Shown here one piece after another: positions 1-64,000 of a stretch of 64,000 nt of DNA. The translations under genes were made by a program, and so were the position numbers. The notes beneath the pieces are model-generated. The model ran no database searches and was not told the DNA's origin. It worked only from the letters and a program-made list of their open reading frames with translations. Numbering within the stretch: the stretch's first letter is position 1; every line of letters starts with the position of its first letter. The stretch is from assembly GCF_000143415.4 (NCBI RefSeq), contig NW_003314275.1, positions 2,027,419-2,091,418 on the forward strand. The letters run 5' to 3'. Origin of the DNA: Selaginella moellendorffii (taxonomy: Eukaryota; Plantae; Lycopodiophyta).

Positions 1-328
1 TCGTCGCCTGCTGAGAATGCACCTCCTTCCCCCTCGATCGACAGGCGCTAGGGCTTTTCCCGGCGCAACGGCAAACTTCTCCTCCCATGAAGAACTCAAA
101 CCATCATCGACAGTCCCTCTTCTTCGTTCTCGAGACAGGCTCGGTCCCGGACCAAGAGCGTACGGAGCCACTTTCTAGGTCTGGTAGATTTACTAGAACG
201 TACGGCTCGTCTGCCGAACCTGCTAAGCGCCGCCCGTTGGCCGCTTTTAAATTTATGCCGCTATTTCGTCACGGGAATATTCGCCGAGAGAAAGTGGGAG
301 ATGCTCGTGAATTAAAAATCTCTTCATC

Positions 329-1894
329 TCACGAGAGTTCATTATAGATTCTCTGGCACTTCGCTGAGAGGATTTTCACCGCTTCTGTGAAGAGAACCTC
401 GGGTGGAAGAGCTCCAGTCGATTCAACAGTGACTGGAGGAGCAGCAAAAACTTTGGCATCAGATCAAGCAGAAAAAAACGATCGCGTGACCAAAAACTTA
501 CAGATGAAATGATCTTTCACACGCCTGAGCTGAACTCGCTTCTCCCAATCGTCTCCTCGTATACACTCCCTACACAGCGTGCAGCTCCTCGGTGCCGCTA
601 CTCTGGCTCGTTTTCCTGGCAAGAAGAACATCAGCTAGAGACTAGAGACGAGCTTATAAAACAACACAAATACCTCCCATGATGTCCTCTATGTCAAACA
701 CTTTCATGGGACATTTCTGGACCAGCTCTTCCGCAAGTTCGTCTTCGATCTCTTCTAGCAAGACAACCTGTTAAAACACTTGTTAGAAAATTATGGTCGT
801 GATCATGTAAGCAAGTAGCTGTATACCTCCGGAAGCATCCTGTACGCGGCTGTAGCAACGGGCGACCACTTCGCGTGCGTTTTCCCGATTCCTTTGACGG
901 CGTGAGCTTCCAATTCAATAGCCTACGAAAGCATTGTCATCCAAAACTGAGAATAAAAAACACGCACGAAGCAAGAATACTTTACCTGACCTGGTCTAAG
1001 CTTTGCCAATAAAATGTCCTTGTACCTTGGAGCGATATCGTTTTGAATCGTATCCTGCCGGCAGCTAAACGATGTGTAAGTTTTGTTTGAGTCGTCAGTC
1101 ATAGAATATAAGCTTCCTCCAGGAAGCCATTTGAGCTGGTCAGACTTTACTGCAACCGGAAATTAATCAATCACAGCGAGAGGAGATACGAAAGTAAAAA
1201 AAAACCTGAAGCATTGATCATGCGATCTCCCTGTCGCGTGCACTTCACTTCTAAGGAGAAAACAATAGTATTCTTCTCGGTCGCTACATCTTCGTCTGGA
1301 AAAATACTTTGCGTTACGAAGAAGAAAAGAGAAGCAAAAACGTACTAGTTTTCTCGTTGAAAAGTCTTGGATCGGCCTTGATGGGAACCAAACCCAGGCG
1401 ATGAGCGAAGACCTCGTCTTGAATCACCGACGTGTTATCTTTGATGAGAACTTTCTCAATAGCCATGGTTGGAACCTACAAAAGAAGGAGAGAAAAAAAA
1501 AACAGTTCCACAGACTGTGCTCGAGAAAATATTAGAAGAGAGTATTTCTCTTACCTCCGCGATCAAAATCCTCCGAAAGGCATTCGCAAGCGCGGCATCG
1601 ATTCCAATCATATCAAACTCGAGATCGTCCTCCGTCAGAGACTTGATCTCCACATGGAAGTTCCGCCGGAAATCGCCGAGCCGGAGGCTGTTGTCATAGT
1701 TGATCGAAGAATACGCCCCAGAGTACTGGACAGTCTCTGTCTATCGGTGGATCGATCGATCAATGCAAGAAAAATGGCTAAGCAAATCTGCCTAGAGAGA
1801 AGCAGCGACTTACATACGAAGGCGCATCCGAAGCGCAGATGACGCGAGTGCGCTGGAGCTCCAAATGCGCGGGCAGCCCTCCGCCTTCCCCCAT
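329..1894 (-). CDS. RPAC1: DNA-directed RNA polymerases I and III subunit AC40 (RPAC1/RPC40), multi-exon, apparently intact
   Basis: Spliced translation [20 protein letters not shown]..., [57 protein letters not shown], ...[33 protein letters not shown]. These match known AC40/RPB3-family motifs. ATG at 1894, stop at 329-331, GT-AG introns. Confidence 0.93.
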
Positions 1895-1898
1895 TTGT

Positions 1899-1911
1899 GG
1901 GGTTTAGGGTT
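1899..1911 (-). promoter_or_regulatory. Telo-box-like motif (AACCCTAAACCC) directly upstream of the AC40 ATG
   Basis: GGGGTTTAGGGTT on the + strand. The same motif is copied at about 2978-2990 and 13821-13833. Telo-boxes are known in plant ribosome-biogenesis and transcription-machinery genes. Confidence 0.5.
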
Positions 1912-1949
1912 CTTCACAATACTCTGTTTTCTAGGGTTCTTGGGAAGCA

Positions 1950-2330
1950 AGGAGAAATGTCAGTGGCAGATCTTGCAGGATGCTCCATGCGAACAAGTCG
2001 GCATGGCAAGGGATGATTTGCGAGCAGCAAGAAGAAGAGATTGCGCGCTGCTTGATGCGCTGCCATGAATGGCTGGAAGGGTCCAAGGCTTCGGCAAGCA
2101 GCAGTGGGAAAGAAAGTACCAGCCACTGTGGCTCAAAGGAGGGGGTCACTCCAACTTGGAGCTCTATCCAGAGTATATCAAACACTTGCGCAAGTTTATC
2201 ATGTCGCTTGAGAAAACCGGTGGAAGGAACCGAAAGTCGGAATCCGAAATCGAAGTATCCAAAAGAACGCTTCTCATACCTTGTCGATATCAAACCAGTA
2301 TGTTCTCTTGACGGGATACATAACACGCAA
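1950..2330. pseudogene. Mosaic remnant: phytol kinase 5' fragment (+) fused to ABHD17-like exon fragments (-)
   Basis: 1980-2070 resembles 3108-3220. 2100-2330 encodes [26 protein letters not shown] on + (inverted relative to the intact gene) and YWFDIYK on -. Confidence 0.75.
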
Positions 2331-2990
2331 GGATTTTTACCGCTTCTGTGAGGAGTGGAAGAGCTCCAGTTGAATCAACAGTGACTAGAGCAGCAAAACT
2401 TTTCGCATCAGATCGAGCCAGAAAAGAAAAACAAAACGCCAAAGACATACAGACCTTAGATCTTAGACCTTACAGACCTTCGAATGTAAACTTCCTCCAA
2501 GGAGCCATTTGAGCTGGTCAGAGTTTACTGGAATCGAAAAATTAGTCCGAGAGAAGATACGGAACCTGCATGCGATCTCCCTGTCGCTTGCATTTCACTT
2601 CGAAGGACAAAACAATAGTATTCTTCTCAGTCGCTACCGGAAAAGTCCTCTTTGGCCTTGTCGGGAACCAAACCGAGTCGATGAGCGCAGAGCTCGTCTT
2701 GAATCACCGACGTGTTCTCTTTGCAACTAAGAAGAAAAAAATTAGTCCTTCAGACACTGCTCCACACAGAAAAAAAAAAAGAAAGAAAGAAAGTCCGCGA
2801 TCAAAATCTTCCGAAAAGCATTGGCAAGAGCGGCATCGATTCCAATCATATAGATCGCCCTCCGTCAGATATTTGATCTCCACACGGAAGTTCCGCCGGA
2901 AAGCGGCGACCCGGAGGCTGTTGTCATAGTTGATCGAAGATCGCTGAGAAATCTAACCCAAATTTCCCCAATTTTGTGGGGTTTAGGGTT
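2331..2990 (-). pseudogene. Degenerate, internally deleted AC40/RPAC1 copy
   Basis: Collinear pieces matching 370-480, 1110-1160, 1200-1290, 1360-1445 and 1560-1710, with deletions and frameshifts. Confidence 0.85.
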
Positions 2991-3026
2991 CTTCTCTGTT
3001 CTGAATGGCGCGGTAGGCGAGCAGAA

Positions 3027-4307
3027 ATGCCGGCGTCGCTTCATCCCCCATCGGCCGATTTCCAGTTTCAAATGCAGGCGTGCCATCGATCCGGCGCGCT
3101 ATGCATGCTCCATGCGAACAAATCGGCATGGAGAGTTTCTTTCCGCAAAGAATGGGGCAGGGGACGATCTACAAGCAGCACGAAGAAGAGATTGCGCGTT
3201 GCTCGGTGCGCCGCCATGAGCGCTATCCAAGAATTCCAGCAGGATTTCGGGGTGGTGGGAGCGGTGGTGGCTGGAGCTTATCTCTGGGTCCAAGGCTTCG
3301 AGCTACTCACTAGATTCAATGTCCTAGACCAGGTAAAGAACAAGACGTCGTTCTCTTCTCGTCCTTCCTTTCTTTCATCTATTTGTTTGCTTCCTCCTCC
3401 TGTGTTCTAATTGCCTCTTTCTTTCAGCGCAGAAGCTTTCTCGCAAGCTCGTCCATATGACAACGGGTCCACTCTTCATGCTTTCGTGGCCCCTCTTCAG
3501 GTATCAACGAAAGAAAATCCTTTTCTTTCTCGAGAGCGCATCAAAGTTTTTCGGTTCTTGAGTCTCAAACCGGTTTGTTTACAGCTCTTCGTCGGCGTCC
3601 CGCTACATTTGTTCGCTAGTTCCACTGGCCAACGCTGTGCGTCTTCTAATCCTCGGCCTCGGTTTGAGAACAAACGAAGGGGTGGTGAAGTCGATGAGTA
3701 GAGATGGCGATGCCAAGTGAGTGGAGTATCATTTAAACAACACCAGAAGTTTTTCTTCTCTTGCTCATCGTTACTTGTTCTGCTTTTATAGAGAGCTTTT
3801 ACGAGGTCCTTTATACTATGTAGCGGTGCTCTTCATAAGCACAGTGTGCTTCTGGCGTGACTCTCCCGTTGGAATGATAGCTCTGTCTGTGATGTGTGGC
3901 GGTGACGGTAAGTAAATCCATCCAAAAGCTTTCTTAGCCTGATTCTCGCGCTACAGGGATTGCTGACATAATAGGCAGGAAGTTCGGGCGTGAAAAGCTT
4001 CCATACAATGAGAAAAAAAGCTGGGCCGGAAGCACAGCAATGTTCGTCTGTGGAACAGCGCTCTCTTTCGCGTAAGTGTTTTTCGAAACGAAAGCTTGGC
4101 CTTTAGTGACTCTTCCATCGTTTCAGGTCGATCTATTACTTCACGTATCTGGGCTTTTATGCCTTGGATCCGCTCGATACTCTAGCTCGTGTCACATTCA
4201 TCTCGCTAGCAGCAACACTTGTGGAATCGCTGCCAATCACGTCGTCTTTGGATGACAATCTCATGGTCCCAACGACGGTCATGCTGCTCGGCTCGATCTT
4301 ATTCTGA
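3027..4307 (+). CDS. VTE5: Phytol kinase (VTE5-like, CTP-dependent isoprenoid kinase) with plastid transit peptide, 6 exons
   Basis: Spliced motifs KLSRKLVHMTTGPLFMLSWPLFS, SMSRDGDAKELLRGPLYY, FWRDSPVG..MCGGDGIADIIGRKFG.EKLPYNEKKSWAGS, ATLVESLPITSSLDDNL. ATG at 3027, TGA at 4305-4307. FOLK is an alternative ortholog call. Confidence 0.88.
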
Positions 4308-4928
4308 AGTAAGACTCCACTTTCTCACATTTTATTTTAAGCAACGGTTAAAGCGAAATTTTGATGTTAAGCTTCCATGCAACTAGGCCACTCCTGGCCG
4401 TCAAGTCCACTGTCGGACCACTACGAAAGTGAAAACAAGTAAATGATAGCTGCGACCGTGCATGTCATGGGGCCCAGGAACACCAGAAAGTTATTAGCCA
4501 TCTTCATGCTGTCCCTGTTTCTTCAACCTACAAACCTTCAGCTGAAAGAAATATCAAGGACGGTATGGTCATTAATGGGACCACAGACTTTGATGAAAAA
4601 TACATTCATGAAAAGCCTTGATTCATGGAGGTCAATTGCATATGACCGGGTTTGCTTTTGTGATCTTGACTTGGTCCCAACTAGTTACGCTGCTCGTTTC
4701 CATCTCTTGACGAAATAAACAAGCCCTTCAAAAACATACCAAATGGACTTGCTGAAAATGCGACAAACGGAAATCAAAAGGATAAGCTGATTTCTTCGGG
4801 TGGCGCAAAATCTATGAGAATCACAAACATAAAAGGAAAATACACTCTCTTGTCCACACATGATGTGCAGTCTGCCATTACGTATTTAGACAATTGTCTT
4901 AGCATGAGACTATGGGTTAATGGATGAT

Positions 4929-5765
4929 TTAGTGTTTTTCTTTCTTTTCTATTGTAATTAAGAAGTGAAAAGTATCAATCAAACCACAATATGTAAAAGC
5001 CAATAAGAAAAGCACTATAGAATAGCTCCAGAGAAACTTTTTCAAAGACAAATTCTTCAGTTTATTACTAGCAGAACCACTTTTTTGTAAATGCACAGAG
5101 GTCACAGTGCAACATACCAGCTTGCCGTCACTGTTGGCTGAGAGCGTGGCCATTTCCACGGCCTCTCCGTTGCTATACCTGCAACTCAGCTTGCCTCCCT
5201 CCAAAGAGCAGCTGGCTTTGGGATCCGAGGTACATGTCTTAACATCCAGGGAAGTATTGTCATTCTGTGTACTGTCCAATTTCTTGCAGGAAGCCACCAG
5301 CACGCCAGTGGCCTGGTCATAAGAAGTAGGAGTGCAACTATCAAGAAATTTATTGCAGGTGCCGGAGCCATCGTTTGTGTTGCAACACACCATGCTTCCA
5401 TCATTGTTGCCTGCATAATTCTCCATATCAACGGGGAGGGAGTTGTCATTGGTACAAGAGAAGATTGGAGATTTCCTTGATCCCTGTCCCTGGAGTTCGC
5501 AATTGGCCACTCCACCACACTCGTCTGTGCTCAAACTTGAATTGTGTGTAGAGCCATTGACCATTTTGCATGTTGCTTTCAGGACGTTGTTTCTATAAGA
5601 GAGGGGTGTACAACTTTTCAAAAAGCCTCCGCATGATGAATCACAACTCTACAAGAACCCAAATCAAATTTCCTGGCCGCAGAAGAATTTTCTTTGGTGT
5701 GAGCTTACCACGAGTAGAAATGTGTTGATTACAAACACCAACGACGTGCACACAAGCTTTGGCAT
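4929..5765 (-). CDS. CVNH (cyanovirin-N homolog)-like secreted Cys-rich protein, copy 1, with hydrophobic C-terminal tail
   Basis: Exon 1 at 5709-5765 (signal peptide MPKLVCTSLVFVINTFLLV) and exon 2 at 4929-5648. Two repeats of F-x2-S-C...L-x-A-[ST]-C...SL...N-x-D-G-x-[LM]-V-CC. Confidence 0.8.
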
Positions 5766-5934
5766 TGTGCTTAAGGTGATTTCTAATGTTCATTAGAAAA
5801 AATTGTGATGTCTTTGGGCTTTGTTAAATCCGGAATGCACACTAAAGGACGAAATACCATGTCTTATTTCTTGCCACCACAAGTTCTTTTGTTGACAATT
5901 GTGCATTATTTTATTCTTTTTTTTTAGAAAAACA

Positions 5935-6185
5935 AAAGGTGAAGAACAATGCCTCGAACTTTCGGGAGCCTGGTTGCCAGGTCCACTGTCGGGTCACTTC
6001 GCATGAACTTTTCATAGAGCACCACATCCTCTTGTCTCGCGCCATAAGCACTGATAGGCAGCTTCCACGTCCGCGTACGTGTTTGCTTCACTCGGCTGGA
6101 AAAAGACGGACAGTCCAAAGTGAAAAACTTAACCAGAGCTCATGGCCAAGTACAAGAACAATGAAAAACTGCAAAGTTCCTGTAG
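5935..6185 (-). pseudogene. ABHD17-like exon 3 fragment
   Basis: [17 protein letters not shown]...EDVVLY...DPTVDLATRLPKVRG; frameshifted and the nucleophile motif is destroyed. Confidence 0.8.
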
Positions 6186-6409
6186 AGCATAAAAGAAAAT
6201 ATATTTCCACAGCCACCAGCTTTCCTAAGTTCCATCTCTCGGAGCGTATGTCCAAAGTGATGGAAAGACAAGGTGCTTCTAGTCTGCCAGCTGTGATCTT
6301 CGTGTAACTTTGCAAATATTTATGTAAAAAGCCAAGAATAGCTCTAGAGATCAACAAGCTTTTCCAAAGACCTTCATTGTACTGAATGTTTTTATTATCT
6401 TCCTTCTGC

Positions 6410-7073
6410 TTAAACTGGTGCTGGTGCAGAACTGCAACATGCCACATTGCCATCATTGTTGGCTGCCAGAGTGACCATTTTCACGGCCTCTCCGCTGCTA
6501 TAGTTGCAACTCAGCTTGGCTCCCTGCAAAGAGCAGCTGGTATTGGGATCTGAGGTACACGTCCTAACATCCAGGGAAGCATTGTGATTCCATGTAGTGT
6601 CCACTTTCTCGCAGGAAGCCCGCAGCATCCCGGTGGTCGGGTCGTAAGAAGTAGGAGTGCAACTGTTGAGAAATCCACCGCAGGTGCCAGACTGATTACT
6701 TTTCCTGCAACACACCATGTTGCCGTCGTTGTTGCCCGCATATTCCTCCATATTGACGCCGAGGGAGTTGTTACTGGTACAAGAGAAGGTTGGAGCTGAT
6801 TGGCTTGATCCAGGGCGCTGGAGCCTGCAATTGGCCACTCCACCGCACTCGTCTGTGCTCAAACTTGACTCGTGCTTAGAGCCATTGACCATTTGGCAAC
6901 TTGCTTTCAGCACATTTTTCTTATAAGAGATGGGTGTACAGGTTTTCAAAAAGCCTCCACAAACTCTACAAGAAGCCAAATCAAGTTCTTTGGTCGCAGA
7001 AGAATTGTGAGCTTACCACGAGCAGGAATGTGTTGATTACAAGCATCAACAAGGCACACACAAGCTTATGCAT
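6410..7073 (-). pseudogene. CVNH-like copy 2, probably inactivated by an 11-bp deletion at the start of exon 2
   Basis: Exon 1 at 7017-7073 is intact. TGATGAATCAC, present in the paralogs, is missing at about 6961, which shifts the frame after the conserved acceptor. The downstream frame ends CCSSAPAPV. Confidence 0.72.
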
Positions 7074-7309
7074 TGTGAAATTGCTTTAAGATGGTCTATT
7101 CTCACGTTAGTTTTAAGTGATATCTTTGATCTTTGTTAGATCCGGAATGCACTTAAGGACGAAATACTAAAACTCTTTATTAGTTCACACGTGTTTTGAC
7201 AATGCATACCAATGTGCATTTTGTGACATTTTATGAAGAGCGAGTGGTGTAAATTAAACATGGATATGAACGAGAATAAGAACTTGGCCAGAAAACACAA
7301 CAATGCTCA

Positions 7310-7620
7310 TCTCTGGAATAGCTCTTGAAACACCAAAAGCTTGGTCTTTAGTGATACTTCCACGTTTCACTGTTGCTTCACACGTCTGGGATTATATCTG
7401 GCTCACGAGACCATCAAAACAGCTTATTATAATCCGTTGGTCTCATGCTTCTTCTTCTTGGTGGGCACCACAAGACCGCTAATGAATGAATGAATGAATA
7501 TCCCCAGGATTTGCTATATCCTTCAAAGGTCGTCTCAGATTCATCTGGCTACCATCAACAATCTGGAACCTTTGCCAATCACGTTGTCTTTGGATGATTT
7601 ATCTTCGTCTCGATGTAAAG
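7310..7620 (+). pseudogene. Decayed phytol kinase 3' fragments
   Basis: AAAGCTTGGTCTTTAGTGA and GCCAATCACGTTGTCTTTGGATGA match 4090-4255. Similar remnants occur at about 12050-12160, 13430-13480, 34800-35150, 45190-45300 and 46610-46920. Confidence 0.6.
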
Positions 7621-7741
7621 AGCTTCGTGGCTCTTCTTATAACAAGATATAAAATTTCTTTGAAGTGTACAGGATAAAAAGCTCTTGTAATAACAGGTCG
7701 TCTACCTGTTTCATAAAAATACAAGCGTTTTTTCTGTCTCG

Positions 7742-8790
7742 TTAGTAAGACCGGGTCCTTTGGATCCCTCCCCCGTTCCTTGGGCCACCGGATTTCTCAA
7801 GAGATATGATAAACTTGCGCAAGTGCCTGATATACTCTGGATAGAGCTCCAAGTTGCAGTGACCCCTCCTTTGAGCCACAGTGGCTCGTACTTTTCCTTG
7901 CAAAGATCCCACAGCTGCTTGCCGTGTGAGCAATCCACAACTTCGTCGCTGGTACCCTGTGAAAATGAAGATCAGATTCCTCACCTAGAACTAGAACCAA
8001 GTGGGGAAAAGAAGAAAGAATAAAGAAGAAACTTTATCACTTACGTGGATGACGAGCACGGGACAATTCACGCGTCTTATCTTTTCAATGTTCTGCAAGG
8101 AACCGAAGGTAGGAAAATCAAATCAAAGAACTCTCTTTTCATACCTTGTAGATATCAAACCAGTATGTTCTCTTGACGGGGTACATAACACGCAAGCCGG
8201 AGAGGATTGGACTGTGAAGAACAACGCCTCGAACTTTCGGGAGCCTAGGTCCACTGTCGGGCCACTTCCCACGGACTGTCCATAGAGCACCACATCCTTT
8301 TGTCTCACGCCATAGTCTCGCTCCAAGCACTGATAGGCAGCTTCCACGTCCGCGTACGTGTTTGCTTCACTCGGCTGGAAAAAGATGGACAGTCCAAAGT
8401 GAAAACCTTGACCAGAGTTCATGGCCAAGTACAAGAACAATGAAAAACTGCAAAGTTCCTGTAGCTAAAAGAGACAGTATAAAAGAAAATATGTTCTTTC
8501 TATCTACACAGAAAATGCCAGGCAAATAGTTATAAGAGGAAGTCAATGATAGAAACTTGGGAAAAAACCGATACAACAAAGACAATAATCAATGAAATAA
8601 TGGAAGAACAGCGAAAGAACGGCAGTGAGAAAGAACTCGAAAGAACTCCAACGAAACAAAGAGAAGGAAAAAAAAACAAAAAATCTCCAAGGACAGATCA
8701 GTGGAAGAGAGGAATTCCCATCCAAAAATCGCGATTTGTGGCTTACCCCATGACGTTCACCTGGAGATGGACGCTGAGCTCCACCAGACG
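7742..8790 (-). pseudogene. ABHD17-like hydrolase copy, 5'-truncated by retroelement sequence and frameshifted
   Basis: Near-identical to 47050-48200, but lacks exon 2 and most of exon 1 and has small deletions in exons 3 and 5. Confidence 0.88.
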
Positions 8791-11700
8791 ATGACAGAGA
8801 CAAATGGGTTGCAGCCTTTGATGAGGAGTATAACTCCTTTCTCAAGAACAACACCGTCTCCTTGGTGGAAAGAGCTCCGGCCGGGCGTAAACTAATTAAA
8901 TCCATGAGGATTCCTAACCCACACCACCATTTCTCGCTACAAGGCTCGCTTGGTGGCGAAAGGCTACTCTCAAGCATGTGGAAGATGTCCTGCAATGATT
9001 CGCCATGGACTCTTGTGCGCCTGCACCCATGCCAATGGTTGTTGTAGAAGGATATGACTCCTTCTACAGACTCGGATAGGAGGAAAATGGCGAACGTTCC
9101 TTACCGAAGTGCCATGGGAAGCTTGATGTACCTGGTGGTGTGCACGCGACCAGACATTGCCTTCTTAGTGAGCATGGTAAGCAGGTTTCTCGACAATCCA
9201 GGCCTTGCACATTGGCAGTAAAAAGAATTTTTTCGTTACTTACGAGCTACCACTTCTTTTGGCTTACTTTACACGCCAAAAGTCACAAGCTTACAGGGCT
9301 ACTGTGATACAGACTGGGCTGGCTGCCCAGATTCACGAAGATCACACACAAGCTATTTTTTTTAGCTTGCAACACGCAGCTCTTTCTTGGAGCAACAAGA
9401 AACAGAGTGTTGTGGCCTGCTCTAGCTGAGAAGCTGAGTATATGGCCGCTAGCGCTGCTTGCAAGAAGGCCATTTGGCTTCGCCGTCTTCTAACAGACAT
9501 GGAACACTCTCTTCCATCCTTAGAACTCCAAAATGACAGCAAACATGCGTGTACAGAAAGTCAACAGTCGTTTGCTGATCAGAAACCGGAGAAGAAACTG
9601 CTTCAGCCCATTTAATAATGGTATTTATAGCCATGAAAATGTAGGTGTCCCTACATTTTTATGGCTATAAACAGCATTATTAAATGGGCTGAAGCAGAGA
9701 ACAAAGTCCTGAGCAGTCCAAACTCCACTGCATAAACGGTCCTTCTGGGTGAATCGGATGTAGCAGGTGTTTATCATGTAGACGAACAGTCTGAAATTGT
9801 TGACATGGTTGGGAGTGTTAAACATACTGAGCACTGTCACGGTAGAGTGTGGGCCAAAAGTACCCCACGCATAATATATTCTTGCTGGTGTTCATTGCTC
9901 ATGTGTTGCAACTAAGAGCTGTGAAGCTTCAATAACGGAGGAGTGTGCCATCTCCATGTCAGCAATACAGAGTGCCATCAGCGAGAATGAACTGACTGAG
10001 AGAACGGCATTCATGCCGAGACTGTTGTGTTTGACCATTGAATGAATTTTTATTCATGAGATTTTTAGTCAAAAAACAACACGTCTGTTGGCACTGTTGG
10101 TCTAGTCCTAGTTGGCACTGGTGTCTGTCCAGTACGTTGTACGGCTTGCCACGGTAACACTCTCGCAGATGCCAAGTGCAGCCTGAAACTGAGAAAATTT
10201 TGGAGGAGAGTGCCTTGGTCAGAACGTCAGCAATCATGTCCTGAGTAAGACAATACACAAGCTCGACGATTCCATTTTCATACTGGTCTCGAAGAAAATG
10301 GTGTACTGTGTCCATGTGCTTCGTTTTTGAATTGATCTTCCGATTCTTGCTTAAGGCAATGCAGTGCTGATTGCCACAATAGATCGCTGTTGAACCTCCT
10401 ACTTTCTAATCAAGGATCACACTTCTTAGGCGCTATTGTTGTTGAGCTGACAATAAAGCTTGGAATTTCTCATCTGACGTCAAGCTCCTACTGGCAAAGG
10501 AATGGCCAGACCGAGGTCACGAACAAGTCACTTAAGTCAATTCTCCAGAAGGTTGTTCAGGAGTGCATAGCCAACTCTATTACCACATGCTTTGTGGATA
10601 ACAAAGAAGCTCCTTACAGGTTTTACACCATTTTGATTGGTGTATGGTTTGGAAGCGGTTCTTCCCTCACAACTTTGTTTACCTTCCTACTGGATCGCCT
10701 AGGAAGTGAGGAAGTGGATCCCACTAGAACTGTTGGGACATCATAGGATATTCACACCAACTGCACAGATCAATTGATACAGCTGGATGAGGGATTGAGA
10801 TATTAAGGCCGTTCGTATTCAGATTCAGCAATATTGCACTGCTCTCATGCTTGTGAAGCAGCGAGGTGAAAGCTTCCTCCCAGGTGATGTCGTTTGGCGC
10901 CTGGATGCTTCTACACACCATAAAGCAAAGTTTCAACCTCCGTGGATTGGCCCTTATCAAGTCCTTGGGAGCGCAGGGACAAACTCCTACTAGCTTGCAG
11001 AGCTTCGGGTTCAAAACTGCCGAATCAGACAATGGTAATCATCTCAAGAGGTATTTTCTCTATGTTAGTTCCTTCTAATTTCAATTCCTATTGCTATTTC
11101 ATTGTTCATCTAACCTTTAACGCTTGAGTTTTGCAATTTAGAGGCCTGATACTATACCGGGAGGATAGAGTTTCACTCCTGTGGGGTGCCGGATTACAGG
11201 AATGTCCATTATGATTCTCTTACGAGATAAGTTTCTTTCCTTTAAGCAGGGCTATTCATTCAGTGTCATGAGATAGAATTTCTTTGATCAAATTGCTATG
11301 CATTCTTGTTGCTTTCAGCCTGCCTCATATGGCTCTTGTTTATATGTATCTTTGTGTTTCCTTGACGTCTTTGATACTTGTTTTGGCTGCCTTACCGACG
11401 TTGAAAGAAGGCCAAGCCGCTTGGTCCAAGAGAAGGGGTTGGTTCAAGCTGACAGTTGGCTGCCTTGTTCAGTCCTTTCGGCCAGACAACTTATCCTTTT
11501 TGACAGGCTATTACCTGTGTCTGGATGTCTTGGGACTTTTCCATCTTTCTGTGTTTTTGTGAATTTGTTTTCTATTCATCTTTGCCTTGGAGCTTCGCCT
11601 TGAAATCTGTCTCAGAACATTCTTTGTCAGCCTCTTTTGGTTGAGAAGTCTTCCGGTTTCTCCTTTCCAGCATATTTATTTTTTGCAAGGGACGCATTTT

Positions 11701-11860
11701 TCCCAGTGAGAGTCGCCAAACTGGTAGAACTAGGGTAGAAAAGACACTCTAAACCGGTTTTGAACCCGAAGCTCTGCAAGCTAGAAGGAGTTTGTCCCTG
11801 CGCTCCCAAGGACTTGATAAGGGCCAATCCACGGAGGTTGAAACTTTGCTTTATGGCATC
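8790..11860 (+). mobile_element. Degenerate retroelement composite: Ty1/copia RT-RNaseH remnant plus gypsy-type integrase remnant, with an internal inversion
   Basis: Copia-type motifs KWVAAFDEEYNSFLKNNT, VPYRSAMGSLMYLVVCTRPDIAF, KKQSVVACSS and DMIADVLTKAL (inverted). Integrase-like motifs KWAEAV and NGQTEVTNKSLKSILQK. Confidence 0.78.
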
Positions 11861-12160
11861 TGGAATGCACACTAAAGGACGAAATACTGTGTCTTAGTTT
11901 GTAACATGAAGATGTGATAACCAATGTATTTTATTTGATGTGCATTATTGTTCTCTTTTTTCCTAATCATACCAAAAAAAATTATGAAATTCTTGCCCTA
12001 TGTGTAAATCTGAGGTACAACATTGTTATAACTCTTTTTTCTTGAAAGTCTAGCGTTCCAGGTCAATCTATTACTTCACCTATATAGAAGGAATTACCTT
12101 ATCTCTTAGCAGCAACACTTTGGAATCACTGCCAATCACGTCTTTGATCCAACCATGCTT

Positions 12161-12530
12161 GGCTCTATCTAAATTGAGATGCCATAAAATCCAAATGGGA
12201 ATTAAAAACGTTTACAAGCTTTCTCGAGCTTCTGCTCTCAGAGCATATGTCCAAAGTGATGAAAAGACAAGGTGCTTCTAGTCTGCCATCTGTCTCATAG
12301 AAGTATGAAATGTGTAAATTTGCAAATTTTATGTAAAAGCCAAGAATAGCTCTAGAGATCAAAGACCTTTATTGTATGGCTCTATCTAAATTGAGACGCC
12401 ATAAAATCCAAATGGGAATTAAAACGTTTACAAGCTTTCTCAAGCTCCTGCTCTAGGAGCGTATGTCCAAAGTCTCGAGACCAACAAGCTTTTCCAAAGA
12501 CCTTTATTGTACTGAATGTCTTTATTATCT
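12161..12530. repeat. Local tandem duplication (about 220-bp period) in the CVNH 3' flank
   Basis: GCTCTATCTAAATTGAGA.GCCATAAAATCCAAATGGGAATTAAAA at 12162 and 12379. The same duplication occurs at 45306/45557. Confidence 0.8.
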
Positions 12531-12550
12531 TCCTTCTGCATAAACTGGTA

Positions 12551-13204
12551 CTAAGTGCAACATGTTATATTTCCATCATTGTTGGTTGCCAGAGTGGTCA
12601 ATTGCACGGCCTCTTCGGTGCTATAGTTGCACTTCAGCTCGCCTTCCACAAAATAGCAGACAACATAGGGATCTGAGGTACACTTTGGAACATCCAGGGA
12701 AGCATCGCCATTCAATGTAGTGTCCATTTTCAAGCACCGAGCCTTCAGCAGCCCGGTGTCCAATTCATACGAAGCAGGAGTGCAACTGTTGAGAAATCCA
12801 CCGCAGGTGCCAGACTGAGTACTTTTCCTGCAACACACCATGTTTCCGTCGTTGTTTTCCGCATATTCCTCCATATTGACGAGGACGTTGTTACCGCCGC
12901 AATAGAAGGTTGGAGCTGATTGGCTTGATCCAGGCTGCTGGAGCGTACATTTGACCACTCCACGGCACTCGTTTGTGCTCAAACTTGACTCGTGCTTAGA
13001 GCCATTGACCATTTGGCAACTTGCTTTCAGCACATTTTCCCTATAAGAGATGGGTGTACAGGTTTTCAAAAAGCCTCCACATGATGAATCACAACTCTAC
13101 AAGAAGCCAAATCAAGTTCTTTGGTCACAGAAGAATTGCGATCTTACCACGAGTAGGAATGTGTTGATTACAAGCACTAACAAGGCACACACAAGCTTAT
13201 GCAT
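12551..13204 (-). CDS. CVNH-like secreted Cys-rich protein, copy 3
   Basis: Exon 1 at 13148-13204 (MHKLVCALLVLVINTFLLV) and exon 2 at 12551-13096. Frame is open and ends CCT*. Confidence 0.82.
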
Positions 13205-13480
13205 TGTGAGATTGCTCTGAGATGGTCTAGGTCGTGTTCTCACGTTAGTTTTAAGTGATATCTTTGATCTTTGTTAGATCCGGAATGCTCTTAAGGACGA
13301 AATACTAAAACTATTTATTAGTTCACACGTGTTTTGACAATGCATACCAATGTGCATTTTGTCACATTTTATGAGGTGTAAATTAAACATGAACGAGAAT
13401 GTTTAACTTGGCCAGAAGCACAACAATGCTCATCTCTGGAAGAGCTCTTGAAACACGAAAAGCTTGGTCTTTAGTGATAC

Positions 13481-13830
13481 GAGTCGATGAGCGCAGCACT
13501 CATCTTGAATCACCGACGTGTTATCTTTGCGACTACGAAGAAAAAATAGTCCTTCAGACAGAAAAAGAAAGAAAGTAGCGACCTTCCGCGATCAAAATCC
13601 TCCTAAAGGCATTCGCAAGTGCGGCATCGATTCCAATCCTATAGATCGCCCTCCGTCAGATATTTGATCTCCACACGGAAGTTCCGCCGGAAATCGCCGA
13701 GCCGGAGGCTGTTGTCATAGGTAACCGAAGAAGTACTGGACACTCTCTGTCTATCGGTGGATCGGTCGATCAATGCAAGACAAATCAGCCCAAGGCAGCT
13801 CCAAATTTCCCCAATTTTGTGGGGTTTAGG
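13481..13830 (-). pseudogene. Third AC40/RPAC1 fragment
   Basis: [26 protein letters not shown] followed by a stop; collinear with 1400-1790. Confidence 0.85.
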
Positions 13831-15126
13831 GTTCTTCCCGGTTCTGAAAGAGATCAATGGCGCGGTAAGGCGAGCAGAAATGCCGGCGTCGCTTCTTTCC
13901 CCATCGGCCGATTTCCAGTTTCAAATGCAGGCGTGCAATCGATCCGGCGCGCTATGCATGCTCCTTGCGAACAAACCGGCATGGAGAGTTTCTCCCGCAA
14001 AAAATGGGGCAGGGGACGATCTACGAGCAGCACGAAGAAGGGATTGCGCGTTGCCGCCATGAGCGCTATCCAAGAATTCCAGCAGGATTTCGGGGTGGTA
14101 GGAGCGGTGGTGGCTGGAGCTTATCTCTGGGTCCAAGGCTTCGAGCTACTCACTAGATTCAATGTCCTAGACCAGGTAAAGAACAAGACGTCGTTTCTTT
14201 CATCTATTTGTTTGCTTCCTCCTCCTCTGTTCTAATTGTCTCTTTCTTTCAGCGCAGAAGCTTTCTCGCAAGCTCGTCCATATGACAATGGGTCCACTCT
14301 TCATGCTTTCGTGGCCCATCTTCAGGTATCAACGAAAGAAAATCCTTTTCTTTCTCGAGAGCGCATCAAAGTTTTTCGGTTCTCAAACCGGTTTGTTTAC
14401 AGCTCTTCGTCGGCGTCCCGCTACATTTGTTCGCTAGTTCCACTGGCCAACGCTGTGCGTCTTCTAATCCTCGGCCTCGGTTTAGGAACAAACGAAGGGG
14501 TGGTGAAGTCGATGAGTAGAGATGGCGATGCCAAGTGAGTGGAGTATCATTTAAACAACACCAGAACCCGCATGTGGAAGATGAATTGCTTGCTTGTGGA
14601 AAAACGAGCTTCGATCTCAAATCAGAATCCTTGCTTCCTTCTTTTCTTCACTCGGGAAAAACACACTTGCTTGATCTCTCTTTAGAACTCGACTACCCTA
14701 TTTAAGCACGAAAATCTTACACCATCGCAACAACAAAACGCGTCGGGACACGATACGCTCGCTTTCTCTTTCTCTTTCTTCTTCCTGTAGTTACTTCGGC
14801 GTGTTTTCTCCCAGCGTCGACCGACAGTGTAGAAGTTCACATCCATACGAAAAATGGCACACTTTTGGCGGCCAAAAAAGCAGCTTGAGGTCGTTACAAA
14901 AAGTTGGTCCTTATTCTCGAGAGGTAAAAACTACCCGCAAAAGTTCCCGAAATCTACCGGCATTTGCACAAAAAAATTATCAACGCGGGAATATTATTTT
15001 GAGCTTCTCCAGATTTAATCAATCCTTCACGAAACTCTTGAAACGGTTTCTTCGCTCTTGATCCATCCCAATTGCCCAAAATCACAATTTGGCGCTCCTT
15101 AACAGTGGACTGTGCAGTGTTTTAGC

Positions 15127-15467
15127 TCACTTGCTGTAGTAATTGTAGGTGTGGGTGTAAACGTATACAACGCTAGAACCACCGCCCTCCTTCTTCTCGT
15201 CCTTCTTCTTTGGGGGCTCGTAATCGTTCTCGATGGAACGAAGAACGCTGTGGTGGCAATCCACCGCCTTGACCACGTCGTCCACATCAAATTTGCCGAT
15301 CACAACCAGGCCTGACGACTCCGATTCCACCTTATCAACTCCTGTCGAAAAAACCACACCAGATTCATGGTCTCCAGATCCAATCCAAAGATTATACGTT
15401 TGATCTTTTTGAGGGCGTTGATCTTTCCCTCGCAGCTCCAACAAGTAGAGAGTGTGACCTTCTTCAT
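15127..15467 (-). CDS. Small HMA (heavy-metal-associated) domain protein A
   Basis: Exon 1 MKKVTLSTCWSCEGKINALKKIK, intron, exon 2 VDKVESESSGLVVIGKFDVDDVVKA...PPKKKDEKKEGGG. CxxC motif plus a GV..V...vviGkfD pattern. TATAAAA lies about 115 bp upstream. A further 3' exon is possible. Confidence 0.7.
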
Positions 15468-16149
15468 GCTTTCAAAAAAAGAAAAATAGATCCAACCGGG
15501 AGATTTTTCCTTGAAACTTGCTCTCTCCTAGGGAAAATTAGCCGAGCTGCTATCGCGCTTGCTCGTCTTCGAACTGATTTTATAGCTGGATTCTACGTTA
15601 AGCCATCGTAGGACGACGCGTCTACTACCAAATTCCTCGCTACTTCAAAACACGAGGCCCGCGTCTGGGGGAAGACCATTTCACCAGGCTTTCGCAATGC
15701 AAAAGAAGATTTCACTCGTAGTTCCTTAAAAAAGATGAAATCTCATTTCTAAAGAAGATTGAAATTGATTTGCACAACCAGATCTTGTTTTCCTCTCTTA
15801 GGATCTTACATGCATAAGCATTTGCATGGCTCTCCGGAGTAGGTCCCAAGCCCAAATGTCTATAGACTATATCTATCTATCTATCTCTGTTTTTTTTTTC
15901 GCAAGTAGACAATGTCACCTTCTGCATCAGATGATGATCTCAGAACACGGCAAAAACAGTTCGACGTCGAAACAAAAAGTTGTTCTTGCCCTTGGCTCCA
16001 TTTGTTTTCTGTTTTTTCTCTGTTGGTTCGTCCCACCTTGTCACGTAATCTAGAGGTATACATACATGTGCGAATCTACGGTAGTACGACCTGCAACAGC
16101 TGAAGCATTGTAGATCTTATCAGTTATTCACACCTGAGCACTTAATCTG

Positions 16150-16310
16150 TTGAAAATCCAATAATCCCTCACGAAACTCTTGAAACTTTTGCTTAGAACA
16201 GAACCACCGCCCTCTTCCTTGTAATCTTTCTCGATGGAGTGAAGAACTCTATGGTGGCAATCCATTGCATTGACCACGTCGTCCACATCAAAGTTTCCAA
16301 TCAGGCCTAA
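16150..16310 (-). pseudogene. Degenerate small-HMA exon 2 fragment
   Basis: LIGNFDVDDVVNAMDCHHRVLHSIEKDYKEEGG; exon 1 is absent. Confidence 0.7.
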
Positions 16311-16911
16311 CGAGTCCGTAAGACGACGCGTCTACTTCCAAATTCCTCGCTAGTTCAAATTACGAGGCCCGTTTCTGGCGGAAGCCATTTCACCTGAAAG
16401 AAAATTTCCACACGGATCACAGTTTTATCGACGCGTCTAAATCTCGTGCCATCATGGATTTGTTTTGGTGTTGCAACTTGACACCCTCGTGCTCCCTTTC
16501 TGAAATCGCTGGAAGAAAAAGTCCATTCGAGCCGGGAGATTCACGGACCATTTTTTTAAAGTTTGAAGCTTGAATAGCATTATATAATCTTCTAAACAAT
16601 TCCAATCGCATAGCCTGAAACTCACTTGCAACTCCTCAGAAAATAAACCATTTATTTCTCTAAACAGGAGGAGGATCACTTTTAGGATAAAAATGATGTT
16701 TTGACGAAGTGAGAACTTTACTAGAGCTGAGAGCCACCATAGAGTCTCCGGTGTGTTTTCTTTCTTCTTTCTGCGGGATCAATATTTTAGATTCGCTTTT
16801 AATCTCTGAACCGCGTCGGTTTCAAGCTTTCGAAATTGCTTCACCTCCCATGAATTCAAGTATTTGAAGTGGAAGAGAAAAACTACTTCTATACACAAAC
16901 ACTATTTTAAC

Positions 16912-17250
16912 TCACTTCCAGTACTGGTTGTAGGTGTGGGTGTACACATATATAACGCTAGAACCTTCCTCCTTCTTGTCTTCCTTCTTTTTGGGGGGCT
17001 CGTAATTGTTCTCGATGGAACGAAGGACACTGTGGTGGCAATCCATCGCCTTTAGCACGTCGTCCACATCAAATTTTCCAATCACCACCAGGCCTGACGA
17101 CTCCGACTCCACTTTATCGACCCCTGTTCAGAGATTTCATGGAATCAGGGCCGCGATCCAATGCAAAGATTGTGCTATACCTTTGATCTTCTTGAGCGCG
17201 TCGGTCTTCCCCTTGCAGCTTTCACAAGTTGAGAGTGTCGCCTTCTTCAT
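16912..17250 (-). CDS. Small HMA domain protein B
   Basis: MKKATLSTCESCKGKTDALKKIKG/VDKVESESSGLVVIGKFDVDDVLKAMDCHHS...; same intron position as A. Confidence 0.7.
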
Positions 17251-18254
17251 GCTTGCAAGGAAAGGAAAATGGATCGAGATTACTACTTGCTTGCTCAAGA
17301 TGTTTGCTCAGAAAACCGAGAAATACGCTGCGAGATGCCTTGCTGCTAACGTTTGCGGTTTTTATAGCTTGATTCTACGGTACAGTCTTTGTAGGACCAC
17401 GCGTCACCACCAAATTCCTCGCGATTTCAGCGAATAGTCAAAGACGACCACAATGCAGAAGAAAATTCCACACTGTCTAGATCCGCGTTGTTGCAACTTT
17501 AACAGTCTATTCTTCTTATGAAGAGGACATTCCAACTAGCTGGGAGACCGATTCATCAAAGCCGCAAAAGATTGTCGCGTTTGAGCCTAGAACTCAAGTT
17601 GAGCAGCAAATCATACAGCAGCAAATGGGTGATTCCCTACTAGAAGTGGTCGTTGCCACTATTCCACACATCGCGTGGCACCGTGGGATGAACTTCATGA
17701 TGTTCCTTCTTCTCTTCTCTCATTATTGTCCTTGCGGGAACAATTTCGTGAAAGTTTCGGCCCCAAAAAGTTGTTTCCCGTGAGTTCGGACCAGTTAATC
17801 GATGGTTGTTTTTTACAACATAAAAAAGGTAAGGTAGGAAAAAACTCTGCTAGTTTACTATTCTAGAACTCCACACTGATCGATTAACTTTATGGAAACG
17901 CAGGGGTGGTGAAGTGGAATCCGATTCTTCTGGCTCTCCATTGAGAAGTATATCCTTGACTACGGCTGAGCACCGGCATTATTCATCAGTTTAATCAAAA
18001 AATATTCAAGTTTTGAAAATTTAATGCTCTGACAATTTCGCTAGAAAATATCCTTAAACCCTTATGTTAAACTGAGGGTTAAATTTTAAACTAAAGTATA
18101 AAGTGTGCGTGCGAAATAAGAACCCCTAAGAACTTGGTGCTATGCTCTTCTAGATCAGAAGCTCCTGAAGTTGCGCCAGACACGCGCCACCTCCCTTGTT
18201 CTTGCAGATCCATCCATCCCTTGCAAGTGGAAGAACAAATAACTATGCAGTGTT

Positions 18255-18604
18255 TTAGCACTTGCAATTGTAGTGATTGTAGGTGTGGGTGTAAACATAT
18301 ACAACGCTAGAACCACCGCCCTTCTTCTCCTTGTCCTTCTTTGGGGGCTCATAATCGTTCTCGACAGAACGAAGAATGCTGTGGTGGCAATCCATCGCCT
18401 TGACCACGTCGTCCACATCAAATTTGCCGATCACTACCAGGCCTGACGACTCCCATTCCACCTTATCAACCCCTGTTGTTCAAAAACAAGAAACGATATC
18501 AGCTTTCAAATGTCCAATCCAAGTTTGTACATACCTTTGATCTTCTTAAGCACATCAGTCTTTCCCTCGCAGCTCCCACAAGTTGAGAGTGTCACCTTCT
18601 TCAT
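18255..18604 (-). CDS. Small HMA domain protein C
   Basis: MKKVTLSTCGSCEGKTDVLKKIKG/VDKVEWESSGLVVIGKFDVDDVVKAM...HYNCKC*; a third exon near 18150-18220 is possible. Confidence 0.7.
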
Positions 18605-19582
18605 GCTTGCAAAAGGAGGAAAAATGGATCGAGATTTTTTTTTGAACCTTTGCTGAGACTTTGCAACTCCGAAGAACACGCTGCGAGATGCCTTGCTGCT
18701 CACGGTCGAACTTTGTGGCGGTTTTTATAGCTGGATTCTACAGTTTAGCCACCGCTAAATTGCCAAAGTCGAAGACCATTTCAAAGCTTCTCTCTTGCAT
18801 TGTATAGAAAGTTTTCAGAGCGTACACTGGACTTTCACATGGGCTTCCCTTTCTCGTGCCTCACATTTGACGTCATTTGATGAGTTGCAGCTTTTTGAAA
18901 TCGCTGACAAAACCCATGCTGGGAGACCAAAGAAGCGTCCTTGACTTAAACTTTTACCCCCACAATCGCGACTGGCCATCAACTTTGTCAAATCCATTCC
19001 AGCTGGGAGACCAAAGAAGCTTACATTGATCGCTTAAATCCATGGTAAGATTGAAAGGTCAGTGTACGTTCACGGAACATTTTTCTAAACTTTGAAGCTT
19101 GAATAGCATTATACATTCTTCTAAACAAATCAAATCGAGTCTGATACTGTGGCTCTCAGCTCTAGTAAAGTTCTATTTTGAACTCACTTCATCAAAACAT
19201 CATTTTTATCCTGCAATTGAAAAGTGACTTCGTTCAAGTCTCCTCCTGTTGAGAGGAATAAAACAAATGGTTTTTTTCAGAGTTCCACTCTTTAAAATGT
19301 GATGACGCACGTTCATTTTCAAACTCTTAGGAAGAGAATTAATCTCCTCAAAGTTCAAGGTTAAGAACGAACCACATTCCTTTACAGTCAAATGCACCGG
19401 TGCATCTTCTTTCTTTCTGTGGCATCAATGTTTTAGATTCACTTTTGAACTCTGAGCCGAGAAAAATTAATGCCCTTGATTGAGACATCAACTTTAGAAA
19501 TTGCTTCACCTCCCATGAATTCCACATTCAAGAATTTGAGGTAGAAGAGAAAATCTATTTTTACACACAAACACTATTTAAC

Positions 19583-19934
19583 TCACTTCCAGTACTGGTT
19601 GTAGGTGTGGGTGTACACATATATAACGCTAGAGCCTTCTTCCTTCTTGTCTTCCTTCTTTTTGGGGGGCTCGTAATTGTTCTCGATGGAACGAAGGACA
19701 CTGTGAGGGCAATCCATCGCCTTTAGCACGTCGTCCACATCAAATTTTCCAATCACCACCAGGCCTGACGACTCCGATTCCACCTTATCGACCCCTATTG
19801 GGAAAACCGCACCAGAGATTTCATGGAATCAGGGCCGCGATCCAATGCAAAGATTGTGCTATACCTTTGATCTTCTTGAGCGCGTCAGTCTTCCCCTTGC
19901 AGCTTTCACAAGTTGAGAGTGTCGCCTTCTTCAT
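19583..19934 (-). CDS. Small HMA domain protein D (near-identical to B)
   Basis: MKKATLSTCESCKGKTDALKKIKG/VDKVESESSG...YNQYWK. Confidence 0.7.
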
Positions 19935-20599
19935 GCTTACAAGGAAAGGAAACTGGATCGAGAAAACTAGTTGCTCGCTCAAGATGTTTGCTTGAAGCTT
20001 GCCAGAAAATCAAGAAATACGCTGCGAGATGCCTTGCTGCTAACGTTTGCGGTTTTTATAGCTTGATTCTACGGTATAGTCTTCGTAGGACGACGCGTCA
20101 CCGCGATTTCAGCGAATAGTCAAAGAGAAGAAAATTCCACACGTCTAGATCCGCGGTGTTGCAACTTTAACTGTCTATTCTTCTTATGAGAGACCGATTC
20201 ATCAAAGCCTGCAAAAGGTTGTCGCGTTTGAACCCAGCAGCAAATCATACAGCAGCAAGCCTTCGGGCATGGGTGATTCCCTACTCAAAGTGGTCGTTGC
20301 CACTATTCCAACACATTGCGTGGCACCGTGGGAAAGCGAAGAGACGAACTTCATGATCAGAGACTGTTCCTTCTTCTCCTCTCTCCACTTCACCACCCCT
20401 GCGTTTCCAAAAAGACTTTACCTTTTTTTTTATGTTGTAACTTTTTGGCGCCGAATCTCCCATGAAATCCCGCAAGGTGATATAGACATTGAACAAAAGG
20501 TTGTTCTTATCTTGGGCCCTTTGTTCTCTCTCTCTCTCTCTCTCCCTCGCTCTGAGATTCTTTCTGTCACGGAATCTAGAAGTATAGCCTTGACTACGG

Positions 20600-20850
20600 C
20601 GACGTGCACTGGCATTTGTGCTATGCAAAGTCTTTTGCATCTAACTTTTGGAAACCTTACTTCCACGATCGAATTCCACGTCGAGGCATCTCGCTGGAGC
20701 ATCCCATCGAACGTTCTGCGAGACCGAGGATGAATTTGGCCATAGTGTTTTAGCAGATTCTTTCCACTGCGGATGCAAAGCGTGATCATCACATTCCAAG
20801 AGATCTCGTTCTTCTCTGGAGCCAATTTGAATGCTCTTCATGGGGCCAGA
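20600..20850 (-). pseudogene. PLS-class PPR gene debris
   Basis: PEKNEISWNVMI and RRTFDGMLQRDASTWNSIV are typical PPR P/S-motif junction sequences. There is no long ORF. Confidence 0.55.
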
Positions 20851-20991
20851 AGCCTCAGGGCACCAGTTTCATGCAGAACACTTTCACAAAAAAAAGAAAG
20901 AAAGAGTTTCTAGATCTGAAACTCTTGAAATTATTTCATACACACCCTTGTTCTTGCAGATCCATCCATCCCTTGCAATTGGAAGAACAAA

Positions 20992-21356
20992 TTAGCACTT
21001 GCAATTGTAGTGATTGTAGTTGTGGGCGTAAACATACAAAACGCTACCGCCCTCCTTCTTCTCTTCCTTCTTCTCTTCCTTCTTCTTTGGGGGCTCGTAA
21101 TTGTTCTCGATGGAACGAAGAACACTGTGGTGGCAATTCATCGCCTTGACCACGTCGTCCACATCAAATTTGCCGATCACTACCAGGCCTGACGTCTCCG
21201 ATTCCACCTTATCAACCCCTGTTGTTCAAAAACAGAAAAATCCACGAGATCAGCTCTCGAATTTCCAATCCAAAGTTTGTACATACCTTTGATCTTCTTA
21301 AGCGCATCAGTCTTTCCCTTGCAGCTCCCACAAGTTGAGAGTGTCACCTTCTTCAT
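20992..21356 (-). CDS. Small HMA domain protein E (similar to C)
   Basis: MKKVTLSTCGSCKGKTDALKKIKG/VDKVESETSGLVVIGKFDVDDVVKAM...HYNCKC*. Confidence 0.7.
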
Positions 21357-22009
21357 ACTTGCAAAAAGAGAGAAAATGGATCGAGATTTTTTCTTGAAAC
21401 TTTGCTGAGACTTTGCCGCAACACCGAAGAACACTCTGCGAGATGCCTTGCTGCTCACGTTCGAACTTTGTGGCGGTTTTTATAGCTGGATTCTACAGTT
21501 TAGCCACTGCTAAGCTAAATTGCCAAAGTCGAAGACCACTTCAATGCTTCTCTCTTGTCTACCTATCAAAATCCCTTGGATTTCCTTCTTTCCAATCTAT
21601 TCAAGCCAGCTCCAAACCCCTCAAGTTGTCGTTCCCGTCTCTTCTTTCCTTTTTTCTGCCCTTTTGTGTGCTTGGAGCTCGAGCTTTTAAAGCATTCTTG
21701 AGAGAAAAAGAGGAGATCGGGTCAATTGCGAGAAAAGATCAACACGTCCTAAACCCATGGCCATTTCCTTAGAGATGATATAAGGCTGCACTAAGCACAG
21801 TTGAACAAGCCAAAAAGTTGGCAGCTTGTCAACAAAAACACACAAAGAAGACTTCAGCGATTGCCCGGAAATATTGTCAATTTGTCTTTGATTCTTAGAA
21901 AAAGGAAGGATTCCTTGCTACAGCTTTGGCTGAATTTTCTCCAGATCTAACCTCGATATGGCATAGAACACCACAATAAAATCCCATTGACAAACACACC
22001 AACACGCAA

Positions 22010-22345
22010 ACACTATTTCGTCACTGAGGAAATTGATCGCCTTTGAATGGGCCTGACTCAAGCTTTGATCATCAGAAGGAACGTGTCTTCTAAAGTCACA
22101 GGAAAAAGAAAAAGATGAAAAAGAGATTAGCCACTGGTGAGAAAAACGTAAGAGCTCACCTTGATCCCTGTAGGTTTCCGGCTTTTGTCCTGCCCAGACA
22201 GCCTTTGCTTTGTTGTCGGGCTCCACAACTTTGTATACCTTATGTCGCAAAGGAAACATGAAAGCCTCGTAAGCTTTCCTGTTATCGTCCACCTTGACAT
22301 CCACCGTGAGAAGTCTTTCGATCGCCATGCCATTTTCTATCCCTG
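22010..22345 (-). pseudogene. Unidentified spliced gene fragment
   Basis: Exon-like segment GIENGMAIERLLTVDVKVDDNRKAYEAFMFPLRHKVYKVVEPD...YRDQ bounded by AG and GTGAG. No family recognised. Confidence 0.3.
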
Positions 22346-24369
22346 TCGAAGACACAGAAGAAGAGATCCAACCGGAGATGTATCGCGGCCCCGATCCTGT
22401 GACAAATCCCGTTGTTGTCGCATCTAAACTTTAAATATTCCATCAGCATATTCTGTAAAAAGATGTCCAACGCTGACACGGACCTCTGGAACAGGATTTG
22501 CCATCACCTTCGGGCTTCCATCTTTGTTCTTTACCTTCCACATGCGTGTTCTGGTGTTGTTTAAATGATACTCCACTCACTTGGCAAACATCTTCCACAA
22601 GCAAGCAATTCATCACCTTCGGGCAATTTTATTCTCTTGCTCATCTTTACTTGTTCTGTTTTTATAGAGAGCTTTTACAAGGTCCTTTATACTATGTAGC
22701 GGTGCTCTTCATAAGCACAGTGTGCTTCTGGCTTGACTCTCCTGTTGGAATGATAGCTCTGTCTGTGATGTGTGACGGTGACGGTAAGTAAATCCATCCA
22801 AAAGCTTTCTTCGCCTGATTCTCGCGCTACAGGGATTGCTGACATAATAGGCAGGAAGTTTGGGCGTGAAAAGCTTCCATACAATGAGAAAAAAAGCTGG
22901 GCCAGAAGCACAGCAATGTTCGTCTGTGGAACAGCGCTCTCTTTCGCGTGAGTGTTTTTCGAAACAAAAGCTTGGCCTTGAGTGACTCTTCCATTGTTTC
23001 AGGTCGATCTATTACTTCACGTATCTGGGAGTTTATGCCTTGGATCCGCTCGATACTCTAGCTCGTGTCACATTCATCTCGCTAGCAGCAACACTTGTGG
23101 AATCGCTGCCAATCACGTCGTCTTTGGATGACAATCACGTGGTCCCAACGACGGTCATGCTGCTCGGCTCGATCTTATTCTGAAGTAAGACTCCACTTTC
23201 TCACATTTTATTTTAAGCAACGGTTAAAGCGAAACTGTGATGTTAAGCTTCCATGCAACTGGGCCACTCTTGCTCGCCTCGGCTGGTGGTCAAGTCCACT
23301 GTCGGACCACTACGAAAGTGAAAAGAAGTAAATGATAGCTGCGACCGTGCATGTCATCCGGCCCAGGAACAACAGAAAGTTATTAGCCATCTTCATGTCA
23401 TGCCTGTTTCTTCAACCTACAAACCTTCAGCTGAAAGAAATATCAAGGACGGTATGGTCATTAATGGGACCATAGACTTTGATGAAACTTTAATGAAATA
23501 CATTCATGAAAAACCTTGATTCACAATTGCGTACAACTGGGTTTGCTTTTGTGATCTTGATTTGGTCCCAACTAGTCACACTGCTCGTTTCCATCTCTTG
23601 ATGAAATAAAAAGGTGTAAGCCACAAATTTTTCCTTTCCAATTTGCTAGCTTACCTCGTCTATCCGACCAACGCTGCCTTGGCTTGTGCTAAGTTCCCTT
23701 GCCAAGGTTCTCGCCTATTGTACCAGCTCCTACTTGGTCCTACTTGGTTTCAGCTACTCACTGCACGAGCAACGGAGTGTTAGCCATCCATCTACGGATT
23801 CCCAAATCTCTCATAATCCCCCTCCCCGGGTTAGACTGGATTTAAGGTTTGGCTACACTCCCCGCAGGCACAAGCAGCCAAGCACACCAAGCCTCCCGGT
23901 TCCTAACACCCCTTGGTACAACAAGATTTGATCATGGGACCCTCTAAATCCCAAGCCTTGGGTGCAGCACTTGCTTCGGGACGTCGGGGCGAAACACCGT
24001 GGCCTAACGGCCCGGCATGGGTACCTTTACCCCCCCACTTCCATCCCGAAGGGAAGGTCCAAGCCCCTAGGAAGGGCGAGGACCAATGAGCCGCATGGTA
24101 CTCAAGTGGGGCACCACTCCACATGAGCCGGGAGCACTGCAATCAGTTTCCCTTTCGGGAGTGGGAGCTGCTCTTAAGCACTTCCTTGGATGGCCCCTCC
24201 GGCACCAACCAAGTCCATACTCACTCCCACCCAAGGCCCCTCGGTCCCAGTCTCAACCTCAACTGGTTCCTAGACCTCACTATCCCTACTATGCTTTTGG
24301 AACCCCCTGCAGCCCCCCTCGGGAGACGCATGCTTTGGGATTTCACCCCTTGACCCGTATTAATATTTG

Positions 24370-24635
24370 GACTTAGTCTCTGGCTCGATCTCGGACTCGA
24401 TTTCGAATCCGACTTCGGATTCGGTCTCGGACTCGATCTCAGACTTGATCTCGGACCCGATCTCAGACCTGACCTCGGACTCGACCTCGGACTCGGTCTC
24501 GGACCCCATTTTGGATCTCGGACTCCATCTCGAACTCGGTCTCGAACTCGGTCCCCGAGTCGGCCTCGGACTCAATTCCGGACTCTATCTCGAACTCGGT
24601 CTCCGAGTCGGTCTTGGACTCGATCTTCGACTTGG
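24370..24635. repeat. Degenerate 6/12-bp tandem repeat (TCGGAC/TCGATC) inside the LTR
   Basis: Repeated CTCGGACTCGATCT-like units; a second copy lies at 31941-32130. Confidence 0.85.
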
Positions 24636-27600
24636 TCCCATCTGATGAACTCTTTGTCATTTTGGTCATGCTTTCGGGGTTCCTTTAGCTTACGACACCT
24701 CGGCGAGTTGGTTCCTTACAACTCCACCACCCATAGAAGAAGTTCGATGCCCACATCGAATGTCTCTTTTTTACCCTACAACTTGTTGACCATGTCTCCG
24801 GGGGCATCCCCCCATTTAGCGGTGTGCCTAAGTTAGCCTCCCTGGCCAAGAGCCCATGACAACGGAATATAGGTGTCCCTATACTCCTCACCTCACCACG
24901 CCCTAGTATGGGGTCGGGACTTGAACCCAACCTTGCTTTACTAGGGGGTTGGGACTTGAACCCAACTTTCATAAAATACGTCTACGGATTCGACATCCCC
25001 ACAAGGAGTCGGGCGTAGCTCCCTACGCCTGGTCGACCTAGCTAACCCATGCTAATTAGCTTACCTTTGGCGCGCCTTCGGGTCCCAACATATGCCATTG
25101 CTCAACTTCTCAAATTGATACTTTTAATTGAACTTTGCATAAGTACATAGAGTTCTGCCTTGCAGAAATTCCTCCACTAGATCTCGCGCGTTCGCTAGGT
25201 TTTCCTCCGGTTCCCATGTTGCTTCGCAGTGTGGAAATCCTTTCCACTTCACATGGAACTCTCTCACCTCGCGTCCTTGTCGCTTGCTCTTGCGCGCATT
25301 GAGGATGGCCTCCACTTTGTATTCCTCTTCCCCTTGGATAACCTCAGGTAAAGGTCTTACTTGGTCCTTGCGAAGTGGATCCTCAAAATACGGCTTGAGT
25401 AAGTTCATGTGGAACACAGGATGCATCTTCCCCATCTCTCGAGGAAGTCGGAGACAGTAAGCCACTTTACCGATTCGAGCCTCAATCTCATAAGGCCCCG
25501 CGAACCTGCTTAAGGAACTCAAGATCAATTCATTTACAGGAATACATGCATTTTTACTTTTGGGTCAACTTTCAGCTGATCCCACTTGGTAGCCTGAAGT
25601 TCTTGGTGTTCAGCCACACCTTCTCCCCAGCTTGGAACTCTACGTCCCGGCGCTTCTGGTTTGCGTACTTGGTTTGCCTTTGTTGCGCCCGTTCCAAGGA
25701 ATCCCTCACGAGATTCCAAATGTTGAGTCTTTCCGCTGTGAATGCCTCCACTACGGGTAGCTCTCCATGATACTCGGCCACGCCGAGTTCCACAGGACCT
25801 TCAATAGCTCGCCCATTGATGACTTCCCATGGACTCACCCCGATACTCGAATGTGGTGAGTTGTTGTAACACATTTCCGCAAGTCCCAAATGACTTACCC
25901 AATCGGTCTGGTCTCCCGAGACATAGCATCGTAAATAATCCTCCAGCTGCCTATTCACCCTTTCCATTTGTCCGTTTGTCAAGAAGTGTTAGTGCCACCA
26001 AACTTGACTTAATACCCCATACCTGTCTGTGGGTGATAGGCTGTGCTGAATTTCAACTTGGTGCAATACTGTTCCAGGAGGGTCCTTCAGAACCTACTAA
26101 TGAAGATCTTATCTCGATTTGAGATGATCTCTTCCGGCCGTCCCCGCACTCGAACCACTTGTTCGAAGAACAATTTCGCCACACCTTCCGCATCCACTTC
26201 CGTTATGGTGGGTATGAAATATGCCATTTTCGAAAATTGGTCCACCACCACGAATATCGCATCAAACCCCTCGTTTGGGGGAAGTCCCATGATGAAGTCT
26301 ATCGTAAGACATTTCCACGGACAATCTGGAATTGGGATGTTTTGCAACAAGCCCCCACTAGCCTTAGTCACGGCTTTGACCTGCTGACATGTTGGACATG
26401 TCTTTACATAGTCTTGGACGTCCTTAGCCATATCTGGCCAATGGTACTTCCTCTTGAGTAAGCCCATCGTCTTAAGCACTCTGCCGTGTCTCGCAAGAGG
26501 TCCATCATGACACTCTTCTAAAGCTACCTTCCTTAGTTCCCCTTCTGGAACATACACCCTTGTTTGCTTGTAATAGATGAGTCCGTTGCGTTCCGCATAG
26601 CCCGTTTTCTCTTCCGTTGGCAGCTCACCTCTCTGGTGAGCTTCCCGTGCCTCTAGATTCCTTAGCAACACTTCTTGTGCTAGACCATCGTTCTCATATG
26701 CTGTCCGCACATCGTCCCAGAAGGTTGCTGTTGCGTTGGATATCGCCAACCTCAAGCTCGCTTTTCGACTTAGCGCATCCGCTACGATGTTTCTCTTCCC
26801 AGGTTTGTACAGAATTTCGCAATCAAACTCGGCCAAGGCATTGGCCCACCGACCTTGTTTCCCTCTCAGGTCGGGTTGTGACAAGAAGTGTTTCATTGCC
26901 ACATTGTCTGTGTAAACCTTGAAGTGTCTCCCAAGGTAGTGTCGCCACTCCTTGAGCGCCTTGACCACCGCAAACAATTCCTTCTCGTGGGCATGCCACT
27001 TCCGTTGAGCCTTGTCCAACTTCTTCGAGAAGAACGCTACTGGATGGTTGTCTTGCTTCAAAACTGCGCCCAACGCAAAGTCTGAAGCATCCGTTTTTAC
27101 CTCAAAGTCCTTACCAAAGTTTGGTAATGCCAACACAGGAGCCTTCCTCAACTTCCTTTTGAGGTGGACGAATGCCGCTTCGCATTCAGCTGTCCATACC
27201 ATCTTCCCTTTTCCTGTTTGGTCCGTTAAGGGCAAGGTTACTCTCGAATAGTGTCTGATAAATTTTGGTAGTAGTTGCATAGCCCCAAGAATGCCCTCAA
27301 CTCATGTACATTCGATGGTCGCTCCCATTCCTGGATCGCTTGGACCTTCTCCGGGTCCACCTTGAGCCCGTCCTAGCCCACCACATGCCCGAGAAACTTT
27401 ACCTCTTGTTGAGCAAAGTCACATTTGCTCTCTTTAGCATACAGTTTGTGTTCCCTTAGTTTCTCAAACACCTTCACCAAGTGTTCGGCATGCTCCTTTA
27501 GCATCTCGCTATAGATCAGGATGTCGTTGATATAGACGACCACGAAGTGATCCAGATAGGGTACAAAGATGTGGTTCATCAACGCCGAAAACATTGCCGG

Positions 27601-30257
27601 CGCATTGCACAACCCAAAGGGCATCACCAGAAACTCAAAGCTCCCATACCTCGTTCGACAAGTTGTCTTCTCGACATCTTCCTCAGCTACCCTGATCTGG
27701 TAGTATCCTGACCTTAGGTCAATCCTCGAGAAGTATTTTGCCTTTTCCAACCTATCGAACAGGTCCTCAATCCTTGGCAAAGGGTATTTGTTCTTCTTGG
27801 TATACTTGTTGAGCAACCGGTAGTCTATGCACATGCGCATAGATCCATCTTTTTTTTTCACAAATAGCACCGGCGCCCCATACACAACTTGCTCAACCTA
27901 ACATACCCTTTGTCCACCAACTCCTCTAGTTGGCGCTTGAGCTCCGCGAGTTCTTTTTCGTTCAATCGATAGGGTGGACGAACCACCGCCTCAGCACCCT
28001 CGACCAGCTCAATCTTATGTTCTATCGGTCGTGCGGGGGGCAACCCCGCCGGTAGCTCCTCCGGCATGGTATCCTGGAATTGGTCCAACACCTGCTGGAT
28101 CACTAAAGGTACTTCTTCCGTTCTAGTCTTTTTGTCACTTCTCACCTTGTCCTCTTGTGGACACCAGGTTCAGGCACGAATCTTTGGCCTTGCATTGCCC
28201 TACCTTTAGATCCTGGGCCTCCACCCTAGATGTTCTTCCTTGGGCATTCGCCAGTATCACAAGGTTCCTACCTTGTCCATGCAGGGCTACCACGAACCGA
28301 TTAAACCAATCCATTCCGAAGATCACATCAAATCCCGCCATGTCCAACGCGGTGAAATCCATGTCTACTTTCCATGTCCCTACTTCGACTCTCGCTTGTC
28401 GAAGTACCTCATCGGTGCTTTGGCTACCTTGAACAAACTCTATAATCCTTGGTTCGCCTAGCCGCTGCACCGTTAGTCTGGCTTGCCGAACTATGTCTGC
28501 AGCCACAAAATTATCCGAAGCACCCGTGTCAATAAGGATCTTAACAAAGTTACCTCTTAGCTTCCCTCAGAGGGCTAGTAGATGTCGCGAACGACTTTCT
28601 ACCAAAGTTGCTCGTGTAATGAGTAACTTTGCGTTAGGGACTGGATCACATACCTCAGTTTGGACTTCACCCGACTTGATGGCCATATTGGCTCTGGCCT
28701 TTTTCGGGTAGGGACATTCCCTCGAAAAGTGTCCCGCTTCACCGTAGTTGTAGCATACGTTGTTTCCCACACTACTATACGACTTGACCTTCTTATCCAT
28801 GGGTTTGTCTTTTTTCACTTGACTCCCCCACGTACTCACTCGCTGGCCACCGAATTTGCCTTTCCGGAACCCCGAGGACTCATTCTTAGAGAAACTCTTC
28901 TTGAATTTCCCCCTGCTATACGTTCCCCTTGGTTTGGCCCCTTTGCTAAACGTGGATCCCGACCCCGTCGTGTTCCCCTTTCGCAAGTTATCATTGAAAT
29001 GCACCTTGATGGCCGCATCCAACGCTTCCTTGTAGTTGGTCGGGTTCCAACGCATCACCTCACCGCGAGCCCAGGTTTGCAAACCTGATATGAAGGCATG
29101 GAACGCATCCATATCCCCCATGTCCGTGACCAGTATCCTCTTTGCCATGAACCCATTCACATATTCTTGGATGGTTCCAGTCTACTTCAGCCTACTCAGC
29201 TCATCTCTCAGATGCAGAGTGGCATTCGGAGGAACGTATGTTGCGCGAATCCTCGCCTTCATCATGTCCCAAGTGGCCACTAGTCCTTTGTTGGCCTCCG
29301 TCGTTCTCCACCAAGACTTGGTATTATCTGCCAAGTATGGCTTTGCACATGGGACCTTCTCCGAGCTCGGTAATCGCAACGCTCGGAAGTAATCCTCCAT
29401 ATCGTAAAACCAATCCTCCACCACCTTATAGTCATTCACTCCCTTGAAGACCGGTGGGGGCTTTGGTTTGTACTTGGGAACTGCCTGAGGGACTGATTCT
29501 ACTTCGGTCTGTTCGACCTTGTTTGGTTCTGCCTCAGTCCCTGCCGAAGGGTCCGCACATTCTGCGCTGCTAGCATTCGCAGTCTTTCTCTTTTTCTTCC
29601 GCTTCTCGTCACGCTTTAGCTTGTGTACGAGAGTCTCCAGCAGGGCATTGGTTTGTGCTAACTGTCCTTCTAGTATGTCCAATCGAGCCTTGGACGACCG
29701 AACCTCGCCACTGGACTCCTGTTTGGAAGTTTCCTCACTAGAGCCCTCCTCATGCAAGGATTCCTCATCCATAGCCTCTTGTTCGACCGGAGGCTTCAGC
29801 TCCGGCGGAGGTTCCGTCTCCGCCTGGGTTCGCTTATGCCCTGCCCTTGCCATCTCCCAGCAATCCGCCTCTATCCTTTGCTAAAACTGAGGAAAAGGCT
29901 CCGATACCAAATTTTAAGCCACAAATTTTTCCTTTCCAATTTGCTAGCTTACCTCGTCTATCCGACCAATGCTGCCTTGGCTTGTGCTAAGTTCCCTTGC
30001 CAAGGTTCTCGCCTATTGTACCAGCTCCTACTTGGTCCTACTTGGTTTCAGCTACTCACTGCACGAGCAACGGAGTGTTAGCCATCCATCTACGAATTCC
30101 CAAATCTCTCATAATCCCCCTCCCCGGGTTAGACTGGATTTAAGGTTCGGCTACACTCCCCGCAGGCACAAGCAACCAAGCACACCAAGCCTCCCGGTTC
30201 CTAACACCCCTTGGTACAACAAGATTTGATCATGGGACCCTCTAAATCCCAAGCCTT

Positions 30258-31940
30258 GATTGTCCATCTATTGATCTTTGAGTTTGGGCCAGTATAAGCA
30301 GACTGGCTTCGGCACTTCGTGTGCATGTTGAAATCTCTAGTCATGGGGTAGTTATAGTCGACTGGTCACATAACCCGCCTCATTGTCGATGTTCCTTATT
30401 CCGTTGAAAGGGCGTGACCGTGTAAACAACTCTAACTGCCTGTTTACAGTAGTCTATCTAAACCTTACCAATGGGTTTGGTTTCTTTGCTTATGAGGGTT
30501 GGGGCCTTTGGCTTCTCTCTCTATGTTCTTGCAGGCAGAGGCATATCACACTTTTGTAAGCTGGGTGACTCCCAGAGCAGCAAGGGTGGCTACCTCCGTT
30601 AGTCATTTCCTTGTCGGCGACGGCCGGAAAGTGTCTGAGCTGGTAGCGCATCCGCGTTAGACAAAGAGGTTGCCCACTCACTCATTTAAGTTGGTGCATT
30701 TCTCACATAGTGTGAGTACCGTGAACTTTTTCTCGAGTTGTTTCCTTGGCAGTATTTTAGACTCGAGTATGCATCAACGAAGACGTCGATCTTCCCAAGG
30801 GGGGGAGAGTGTCATGAATGTGACTTCGGGTATCGAAAGTTACCTGTCGACTAGTCCTTACGGACACTCTTACCTTATTGCCACGATGGCAAGAGGTCAG
30901 TATTGCTGGTTCCCTTTATCAGCCCCTCTTGTTCAAGTGTTAGTTTACTGGGCTTAGCACCTGTACTTAGCCAGATGGACATAAGGTAGGAACTCCTATG
31001 TGTTTCTAGCTAAGCATACTCGGCCTGGCTCTTAGTTCTCTTTTGCTCTGTCTTGCATTGGCTTGACAAGAACCCTCGCGTATTGAGATTGGTCCCTCAA
31101 TATCGCTAGATGATAGCTTACCGTGTTTGCCAAACACCCTCGCTATCATGCCCTTTGTGTTGGTCTCATTTCGGTCCCAAATACTATTTATAGAAAGTGT
31201 CTAGATTTGCTCATTTGGCATATCTACGGAATGTAGAGATCGGCTTGAACACAATGGTGTTCGTCCCGTATCCAAATTCGCATTCTAGTGCCATTCCATA
31301 TTTAGTAAGTTTCGAGCTTGTCCCAAAGACTAACTCCTAATACTAAGGGAGGCTTGGGGTGAAAGCCCAAAGCGTGTGTTCCTCAAAGGGGGGGGGGATG
31401 TGGGGGGTTCCAAATGTATAGTAGGGATAGTGGGTAGGTCGGGCATGGCTGACCAACCTGAGGCATAGTTTAGCTCCCGCTTGTGTGCCTGTCTTTGTTC
31501 TGCGTCCGGCTTGGGTCTAAGCCCAAGTTCCATTCCATGCTAGTTGGTGGAGTACCCATATCCTCACGTTAGGCCACCGGTATGCCGAAATAGCGTCAGA
31601 CTCTGTTTGGCTCCGTTTTGCATGCTAGTCCTGGCATTGGGATGCTGGTTACTCTAGGACTGTTCCAAGTCGCTCCGGGCTCCTGTCCCTTTGCTCCTTG
31701 GGCTTTATGCTCGGGAGTTGCTCCGTGGTTCAGTTCCGCCACTCCATGGCATCATGCTTAGGAGTTTGGCACCGTTCCTTCGTTCAGTGGCCCAAGGCCT
31801 TGAACCTCGGGTTCCCATGGACACGTGGCATGGACACGTGGCATCTGTCACGTGGCACAAAGAGGGTTTAGGTTCCGCTTCGTGGTGTTATTTTATGGTA
31901 AATCACCATAGGATAAAGGGTCAAAACCACATGCACTACA
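30258..31940 (+). mobile_element. 3' end (UTR, PPT, LTR) of a second gypsy family embedded in the 5' LTR of element A
   Basis: PPT GGGGGGGAGAG, then TGTCATG at 30810, ending ...ACTACA at 31940. 30290-30840 is the reverse complement of 37600-38150. Confidence 0.75.
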
Positions 31941-32474
31941 CTCGATCTCGGACCCGATCTCGGACCCGACCTCGGACTCGACCTCAAACTCGGTCTCGGA
32001 CCCGATTTCGGATCTCGGACTCCATCTCGAACTCGGTCTTGAACTCGGTCCCCAAGTCAACCTCGGACTTGATTCCAGACTCTATTTCGAACTCGGTCTC
32101 CGAGTCGGTCTTGGATTCGATCTTCAACTTGGTCCCATCCGATGAACTCTTTGTCATTTTGGTCATGCTTTCGGGGTTCCTTTAGCTTACGACACCTCGG
32201 CGAGTTGGTTCCTTACAAAAGGCCCTTCAAAAACATACCAAATGGACTTGCTGAAAATGCGACAAACGGAAATCAAAAGGATAAGCTGATTTCTTCGGGT
32301 GGGCGCAAAATCTATGAGAATCACAAACATAAAAAAAAAATACACTCTCTTATCCACACATGATGTGCAGTCTGCCATCACTTATTTAGACAATTGTCTT
32401 AGCATGAGACCATGGGTTAATAGATGATCTAGTGTTTTTCTTTCTTTTCTATTGTAATTAAGAAGTGAAAAGTA

Positions 32475-33269
32475 TCAATCAAACCACAATATGTAAAAGC
32501 CAATAAGAAAAGCACTATAGAATAGCTCCAGAGAAACAAGCTTTTTCAAAGACAAATTCTTGAGTTTATTACTAGCAGAACTACTTTTTTGTAGATGCAC
32601 AGAGGTCACAGTGCAACATACCAGCTTGCCGTCACTGTTGGCCGCGAGAGTGGCCATTTCCACGGCCTCTCCGTTGCTATACCTGCAACTCAGCTTGCCT
32701 CCCTCCAAAGAGCAGCTGGCTTTGGGATCCGAGGTACATGTCTTGACATCCAGGGAAGCATTGTCATTCTGTGTACTGTCCAATTTCTTGCAGGAAGCCA
32801 CCAGCACGCCAGTGGCCTGGTCATAAGAAATAGGAGTGCAACTATCAAGAAATTTATTGCAGGTGCCGGAGCCATCGTTTGTGTTGCAACACACCATGCT
32901 TCCATCATTGTTGCCTGCATAATTCTCCATATCAACGGGGAGGGAGTTGTCATTGGTACAAGAGAAGATTGGAGATTTGCTTGATCCCTGTCCCTGGAGT
33001 TCGCAATTGGCCACTCCACCACACTCGTCTGTGCTCAAACTTGAATTGTGTGTAGAGCCATTGACCATTTTGCATGTTGCTTTCAGGACGTTGTTTCTAT
33101 AAGAGAGGGGTGTACAACTTTTCAAAAAGCCTCCACATGATGAATCACAACTCTACAAGAACCCAAATCAAATTTCCTGGCCGCAGAAGAATTTTCTTTG
33201 GTGTGAGCTTACCACGAGTAGAAATGTGTTGATTACAAACACCAACAACGTGCACACAAGCTTTGGCAT
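32475..33269 (-). CDS. CVNH-like protein, copy 4, with a hydrophobic (GPI-signal-like or TM) C-terminus
   Basis: Exon 1 at 33213-33269 and exon 2 at 32475-33152. Ends ...SSSASNKLKNLSLKKLVSLELFYSAFLIGFYILWFD*. Confidence 0.82.
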
Positions 33270-33432
33270 TGTGCTACGATAGTTAAGGTGATTTCTAATG
33301 TTCATTAGAAAAAATTGTGATGTCTTTGAGCTTTGTTAAATCCGGAATGCACACTAAAGGACGAAATACCATGTCTTATTTCTTGAAGTTCTTTTGTTGA
33401 CAATTGTGCATTATTTTATTCTTTTTTTTCAA

Positions 33433-33680
33433 AAGGTGAAGAACAATGCCTCGAACTTTCGGGAGCCTGGTTGCCAGGTCCACTGTCGGGTCACTTCCCA
33501 TGGACTTTTCATAGAGCACCACATCCTCTTCTCTCGAGCCATAAGCACTGATAGGCAGCTTCCACGTCCGCGTACGTGTTTGCTTCACTCGGCTGGAAAA
33601 AGATGGACTCCAAAGTGAAAAACTTAACCAGAGTTCATGGCCAAGTACAAGAACAATGAAAAACTGCAAAGTTCCTCTAG
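33433..33680 (-). pseudogene. ABHD17-like exon 3 fragment
   Basis: Duplicate of 5935-6185. Confidence 0.8.
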
Positions 33681-33909
33681 AGTATAAAAGAAAATATATT
33701 TCCACGGCCACCAGCTTTCCTAAGTTCCTTCTCTCGGAGTGTATGTCCAAAGTGGGAAAGACAAGGTGCTTCTAGTCTGCCATCACAACAGCTGTGATCT
33801 TCATGTAAATTTGCAAATATTTATGTAAAAGCCAAGAATAGCTCTAGAGATCAACAAGCTTTTCCAAAGACCTTTATTGTACTGAATGTTTTTATTATCT
33901 TCCTTCTGC

Positions 33910-34584
33910 TTAAACTGGTGCCAGTGCAGAACTGCAACATGCCACATTTCCATCATTGTTGGTTGCCAGAGTGGCCATTTTCACGGCCTCTCCGTTGCTA
34001 TAGTTGCAACTCAGCTTGGCTCCCTGCAAAGAGCAGCTGGTATTGGGATCTGAGGTACACGTCCTAACATCCAGGGAAGCATTGTGATTCCATGTAGTGT
34101 CCACTTTCTCGCAGGAAGCCCACAGCATCCCGGTGGTCGGGTCGTAAGAAGTAGGAGTGCAACTGTTGAGAAATCCACCGCAGGTGCCAGACCGATTACT
34201 TTTCCTGCAACACACCATGTTGCCGTCGTTGTTGCCCGCATATTCCTCCATATTGACGAGGAGGGAGTTGTTACCGGTACAAGAGAAGGTTGGAGCTGAT
34301 AGGCTTGATTCAGGCTGCTGGAGCCTGCAATTGGCCACTCCACCGCACTTGTCTGTGCTCAAGCTTGACTCGTGCTTAGAGCCATTGACCATTTGGCAAC
34401 TTGCTTTCAGCACATTTTCCCTATAAGAGATGGGTGTACAGGTTTTCAGAAAGCCTCCACATGATGAATCACAACTCTACAAGAAGCCAAATAAAGTTCT
34501 TTGGTCGCAGAAGAATTGTGAGCTTACCACGAGTAGGAATGTGTTAATTACAAACACCAACAAAGCACACACAAGCCTATGCAT
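33910..34584 (-). CDS. CVNH-like secreted protein, copy 5
   Basis: Exon 1 at 34528-34584 (MHRLVCALLVFVINTFLLV) and exon 2 at 33910-34476. Frame is open and ends CCSSALAPV*. Confidence 0.82.
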
Positions 34585-35260
34585 TGTGAAATTGCTCCAA
34601 GATGGTCTACGTGGTGTTCTCTCGTTAGTTTTAAGTGATATCTTTGATCTTTGTTAGATCCGGAATGCACTTAACGACGAAATACTAAAACTATTATTAG
34701 TTCACACGTGATTTGGCAATGCATACCAATGTGCATTTTGTTAAAGAGCGAGTGGTGTAAATAAAACATGGATATGAACGAGAATAAGAACTTGGCCAGG
34801 AGCACAACAATGCTCATAGCTCTGGAAACACCAAAAGCTTGGTACTTCCAATGTTTCACTGTTACTTTACGCGTCTGGGATTATATCTCGGAGGAATTCA
34901 GCAAACGAACGGCTCACGAGATCGTCAAAACAGCTTACTCTACTCTGTCGGCCTCAATGCATCTTGGTGGGTGCCACGAGACCCTGTAAATAGCTAATGA
35001 ATGAATGAATGAATATCCCCAGGATCCACTATATCCTTTAAAGCTCGTCTCGCTACCATCAACACTTCTGGAACCCCTGCCAATCACGTCGTCTTTGGAT
35101 GAGGTCCCAATGACGGTCATGCGGCTCGGCTCTATCTTCGTCTCGACACTTCGTGGCTCTTCTCATAACAAGATATAAAATTTCTTTGAAGTGAGCAGCG
35201 TAAAAAGCTCTTGTAATAAGTGGTGTGTTTCATAAAAATACGAGCGTTTTTTCTTTCTCG

Positions 35261-35967
35261 TTAGTAAGACCGGGTCCTTTCGATCCCTCGCCCGTTCCTT
35301 GGGCCACCGGATTTCTAAAGAGACATGATAAACTTCTGATATACTCTGGATAGAGCTCCAAGTTGCAGTGACCCCCTCCTTTGACCCACAGTGGCTCGTA
35401 CTTTTCCTTGCAAAGATCCCACAGCTGCTTGCCGTGCGAGCAATCCACAACTTCGTCGCTGGTACCCTGTGAAAATGAAGATCAGATTCCTCACCTACAA
35501 CTTGAACCAAGTGGGGAAAAGAAGAAAGAATAAAGAATAAACTTTATCACTTAGATGAGCACGGGACAATTCACGCGTCTTATCTTTTCAATGTTCTGCA
35601 AGGAACCGAAGGTAGGAAAATCAAATCAAAGAACTCTCTTCTCATAACTAGTATGTTCTTTTGACGGGGTACATAACACGCAAGCCGGAAAGGATTGGAC
35701 TATGAAGAACAACGCCTCGAACTTTCGGGAGCCTGGCCGCCAGGTCCACTGTCGGGCCACTTCCCACGGACTGTCCATAGAGCACCACATCCTCTTGTCT
35801 CACGCCATAGTCTCGCTCCAAGCACTGATAGGCAGCTTCCACGTCCGCATACGTGTTTGCTTCACTCGGCTGGAAAAAGATGGACAGTCCAAAGTGAAAA
35901 CCTTAACCAGAGTTCATGGCCAAGTACAAGAACAATGAAAAACTGTAAAGTTCCTGCAGCTAAAAGA
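35261..35967 (-). pseudogene. ABHD17-like truncated copy
   Basis: Exons 3-5 only, with a premature stop (KRTY*) and deletions; cut by copia sequence. Confidence 0.87.
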
Positions 35968-37595
35968 GATGATGATTTTCTTGTGAAATCTCACTTTTCC
36001 AGGAACAAGAATGATCCGAATATCTACTTTAAACGAATGGGAGATGAAGTGATTTACATCGCTGTGTACGTAGACGACACCCTACTCATTTGCAACAGCC
36101 TTGTTTTCCTAGCTAAAATCAAGGTGGCTTTCTCATCTCATTTTGAGATGAAAGACCTTGGTGAAGCTCGCTATTGCCTTGGCATCCAGATTGATTGCAG
36201 ACAAGATGGCTCCCTCTTTTTGCATCAAACCAAGCATGTGGAAGATGTCCTGCAACGATTCACCATGGACTCTTGTGCGCCTGCACACATGCCAATGGTT
36301 GCTGGCTTAAGAGGATACGTCTCCTTCTACAGACTTAGATAGGAGGAAAATGGCGAACGTTCCTTACTGAAGTGCTGTGGGAAGCATGATGTACCTGGTG
36401 GTGTGCACACGACTAGACATTGCCTTCTCAGTGAGCATGGTAAGCAGGTTTCTCGACAATCCAAGCCTTGCACATTGGCAAGCAGTAAAAAGAATCTTTT
36501 GGTACTACTTTTGGCTTACTTTACACGCCAAAAGTCACAAGCGTACTGTGATTCGGACTGGGCTGGCTGCCCAGATTCACGAAGATCACACACAGGCCAT
36601 TTTTTTTTAGCTTGCATCAAGCAGCTCTTTCTTGGAGCAGCAAGAAACAGAGTGTTGTGGCCTGCTCTAGCTGCAAAGCTGAGTATATGGCCGCTAGCGC
36701 TGCTTGCAAGGAGGCCATCTGGCTTGGCCGTCTTCTAACAGACATGGAACACTCTCTTCCAGGTTCAACAGCGATCTATTGTGGCAATCAGGGCTACATT
36801 GCCTTAAGCAAGAATCGCAAGATCAACTCAAGAACGACACCATTTTCTTCGAGACTAGTATGAAGATGGAATCATCGAGCTTGTGTATTGTCCTACTCAG
36901 GACATGCTTGCTGACGTTCTGACCAAGGCACTCTCCCAGCCGAAATTTTCTCAGTTTCAAGCCGCACTTGGCATCTGCGAGACTGTTAACGTGGCAAGCC
37001 GTACAACGTACGGACAGACACCAGTGGCAACTATTCAATGGTCAAATACAGCAGTCTTGGCATGAATGCCGTTCTCTCAGTCAGCAGGCTGCTAAGTTCA
37101 TTCTTGTTTGATGGCACTCTATATTGCTGACATGGAGATGGCACACTGCTCTGTTGTTGAAGCTTCACAACTCTTAGTTGCAACACATGACTATGGGAGT
37201 CATTTAGCTGCAATGAACACCAGCAAGAAGATACTATGTGTGGGGTACTTTTGGCCCACACTCTACAGTGACAGTGCCCAGTATCCCAACCATGTCAACA
37301 ATTTCAGACTGTTTGTCTACATGATAAACATCTGCTATATCCGATTCACCCAGAAGGATTGTTTATGCAGTGGAGTTTGGACTGTTCAGGACTTTGTGCT
37401 CTGGCCTCTAACAGGCACACCTACATTTTCATGGCTATAAATAGCATTACTAAATGGGCTGAAGCAGTTTCTTCTCTGGTTTCTGATCAGCAAACAACTG
37501 TTGACTTTCTGTACACACATTATTTTGGAGTTCTAAGGATCCTACTTTCTAATCGAGGATCACACTTCTTAGGTGCTATTGTTTTTGAGTTGACA
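35968..37595 (+). mobile_element. Ty1/copia RT-RNaseH remnant followed by gypsy-type integrase remnant (continues at 43727-44990)
   Basis: YIAVYVDDTLL, FEMKDLGEARYCLGIQI, YCDSDWAGCPDSRRSHTG, TQDMLADVLTKAL, then AINSITKWAEAV. Confidence 0.85.
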
Positions 37596-40500
37596 ATATC
37601 TTTTGATACCCGAAGTTACATTTGCGACACTTTCCCCCCCTTAGAGAAGATTGATATCGTCATCGATGCATACCCGAGTTTAGCAAACCGTCAAGGAAAC
37701 AACTCTGAAAGTTAATAAAAAGCATACTATGTAGGAAACACACCGATTTAAATGAGTTATGGAACGACCTCTCCTTTATGTCCAAAGACGTTAAGACTCA
37801 GACACCCTCTGGCCGTCGCCGATAAGGAAATGACTAACGGAGTTAACCACCCTTGCTGTTCCGAGTACCACTCAACTTACAAAGGAATGATACACCTTGC
37901 CTGTAGGGATATAGGGAGAAGGCCAGGCCCAACTTCCCCTAAGCAAGAAATCAACCCCGTTGGGAAGATTTAGACAACTATTATAAACTGGCAGATTAAA
38001 TTGTTTACATGACCATGCCCCTTTTCAAAAATGAGTCATCGAGAGAGAGGCGGGGACTTGTGATCAGTCTATAATAGTTATCCCCATGGTTATAGATTGA
38101 ACCCATGCACCGAAGTGCCAAAGTCAACCTGCTAAAATTGACCCAAGTACTAATGAGAGAAACAAAACTTTCATTTATAAAAAGATATTACTTTATTGAT
38201 TAGCACAATTTATTACAAGATTTACAAAACTATTTTTTATTACAATTCTCATACTCCATGACAAGCTCACGAGCATGTGTAAAATTCCTAAGAGGCTCCC
38301 AAGTTGATTCATAAGATGGATAACCTTTCCACTTACCTAAATATTCTTTGGTTCAACCACCACATGCCTTACGAAACAAAAGAATAGCCTCAACCTCATA
38401 CTCCGGTTCACCATCAATAACATCTAGAGCTGAGCAAACATCCCTAGAGCGGCCAAGATCCTCATGATATGGGGCTAGTAAACTGACATGAAACACATCA
38501 TGAAGTCTAGACATCTCTTGTGGAATATCCAATTGAAAGGATACATCACCAAGTCGTTTCAACACTTGATACGGTCCAACATATCCCAATAATAGTGTCC
38601 GAGATAAAGATCCCTTAATGTTCAAATTCTGGGAAGATAGCCATACCTGATCTCCCACTTGATAAGATACATCCCGTCGATGCTGATCCTTATCACGTCG
38701 ATACCTATCCTGAGCTTTGCCTATTGCCTCAGTAGCTCTAGACCAACTTTAGCATAGTTGCTCCACATAAGTCTCAATGGCCATGATCAACATTTTGGAC
38801 ATTGGTTTTGGTACAACAATCTATTGAGGCACCCACAAGCATTCCCTTGCAACATTTTCTATCGAGAACAGCCAATAGTGCTGTGAAATGTGTTGTTATA
38901 ACATATTCTACTATGTCCAAATGCTCAACTCAATTGCATTGGTCTGCCGTGACATAGTACCGCAGATAATCCTCAACTTGAGCATTCACGTGTTTGGTCT
39001 GCTCATCAGCCTGAGGATGATAAGCCATACTAAACTTCAACTTGGTACCAAACAACTTGAATAGTGTGCCCCAAAACTTCCCTGTAAATCTCGAATCTCT
39101 ATCCAAGATCATCTCTTTGGGAAGACCACAGACCGACAGGACTTTATGGAAAAAGAGCTTTGGTGCTTGCTTTGCATTTATTGTTTTCACAGTTGGAATG
39201 AAGTGTGCAATCTTTGACAACCGATCCACAACCACTATCAAAGTATCATAACCCTTAAACTTTGCAAGCAAGTGATGAAATCAAGTGTCACATTTTAAAA
39301 TGGCCATGCCGGTGCTGGAATGCACTACAACTTTCTAGCCTGCTTCTCAATTTTGCACTTATATTGCTTGCATACAAGGTAGGAACTAACATATTCTGCT
39401 ACATCATCTTCCATACCAGACCAGAAAAATCCCTTTTTCAATGAAGCCAGAGTCTTTCGCTTTCACCATGTCCCGCTGCCGAAACATCATGATGTTCCTA
39501 CAGAAATAACTACTGCAAATCCTTAGAAAGAAGATACAATCTTTCTTGCTTATAAAATATAAGTCCATCCCAAACTAAGAAGTGAAGCTTCGCATTGGTG
39601 TGACTAACAACTTTCACCGCATCACTACTAGGGTTCTGCTTCGACAACTCCACACAGTGCAAGATTGCCTTTGCTAATGGATCACTTTCATACGAAGCCC
39701 AAATGTCCTCCAACCAATCCGAACTAATTGCCGATATTTCCCAGAATTGAGCCTGACGACTCAACGCATCCGGAACAATATTGTCTTTACCAGGTTTATA
39801 TATGATTTCAATATCATATTTAGCAAGCTTCTCTTGCCAATGAGCTTGCTTCGGCATAAGCTTAGGCTGCATAGCAAAGTACCCTAGTGTGTTAGTATCT
39901 GTATAAACCTTGGTGTGTCCACCCAAGTAGTGTCTCCAGTGTTCCAATGCTGACACTATAGCAAACATTTCTTTCTCATGCGTTGGCCATCTTTGTTGGG
40001 TTTCATCCAATTTCTTAGAAGAGAACGCAATGAAACAACCATATCACCTTAGTGTAACATCAACCACTTTGTCACAATCTTGCTGCAACACGGCACCAAT
40101 AGCATAGCCAGATGTATCACAATGCACTTTGAAGGGTTTATCAAGATCTGGGATCCTAAGAATAAGAACCATAGTCAAGATTTCCTTCAACTGTACAAAA
40201 GCACGCTTACAAGTTGATGTCCAATGAAATGGTATACTACTCTTTGTTAACTCAGTCAACGGAAGAGCAACTCTTGCAAAATTGCGGACAAATTTATGAT
40301 AGTATCCCACCAAGCTGAGAAAGGAACGAACATCTGATACAATGGTTAGGACTTCCCAAGACTTTACCACTTCCACCTTCTTTGGATCCACCTCAATTAC
40401 ACCACCACCAATAATATATCCGAGAAAGTTCACACACAATTGTCCAAAAGCACATTTACTTTCCTTAGCATATAGTTTGTGTTTACGCAACTTTTGAAAC

Positions 40501-43500
40501 ACTAACTCTAAATGTTTCAAATGATCCTCCAATGTTTCACTAAAGTCTAGAACATTGTCGATATATAGGACAACAAATGTATCCAAATAATCTCCAATAT
40601 TCTATCCATCATAGTGTTGAACATTGCCAAAGTATTGCATAACCCAAATGGCATGGCAAAGAACTCATAAGATCCATACCGAGTCTTAAAAGCTGTCTTC
40701 CCCATATCCTGATCTGCCACCCATATTTGATAATACCCAAACCGCAAATCAAGTCACGTAAAATAATTATCCTTTAAGAGCTGGTCAAACAAGTCATCAA
40801 TGCGTGACAAAGGATAACTATTCTTGACCGTGATCTTGTTGAGTGTCTGATAGTCAATGCACATCCTCATGGTTCCATCCTTTTTCATAACAAAAAGAAT
40901 TGACACTCCATAAAGTGACTTGCTTAATCGGATATGACTTTTGTCAAGAAGCTTTGTGAGTTGCTTCTTGAGTTTAGCCATCTCCTTGATGTTCAAATGA
41001 TATAGAGCTTTTGTAGGTGGTTTAGAACCCAAAATAACCTCAATCCGATTATCAACCTCACGGCTAGGAAGTAGCCCTAGTGGTAAAATCCTTCGGGAAG
41101 ATATCTTGATTCCTCGCTAACAACTCAAATATCTTCTTTGGTACAAGATCAACCCCGTCACCAATTCGAACTAAGTCACCAACACCCTCAACTTCCATCA
41201 CTTGAACCCAAAAGGTCCGACATCCCTTATTAGCTGCTTTTTGAGTGGCTCTCGCAGTCAAGAACTTAGCATCCCAATCCTTTGAGGAGCACTTTTGCAA
41301 CTGAATGGACACATCGGGATGTCCTTCTAACTTCAATGTGACATGACTTTGTCCAACACCATAAATTCCTTTAATATATTTGTTGAAAAAATCCATACCA
41401 AACACCATCTGAAAATTTGATATCTTCAACATTACTAAGTCCACTCTTTCTTTCCACTTGGATATTTTTATTGGAACATCACTCACAAATTTTTTGGCTA
41501 CTTGCCCACCTTTTGCAAACCAAAAGTGTATGGGTGACATTTGCTCAGCATTCAATCTTAACAACATAACTAAGTCTTTGGATATCACACTATACATAAC
41601 TCCTGTGTCAATCATCACTCAAATTCGGTGTTCGCAGATAAAGCCTACCAGATACATCAATGGATCAATGTTTGCATTGACCAACTCGTCAACCCCTTCA
41701 GCGTCACCACCACTGTTTTCCCTCATGACATTAACACAAGACCTTGTCTTATGCTTGTTGGGACATTCCAAGGACCTATGTCTTGACTCTCCATAATGGA
41801 AGCAATGACCCATACTACCTATTCCGCTAGGAGCAAGTTTTGCAAGTTACTATTGCTTGTACCCACCAGGAGGAGGAACAGAGGGCTTAGGACCAGAAGA
41901 AATTGCTAGTGGTCTCCAACCACCACCACCTTTATTAACCGTTGCTTCTAAGCCTCCAGAGTGGAACCTTCCTTCCACCCTTTGTTTCCGATCACCTTGT
42001 TTATTCCCAAATTTCTTATTCTTGTTCGAGGTACCAGTATACAGCTGTTGATATTGTTCTATGAGTGAGTGACTAAAGGCAACTTGCTATGCTGCCTCCT
42101 TACACTCCAGGTACGTTTTTTATTTAAACTTCAAAATCTCATTTTGAAAAAGTGAACAAAAAAGTGAACTTAGGAAATAACTCTGAGCATCTTCATCACT
42201 TATATTTGCAATTATAATGCGCTTTTGAGCAAATGCATTCGCCGCAGCTCCATGTGAAGTCTTAGACCAAGATTATCCGGCAAGTATTCTTTACGGATAC
42301 GAAACTGCATCTTGGTCCAACTTCTAATCTATCCTTTTTCAACACACACCTAACACCTCCAAGTTTTGGCATGATCGGTGAGAAAGGATTGCACGTACGC
42401 AACTTTTGTATGATTATCTATGTCTGCTGCTATGAAATAGTTTTCCATATCGTAGACCCAGTCTTCCAAAACTTGATAGCCTCTAAAGTTTGGTGGTTTT
42501 GGAGGCTTGAACTTTGAAACTCGTGCAACCGGAGGTGGTTATAAAACTTCATTGTCCTTAGAACTTGAGGAGGAGTCCGGTTGTTTAGGTTTAACTAGTT
42601 TAGCTGCCTTAGCTTCTTTCTTCCTCTTTTTGTTCTCCTTCTTCAATTTGTGAACTTCCCTTCACAAATTTTTGATTTTGATCTCTTAAGCCGTATGTTG
42701 CAGTGCTGTAGCATCTGGCTCTTCCTCTTCTGACTTGGCCTCAACCTCTTCTGCAGCATTTTTAGTAGGAGTTTCCTTTTCTCGATTCGCCCGTCTAAAG
42801 GTTTCAGTGTCATCAGCACGGTTCCTTTTCACCATCCCACTAGTTCCATGCATGCCTCTATTAGTAACTGACAACATTCTTACCAAATGGTGCAATCCAA
42901 CTAATCCTACACAGATTGCTTTGGATCTATTTGAAAAGTCTTTGTGTATACAACTTGAATCAGAAAATCTGACTAGTTGGATAGGAATCATTGAGACAAT
43001 TCCTCTAATACCAAATGTAGTGCATCTGAATTCGGAGCCAAACTCCAAGCCCGTTGCATTATGAAATGAGGGTCCGGTACAATCCCACGAGCACCAGCTC
43101 CCTGTATGTAGCACTTGCATGCAAAATGATGTTAGATGGAGTCTAACACAATTTTGGCATACTGGTGGCCTAATGCGAGGAGGAGGGTACCCCACCGACT
43201 AGAGCAAAGTGGAACTTGGGCTTAGACCCAAACCGCATGCAAAACAAGTAGCAACATAGCCCAATGGGAGCCAAACTAATGTCTCAGGTGGTCGAATATG
43301 CATTCCAACCATTATCTCTACTATATATTTGGAACCACCTATAACACTTTCCATAAATAGCATTTGAGTTAACACAAAGGGCATAATAACAAGGGTGTTT
43401 GGTAGACATAGTAAGTTATCATTTAGTGAATATTGAGGGACTAGTCTCAATATCGTGGGGTTTCCAACACTAGCAAATGTAAGCCAACAATATAAGTTTC

Positions 43501-43726
43501 TCGTCATCGTGTCAAGTATACTTGACTTAATGACAACTTAGGATTTCCTTCTATAGTGCCCTTTCGGTCTAAGTGCACATGTGTTGACCAGTTTCTCAAC
43601 TAGTTTGGGTGGACACTATAAAGGGAATTAGCAGTACCGACTTTCTACCGTCGTGGCAGTAAGGAAAAAGTGTCTGTAAGGACTGGCTAACAAATATCTT
43701 TTGATACCCCAAGTCACATTGCAACA
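37596..43726 (-). mobile_element. Degenerate Ty3/gypsy chromovirus B
   Basis: Gag CFHYGESRHRSLEC, protease [18 protein letters not shown], RNaseH, integrase VVVDRLSKIAHFIP, chromodomain EYEVEAIL. The LTR terminus TGT.GCAA.TGT.ACTT.GGGTATCAAAAGATAT occurs at both ends; the 3' LTR is reduced to about 35 bp. Confidence 0.9.
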
Positions 43727-45719
43727 CTACTGACCTCAAGGGAATGGCCAGACCGAGGTCATGAACAAGTCACTTAAATCAATTCTCTAAAAGGTTGTTC
43801 AGGATAATCCCTATGCCTAGCCAACTCTATTACCACATGCTTTGTGGATAACAAAGAAGCTCCTTACTGGTTTGACACCATTTTGATTGGTGTATGGTTT
43901 GGAAGTGGTTCTTCCCATACAACTTTGTTTACCTTCCTACTGGATCTCTGAGGAAGTGGATCCCACTAGAACTGTTGGGACATCACAGGATCTCCACACA
44001 GAATTGAGATATTGAGGCTATTTGCATTCAGATTCAGCAATACTGCACTGCTCTCATGCTTGTGAAGCAGCAAGGTGAAAGCTTCCTCCCAGGTGATGTT
44101 GTTTGGCGCCTGGATGCTTCTACACACCATAAAGCAAAGTTTCAACCTCCATGGATTGGCCAGTATCAAGTCCTTGGGAGCGCAGGGACAAACTCCTACT
44201 AGCTTGCAGAGCTTATAGATTAAAAACTGCCAAATCAGACCAATGGTAATCATCTCAAGAGGTATTTTCTCTATGTTAGTTCCTTCTATTTCATTGTTTG
44301 TCTAGCCTTTAACGCTTGGGTTTTGCAATTTCGAGGCCTGATACTATGTCGGGAGGATAGTGTTTCGCTCCTGTGGGATGCCAGATTACAGGAATGTCCA
44401 TTATGATTCTCTTACGAGATAAGTTTCTTTCCTTTTAAGCACGGTTATTAATTTAGTGTCATGAGATAGAATTTCTTTGATCAAATCGCTATGAATTCTT
44501 GTTGCTTTCAGCCTGCCTCATATGGCTCTTGTTTATATGTATCTTTGTGTTTCCTTGACGTCTTTGATACTTGTTTTAGCTGCCTTACCTACGTTGAAAG
44601 AAGGCCAAGCCACTTGGTCTAAGAGTAGGGATTGGTTCACACTGACAGTTGGCTGCCTTGTTCAGTCCTTTCGGCCGGACAACTTATCCTTTGACAGGCT
44701 ATTACTTGTGTCTGGATGTCTTGGGAATTTTCCATCTTTCTGTGTTCTTGTGAATTTGTTTTCTATTCATCTTTGCCTCGGAGATTGGTCTTGAAATCTG
44801 TCTCAAAACATTCTTTGTCAACCCTCTTTTGGTTGAGACGTCTTCTGGTTTCTCCTTTCCAGCATATTTCTTTTTTTGCAAGGGATGCATTTTGCCCAGT
44901 GAGAGTCGCCAAACCGGTACAGCTATGATATGGGAGTACGGTATAGAACCATATATAAGGGAGAACTAGGGTAGAAAAGATGCTCTAGAAGGGCAATGAA
45001 GTACATCTTTCCAGTGATGTGTTTGATCTTTGTTATCTGGAATGCACACTAAAGGACGAAATACTGTGTCTTAGTTTGTAACATGAAGATGCATTATTGT
45101 TCTCTTTTTTTCCTAATCAAACCAATCCAAGAAATTCTTGCCCTATGTGTAAATCTGAGGTACGGCACTGTTATAACTCTTTTTTCTTGAAAGTCCAGCG
45201 TTCCAGGTCAATCTATTACTTCACCTATATAGAAGGAATTACCTTATCTCTTAGCAGCAAAACTTGGAATCACTGCCAATCACGTCTTTGATCCAACCAT
45301 GCTTGGCTCTATCTAAATTGAAACGCCATAAAATCCAAATGGGAATTAAAACGTTTACAAGCTTTCTCAAGCTCCTGCTCTCGGAGCGTATGTCCAAAGT
45401 GATGGAAAGACAGGTGCTTCTAGTCTGCCATCACAACAGTTGTGATGTCTCATAGCAGCATGAAACGTGTAAATTTGCAAATTTTATGTAAAAGCCAAGA
45501 ATAGCTCTAGAGATCAACAAGCTTTTCCAAAGACCTTTATTGTACTGAATGCTTTGCTCTATCTAAATTGAGTCGCCATAAAATCCAAATGGGAATTAAA
45601 ACGTTTACAAGCTATCTCAAGCTCCTGCTCTAGGAGCGTATGTCCAAAGTCTAAAGATCAACAAGCTTTTCCATATTGTACTGAATGTCTTTATTATCTT
45701 CCTTCTGCTTAAACTGGTA

Positions 45720-46364
45720 CTAAGTGCAACATGCTATACTTCCATTATTGTTGGTTGCCAGAGTGGTCATTTGCACGACCTCTCCGCTGCTATAGTTGCA
45801 CTTCAGCTTACCTCTCTGCACATAGCAGCTGGTTTTGCGATCTGATGTACACCTTTTAACATCCAAGATAGCATCGCCATTCCATGTAGTGTCCACTTTC
45901 TTGCACCAAGCCAACAGCTTCCCGGTGTCCACTTCATAAATAGTAGGAGTGCAACTGTTGAGAAATTCACCGCACTGAGTAGTTTTCCTGCAGCACACCA
46001 TGTTTCCGTCGTTGTTCCCCGCATATTCCTCCATATTGACGCTGAGGAAGTCGTTACGACAAGAGAAGATTGGAGCTGATTGGTTTGATCCAGGCGGCTG
46101 GAGGCTGCAATTGGCCACTCCACCGCACCCGTCTGTGCTCAAACTTGACTCGTGCTTAGAGCCATTGACCATTTGGCAACTTGCTTTCAGCACATTTTTC
46201 TTATAAGAGATGGGTGTACAGGTTTTCAAAAAGCCTCCACACGATAAATCACAACTCTACAAGAAGCTAAATCAAGTTCTTTGGTCGCAGAAGAATTGTG
46301 AGCTTACCACGAGCAGGAATGTGTTGATTACAAGCATCAACAAGGCACACACAAGCTTATGCAT
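45720..46364 (-). CDS. CVNH-like secreted protein, copy 6
   Basis: Exon 1 at 46308-46364 (MHKLVCALLMLVINTFLLV) and exon 2 at 45720-46256. Frame is open and ends CCT*. Confidence 0.82.
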
Positions 46365-47049
46365 TATGAAATTGCTCTAAGTTGGTCTAGGTGGTGTTCT
46401 CACGTTAGTTTTAAGTGATATCTTTGATCTTTGTTAGATCCGGAATGCACTTTAAGGACGAAATACTAAAACTATTTATTAGTTCACACGTGTTTTGACA
46501 ATGCATACCAATGTGCATTTTGTGACATTTTATGAAGAGCGAGTGGTGTAAATTAAACATGGATATGAACGAGAATAAGAACTTGGCCAGAAGACACAAC
46601 AATGCTCATCTCTGGAATAGCTCTTGAAACACCAAAAGCTTGGTCTTTAGTGATACTTCCACGTTTCATTGTTGCTTCACGCGTCTGGGATTATATCTGG
46701 CTCATGAGACCATCAAAACAGCTTACTATAATCCGTTGGTCTCATGCTTCTTCTTCTTGGTGGGCACCACAAGACCCTGTAAACAGCTAATGAATGAATG
46801 AATGAATATCCCCAGGATCCGCTATATCCTTCAAAGCTCGTCTCACATTCATCTCACTACCATCAGCACTCTGGAACCCTTGCCAATCACGTCGTCTTTG
46901 GATGATCTATCTTCGTCTCGACGTAAAGAGCTTCGTGGCTCTTCTTATAACAAGATATAAAATTTCTTTGAAGTGTACAGCATAAAAAGCCCTTGTAATA
47001 ACAGGTCGTCTACCTGTTTCATAAAAATACAAGCGTTTTTTCTGTCTCG

Positions 47050-48464
47050 TTAGTAAGACCGGGTCCTTTCGATCCCTCCCCCGTTCCTTGGGCCACCGGA
47101 TTTCTCAAGAGACATGATAAACTTGCGCAAGTGCCTGATATACTCTGGATAGAGCTCCAAGTTGCAGTGACCCCCTCCTTTGAGCCACAGTGGCTCGTAC
47201 TTTTCCTTGCAAAGATCCCACAGCTGCTTGCCGTGCGAGCAATCCACAACTTCGTCGCTGGTACCCTGTGAAAAATGAAGATCAGATTCCTCACCTACAA
47301 CTAGAACCAAGTGGGGAAAAGAAGAAGGAATAAAGAAGAAACTTTATCACTTACGTGAATGACGAGCACGGGACAATTCACGCGTCTTATCTTTTCAATG
47401 TTCTGCAAGGAACCGAAGGTAGGAAAATCAAATCAAAGAACTCTCTTTTCATACCTTGTAGATATCAAACCAGTATGTTCTCTTGACGGGGTACATAACA
47501 CGCAAGCCGGAGAGGATTGGACTGTGAAGAACAACGCCTCGAACTTTCGGGAGCCTGGCCGCCAGGTCCACTGTCGGGCCACTTCCCACGGACTGTCCAT
47601 AGAGCACCACATCCTCTTGTCTCACGCCATAGTCTCGCTCCAAGCACTGATAGGCAGCTTCCACGTCCGCGTACGTGTTTGCTTCACTCGGCTGGAAAAA
47701 GATGGACAGTCCAAAGTGAAAACCTTAACCAGAGTTCATGGCCAAGTACAAGAACAATGAAAAACTGCAAAGTTCCTGTAGCTAAAAGAGACAGTATAAA
47801 AGAGAATATGTTCGTTCTATCTACACAGAAAATGCCAGGCAAATAGTTATAAGAGGAGAGAATTCTATCGTACCTTTCCACTAGATGCTCCGTAGCCTGA
47901 ATAATCGTATCTGCACGAGGAAGAAAAAAATTCAAAAAATACGAAAACGAAACCAGTCAATGATAGAAACTTGGGAAAAAACCGATACAACAAAGACAAT
48001 AATCAATGAAACAATGGAAGAACAGCGAAAGAACAGCAGTGAGAAAGAACTCGAAAGAACGCAAACGAAACAAAGAGAAGGAAAAAAAAAACAAAAAATC
48101 TCCGAGGACAGATCAGTGGAGGAAGAGGAATTCCCATCCAAAAATCGAGATTTGTGGCTTACCCCATGACGTTCACCCGGAGATGGACGCTGAGCTCCAC
48201 CAGGAGCTCATACATTTGTCCCAAATCCGCGGCATTCCCATGCGAGTAGAGCAGCGTGAGGCGCGCGGCGGAATGGTGGACGTAGATCCCCACAATGTCT
48301 TGCCCTCGCTTCGTCTTCATGCTCACCACATCGACGTGATCCCGGTTGAGAACATCCGAGAGGACCAAGCGGCCAGTGATCTGGTCCCGGATCACTGCGT
48401 ATGACGGAGGCGTCGGGGGAAAGAAGGCAAACCTAGCTGCAACTGTGGATGTCACACCGCCCAT
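47050..48464 (-). CDS. ABHD17-like alpha/beta hydrolase (putative protein de-S-acylase, ABAPT family), 5 exons, intact
   Basis: [46 protein letters not shown], nucleophile [26 protein letters not shown] (Ser-Asp-His triad). Confidence 0.93.
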
Positions 48465-50002
48465 GGCTGAGAATCCACGAATTTGCTGGGAATCCTGGGA
48501 ACAAGACGACGATTCTTGGGGCAGCCGCAGCTACGCGATCGCTGGAAATTCCGCCATGAGAGGAGCAGTGAGTGCTACATTGGGGGAAGGGATCTGGCCC
48601 AGCGCAGCGCCAGACCTAGGATAGTGCCCTACACAAGGCAAGACGCAAGCAAACAAAAAGAAACACCATGCCAAGAATATGCGCCTCAGTTTAAATAAGA
48701 ACACGAATTTTCTTATGGTGGTCAAATGCAAGTCAACGAGATTTGTGTTGGGTCTTGAGTTCTTTGACCAATGACAATGACTTCGTCTATTTGCCAAATT
48801 GTCCAGTGATCATGCATTATATTCCAAGCCACACAGTTTCACTGAGGTAGTGAATCTCAATTTATCTTTTGGGTGAAGAACAGATTAAAGTGAATTACTT
48901 TCAAAGGTAACTTTTTCCTGTATGATGAAAGGAAAGTTTAAGGAAGAGTTTAACTTTTTCCTGGATGATGAAAGGAAAGTTTAAGGAAGAGTTTAAGTGC
49001 GTATCCACGACAGCCACGCACTATTTACTCACGTGAACATGACATGACACACTTATAAGAAGTATTTAAAGTGTACAAACCTTTGAACGGGTTGTTCAAA
49101 GCTAGTGTGTAATGACAATAGTGAATGGGAGCATTCAGCAAGATGTTAAGAAGACTGGGGAGCCGCAAGTATTCCACCTGAAGATATCAAGTTTGGCTGC
49201 CAGAAAAAAAGAGGCAGCAAGTCCAGCTTGGCTGACTGAAAGATTGTATCTGTCCATCTGTAAGTTTTTGGTCATGGAAATTATCTGCATTGAATCAGCT
49301 ACGGCTGTTCCCAGAAGCTGTAAGAATCCTTGGTCTATATAGACTTTGCGTCAGCGTGTAAGCGATTTTAGAGATGCTCATGGATAGAAACCATGCAAAC
49401 GCTGTGACAATTGCTCCAAAAGAGAAAAGGAAAGAACTCCTCCGCAACCCAGGCCGGCACCAGCTGAAAGAGGAGATTGAAATCTTTCACGGAGGGCACC
49501 ATATAAGAATGCATGTGTAACCTCGAGCTGAAGCTCCAAGTTAGAAATCTTCTCTCAAACCGACACTTGTTGAGTCTTTACCACCTTTTTCTGTTTTGTA
49601 AATCCGTCCTGACAAACAAGAAATTCATGCCATGTGGTGGGAGGCTGATGAAGCTCAGCTTTGCAAAAAGGAAACAGGGAGGACACCTCGGGTTGTGTTG
49701 TTTCGAGCTGGCGGATAACTGATTTACCCTAAGCATGATATGTGGTCTTCTCGTACCTTAAAGGTTAGCCTGCACTGTTTTCTTTTCTCTCTTTTTTTTG
49801 TTGGGTAAGTCTCTAGCTAACTTTTCAGCTCAAAGATGGAATCTTATCTCCGCACGGGTGCCAAACCGTGACCATGCGAATTAGGAGGAACAAAATCGGA
49901 TCTCGCTAATGTCACGTAAACAGCGAAAGAATAGCCATTGCAAAGTTATCCAAAACTCTAGAGGAAGTGAGAGAGAAAGAGGTGAAAAAAGCTTGATAAA
50001 CT

Positions 50003-51436
50003 TTACATTCCAAGAACCAATGTCCCGGGATCACGTAGCACCAAACTATTGTCTAACTTTTCTTGATCCGGGCACGATCCATCCAGGGAAACCCACCAGG
50101 TCTTGACTTGGCGATCCAATCCACCACTCACAACCCGGGCTCCAGCCCCGATAGACGAGGAAGAACAAGCAGCCATAGACACCGATTTCACCGGGCCTTG
50201 ATGCCCCTTGATCACGCACAAGCACGAGTGAATCGCTGTGAATCTCTCCCTCGACCACACGCGGATCGTCCTATCGGCGGATCCACTGCAGAGAAAGAAA
50301 TGCCCATCTTGGACGCCGCTGGAAATCGCGAGGCACAGCACCGCCATGCAATGGCCCCGCAGGGCATCCACCGCCGCCATATGCATCGCCGTCTCCTCGC
50401 GCTCCCACACCACGATTGATCGATCGCTCGACGCCGAGTAGAGGTAGCCCGACGAAGAATCCAGCGCCAGGGCGTTCACTGACGATTTGTGGCGCTCCAG
50501 GACCGCGACGAGCGACAATCCAATCTGTGCCTTGTTCTTCCCTCCCAAGAAAGAAGAACGCTGGGAATTAGAACAGAGCTCCCAGGCTTTGATCTTGCCA
50601 TCGGCGGCAGCGGTGTAGACAAATTGCTGCGCGGCGGCCACGGCATTGATCGCATCGTCGTGGGCCGCGCGCACGGAATTCAGGCACTTCCAGTCAGCGG
50701 CGCGCCAGATCTTGAGCGATCGGTCCCAGGAGGCCGAGAAGACGAGATCTTTGGTGGCGGCCAGGCACGAGACCGCGTCGGCGTGCTGGATCCAGAGCTT
50801 CTTCCGGTGGCGGCGCACCTGGATGTAGCTCGAGGGCAGGATGGATCGCGAGAGGACGTCCTTGACTGTGGGAAGAGTGTGGCAGAGCTCGATTTCCTCG
50901 CTAATTATTCCCTGTTCTTGACGATGGCGCTTCTTCTTTCGCCACACACGAATCTTCCCGTCCTGGTGGGCGGTCAAGACGCAATTTTGATGCTCTAGAA
51001 TGGCTTTGATGCTGCCCCCGCGCGAGCCCACGGCCTCGATTTCCTTAGAAGCGCAGGGATTTTGGTGGATTCCATGGCTCTCGGTGCCGACGAGGAGGAG
51101 CTCTGGGCTCTCTGTGGCGCAGAGGGCGGTGATGCCGGATTTGGAGGCGATGGTGGTGGAGGGCAGCGACTTGTAGGGGAAGTTCTTGAAGACGCAGCTG
51201 GTGTAGAGACACAGGAGCGCCGAATCGACGCTGCTACCGCGCTGAAAGGACGAGACCGATGGGAGGCTCGAGGCAGAGGACTGATGCGAATAAGAAGATC
51301 TGATGGAGAGTTTAAAGTCGATGGAAGACGAGGAATTGGAACATCGGGAGAAGGAAGAAGTCGAAGAGCAAGAAGCTGTTGACGATTCTAGCGAACTTGC
51401 CTGATCAGCTGCGCTATTGCAAAGCCCGAGCTCCAT
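50003..51436 (-). CDS. Single-exon WD40-repeat protein (JINGUBANG-like family)
   Basis: 477-aa ORF with TAHQDGKIRVW, RRHRKKLWIQHADAVSCL, SASWDRSLKIW, AHDDAINAV and SGSADRTIRVW. Confidence 0.9.
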   Translation of the reverse strand: MELGLCNSAADQASSLESSTASCSSTSSFSRCSNSSSSIDFKLSIRSSYSHQSSASSLPSVSSFQRGSSVDSALLCLYTSCVFKNFPYKSLPSTTIASKSGITALCATESPELLLVGTESHGIHQNPCASKEIEAVGSRGGSIKAILEHQNCVLTAHQDGKIRVWRKKKRHRQEQGIISEEIELCHTLPTVKDVLSRSILPSSYIQVRRHRKKLWIQHADAVSCLAATKDLVFSASWDRSLKIWRAADWKCLNSVRAAHDDAINAVAAAQQFVYTAAADGKIKAWELCSNSQRSSFLGGKNKAQIGLSLVAVLERHKSSVNALALDSSSGYLYSASSDRSIVVWEREETAMHMAAVDALRGHCMAVLCLAISSGVQDGHFFLCSGSADRTIRVWSRERFTAIHSCLCVIKGHQGPVKSVSMAACSSSSIGAGARVVSGGLDRQVKTWWVSLDGSCPDQEKLDNSLVLRDPGTLVLGM

Positions 51437-52737
51437 TTTCGGCTGTAAGGAGAGACCCTTTTAGCAAAATGGAGCCAGGAGAGCGATTCCGCGGGGTCAG
51501 CACGCGAAGTTCATGAATGATCGGATTTTTCGTTTGGTCAGCCAAGCGAGAGAGAGGGAGATGGAAGGGAAACTTCTATCAACGGTCGTATTTAAAGAAA
51601 GGAGATATGAAAGATCCGGTTGTTCCACGCGGGCATCGTTCCAGCTAGAAGGCACTGTGAGTTGCTTATCTTATCCATACTTTTCACTAAATTGATTGAT
51701 TCATAGTTTAATCCACGAAGGCATTAGGCATTCCTCGAGAAAGTGTCCCTTGATCCGCTAAAGAATCGTTTCTTCTTTCTCTACAACAAACTAAACAATT
51801 GATTCGACGGTAGCTTTTGGTTTGCCCGACCGGACCAACGAACAAGTTGCGCTTAAAAAACTTGAAAGTCTTTTCGCTACAAGGGATTTGTTTTTCAAAG
51901 GAAATCTTCCCAGTCGTTGATCGATGATCAATGGGCCGCCGCCTTTAAAACACACACTTTCCTGGTCGATTGAACGATAATCTATGGACTATTAGCTGTG
52001 ATCTCATGGAGGGTCTCATCCGTTATATGTTTTGTAGCCATCTTTGGACTAGCAAGCAAATCATTCTTTTTGCTACTTTCCTAACACGCCAAAGATCCAT
52101 AGCTGTGTACGCGGGGAGCCATTCGCGACCACGATCGATCATATTCTCTGTTTTTCCAATTCTTTTTGTTCACGATCATCAAGCGCGATTGTACCGGGCC
52201 GTGCTAACTTGCCGGACGATCCAGAGAAATAAAGTGGTGACGTTTCCTCTCGCGGATAAGATTGGAGATTTCAAGGCCCAAAGGGTGAGTGGGGCGCTAG
52301 CAGGAAAGCAATCGTTCCCCTCAGTGGAATCGTGGTCCCCCAGGCAAAAACTTCCAGAGCTGCGAGACGAAATCCCAGCCGTCCGATTTCTACACTTTCT
52401 TCTAGAGCGCGCGAAAAAGTATTCTAAAGCGCGTAGCATACCCTTGTTGTATCTCATCAGAGATATCATATTTGACTGTTTATATACGAGAATATTTAAA
52501 GCGTATAGACATCCTATCACGTTAGTGACAGTAACTTTGGAGCTAGCTCTAGCAGCGTAGCGTATAAAAAATGCAAGCTATCTGTATGTCACAGCAAGCA
52601 AAGAAACAATCCACCTGATGCGAGCAAATCACGAGAAGCAAAGATCCAAACAAAAAACAAAAAAAAAAAAAAAAACTAAGAAACCACTCACCAAGCCAGG
52701 AAAAAAGGAAGAACAATGAGGAGGAGAGGATTGAGAG

Positions 52738-54919
<2,182 letters not shown>

Positions 54920-54948
54920 CCGCGAGGAGACCTAGAACAAACACAAAC

Positions 54949-54957
54949 AAACCCTAA
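54949..54957 (+). promoter_or_regulatory. Telo-box AAACCCTAA in the short divergent promoter between PAP and the NXPE-like gene
   Basis: Exact AAACCCTAA inside the ~150-bp head-to-head interval. Confidence 0.45.
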
Positions 54958-55068
54958 AGCGCCATAGCCTAGTTATATTCCATTTTTGACCTTTTTCTCC
55001 CTTTTGATACTGGTGTTTGGCGCAGCGGCGCGAATTGACAATGGCAGAGGAGAGGCGCGATTCATTCC

Positions 55069-56878
55069 ATGGATCACCCCAGGAAGAATTTCACCCCAGC
55101 GGCCGCATTCGCGGCGTTTGGATTCGCGTGCGTCTCGCTAGGGCTTTATGTCGCGCTGCTTCCTCCGGAATATCTCGATCGCGGCTCTCTCCCTGCGGGA
55201 TTGTGGGCGAGAGCTCCGGATCTCTCTTCCGCGGAGATCCTCTTGCGGCGGGTTGCTGAGAATGGGACGCAGGGATGCCACAACGTATCCACCGCAGCTG
55301 CTGTCTTGTTTGGGATTCCTCGAGCGGAGGATGGAGGCGAGATTACGCTGGCCGCGGATGAAGTTCACAAGTTCTGGATCGTTTCGTATGCTGCCGATGG
55401 ATCCAGGCGATGCTCGGGGGGAGATTTTTACGAGACCGACATCTCAGGTACTTTTCTTCGCGCTTTTCTTTCACAGATTAGAATTTTCAACGCCAAGCTC
55501 TTTTGTTCTTGAGTTTGTTTCCTTCTTGTTTCTCTGGAAGTTGCTTGCTTTCTTTGCTAGCGTTTAGATTCCCGAGTCTCTCATTCCATCTGGTTTGATA
55601 TGGTTTTCCTGATGGTACCTTGTTCCTAGTGTGTGTGATTGCTCTTTCCTTCCATTGATTAAAAATTTCGATTGGTATCAAGCAGGCCCGACTTGGAAAT
55701 CACGTCCACCGGTGACGGACTTGGGAGACGGCTCCTACCTGGTGGAACTCAAAGTCAATGGCGACTTCGCTGGAAGCTACAACTTCACGGTCAGTCTTGT
55801 CTACACGAACTTCCACGGGCTGGATCACCTCCCGGGAAAGTGGGCCTTCAAGAAAGAGATGTTCCGCCTGCTCATCAACTTCACGGCCGGGAGTCGTCGG
55901 CGTAAACACCAGCTCCACACTTGCGCCGCCAGCGACTTAAGATCGACGACTTCACCACCATCCCAATGGCAGGGAAGATGGTCCAGGACCAAATTCAACA
56001 GCTCATGTCAGCTAGACAAGAACGGCCGCTACCTTTGCTTGGATCCGGCCGAGCAGTGCGACGAGAGCCAGTGCTCCGGAGCCATCAACAGCCTGGAGAG
56101 CAACGGCTGGGTCTACTCCGCGCACTGCAAGTTTCGGATCTGGAACTCTGCTGAGGCCTGGCAGTGTCTCGACGGGAAGAAGCTCTTCTTTTGGGGGGAC
56201 TCGAATCACCAGGACACCGTCCGGAACCTCCTCAACTTCGTCCTGGGACACCAGCTGAAATTCGTGGATAGGATCTTCGTCGCCAACTTCACCAATCCAG
56301 CAAACCCGTCGCAGGTGGTCCGGCTGGCCTCGATTTTCAACGGGCACCCGGATCCACATCACAACTTCCTGGGCCTGGGATCGTTGTATGTTCCTCAGTA
56401 CCGCGATTTCGTCCGGTCAGTAGTCCGCCAGGGTGGTATGCCGGACGCAGTGATCCTCAACTCGGGCATCCACGACGGCATGAACTGGAAGACAATGGCG
56501 GAGTTCCTCGAGGCTGCCAGGAACGCGTCCGTGTTTTGGAAGGATTTGCTCGGGGACGAGAGCAAAGCTCGGGTGGTGTTTCGCTCCACGGTTGCTACCG
56601 GCCTCGGGTTTAGAGATCTGGGGTCCAATCCACACAAGATGGAAGCTTTCAATTCCATCCTGGGCGAGGAGCTCGCCAAGGAGCTCGGGGGCTTGGAGCA
56701 CTTCATGTTCGTGGACGACTATGATATCACTTTCCCGTGGCACTATGATTTCTGCTGTAGCGATGGCGCTCACTTTGGACAGCCACCGGCCTTGAAGTAT
56801 TGGTTTGATCGAATTGGACACTTTTACTTTGTGGATCTAATGCTTGTGCATATACTGCTCACTGCGATTTGCTCGTAA
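55069..56878 (+). CDS. NXPE/PC-esterase (SGNH-like) type II membrane protein, putative polysaccharide O-acyltransferase or esterase
   Basis: Exon 1 at about 55069-55448 (N-terminal TM segment, GGDFYETD) and exon 2 at about 55686-56878. Ig/filamin-like DLGDGSY, WGDSNH (GDS) and SDGAH (DxxH) motifs. Confidence 0.75.
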
Positions 56879-57444
56879 AACTATGGTCATCTTTCACTAA
56901 AAGGTTCATAGATAACACTTTTAAGATCCGAGATCAATAAAAATGAGAGATTTTTTGCTCATACTTGCATCTGTGATGAGGTAAATCACGCTTGGAATTC
57001 AAACTTTCCCTTCTTCAAGATGAGCTTGCATTTGTAACCCAAACTCTTCATCACGGCCCGTTTCTTAGCCCTCTTTACCATGGTTTTACTGTGCTGTATT
57101 TTCACAACCTCTAGTAGCACCATGGTGAACGTACACCTCTCACTGAGTAGCTCCAGCGCGGTGACCACGTGGCCTCTCCCCAGCAGCCGCTTGACCACCT
57201 CTTGACTTGACTTTTTGCTGACCATGACTCGCGAGAGCCATGCCGACATCTTTGGGCCCTCACGTAGCATGGCCTCGATACTCTCCGGGAATGCCCATCT
57301 TTCAGATGCGTGGTTGATTTGAAGAGCATCTGGTACGCTTCCTCGGGATTGTCATGCAGATCTAGCACTAGCCGCAAGCATTGTCGTGCTGGAAGCGCCC
57401 GAGCAGTTCAGTCGCATCAACCAGCACGCCAGTGTTGTTCGCCA

Positions 57445-57448
<4 letters not shown>

Positions 57449-57500
<52 letters not shown>
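57449..57500. repeat. Compound (GT)n(GA)n microsatellite
   Basis: Directly visible, about 80 bp upstream of the E3 ligase ATG. Confidence 0.95.
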
Positions 57501-57580
57501 TAGTTTAGGGCACCAGGAAGTTTGAGAGTTTTTAGGGCACCAGGGAAGATTCATGGTTTTAATATTAGATTTTTTAGGGA

Positions 57581-60027
57581 ATGGAGATATGGAGGCTCGA
57601 CGCCGCGGAGCCAATCGTCCAGCAGGTACTAGCGGCACAGCCATGGGAGGCGCTTCAGCGGCGTAAGCTATTCCTCCTCAATCACGTCGATGGCGAGATC
57701 GAGGACGAGGACGGCGACTGCGCCAATGGCTTCATCCTCGCCGATCCAATACCCTCGCCCTACCTCGGATCGCTGTACGCCGGCGCTTGCAGCGGCCGCA
57801 AGCACAAGCGCGAGATCGAGGTCGCCGATCGCCAGCCGGAGCACCAGATTCACGCCAGCGATGCGTGGTTCTGGTGTAATCTCTGCAACAAGGAGGTTTC
57901 TTTGGAATCCCTGGCGCTCGCGAGCTCCTCCGGGTGTTCTTGCCTCTTTTGCCGCGGCTGCCTGGAATCGGTGGTGTCCAGCGCGATCAAGGACGTTCTT
58001 CGCAGGAATCCTCCCCAGGTTTTGGATCCCGGCCCCAGCAGCAAGTCTCAATCGAAATGCCCCAAGCTGATGATCGATCTCACGAAGGATGACGGCGATG
58101 GCGACGACGATTGTAGCATCGTTGGCGAGGTAGCGTCTTCTTCTTCGTTTTCTTCTTTGTGGGACTATCTCCCATGTCCGTCACCATTCTGCCGGGGGAA
58201 GTTCCGGCTTACAGACATCCAGTCCGTCTCTCCGGATTGTTTCGCCCAGTGGGAGGCAGCAGCCAGCGATGCTCTCGTCAAGAACAGTGGCTCCTTCGTC
58301 AAGTGTCCGGGTTGCCAGGTCGTGATCGAGAAAGTCGAGAGTGATTTGCCTCCGGGGCTGGCTCTTTCCGGGGTGCCGGAGTTTGACAGAACGGTTCCTT
58401 TCACCGAGCTCGACGACGATGGCAATCGTCTCTCTCGCCGCGCCATGGTGGACAAGGCCGTGAATCGCTTCCGGTGCGTGGTTTGCAGCATGGACTTTTG
58501 CGCTGCGTGCTTGCAACGCCCCTACCACCTGGGAAAGACTTGCGAGGAGTTCTCGCTCGAGAAGAAGGCTCTGCGGTGCATCTACTGCGATCAAGTGTGT
58601 CGGCACGAGATCAAGTCGCTCGTCGGTGGGAATGATGTTGGGAGTTCTTCGGTGAAGGATATACGAAGTCGGCTTGAGCAGGAAGGGGTGGACAGTGGAT
58701 GGTGCGTGGAGAAAAGTGATCTTGTCGCGGTGGAGAGGCTGTGCGATCGTGTCTGCCAGGAAATGGAGTGTAGGCAACGGTTGAAACAAGCTTGCACGCG
58801 CAACTTACACTGCGGACACCACTGCTGTGGAGTGAGAGGTGAACGAAATTGCCTACCTTGTCTAGAGGTACCTTGTTAGGATTGCCTTGAGTCCTTGTGT
58901 GTTCTTCCTCGGTTTTATGCTTTTGGTGGTGGTGGATGCTTCCTTCTCGACGTTCATTTTTCTTCGTCTTTGTTTCCTTGCTTCGAGTTTTTTGAGCTCC
59001 TGATTTTGTTTTGTGCTGATGTAAACGACTGTTTTTTCTTCGTTTATCTCCTCGTCTCCAGTTTTTCATGAATCTATTTCACTTTCTGTTTTGGCAAAAT
59101 AGTTCACACTCTCTACTTCTTCCTTTACAGGAGGAATGCCAGAAGCAGAAGCTCTCGGGAAAGGCATTGGCGTCTGCTGAGGACTTTTGTGGCATTTGCT
59201 TGGTGGAGGTGCTTCGTTCGGCCCCTTCAATTCTGCTTCAGTGTGGCCACATTGTGCACTTGCATTGTGCCAAGCGACAAATCCAGCAGGGATGTCCTGG
59301 CCCTCAAATTTCATTCGGGTATTTAAAGTGCCCCCAGTGCAAGCTTCTTATGAAGCACAGTAAGCTGGACGCGGACATGCACAAGCATTTGACGACAATG
59401 GACCAGGTAAGCAGCACGCTGGTTTTAAACTTCTTGAAACTCTTTCATTGTTGCCTTTGCAGATCAAAGCCAGAGCAATCAAACGTTTGAAACTGGAAGG
59501 AGTTTATGACAAGCTCAAGGCTAGTTGCAGCTCTGATGACAAACTGACTTCCTTGGCCTTGGAGCAGTACCAGTATTATATGTGCAGCAAGTGCAAGAAC
59601 CCGTACTACGGTGGGAAGCGGAACTGCGGTCCAAACTTGGTGTAAGAGTTTTCTTTGTTTGCGCACTGCATAAGTTCTCAGAGCGTGGATTCTTGACAGG
59701 GAGGACCAAGGACGGCAATACGATCCCTCGGAGCTCGTTTGCGGTGGATGCAGTGCTGGTGCCGATGGCAAGTGCAAGCTTGGTCACGGTAACCAGTTCG
59801 TCGAGTTTAAGTGTCGGTTTTGCTGCTCCATAGCGACGTTTTTCTGCTTTGGAACCATCCACTTCTGTGACAGTTGTCACGGGATCTGGCCTCAGCAGCA
59901 CTCGAGCTCGTACGTGCTTCCTCAGTGCAAAGGGCCCCAACACTGTCCACTGGGAATAGCTCACGCTCCAAACGGTAAGGAGCATTGTTTGGGTTGTTCT
60001 ATGTGTAGAAGCCAAGAGCAGCTATAG
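57581..60027 (+). CDS. E3 ubiquitin ligase: RING1/IBR-like N-terminus plus MYCBP2/PHR-type RING and tandem-cysteine (RCR) C-terminus, 4 exons
   Basis: Exons at about 57581-58867, 59131-59406, 59463-59641 and 59700-60027. Motifs ACTRNLHCGHHCCGVRGERNCLPCL, DFCGICLVEVLRSAPSILLQCGHIVHLHC, GPQISFGYLKCPQC, YYMCSKCKNPYYGGKRNC, YDPSELVCGGC, EFKCRFCCSIATFFCFGTIHFCDSCH, CPLGIAHAPNGKEHCLGCSMCR. Confidence 0.85.
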
Positions 60028-60165
60028 AGCAACAAGCTGAACAGATTTTTCCAAAGACGAAGTTCTTGCTGTTCTTTTGTCTCGTTTATTTATTTTGGAG
60101 TTTACGCACATAGGTAATTTTTTTCTTAAGTATTATCATTTTTAATTTTAATTTTTTTCTTCTGC

Positions 60166-60875
60166 TTAAACTGGTCCTGGTGCTGGCGCTGGTGCTGGTG
60201 CTGGTGGTTTTGCAGGACGAGTGCAACACTCGAGCGTTCCATCATCGTTGGTTGCGAGAGTAGCAATTCCCACGGCTTCCCCAGTGCCATACTTGCAACT
60301 CAGCCTGGTTCCCTCCAACGAGCAGCTGCTTCTTGGATCTGAGGTACACGTCTTGACATTCAGGGAAGCTTTGTCATTCTGTGTACTGTCGACTCTCTTG
60401 CAGGAAGCCAGCAGCATCCCGGTGGTGTCGTTGTAAGACTTAGCAGTGCAACTATCGAGAAATCCACCGCAGGAGCCGGAGCCAGAGCCGTCGCTGGTCC
60501 TGCAACACACCAAGCTTCCATCGTTGTTGCTGGCGTACCTCTCCAGGTCGACGGGGAAGGAATCGTTGTTGGTGCAAGTGAAGATCGCGTTTGGTGCTAG
60601 CGAGGAGGTCCGGAGCTGGCAATCGGCGACTCCACCGCACTTTTCTATGCTCAAGCTCGAGTTGTGCATGGAGCCATTAACCGCTCGGCAGCTCGCTTCT
60701 AGGACTTTGTTTGTGTAGGAGAGGGGTGTACAGCTTCTCAGGAAGCCTCCACATTGATCACAGCTCTACAAAAGAAAAAAAAAAGTCAAGTGTTTTGGAG
60801 TCTCTTTACTATGCTTACCACAAGCACTAATGTGTTGATTACAGCCACCAGCAAGATGCACAGAAGCTTATCCAT
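60166..60875 (-). CDS. CVNH-like secreted protein, copy 7, with Ala-Pro repeat tail
   Basis: Exon 1 at 60819-60875 (MDKLLCILLVAVINTLVLV) and exon 2 at 60166-60765. Ends RPAKPPAPAPAPAPGPV*. Confidence 0.82.
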
Positions 60876-61863
60876 TGTGATATGGCTAACACTGATGAGT
60901 GGTTTGTGGTATTACTTAAAGTACCTTCTTGATCTTCGTTAGGTCCGGAATGTATGTTAAAGGACAGAATGGCACTGAAGACAGCCATTTGTATGTGTAT
61001 GCTAGGGACGTATGATACGATGCATGTAAAAGTCTGGTGAAAAACATTTAATAGGATTTTAAGCTTAGTCTATTGTAATTAGTTAAATGACAATATGCTA
61101 AACTTAACCATTTGGGACAACTTATTGCCCAGCATATGTTGCATGGTTAGCAAACACTGTTTTGATTGTTATAATTTTGTTAAATTGAAAACTAAATCCT
61201 CAATGGAAATTATCAAATGCATTGAAGAATTATTAAATCCAGGTGACATAGCAGTGAGTCTCCATAGCAAAAAATTAAAAGTTAATGGCAGTTAACACTT
61301 TGCATGTGATATTTGTCATAATGCCTTCTTCTTTTACCTCACGCAATTGATAACTTCCCATTGGCTGAAAGCAAACATCAGCATGATTATTAGCTAAGAC
61401 ATGGTTAAAGAGATAACCCTTTGACAGTTAACCCCTATTGGATGGCTGCCATTGGCTAGATCCACAGCCCAGAAAGTTCAGCAACTCCTCCTTATTGTGA
61501 TAGATTATTTTATAAGATTTTAGCTTCAGTTTAATTTTATTGGTTAGAAAAATGTTATTATAATGATTGTTTATTATTTTTAGATTTATTAATTTTAATT
61601 TCTGGTGAGAAAGTCAAAAGCTGTTAGCCCATCCATTAAAAAATAATAATAAAATCTGGATCATTAAAGGCACAAAAAAGGAATCTTCTCGAAGAAGCCA
61701 GTAGTGTGCTAATTGAACACCATTTTTTTTGGCCAGGTGGCAACAAAGAAACGGAAGGACATACCATCTTTAATCTTCCATACAAAATGTGGGGAGGCCT
61801 CATGAATTCTCTTTTTTCAAAGTAATTTTACTATGTTCGTGCAAATGTCACATTCTCGTAAAC

Positions 61864-61870
61864 CTATAAA
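61864..61870 (+). promoter_or_regulatory. TATA box of CVNH-like copy 8
   Basis: CTATAAA about 40 bp upstream of the ATG at 61909. Confidence 0.5.
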
Positions 61871-61908
61871 CACGCATACTTCTGTGTTACTAACATTGAC
61901 ACAAAGAA

Positions 61909-62600
61909 ATGAAGCAAGCGATTAGAGCTAGCTGGATTTGGACCTTGGCGATCATCTCTTTTGCAAAATGCAAGTTCTTTGTTGTAAGTATTCTATAATT
62001 TCCATGTTGATTGTCGCTAAATTCTCTTCTTTTGTCCTGATATTTGCTTAGAGTTGTGCTGAACCTTGTGGAGGATTCATGAAAAGCTGCACACCTCTCT
62101 CGTATGAGAATTTTGTCCTCAAAGTCGAGTGCAACACAATCAAGGGTACCCCCCACACCACAGACTTTGACCTGAGAAGCTGCGGGAATGGAGTCTCCAG
62201 CTGCGAAGTCCACGTTGAGCCATCGATTCCACTCGTCTGCGTCGATGCCCGCGAGGCAGCAATCGACATGAACACCTATGCCGGGAACGACGACGGATCC
62301 ATCGTTTGCTGCAACAATCCCAAGATCCAGGCTTGCGGCGATTTCCTCGACACGTGCACGCCCATGGGCTACGATCAGGCCTCTGGATCGCTCGTCGCGA
62401 GCTGCGAGAGGGACCACGACAAGCCGCCCAACGAAGACGCCTTCATCAATCTCAAGACTTGTACCAGGAGCGCCAGCACAAATTGCAAACTGGACCAAGG
62501 TAAGCTGAGCTGCCAGGACGGGAACGGCGCGCCGATCGATCTGGGTCGCGTCGCCGGCAACCGCGAAGGAGTGCTCTTGTGCTGCGTTCTCCAAGAATAA
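61909..62600 (+). CDS. CVNH-like secreted protein, copy 8 (most divergent, opposite strand)
   Basis: Exon 1 at 61909-61983 (MKQAIRASWIWTLAIISFAKCKFFV) and exon 2 at 62052-62600. Same intron position and Cys pattern as the other copies. Confidence 0.82.
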
Positions 62601-63199
62601 AGGTTGAAGACACTGTCATCCACGTCAAAGAAAAATCCACACTGTCATCCACGTGTATGCGCTTCGAGCAAGTGCGAGTTGCTCCAGAGATGAGCCAACG
62701 CTCGCGTGCATCCATTCGAGGATCATTCTCTCCGACACCACGAGTGGGTATGGTGTATCATAAACTGGTTAAAGTTTTTAGTAACCACTTTAATGGCCAG
62801 TTTAATAGGACAAGAACCAAGAATTCCGTCACGCTCGTGGTGGGGGAAGAGGAGAGAGCATTTAGGGCAGAGCCATACATTCTGGATTACTGCGTGGTGC
62901 AGTCGTTGCTGGATAAAACGAGCCGAAGCAGCGATGGTTTCGTCCCAGTTAGGTTTGTCTTCTAGGTCGGATAGCCGTTTGAGAGCTCGTCCCATGAGCG
63001 CCAAACGAGCTACGGCAAAGAAAATCAGTTCCTTTTTCGCTGAGAAGACGCGCAAGTACAATAGGGAGGAGAAGCTTGAGATTCTTAACCTCTTCCTAAA
63101 CTGTGCCGCATACTGTTCTCAAAGGTCTTGGAAATCTGCTCTCAAAACGCAAATTAAGCTTGCCAACAAAATAAAGGAGTTCAATCAAGAGATAAGCTT

Positions 63200-63820
63200 A
63201 ATTTTGCTGGGCAAAAAAGAGTTAAAATGACGCTGCAAGGCAGGGAAGGCCTGAAGCAATGGTAGGCTCGGACGCATGGGTTGACACAGCTCGGAAGAAA
63301 TATCAGACAGTGGTTGATGACCGTATTAAGGAAATTGTCGTTGCATTCTGGACTGAGCGCACGCGAGTCTCCCCGAATTCCAAGGATGTGAAGTCTTATA
63401 GAATCAACAGCTTGGAATATGAAGAACATGCAACTCATTACTTGGAATGCACTCAGGTATCCTCTTTCCTTTTGTCTTGATTCTACTTTAGCAGGTTTTT
63501 GTTGGAAGTTCTAGGGGTTCTACTTCTAACAGGTTTTTGTTGAAGTTTTGTCACCTGATATTCAGATAGGCTTAACGAAGTTCGAGAACTTGAAGCCGTA
63601 CTTTGTTACGCCAATGACACAATACAACGTTTGCTGCTGTCAATATCACATGTGAATGGAGTTTTTGTGCCAAGGCTTGGTGAAGATGAGAAGTAGCAAA
63701 GGAGGTGTGCACACCAATTGGACTTCTAAATGCCTGGTTTGTGGAGATTGGCGACCAGTGTGAAGTGGAAACCTGAACACCAAAGAACTTGCATGAGTTA
63801 TGAAGGAATGCAGTTTGTGC
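63200..63820 (+). pseudogene. Probable DNA-transposon-derived coding remnant
   Basis: VAFWTERTRVSPNSKDV...HATHYLECTQ and IGLTKFENLKPYFV...VCCCQYHM*. The CxCxxH-type motif is seen in transposase-associated proteins; there is an in-frame stop. Confidence 0.35.
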
Positions 63821-64000
63821 AGTTGAAGAACCAATCAAGTGGCATTTGCAAGATTGTATTGAAGGACTATGTAGCAGCTGTAAAGTAGAGAAGTTTCCTA
63901 TTTGTGCTTGGGGGGTTGAGCGTGGACCATACTTGAGCTCACGAGCTGAAGAGTTGAGCTCACGAGTTGAGCTCAATTTTCAATTGTAATTTAGTACAAA

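Follow-up and report, generated by a model that had tools for sequence, protein, structure and literature searches.

A 58-kb stretch of the Selaginella moellendorffii genome was found to carry eight two-exon genes, seven of them intact and one (copy 2) broken, and we consider it probable that these are real, unannotated genes encoding ~19-kDa secreted proteins, putative bivalent lectins, each built from two tandem abridged CVNH domains that are separated by a variable Ser/Gly-rich linker. The expansion of the CVNH family in S. moellendorffii is already known, its size having been put at 27 genes in a published census (Van Holle & Van Damme 2019, PMC6362431); what is new here is an undescribed shortened, cysteine-rich double-domain variant.

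Organization of the gene cluster

The window (the whole stretch of DNA analysed, 64,000 nucleotides) had been described preliminarily as holding an eight-gene, two-exon family with a signal-peptide exon and a phase-0 intron. This was borne out; there are exactly eight copies, but seven are intact and one is frameshifted, and tblastn detected no further gene fragments in the window beyond these eight. The genes have a common layout, comprising a leader exon of 19 codons (25 in copy 8), a phase-0 intron of 51-68 nt (GTAAG...AG), and a single exon for the mature protein; each of the seven intact ORFs spans ~180 codons. LTR retrotransposons interrupt the cluster, which probably grew through both tandem and segmental duplication.

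Copy 1 (4929..5765, minus strand; Pfam CVNH 33.7 bits) comprises exon 1 at 5709-5765 (19-aa leader), a 60-nt intron at 5649-5708, and exon 2 at 4929-5648. Its two-unit domain occupies 5109-5648 and is prolonged C-terminally, after the final CC, by 59 aa that include a hydrophobic tail. Copy 4 (32475..33269, minus strand; exon 1 33213-33269, intron 33153-33212, exon 2 32475-33152; 36.2 bits) is intact, and its domain is 98% identical to that of copy 1, but its C-terminal extension past ...LKK is in a different frame. Both copies have lost the ancestral stop, and their ORFs run into T-rich 3' sequence in differing frames. Copy 2 (6410..7073, minus strand) has exon 1 at 7017-7073, a 51-nt intron at 6966-7016, and an exon-2 ORF at 6410-6965. 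Directly after its splice acceptor, 11 nt are missing and the frame is shifted, and when copy 2 was read from its own leader exon a stop was reached after 14 codons. The downstream CVNH frame (6410-6955) is intact, 93% identical to copy 5, and scored 42.2 bits. By sequence, copy 2 is probably a pseudogene, and the count therefore stands at seven intact genes and one broken.

The remaining copies are all intact. Copy 3 (12551..13204, minus strand; 36.4 bits) has exon 1 at 13148-13204, its intron at 13097-13147, and exon 2 at 12551-13096. Copy 5 (33910..34584, minus strand; exon 1 34528-34584, intron 34477-34527, exon 2 33910-34476), in which unit 1 lies at 34207-34476 and unit 2 at 33934-34206, was the copy on which models and searches were based. 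Copy 6 (45720..46364, minus strand; 32.3 bits) consists of exon 1 at 46308-46364, an intron at 46257-46307, and exon 2 at 45720-46256. Copy 7 (60166..60875, minus strand; exon 1 60819-60875, 53-nt intron 60766-60818, exon 2 60166-60765) is more divergent, matching copies 1, 4, and 5 at 62-67% and copies 3 and 6 at 53-54%, and has a Pro/Ala-rich tail. Copy 8 (61909..62600, plus strand; 38.4 bits), with exon 1 at 61909-61983 (25-aa leader), a 68-nt intron at 61984-62051, and exon 2 at 62052-62600, is the most divergent, at 35-47% to the other copies. Copies 7 and 8 are arranged head-to-head, with 1,033 nt from ATG to ATG.

None of the eight genes is called in public annotation or protein collections. 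NCBI scaffold GL377579.1 (GCA_000143415.2), with which window positions 40003-61436 are 100% identical, served as the annotation reference, and copies 6 and 7 were not among its called genes. No annotated protein in public collections matched the eight genes at E <1e-16; the annotated S. moellendorffii CVNH members therefore belong to other subtypes. The genes of the census (PMC6362431) come from the same plant and the same family as the cluster.

Protein architecture and predicted secretion

In all eight copies, the mature protein consists of two internal units of ~85-90 aa each, and units 1 and 2 share 39% identity over ~89 residues (E 3e-15). The alignment of the units agreed with the preliminary description of two ~80-85-aa repeats with eight Cys each: the eight Cys positions align in 16 of 16 units, in all of which the motif F, an N, and a G are also invariant. 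Each protein contains 17 Cys (9 + 8), and all were retained despite up to 65% amino-acid divergence between copies. Every motif that had been listed (F-x2-[ST]-C, L-x-A-[ST]-C, S-L, and [DN]-[ML]-x2-Y-A-x-N-N-D-G) was located, and the Cys-stapled segment that had been quoted sits in copy 1. Conservation is strongest in the N-terminal strand and in the hairpin bearing N-N-D-G, whose N and G are those invariant across the units. The linker between the units is Gly/Ser-rich, varies in length from 8 to 12 residues, and was poorly ordered in the model (pLDDT <50).

The leader exon encodes 19-25 aa with a hydrophobic core (mean Kyte-Doolittle 2.4-3.0, but 1.3 in copy 8), and copies 1-7 all keep an N-G-S sequon. 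Judged by the hydrophobic leader exon and the sequon, the cluster proteins look secreted, as had been proposed earlier.

Membership in the CVNH family

When the ORFs were compared with the Pfam CVNH model PF08881 (gathering score 24.5 bits), seven scored 25.8-42.2 bits, and E values ranged from 1e-10 to 9e-5. The truncated ORF of copy 7 reached 23.6 bits, yet its unit 1 alone gave 28.8 bits; unit 1 alone scored 25.4-28.8 bits in copies 1, 5, and 7, and unit 2 alone gave a weak signal or none. The best sequence match in the PDB was the fern protein CrCVNH (2jzj). An exhaustive profile search of 1.84 billion representative proteins returned only distant CVNH relatives, with a best E of 1e-16, and all 10 of the 10 matches checked were CVNH proteins. 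The proposed CVNH homology was supported by Pfam scores above the gathering score, by the profile search, and by the fold searches described below, and so was the proposal of a lineage-restricted, amplified subfamily, no relative closer than E 1e-16 having been found among these representatives.

The cluster proteins share with the CV-N/CVNH family (fern CrCVNH, 2jzj; fungal TbCVNH, 2jzk, GzCVNH, 2l2f, and MoCVNH3, 5c8o) the motifs F-x-x-[ST]-C, A-x-C, S-[IL]-[DN], and N-x-D-G-x-[LMV], the canonical first Cys pair, and a fold of a three-stranded sheet plus hairpin (Z 6.9-8.3, TMq up to 0.64); their predicted leader further resembles the signal peptide of fern-type CVNH proteins. However, the canonical CVNH domain runs to ~101 aa and ten strands in two halves of nearly equal size, with 0-2 disulfides, whereas the cluster units have ~85-90 aa, seven strands, and eight Cys, lack most of the second sheet, and occur as two domains in tandem. 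The disulfides of CV-N are Cys8-22 and Cys58-73 (PMC11952781). Both Cys equivalent to Cys8 and Cys22 are invariant in 16 of 16 units and align with the two Cys of a half-domain HMM, for which 223 CVNH repeats from bacteria were used. This HMM matched the two units with E values of 1e-12 and 1e-9, covering unit positions 1-41 and then the N-D-D-G-x-L-x-C motif ~30 residues further on, which is formally an insertion.

The best sequence relatives were multi-repeat CVNH proteins from bacteria, in which each half-domain has four Cys (top matches P0001, P0002, P0004, and P0007; E 1e-16 to 1e-11). Two additional Cys positions, following S-L-D-x-x-x and N-x-D-G-x-L-x, are common to them and the cluster, but the bacterial proteins are intronless and consist of regular ~51-aa repeats strung together 4-10 times, without the abridged half, the CC pair, or the Cys before G-G-F. 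Among the matches listed, only a hypothetical protein of Dactylellina cionopaga (KAF3931659.1, P0071) aligned in a single stretch over the whole unit (query 5-87). Like the cluster proteins, it is a CVNH protein with a short Cys-rich segment in mid-protein; it differs in being fungal and single-unit, with another Cys pattern and a very weak match (E 1e-3), and, judged by its sequence, it is probably a variant that arose in parallel and not an orthologue.

Predicted fold of a single unit

The structural reading was based on AlphaFold models from shallow, paralogue-only alignments (8 and 16 rows). A single unit was modelled with seven strands at a pLDDT of 82.9 and a pTM of 0.71. When this model was searched with Foldseek, the first 25 matches were all CVN/CVNH structures, mostly at probability 1.0, and were followed by unrelated structures below 0.2; TMq was 0.51-0.64 against monomeric chains and ~0.37 against swapped-dimer entries. 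VIA-align yielded Z scores of 8.3, 7.5, 7.4, and 6.9, with 80-83 residues of the unit aligned over CVNH chain positions 1-102, compared with Z 3.3 for the next, unrelated chain, and CVNH clusters of the ESM Atlas gave TMq values of 0.68-0.69. The earlier expectation of a CVN-related fold was thus matched in predicted structure, CVN/CVNH structures heading both fold searches. In addition, hhalign aligned unit positions 10-91 with positions 1-101 of the full two-half CVNH domain (96%, E 3.4e-9), at low confidence in mid-path. The units depart from the canonical layout of ~100 aa, ten strands, and two complete halves, ~20 residues of the second half being missing by hhalign and structural alignment.

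In the preliminary description, each repeat had been taken for a ~50-aa CVN half-repeat with a 25-30-aa insertion. If so, the whole mature protein would form one CVNH domain of two half-repeats, each bearing a ~28-aa Cys-stapled insertion, with the N-N-D-G hairpins exchanged as in CV-N and the inserts as surface decoration. Such a layout would account for the gap in the half-domain HMM alignment, for the matching position of the extra segment in both units, and for the Pfam alignment of the whole protein, in which residues 63-130 map to model positions 33-93 across the unit boundary, so that the unit-1 hairpin and the unit-2 sheet are read as one CVNH stretch. Nevertheless, we regard it as unlikely. 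A lone unit spans the whole CVNH monomer, and in the two-unit model each unit separately aligned to the whole CVNH chain; Pfam mapped positions 9-67 of unit 1 to model positions 1-62, entering the second half, and hhalign likewise favours the unit as a full domain. Moreover, the variable, poorly ordered linker is unlike the short hinge of CV-N, and the identity between units 1 and 2 suggests a recent duplication of a ~88-aa unit. The half-repeat claim is therefore probably wrong, given that by structure, Pfam, and hhalign one unit suffices for the entire CVNH fold. Because a single unit models alone, superposes on CVNH monomers, and aligns profile-to-profile with the two-half domain, the likeliest reading of these models is that each protein strings together two full but abridged CVNH domains locked by disulfides. 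The term 'insertion' is a description of sequence and not of an established insertion event.

Putative glycan binding

Under the tandem-domain reading, each unit would retain the canonical Cys pair within a three-stranded sheet, on which its C-terminal N-N-D-G hairpin would pack; sheet and hairpin would then be the counterpart of CV-N 'domain A'. The place of the other CVNH lobe would be taken by a single short hairpin that the extra Cys staple; eight Cys per unit would suffice for four disulfides. Each unit may hold one glycan-binding pocket, to be built from the strand C-G-G-F-L-x-[ST]-C at the N terminus together with the N-N-D-G hairpin, regions that presumably correspond to the domain-A sugar site of CV-N. 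Among the residues of this candidate site for mannose-type glycans, the [ST] before the first Cys and the N and G of N-N-D-G are conserved as motifs. From family membership, we infer that the protein may be a bivalent, disulfide-hardened extracellular lectin for microbial mannose-type glycans.

A CVNH-like scaffold could also be used for something other than sugar binding, with secreted, cysteine-rich products that would bind proteins or membranes (antimicrobials, inhibitors, or signalling ligands) and the variable hairpins as the interaction surface. The fungal effector SsCVNH is reported to work by targeting a plant peroxidase, and some CVNH proteins act via protein binding instead of sugar (PMC11064801). 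The extra disulfides and the rapid divergence of the hairpins and unit 2 recall plant cysteine-rich peptide families, and the CVNH sequence signal is weak in unit 2. Yet conservation across the 16 units is greatest in exactly the two elements that we take for the sugar site, the N-terminal strand and the hairpin with N-N-D-G, and we judge a non-lectin role to be improbable.

Selection and divergence

Older pairs of copies (between the groups 1/4, 2/3/5/6, 7, and 8) gave dN/dS values of 0.16-0.67, significantly below 1; judged by these ratios, they show purifying selection. That the cluster is a silent, decaying relic, its unexpressed duplicates drifting to pseudogenes amid transposons, is the least probable reading, for although none of the genes is annotated, copy 2 is frameshifted, copies 1 and 4 read through their lost stops, dN/dS is ~1 or higher within copies 2, 3, 5, and 6, and LTR retrotransposons break up the cluster, seven ORFs are intact with all 17 Cys, the older pairs are constrained, the splice sites, leader exon, and 19-nt upstream motif (below) are kept even in copy 7, and annotation often misses short two-exon genes.

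Divergence of the young copies was fast and concentrated in unit 2 and in the stapled hairpins. A bolder reading, which we put forward only tentatively, is a lycophyte 'mini-CVNH', in which the cyanovirin fold was reduced to a single sugar-binding lobe of ~85 aa with four disulfides, and this domain was doubled and amplified, with positively selected hairpins and unit 2, into a secreted recognition arsenal; if true, a recognition repertoire in the style of innate immunity would be absent from public annotation. For the youngest copies, dN/dS was ~1.2-1.4 and not significant (bootstrap P 0.11-0.31), a ratio that relaxed constraint would explain just as well as diversifying selection.

A 19-nt motif, CATTCCGGAYYTAACRAAG, was located 54-78 nt upstream of the ATG in copies 1-7 and nowhere else (7 matches, compared with 0 expected from 100 shuffles). 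The site of copy 7 lies at 60934..60952 on the minus strand; the motif search placed the other six at 5819-5837, 7131-7149, 13269-13287, 33331-33349, 34649-34667, and 46429-46447.

Eight two-exon genes encode two-repeat proteins

A listing of ORFs and a tblastn search with the family's own proteins, both covering the whole window, yielded exactly eight copies in the cluster and no additional fragments. Copies 1 to 7 lie on the minus strand (4929-5765, 6410-7073, 12551-13204, 32475-33269, 33910-34584, 45720-46364, and 60166-60875, respectively), and copy 8 on the plus strand (61909-62600). Each copy begins with an ATG exon for a hydrophobic leader, 57 nt long in copies 1 to 7 and 75 nt long in copy 8. 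This exon is followed by a phase-0 GTAAG...AG intron of 51-68 nt and by a second exon encoding the entire mature protein. The preliminary description of a family of eight two-exon genes was thus borne out, with seven of the eight copies intact. The exception was copy 2, in which 11 nt are missing directly past the acceptor, such that translation from the leader exon meets a stop after 14 codons; its downstream CVNH (cyanovirin-N homology) frame is otherwise complete and 93% identical to that of copy 5. All searches, alignments, and folds were carried out with exon 2 or parts thereof, and leader exons were translated and inspected only.

The mature domain, from S-C through the final C-C, comprises 177-181 aa with 17 Cys and contains two internal repeats, units 1 and 2, which are 39% identical to each other (E 3e-15). 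An alignment of all 16 units showed no variation at eight Cys positions or at the F, N, and G residues of the motifs. Both the sequence motifs and the Cys-stapled segment quoted in the preliminary description were found in the copies. The proteins are predicted to be secreted, given their hydrophobic leader and the conservation of an N-G-S sequon. In copies 1 and 4, the stop codon that ends the other copies after the final C-C is absent (4929-5108 and 32475-32612, respectively, minus strand), and the frames run on for 45-59 codons into T-rich sequence to give hydrophobic tails. Such tails may represent a membrane or GPI-type signal or read-through of a former 3′ UTR; the latter is suggested by a 4-nt indel that puts those of copies 1 and 4 in different frames.

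The encoded proteins belong to the CVNH family

The Pfam CVNH model (PF08881) matched all eight copies (E 1e-10 to 9e-5). Seven exceeded the gathering score of 24.5 bits, and the eighth, copy 7, passed with unit 1 alone (28.8 bits). Among solved structures, the top sequence match was the CVNH protein of the fern Ceratopteris (2jzj, E 0.004). An exhaustive HMMER search of 1.84 billion representative proteins with the family profile returned 71 matches at E up to 1e-3 (best 1.4e-16) and none below 1e-30; all 10 of the matches that were scanned for domains were CVNH proteins. The majority of the matches were bacterial proteins that, unlike the Selaginella proteins, are built of regular half-domains, 4-10 per protein, each ~51 aa long and carrying four Cys; the 85-90 aa unit was absent from every match of this search. 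Two extra Cys positions are common to the bacterial proteins and the Selaginella units, and an HMM built from 223 bacterial half-domain repeats matched the Selaginella units at E 1e-12 and 1e-9. In a language-model atlas search, the second-ranked entry was a CVNH cluster (score 0.89), a weakly suggestive result.

CVNH lectins attract study both for their antiviral and antifungal activity as glycan binders and as an example of a pseudo-symmetric, domain-swapping fold. Glycan binding by the cluster proteins would be expected because they are CVNH members and because their N-terminal strand and N-N-D-G hairpin are conserved; we take these two elements to correspond to the domain-A sugar site seen in complexes of cyanovirin-N (CV-N). 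We hypothesize a role in defence.

Predicted fold of the repeat unit

AlphaFold modelled the two-unit protein (copy 5 as reference) at moderate confidence (pLDDT 72.6) and left the linker disordered; in Foldseek, this model gave weak CVN matches (E 0.035). Folding of a single unit alone, from the 16-unit alignment, resolved this weakness, yielding a seven-stranded model with pLDDT 82.9 and pTM 0.71. With this model, each of the top 25 Foldseek matches was a structure of CV-N or a CVNH protein, and most had probability 1.0; query TM scores were 0.51-0.64 to monomeric chains and ~0.37 to swapped-dimer entries, and unrelated chains fell below probability 0.2. VIA-align gave Z scores of 8.3 (5c8o), 7.5 (1n02), 7.4 (2jzj), and 6.9 (2l2f) for the single unit, compared with 3.3 for the first unrelated chain, and the alignment with 2jzj covered 81 residues (rmsd 2.7) across residues 1-102 of that chain. 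In the ESM Atlas, TM scores of 0.68-0.69 to CVNH clusters were obtained.

The preliminary description had proposed a different layout, in which each unit is a ~50-aa CV-N half-repeat carrying an inserted, Cys-stapled module of 25-30 aa. We consider this layout unlikely and the insertion probably an error, given that one unit spans a whole CVNH chain by several methods. Besides the single-unit model, exhaustive structural comparison of the two-unit model paired residues 11-91 with 2l2f 6-108 and residues 104-181 with 2jzj 7-102, so that each unit by itself matched an entire CVNH chain. Pfam aligned residues 9-67 of unit 1 alone to model positions 1-62, which comprise the first domain half and the start of the second. 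In hhalign, unit residues 10-91 matched positions 1-101 of an alignment of two-half CVNH domains with 96% probability (E 3.4e-9, 78 columns), along a path with gaps and low confidence in the middle. In extended, domain-swapped CV-N chains, unit residues 10-76 aligned to one half (51-99), an alignment in which the unit's first hairpin takes the position of the regular one after the sheet.

Taken together, these predictions, drawn from shallow alignments of paralogues, suggest that each unit is probably one complete yet abridged CVNH domain. Such a unit would retain sheet 1 of the fold and the hairpin after it, in which N-x-D-G is degenerate and additional Cys would act as staples. The second sheet would have lost ~20 residues, and the final hairpin, with its clean N-N-D-G, would fold back onto sheet 1 in the style of CV-N domain A. 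The inter-unit linker is Gly/Ser-rich, 8-12 residues in variable length, and of low pLDDT, and the mature protein would then consist of two abridged CVNH domains joined flexibly. If so, the unit would be a natural, self-contained, single-lobe CVNH unit with four disulfides that shows the limit to which the fold can be reduced, and the engineering of glycan binding could make use of such a disulfide-hardened unit as a scaffold that is both compact and stable.

Annotation status of the cluster

Gene calls were checked over 21.4 kb of GL377579.1 (GCA_000143415.2, the S. moellendorffii v1 assembly), a stretch 100% identical to window positions 40003-61436 (over this part, subtracting the window position from 2128857 gives the GL377579.1 position). 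NCBI calls here comprised an RBR ligase, a 524-aa protein, a poly(A) polymerase, a hydrolase, and a single-exon WD40 gene (50003-51436, minus strand); neither of the two CVNH copies inside this stretch (copies 6 and 7) had a gene call. For copies 7 and 8, the ORFs starting at ATG were also looked up by exact match in public assemblies, and neither corresponded to a called gene. No match came from word-index protein searches, for which the queries were the copy-5 mature protein and the alignment of 16 units. Because neither these nor the exhaustive search of 1.84 billion representatives retrieved a close protein to any of the eight copies, all eight were taken as unannotated in the collections searched. 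No published description of this CVNH subtype was found in the literature searched.

The cluster consists of real, unannotated genes, whose products form a new structural variant within a known family of lectins. The large size of that family in S. moellendorffii had been recognized before: a census counted 27 cyanovirin-domain genes (25 single and 2 double), or 11.8% of lectin genes (Van Holle and Van Damme 2019, PMC6362431). The eight genes described here add to it, which suggests that annotation-based lectin censuses undercount the CVNH family. No major open question is altered by the cluster, the function of which is hypothetical; as a small, datable tandem array, it offers a testbed for the diversification of secreted lectins in seed-free plants, for comparison with the diversification of other defence families in seed plants.

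Duplication, constraint and possible gene conversion

The block containing copies 1 and 2 (4723-8474) is duplicated at 32222-35969 with 91% identity, and the copy-2 block (6343-8540) matches the copy-6 block (45650-47857) at 93%. Fragments of an alpha/beta-hydrolase gene were co-duplicated with the lectin blocks (8123-8440, 33376-33750, and 47019-48464). The sole hydrolase copy called in the NCBI annotation lies at ~47050-48464, and the remaining pieces look like pseudogene fragments moved by segmental duplication. The interval between copies 3 and 4 contains about five diverged repeats in tandem (15109-21557), each of roughly 1.3-1.5 kb and 79-88% identical to one another. An LTR retrotransposon (23617-30258, minus strand) with gag, protease, RT, RNase H, and integrase ORFs is bounded by 344-bp LTRs (23617-23960 and 29915-30258) that are 98.8% identical, which points to a young insertion within the lectin cluster. 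Another remnant, of gypsy type, occupies about 38350-41620. Contamination or transposon cargo as the origin of the cluster was rejected in view of the host-type short introns, the ordinary plant genes flanking it, and the 2.76-Mb scaffold.

Among older copy pairs, dN/dS ranged from 0.16 to 0.67 and was significantly below 1 in the pairs tested by bootstrap (copy 1 or 5 versus copies 5 and 7); synonymous sites were saturated in pairs with copy 8. All 17 Cys were retained at amino-acid divergence of up to 65%. For the young copies (those starting at 6410, 12551, 33910, and 45720), dS was ~0.11-0.13 and dN/dS 1.05-1.47, and values above 1 for copies 3, 5, and 6 did not establish significant positive selection (bootstrap P 0.11-0.31). 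Differences among the young copies start ~120 nt into exon 2 and are densest, at 22-33% per 60 nt, in the unit-2 stapled hairpin. Copies 2 and 6 differ by ~3% in the 5′ flank, leader exon, and intron, against 11.3% in the mature coding part. This contrast could reflect diversifying selection, and could equally reflect gene conversion of the 5′ part. Copy 6 also seemed mosaic: it differs from copy 2 by 0-3.4% over the 5′ flank, leader exon, and intron, from copy 3 by no more than 3.8% over the 3′ flank, and from both by 11-15% over the mature coding part. This mosaic suggests recombination or gene conversion among paralogues.

A shared upstream motif

The 19-nt motif CATTCCGGAYYTAACRAAG occurred exactly seven times in the whole window, each time on the minus strand and 54-78 nt upstream of the ATG of one of copies 1 to 7 (5819-5837, 7131-7149, 13269-13287, 33331-33349, 34649-34667, 46429-46447, and 60934-60952). 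Retained even at the diverged copy 7 and missing upstream of copy 8, the motif is a candidate promoter or 5′-UTR element. Copies 7 and 8 are arranged head-to-head with 1,033 nt separating their start codons, and this interval (60875-61909) may be a shared bidirectional promoter region.

What the first reader, a model, noticed from the sequence alone, without database searches (positions are those of the whole stretch)
57581..60027. Plant E3 ligase fusing an RBR-type RING1-IBR module to a complete RING-Cys-relay (MYCBP2/Highwire/RPM-1) catalytic module
Seen: the spliced C-terminus follows the PHR ligase terminus motif by motif. It has the zinc-binding segment CTRNLHCGHHCCGV..ERNCLPCL, a RING-H2, GPQISFGYLKCPQC, the mediator-loop Cys in GGKRNC, and the downstream site FFCFGTIHFCDSCHGIW. 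Established: in human MYCBP2 the two corresponding cysteines (C4520 in GGEARC, C4572 in FFCFGTTHFC) relay ubiquitin and esterify it to Thr/Ser. The neighbouring Phe and His residues line the substrate pocket; they are conserved here, with Trp in place of the last Phe. Seen: the N-terminus lacks the RCC1/PHR/DOC scaffold. It has a split RING1-like finger (CNLC...CSCLFCRGC...CPSPFC) and an IBR-like finger (CPGC...CVVCSMDFCAACLQRPYHLGKTC). Inference: this is a compact (~680 aa) hybrid in which the RBR RING2 is replaced by an RCR, which would mean possible non-lysine ubiquitination in a land plant. I do not recall this ligase class from angiosperms.
Basis: partly seen in the sequence, partly recalled or inferred. 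Interest (0 to 1): 0.85.

Follow-up and report, generated by a model that had tools for sequence, protein, structure and literature searches.

The report
RBR-fronted RING-Cys-relay ubiquitin ligase gene
This Selaginella gene encodes a small ubiquitin ligase with the first two zinc domains of the RBR class in front of a complete MYCBP2-type RING-Cys-relay unit, and the same layout occurs in seed-free plants and many protists although reviews call this class a single animal protein.

Summary
A four-exon gene (57581-60027, + strand) encodes 689 aa, identical to NCBI's Selaginella moellendorffii LOC9631788.

- **C-terminal half.** Residues 391-685 match mammalian MYCBP2 (BLASTP 1e-66). A family profile hits the RCR crystal structures at 1e-96, and the AlphaFold model matches 5O6C (TM 0.70). 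Both relay cysteines (C576, C630) and the base His641 are kept in 90 of 90 relatives aligned.
- **N-terminal half.** Residues 92-330 are an RBR-type RING1-IBR. The profile hits ARIH2 at 8e-15, HOIL-1 at 1e-11 and HOIP at 7e-11, and the best fold matches are RBR ligases. No RING2 was found.
- **Transcripts.** RNA contigs from four studies join all exons. A second donor 29 nt upstream also occurs, and it shifts the frame before the RCR.
- **Distribution.** This is not a plant invention. An exhaustive search gives 977 cluster representatives at E<=1e-30, and the 150 best listed mostly match across the whole layout. They include mosses, lycophytes, ferns, Chara, Amoebozoa, ciliates, Metamonada, Discoba, Rhizaria and a glaucophyte. 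No seed plant was seen.
- **Prior knowledge.** Databases already label some members "highwire-like" or "RCR-type". I found no paper on them.
- **Limits.** Catalysis is inferred only. The third pocket Phe of MYCBP2 is not conserved, so Thr preference is open.

The scan reached the same reading earlier on another piece of this genome (s1-398961).

The parts
57581..58867 (+). Exon 1 (aa 1-429): N-terminal acidic motif, RING1, IBR and most of the pre-RING zinc module
   Evidence: ORF and splice sites. Identical to P0001. RNA contigs cover 57621-58867.
57677..57754 (+). Streptophyte-conserved acidic motif (aa 33-58, HVDGEIEDEDGD..FILADP). Function unknown.
   Evidence: Conserved in the moss, lycophyte and fern orthologues and absent from the protist members. 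No Pfam hit.
57875..58192 (+). RBR-type RING1 (aa 99-204: C99, C102, C119, C121, C124, C127 ... C199, C204) with a long low-confidence insert between the third and fourth ligand pairs
   Evidence: Profile A3 versus PDB: ARIH2 8.4e-15, HOIL-1 1.3e-11, HOIP 6.9e-11, RNF144A RING1 4.9e-9. VIA-align: RNF144A RING1 Z 9.4. Ligand conservation over 167 relatives.
58304..58543 (+). IBR (aa 242-321: C242, C245 ... C299, C302, C307, C310, H316, C321) with an insert of about 50 aa
   Evidence: All eight ligands are kept in at least 158 of the 167 relatives aligned. The second ARIH2 stretch aligns to the second half of the IBR. HOIP IBR 2ct7 rmsd 2.2 A and RNF216 IBR rmsd 1.8 A. Pfam IBR is above its threshold in relative P0020 and weak here (IBR_1 E 0.0076).
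58577..59139 (+). PHR-type pre-RING zinc module (aa 333-432: C333, C336, C392, C397, C405, C411, H413, C415, C424, C427, C432). It spans intron 1.
   Evidence: Nine of the 11 ligand positions are kept in at least 165 of 167 relatives. H413 is His in 153 and C432 is Cys in 155. C424 is Cys in 131 and His in 35. Also present in the PHR-like protein P0018 and in bat MYCBP2. No solved relative found by profile search.
58643..58750 (+). Helix-loop-helix insert inside the zinc module, mainly in streptophytes (aa ~355-390)
   Evidence: Full-length in the streptophyte rows of A2; P0013 and P0009 carry a partial, differing insert and the other protist rows have none. Predicted as helices with pLDDT above 90. 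Only a weak fold match to the Rho N-terminal helices, Z 3.5. No Pfam hit.
59131..59406 (+). Exon 2 (aa 430-521), holding the RCR RING-H2 (aa 449-499 = 59188-59340)
   Evidence: MYCBP2 5o6c E 1.5e-15. Pfam zf-RING_2 3.7e-6. RNA junctions.
59463..59641 (+). Exon 3 (aa 522-581): linker helices, start of the tandem-cysteine domain, and the mediator loop with upstream relay Cys576 (codon 59625-59627)
   Evidence: Aligns to 5o6c residues 87-144 with C576 on C4520. Cys in 90 of 90 relatives. Intron 2 and 3 junctions seen in 4 of 4 runs.
59700..60027 (+). Exon 4 (aa 581-689 plus stop): rest of the tandem-cysteine domain, with E592, downstream Cys630 (59845-59847), F631, F636, His641 (59878-59880) and W644
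   Evidence: 5o6c E 1e-25. C630 and H641 kept in 90 of 90 relatives. The AF2 model of aa 326-689 matches 5o6c at E 6.7e-21, TM 0.70.
58839..58867 (+). 29-nt segment removed when the alternative 5' splice site 58838|58839 is used. This shifts the frame, with a stop 16 codons into exon 2, before the RCR RING.
   Evidence: Joint 58838>59131 in contigs of X1, X2 and X3. Canonical joint 58867>59131 in X8 and X1. Retained-intron contigs in X1, X2 and X3.
60114..60215 (+). GT-AG intron in the 3' UTR, 87 nt after the stop codon
   Evidence: Contigs X3-13 and X8-15 pass from 60113 to 60216 without a break. GT and AG read.

Best explanation
The locus is an expressed single-copy gene of Selaginella moellendorffii. 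It encodes a 689-aa E3 ubiquitin ligase of an ancient eukaryotic family.

The domain order is RBR-type RING1, IBR, a cysteine-rich pre-RING zinc module shared with PHR proteins, RING-H2, linker helices, then the tandem-cysteine domain.

Shown here: the architecture, its homology to both ligase classes, its transcription as one spliced mRNA, and the conservation of all known RCR catalytic residues.

Inferred mechanism, taken from MYCBP2:
1. The RING-H2 binds an E2~ubiquitin thioester.
2. Ubiquitin is passed to Cys576 on the flexible mediator loop.
3. It is relayed to Cys630 in the tandem-cysteine domain.
4. It is discharged with His641 as general base (oriented by Glu592) onto a substrate nucleophile, plausibly a Ser/Thr hydroxyl.

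The RING1-IBR front replaces the giant RCC1/PHR/DOC scaffold of animal PHR proteins. It most likely serves as a second E2~Ub or ubiquitin docking platform, or as a regulator. That role is a guess.

In plants the gene descends vertically within streptophytes (Chara plus land plants) and seems to have been lost in seed plants.
For: Gene model and identity with the NCBI protein.

RCR homology:
- Exons 2-4 against 5o6c/6t7f.
- Profiles against PDB at 5e-73 and 1.2e-96.
- BLASTP to bat MYCBP2 at 1e-66 over aa 391-685.
- AF2 model with pLDDT 89.9, matching 5o6c at E 6.7e-21 and TM 0.70, with no other significant fold.

Catalytic residues: C576, C630 and H641 are kept in 90 of 90 relatives, and E592 is E or D in 78 of 90.

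RBR front:
- The 80-sequence profile puts only RBR ligases on top.
- AF2 model pLDDT 82.9.
- 49 of the top 50 Foldseek hits are RBR ligases.
- RING1-IBR of RNF216 Z 8.0 and of HOIL-1 Z 7.7.

One transcript: contigs X8-15 and X3-13 span all exons. The Psilotum and Pteridium orthologues are single transcriptome ORFs.

Family: 977 representatives at E<=1e-30, and the best 150 are mostly matched over the whole layout. Named members come from several eukaryotic supergroups.

Tree: land plants form one clade, sister to Chara (SH-aLRT 99), nested in the RBR-fronted group and separated from PHR-type proteins (98).
Against: - There is no biochemistry for any member of this family, so relay and esterification are extrapolated from one animal enzyme.
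- The F4586 pocket position is not conserved (Gln most common, Trp here, Arg in other plants) and F4573 is mostly Trp. Substrate chemistry may therefore differ.
- In 3 of 4 RNA runs the assembled contigs use a donor that shifts the frame ahead of the RCR. Part of the mRNA pool cannot make the full protein.
- The first 40 nt of the CDS, including the ATG, are not covered by any RNA contig.
- 'Loss in seed plants' rests on word-seeded searches with length limits and on a top-150 list without names.
Confidence: 0.8

Rival explanations
1. The protein acts as an ordinary RING (or double-RING) E3 that activates E2~Ub for direct transfer to lysine. On this view the tandem-cysteine domain is only a structural zinc scaffold and no cysteine relay occurs.
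For: Both RING domains look intact. No activity data exist for this family.
Against: Neither relay cysteine is a zinc ligand in MYCBP2 (established knowledge from 5O6C). Even so, both are invariant in 90 of 90 relatives spanning several eukaryotic supergroups, as is the base His. That pattern is hard to explain without catalysis.
Confidence: 0.1
2. In Selaginella the main product is a truncated RING1-IBR protein or an NMD-targeted transcript, because the upstream donor (58838|58839) is preferred. The full RCR ligase would then be made rarely or only under certain conditions.
For: The -29 donor is in the main contig of X3 and in contigs of X2 and X1. The canonical donor appears in X8 and in a minor X1 contig. 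Retained-intron contigs also occur, and a 3' UTR intron lies 87 nt after the stop.
Against: Contigs cannot measure isoform ratios (tool caveat). The downstream exons are intact and about 52% identical to the moss protein over aa 430-689. All orthologues encode the full layout.
Confidence: 0.12
3. The fusion is an annotation or assembly artefact, or the contig is contamination. Exon 1 and exons 2-4 would belong to different genes, or the locus would come from a protist.
For: None beyond the prior that gene models can be chimeric.
Against: Single RNA contigs cross all introns in independent studies. The encoding contig is 2.76 Mb. Orthologues with the same layout exist in eight land plants, including two fern transcriptomes, and in Chara. 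The plant sequences form one clade with Chara.
Confidence: 0.02

Closest known systems
MYCBP2 / Highwire / RPM-1 (PHR proteins), the RING-Cys-relay (RCR) ligase, structures 5O6C and 6T7F
   Same: - The pre-RING zinc segment, RING-H2, linker helices and tandem-cysteine domain are colinear, with 39% identity over 308 aa.
- Both relay cysteines, the base His, the Glu and two of the three pocket Phe positions are kept as aromatic residues.
- The predicted fold matches 5O6C.
   Different: - The protein is 689 aa, against the ~510 kDa of MYCBP2 (PMC9120709).
- It has no detectable RCC1, PHR, DOC/APC10 or B-box domains (Pfam), and an RBR RING1-IBR stands in front instead.
- The F4586 position is not conserved.
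- It falls in a separate, well supported clade from PHR-type sequences.
RBR (RING-between-RING) ligases such as ARIH2, HOIL-1, HOIP, RNF216, RNF144A and Parkin
   Same: RING1 has the C3HC4 pattern (C4C4 in streptophytes) with the long helix and a CP..C last pair, followed by a C6HC IBR. These are the best sequence and fold relatives of aa 92-330.
   Different: No RING2/Rcat domain with its catalytic cysteine was detected. The IBR is followed by the PHR-type zinc module and an RCR unit. No RBR RING2 appears among the profile hits.
HOIL-1 (RBCK1), an RBR ligase that forms ester bonds
   Same: It is a relative of the RING1-IBR part (E 1.3e-11, Z 7.7). It is also a transthiolating E3 that can ubiquitinate hydroxyl groups (PMC6613137).
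   Different: HOIL-1 does this with its RING2 cysteine. Here the candidate ester-forming site is the unrelated tandem-cysteine domain.

Membership tests
RCR (RING-Cys-relay) E3 ligases | RING domain immediately upstream of the relay unit | tested here: met
   Pfam zf-RING_2 at 3.7e-6. Exon 2 aligns to the 5o6c RING at 1.5e-15.
RCR (RING-Cys-relay) E3 ligases | Tandem-cysteine zinc domain with the MYCBP2 fold | tested here: met
   Profile A4 versus 5o6c at 1.2e-96. AF2 model versus 5o6c at E 6.7e-21, TM 0.70, 255 columns.
RCR (RING-Cys-relay) E3 ligases | Upstream relay Cys on the mediator loop (human C4520) | tested here: met
   C576 in GGKRNC aligns to C4520 and is Cys in 90 of 90 relatives.
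RCR (RING-Cys-relay) E3 ligases | Downstream Cys (C4572) with the His4583/Glu4534 catalytic partners | tested here: met
   C630, H641 and E592 align to them. C and H are kept in 90 of 90 relatives, and E or D in 78 of 90.
RCR (RING-Cys-relay) E3 ligases | Threonine pocket of three Phe residues (F4573, F4578, F4586) | tested here: inconclusive
   F631 and F636 are kept. The third position is Trp here, Arg in other plants and Gln in most relatives.
RCR (RING-Cys-relay) E3 ligases | Cys-to-Cys ubiquitin relay and esterification of Thr/Ser in vitro | not testable with these tools
   Needs recombinant protein, E1/E2/Ub and Cys mutants.
RBR ligases | RING1 of the RBR type | tested here: met
   ARIH2 8.4e-15; RNF144A RING1 Z 9.4.
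RBR ligases | IBR (C6HC) after RING1 | tested here: met
   Ligands are conserved. The second half of the ARIH2 IBR aligns. HOIP and RNF216 IBR superpose at rmsd 2.2 and 1.8 A.
RBR ligases | RING2/Rcat domain with the catalytic cysteine | tested here: not met
   The region after the IBR is the PHR-type zinc module. Profiles A3 and A4 give no RING2 hit on the region after the IBR. The RBR fold matches listed by VIA-align mostly end near model residue 240, the end of the IBR. The protein is therefore not an RBR ligase in the strict sense.
[quoted passage not shown] | Giant scaffold with RCC1-like, PHR, DOC/APC10 and B-box domains upstream of the RCR | tested here: not met
   A Pfam scan of exon 1 finds only a weak IBR_1 hit. 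PHR-type relatives such as P0018 do show APC10 and B-box. The tree separates the two groups.

The most novel reading that the evidence does not exclude
The RBR-fronted RCR proteins may be the ancestral form of this ligase class, dating to the last eukaryotic common ancestor, with the animal PHR giants as a derived offshoot.

On this reading the RING1-IBR works as a true RBR front end. It would load E2~ubiquitin onto the mediator-loop cysteine, so that the tandem-cysteine domain plays the part of RING2.

That would make cysteine-relay, hydroxyl-directed ubiquitination a widespread eukaryotic chemistry, present in mosses, lycophytes and ferns and lost in seed plants.
Probability: 0.3. Interest if true: 0.8.

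Novelty: new variant of a known kind. Interest (0 to 1): 0.62.

Why it matters
Reviews describe the RING-Cys-relay mechanism as the property of one animal protein, MYCBP2 ('sole member', PMC9120709; 'first example', PMC9527308).

A compact, soluble-sized relative of about 650 aa, found in nearly every eukaryotic supergroup, would help in several ways:
- It would be a far easier object for biochemistry and structural work than a 510-kDa protein.
- It would allow a test of whether ester-linked ubiquitination is ancient and general.
- It offers a genetic entry point in a tractable plant. Physcomitrium patens has an orthologue, and gene targeting is routine there.

The apparent loss in seed plants would also explain why plant ubiquitin research, centred on Arabidopsis, has not met this class.

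Tried and rejected
- **Pfam on the pieces alone.** Pfam has no model that hit the tandem-cysteine domain, and it gave only a sub-threshold IBR_1 hit for exon 1. It could neither confirm nor refute the reading, so family profiles were needed.
- **SAP/HeH reading of the insert.** I considered this for the insert at aa ~355-390, found mainly in streptophytes. The only support is a Z 3.5 fold match to the Rho N-terminal helices, with no Pfam hit. I left it as a note.
- **The post-IBR zinc module as a degenerate RING2.** No profile or fold hit supports this. The same module sits in PHR proteins, which have no RING1-IBR. Rejected.
- **An upstream 5' exon spliced in at 57622|57623.** This would explain why all RNA contigs end at 57621. 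It is not supported, because the genomic translation upstream of that point still aligns with the orthologue N-termini. Left unexplained.
- **Literature.** Seven searches for a description of non-animal RCR ligases found none. The two primary MYCBP2 papers are not held, so what they say about distribution could not be checked.
- **ESM Atlas look-up.** Added nothing decisive.
Full report
**What is there.**
The + strand from 57581 to 60027 holds an ATG-to-stop gene of four exons: 57581-58867, 59131-59406, 59463-59641 and 59700-60027. Three GT-AG introns of 263, 56 and 58 nt separate them. The 689-aa product is identical to P0001, which NCBI names 'uncharacterized protein LOC9631788 [Selaginella moellendorffii]', encoded on a 2.76-Mb contig. 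The organism is therefore a lycophyte, a land plant but not a seed plant.

**RNA evidence.**
Logan contigs from four runs of four studies were laid on 57300-60300. They skip the introns, so they derive from RNA.
- Introns 2 and 3 are removed in all four runs.
- Single contigs (X8 record 15 and X3 record 13) run through all four exons. This excludes the 'two separate transcripts' alternative.
- Intron 1 has two donors. The canonical junction 58867|59131 appears in the X8 main contig and a minor X1 contig.
- A junction 29 nt upstream, 58838|59131, appears in the X3 main contig and in X2 and X1. It shifts the frame and reaches a stop 16 codons later, before the RCR RING.
- Retained-intron contigs also occur. 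Contigs cannot give isoform ratios.
- All four runs read C where the reference has T at 59641, which would change Val581 to Ala.
- A further GT-AG intron lies in the 3' UTR at 60114-60215.
- Every contig ends at 57621, so the first 40 nt of the CDS are not confirmed by RNA here. The genomic translation across that point still aligns with the orthologue N-termini.

**The C-terminal half is an RCR unit.**
- Exons 2, 3 and 4 hit the MYCBP2 RCR chains 5o6c/6t7f colinearly at E 1.5e-15, 9e-4 and 1e-25.
- Family profiles raise this to 5e-73 and 1.2e-96.
- BLASTP against a bat MYCBP2 C-terminal fragment gives 1e-66 and 39% identity over aa 391-685.
- An AlphaFold2 model of aa 326-689, built on 90 aligned relatives, has pLDDT 89.9 and pTM 0.84. 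It finds only the two RCR structures as significant folds: 5o6c at E 6.7e-21, TM 0.70, 37% identity.
- With chain index plus 4377 as the human numbering, C4520, C4572, H4583, E4534, F4573 and F4578 correspond to C576, C630, H641, E592, F631 and F636.
- In 90 aligned relatives C576, C630 and H641 are invariant, and E592 is E or D in 78.
- The F4586 position is not conserved. It is Trp in Selaginella, Arg in the other plants and Gln in most relatives. A threonine preference therefore cannot be carried over.

**The N-terminal half is an RBR front end.**
Pfam alone gives only a sub-threshold IBR_1 hit. A profile of 80 relatives (A3, aa 92-436) places only RBR ligases at the top of the PDB list:
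- ARIH2 8.4e-15
- HOIL-1 1.3e-11
- HOIP 6.9e-11
- RNF144A RING1 4.9e-9
- RNF216 2.1e-8

The alignments run from RING1 through the connecting helix into both halves of the IBR.

The AlphaFold2 model of this part has pLDDT 82.9, with only the insert inside RING1 disordered. RBR ligases make up 49 of its 50 best Foldseek matches. VIA-align gives RNF144A RING1 Z 9.4, RNF216 RING1-IBR Z 8.0, HOIL-1 Z 7.7, and IBR-only superpositions at 1.8-2.2 A.

Across 167 relatives the RING1 ligands follow the C3HC4 pattern. The fourth ligand is His in 115 relatives and Cys in streptophytes. The IBR C6HC ligands are almost invariant.

No RING2 was found. After the IBR comes a cysteine-rich module (aa 333-432) whose ligands are nearly invariant. 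PHR-type proteins that lack RING1-IBR have the same module (P0018, bat MYCBP2). It has no solved relative by profile search.

**The family.**
A profile of 16 full-length relatives was scored against 1.84 billion cluster representatives. It gave 977 proteins at E<=1e-30 and 2523 at E<=1e-10. The best 150 are all below 1e-111, mostly 430-1100 aa long, and most are matched over nearly the whole layout.

Named plant members:
- Physcomitrium patens ('highwire-like isoform X1') and Ceratodon
- Diphasiastrum
- Psilotum, Pteridium, Adiantum and Ceratopteris
- Chara braunii

Named members outside plants:
- Anaeramoeba
- Balamuthia ('highwire'), Cavenderia ('RCR-type E3 ubiquitin transferase'), Protostelium, Physarum and Rhizomastix
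- Protocruzia and Paramecium
- Platysulcus
- Acrasis
- Cyanophora
- Nonionella

No seed plant appeared in any list. That is suggestive but not proof, because the named searches are word-seeded and length-limited.

A maximum-likelihood tree of the zinc module plus RCR region (68 rows, quick search) shows three things:
- The land plants form one clade.
- Chara braunii is their sister (SH-aLRT 99).
- This group is nested among RBR-fronted proteins and separated from PHR-type sequences (98).

This fits vertical descent in streptophytes and argues against contamination or recent transfer.

**How it most likely works.**
Shown here are the domain order, the homologies, the expression and the conservation of the catalytic residues. 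Inferred from MYCBP2 (PMC9527308 summarises the mechanism) is the following sequence:
1. The RING-H2 binds E2~Ub.
2. Ubiquitin moves to Cys576 on the mediator loop.
3. It is relayed to Cys630.
4. It is discharged with His641/Glu592 onto a nucleophile, plausibly a hydroxyl.

Two non-ligand cysteines and a histidine are invariant across several supergroups, and this is the main argument that the relay is real in this family. The job of RING1-IBR is unknown. A second docking site for E2~Ub or ubiquitin, or an autoregulatory role, are the obvious options.

**Known or new.**
Sequence databases already attach 'highwire-like', 'MYCBP2' or 'RCR-type E3 ubiquitin transferase' to several members, so the C-terminal similarity has been seen by annotation pipelines. 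Seven full-text searches found no paper describing RCR ligases outside animals or this RBR-RCR layout. Reviews call MYCBP2 the 'sole member' or 'first example' of the class. The primary MYCBP2 papers are not held.

I tested it independently here.

I file the finding as a new variant of a known kind. It is a member of the RCR class by every sequence and fold criterion. It is not an RBR ligase in the strict sense, because it has no RING2. It is not a PHR protein, because it has no scaffold domains.

**Surroundings.**
Neighbouring genes show no evident link to this one:
- A CVNH-domain ORF lies on the opposite strand at 60166-60669.
- Poly(A) polymerase exons lie at 52911-53920 on the - strand.
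- A weak NXPE-like ORF lies at 55631-56878.

Noticed in passing
window 58838-59131: An alternative 5' splice site 29 nt upstream of the canonical donor of intron 1 is used in contigs of 3 of 4 RNA runs. It shifts the frame and stops 16 codons later, which leaves RING1-IBR and part of the zinc module without the RCR. Retained-intron contigs also exist.
   Followed up: partly
window 57581-57621: All RNA contigs of four independent runs end exactly at 57621, 40 nt inside the CDS. No contig covers the ATG or anything upstream. The cause is unknown; it could be a branch in the assembly graph, the transcription start, or an upstream exon.
   Followed up: partly
window 59641: The reference has T and all four RNA runs have C at the last base of exon 3 (Val581 to Ala). 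It is probably the other haplotype or a reference error.
   Followed up: no
window 60114-60215 and 60216-60700: A GT-AG intron lies in the 3' UTR, 87 nt after the stop. The spliced contigs then continue for several hundred bases over the oppositely oriented CVNH ORF. This means either a long 3' UTR antisense to the neighbour, or contigs that merge two converging transcripts.
   Followed up: partly
window 60166-60669 (- strand): A 167-aa ORF has a cyanovirin-N homology (CVNH) domain hit (E 9e-5, just under the Pfam cut-off) and a Pro/Ala-rich tail.
   Followed up: partly
window 57437-57509: A compound (GT)n(GA)n microsatellite lies about 70 nt upstream of the start codon. The reads tool skipped it as a repeat.
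   Followed up: no
window 52911-53920 (- strand): Two adjacent ORFs carry the poly(A) polymerase central domain (4.4e-51) and RNA-binding domain (1.5e-9). They are exons of a PAP gene.
   Followed up: partly
P0026, P0034, P0041, P0043, P0276, P0290, P0293, P0299 (relatives): Many protist members of the RBR-RCR family carry extra N-terminal domains, such as C2, PX, RanBP zinc fingers or a ubiquitin-like domain. This hints at membrane- or ubiquitin-directed targeting. The plant proteins have none of these. Instead they have a conserved acidic motif (aa 33-58).
   Followed up: no
window 58643-58750 (aa ~355-390): A helix-loop-helix insert, found mainly in streptophytes, sits inside the pre-RING zinc module and is confidently predicted. 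It has only a weak likeness to the Rho N-terminal / HeH-type helices (Z 3.5).
   Followed up: partly
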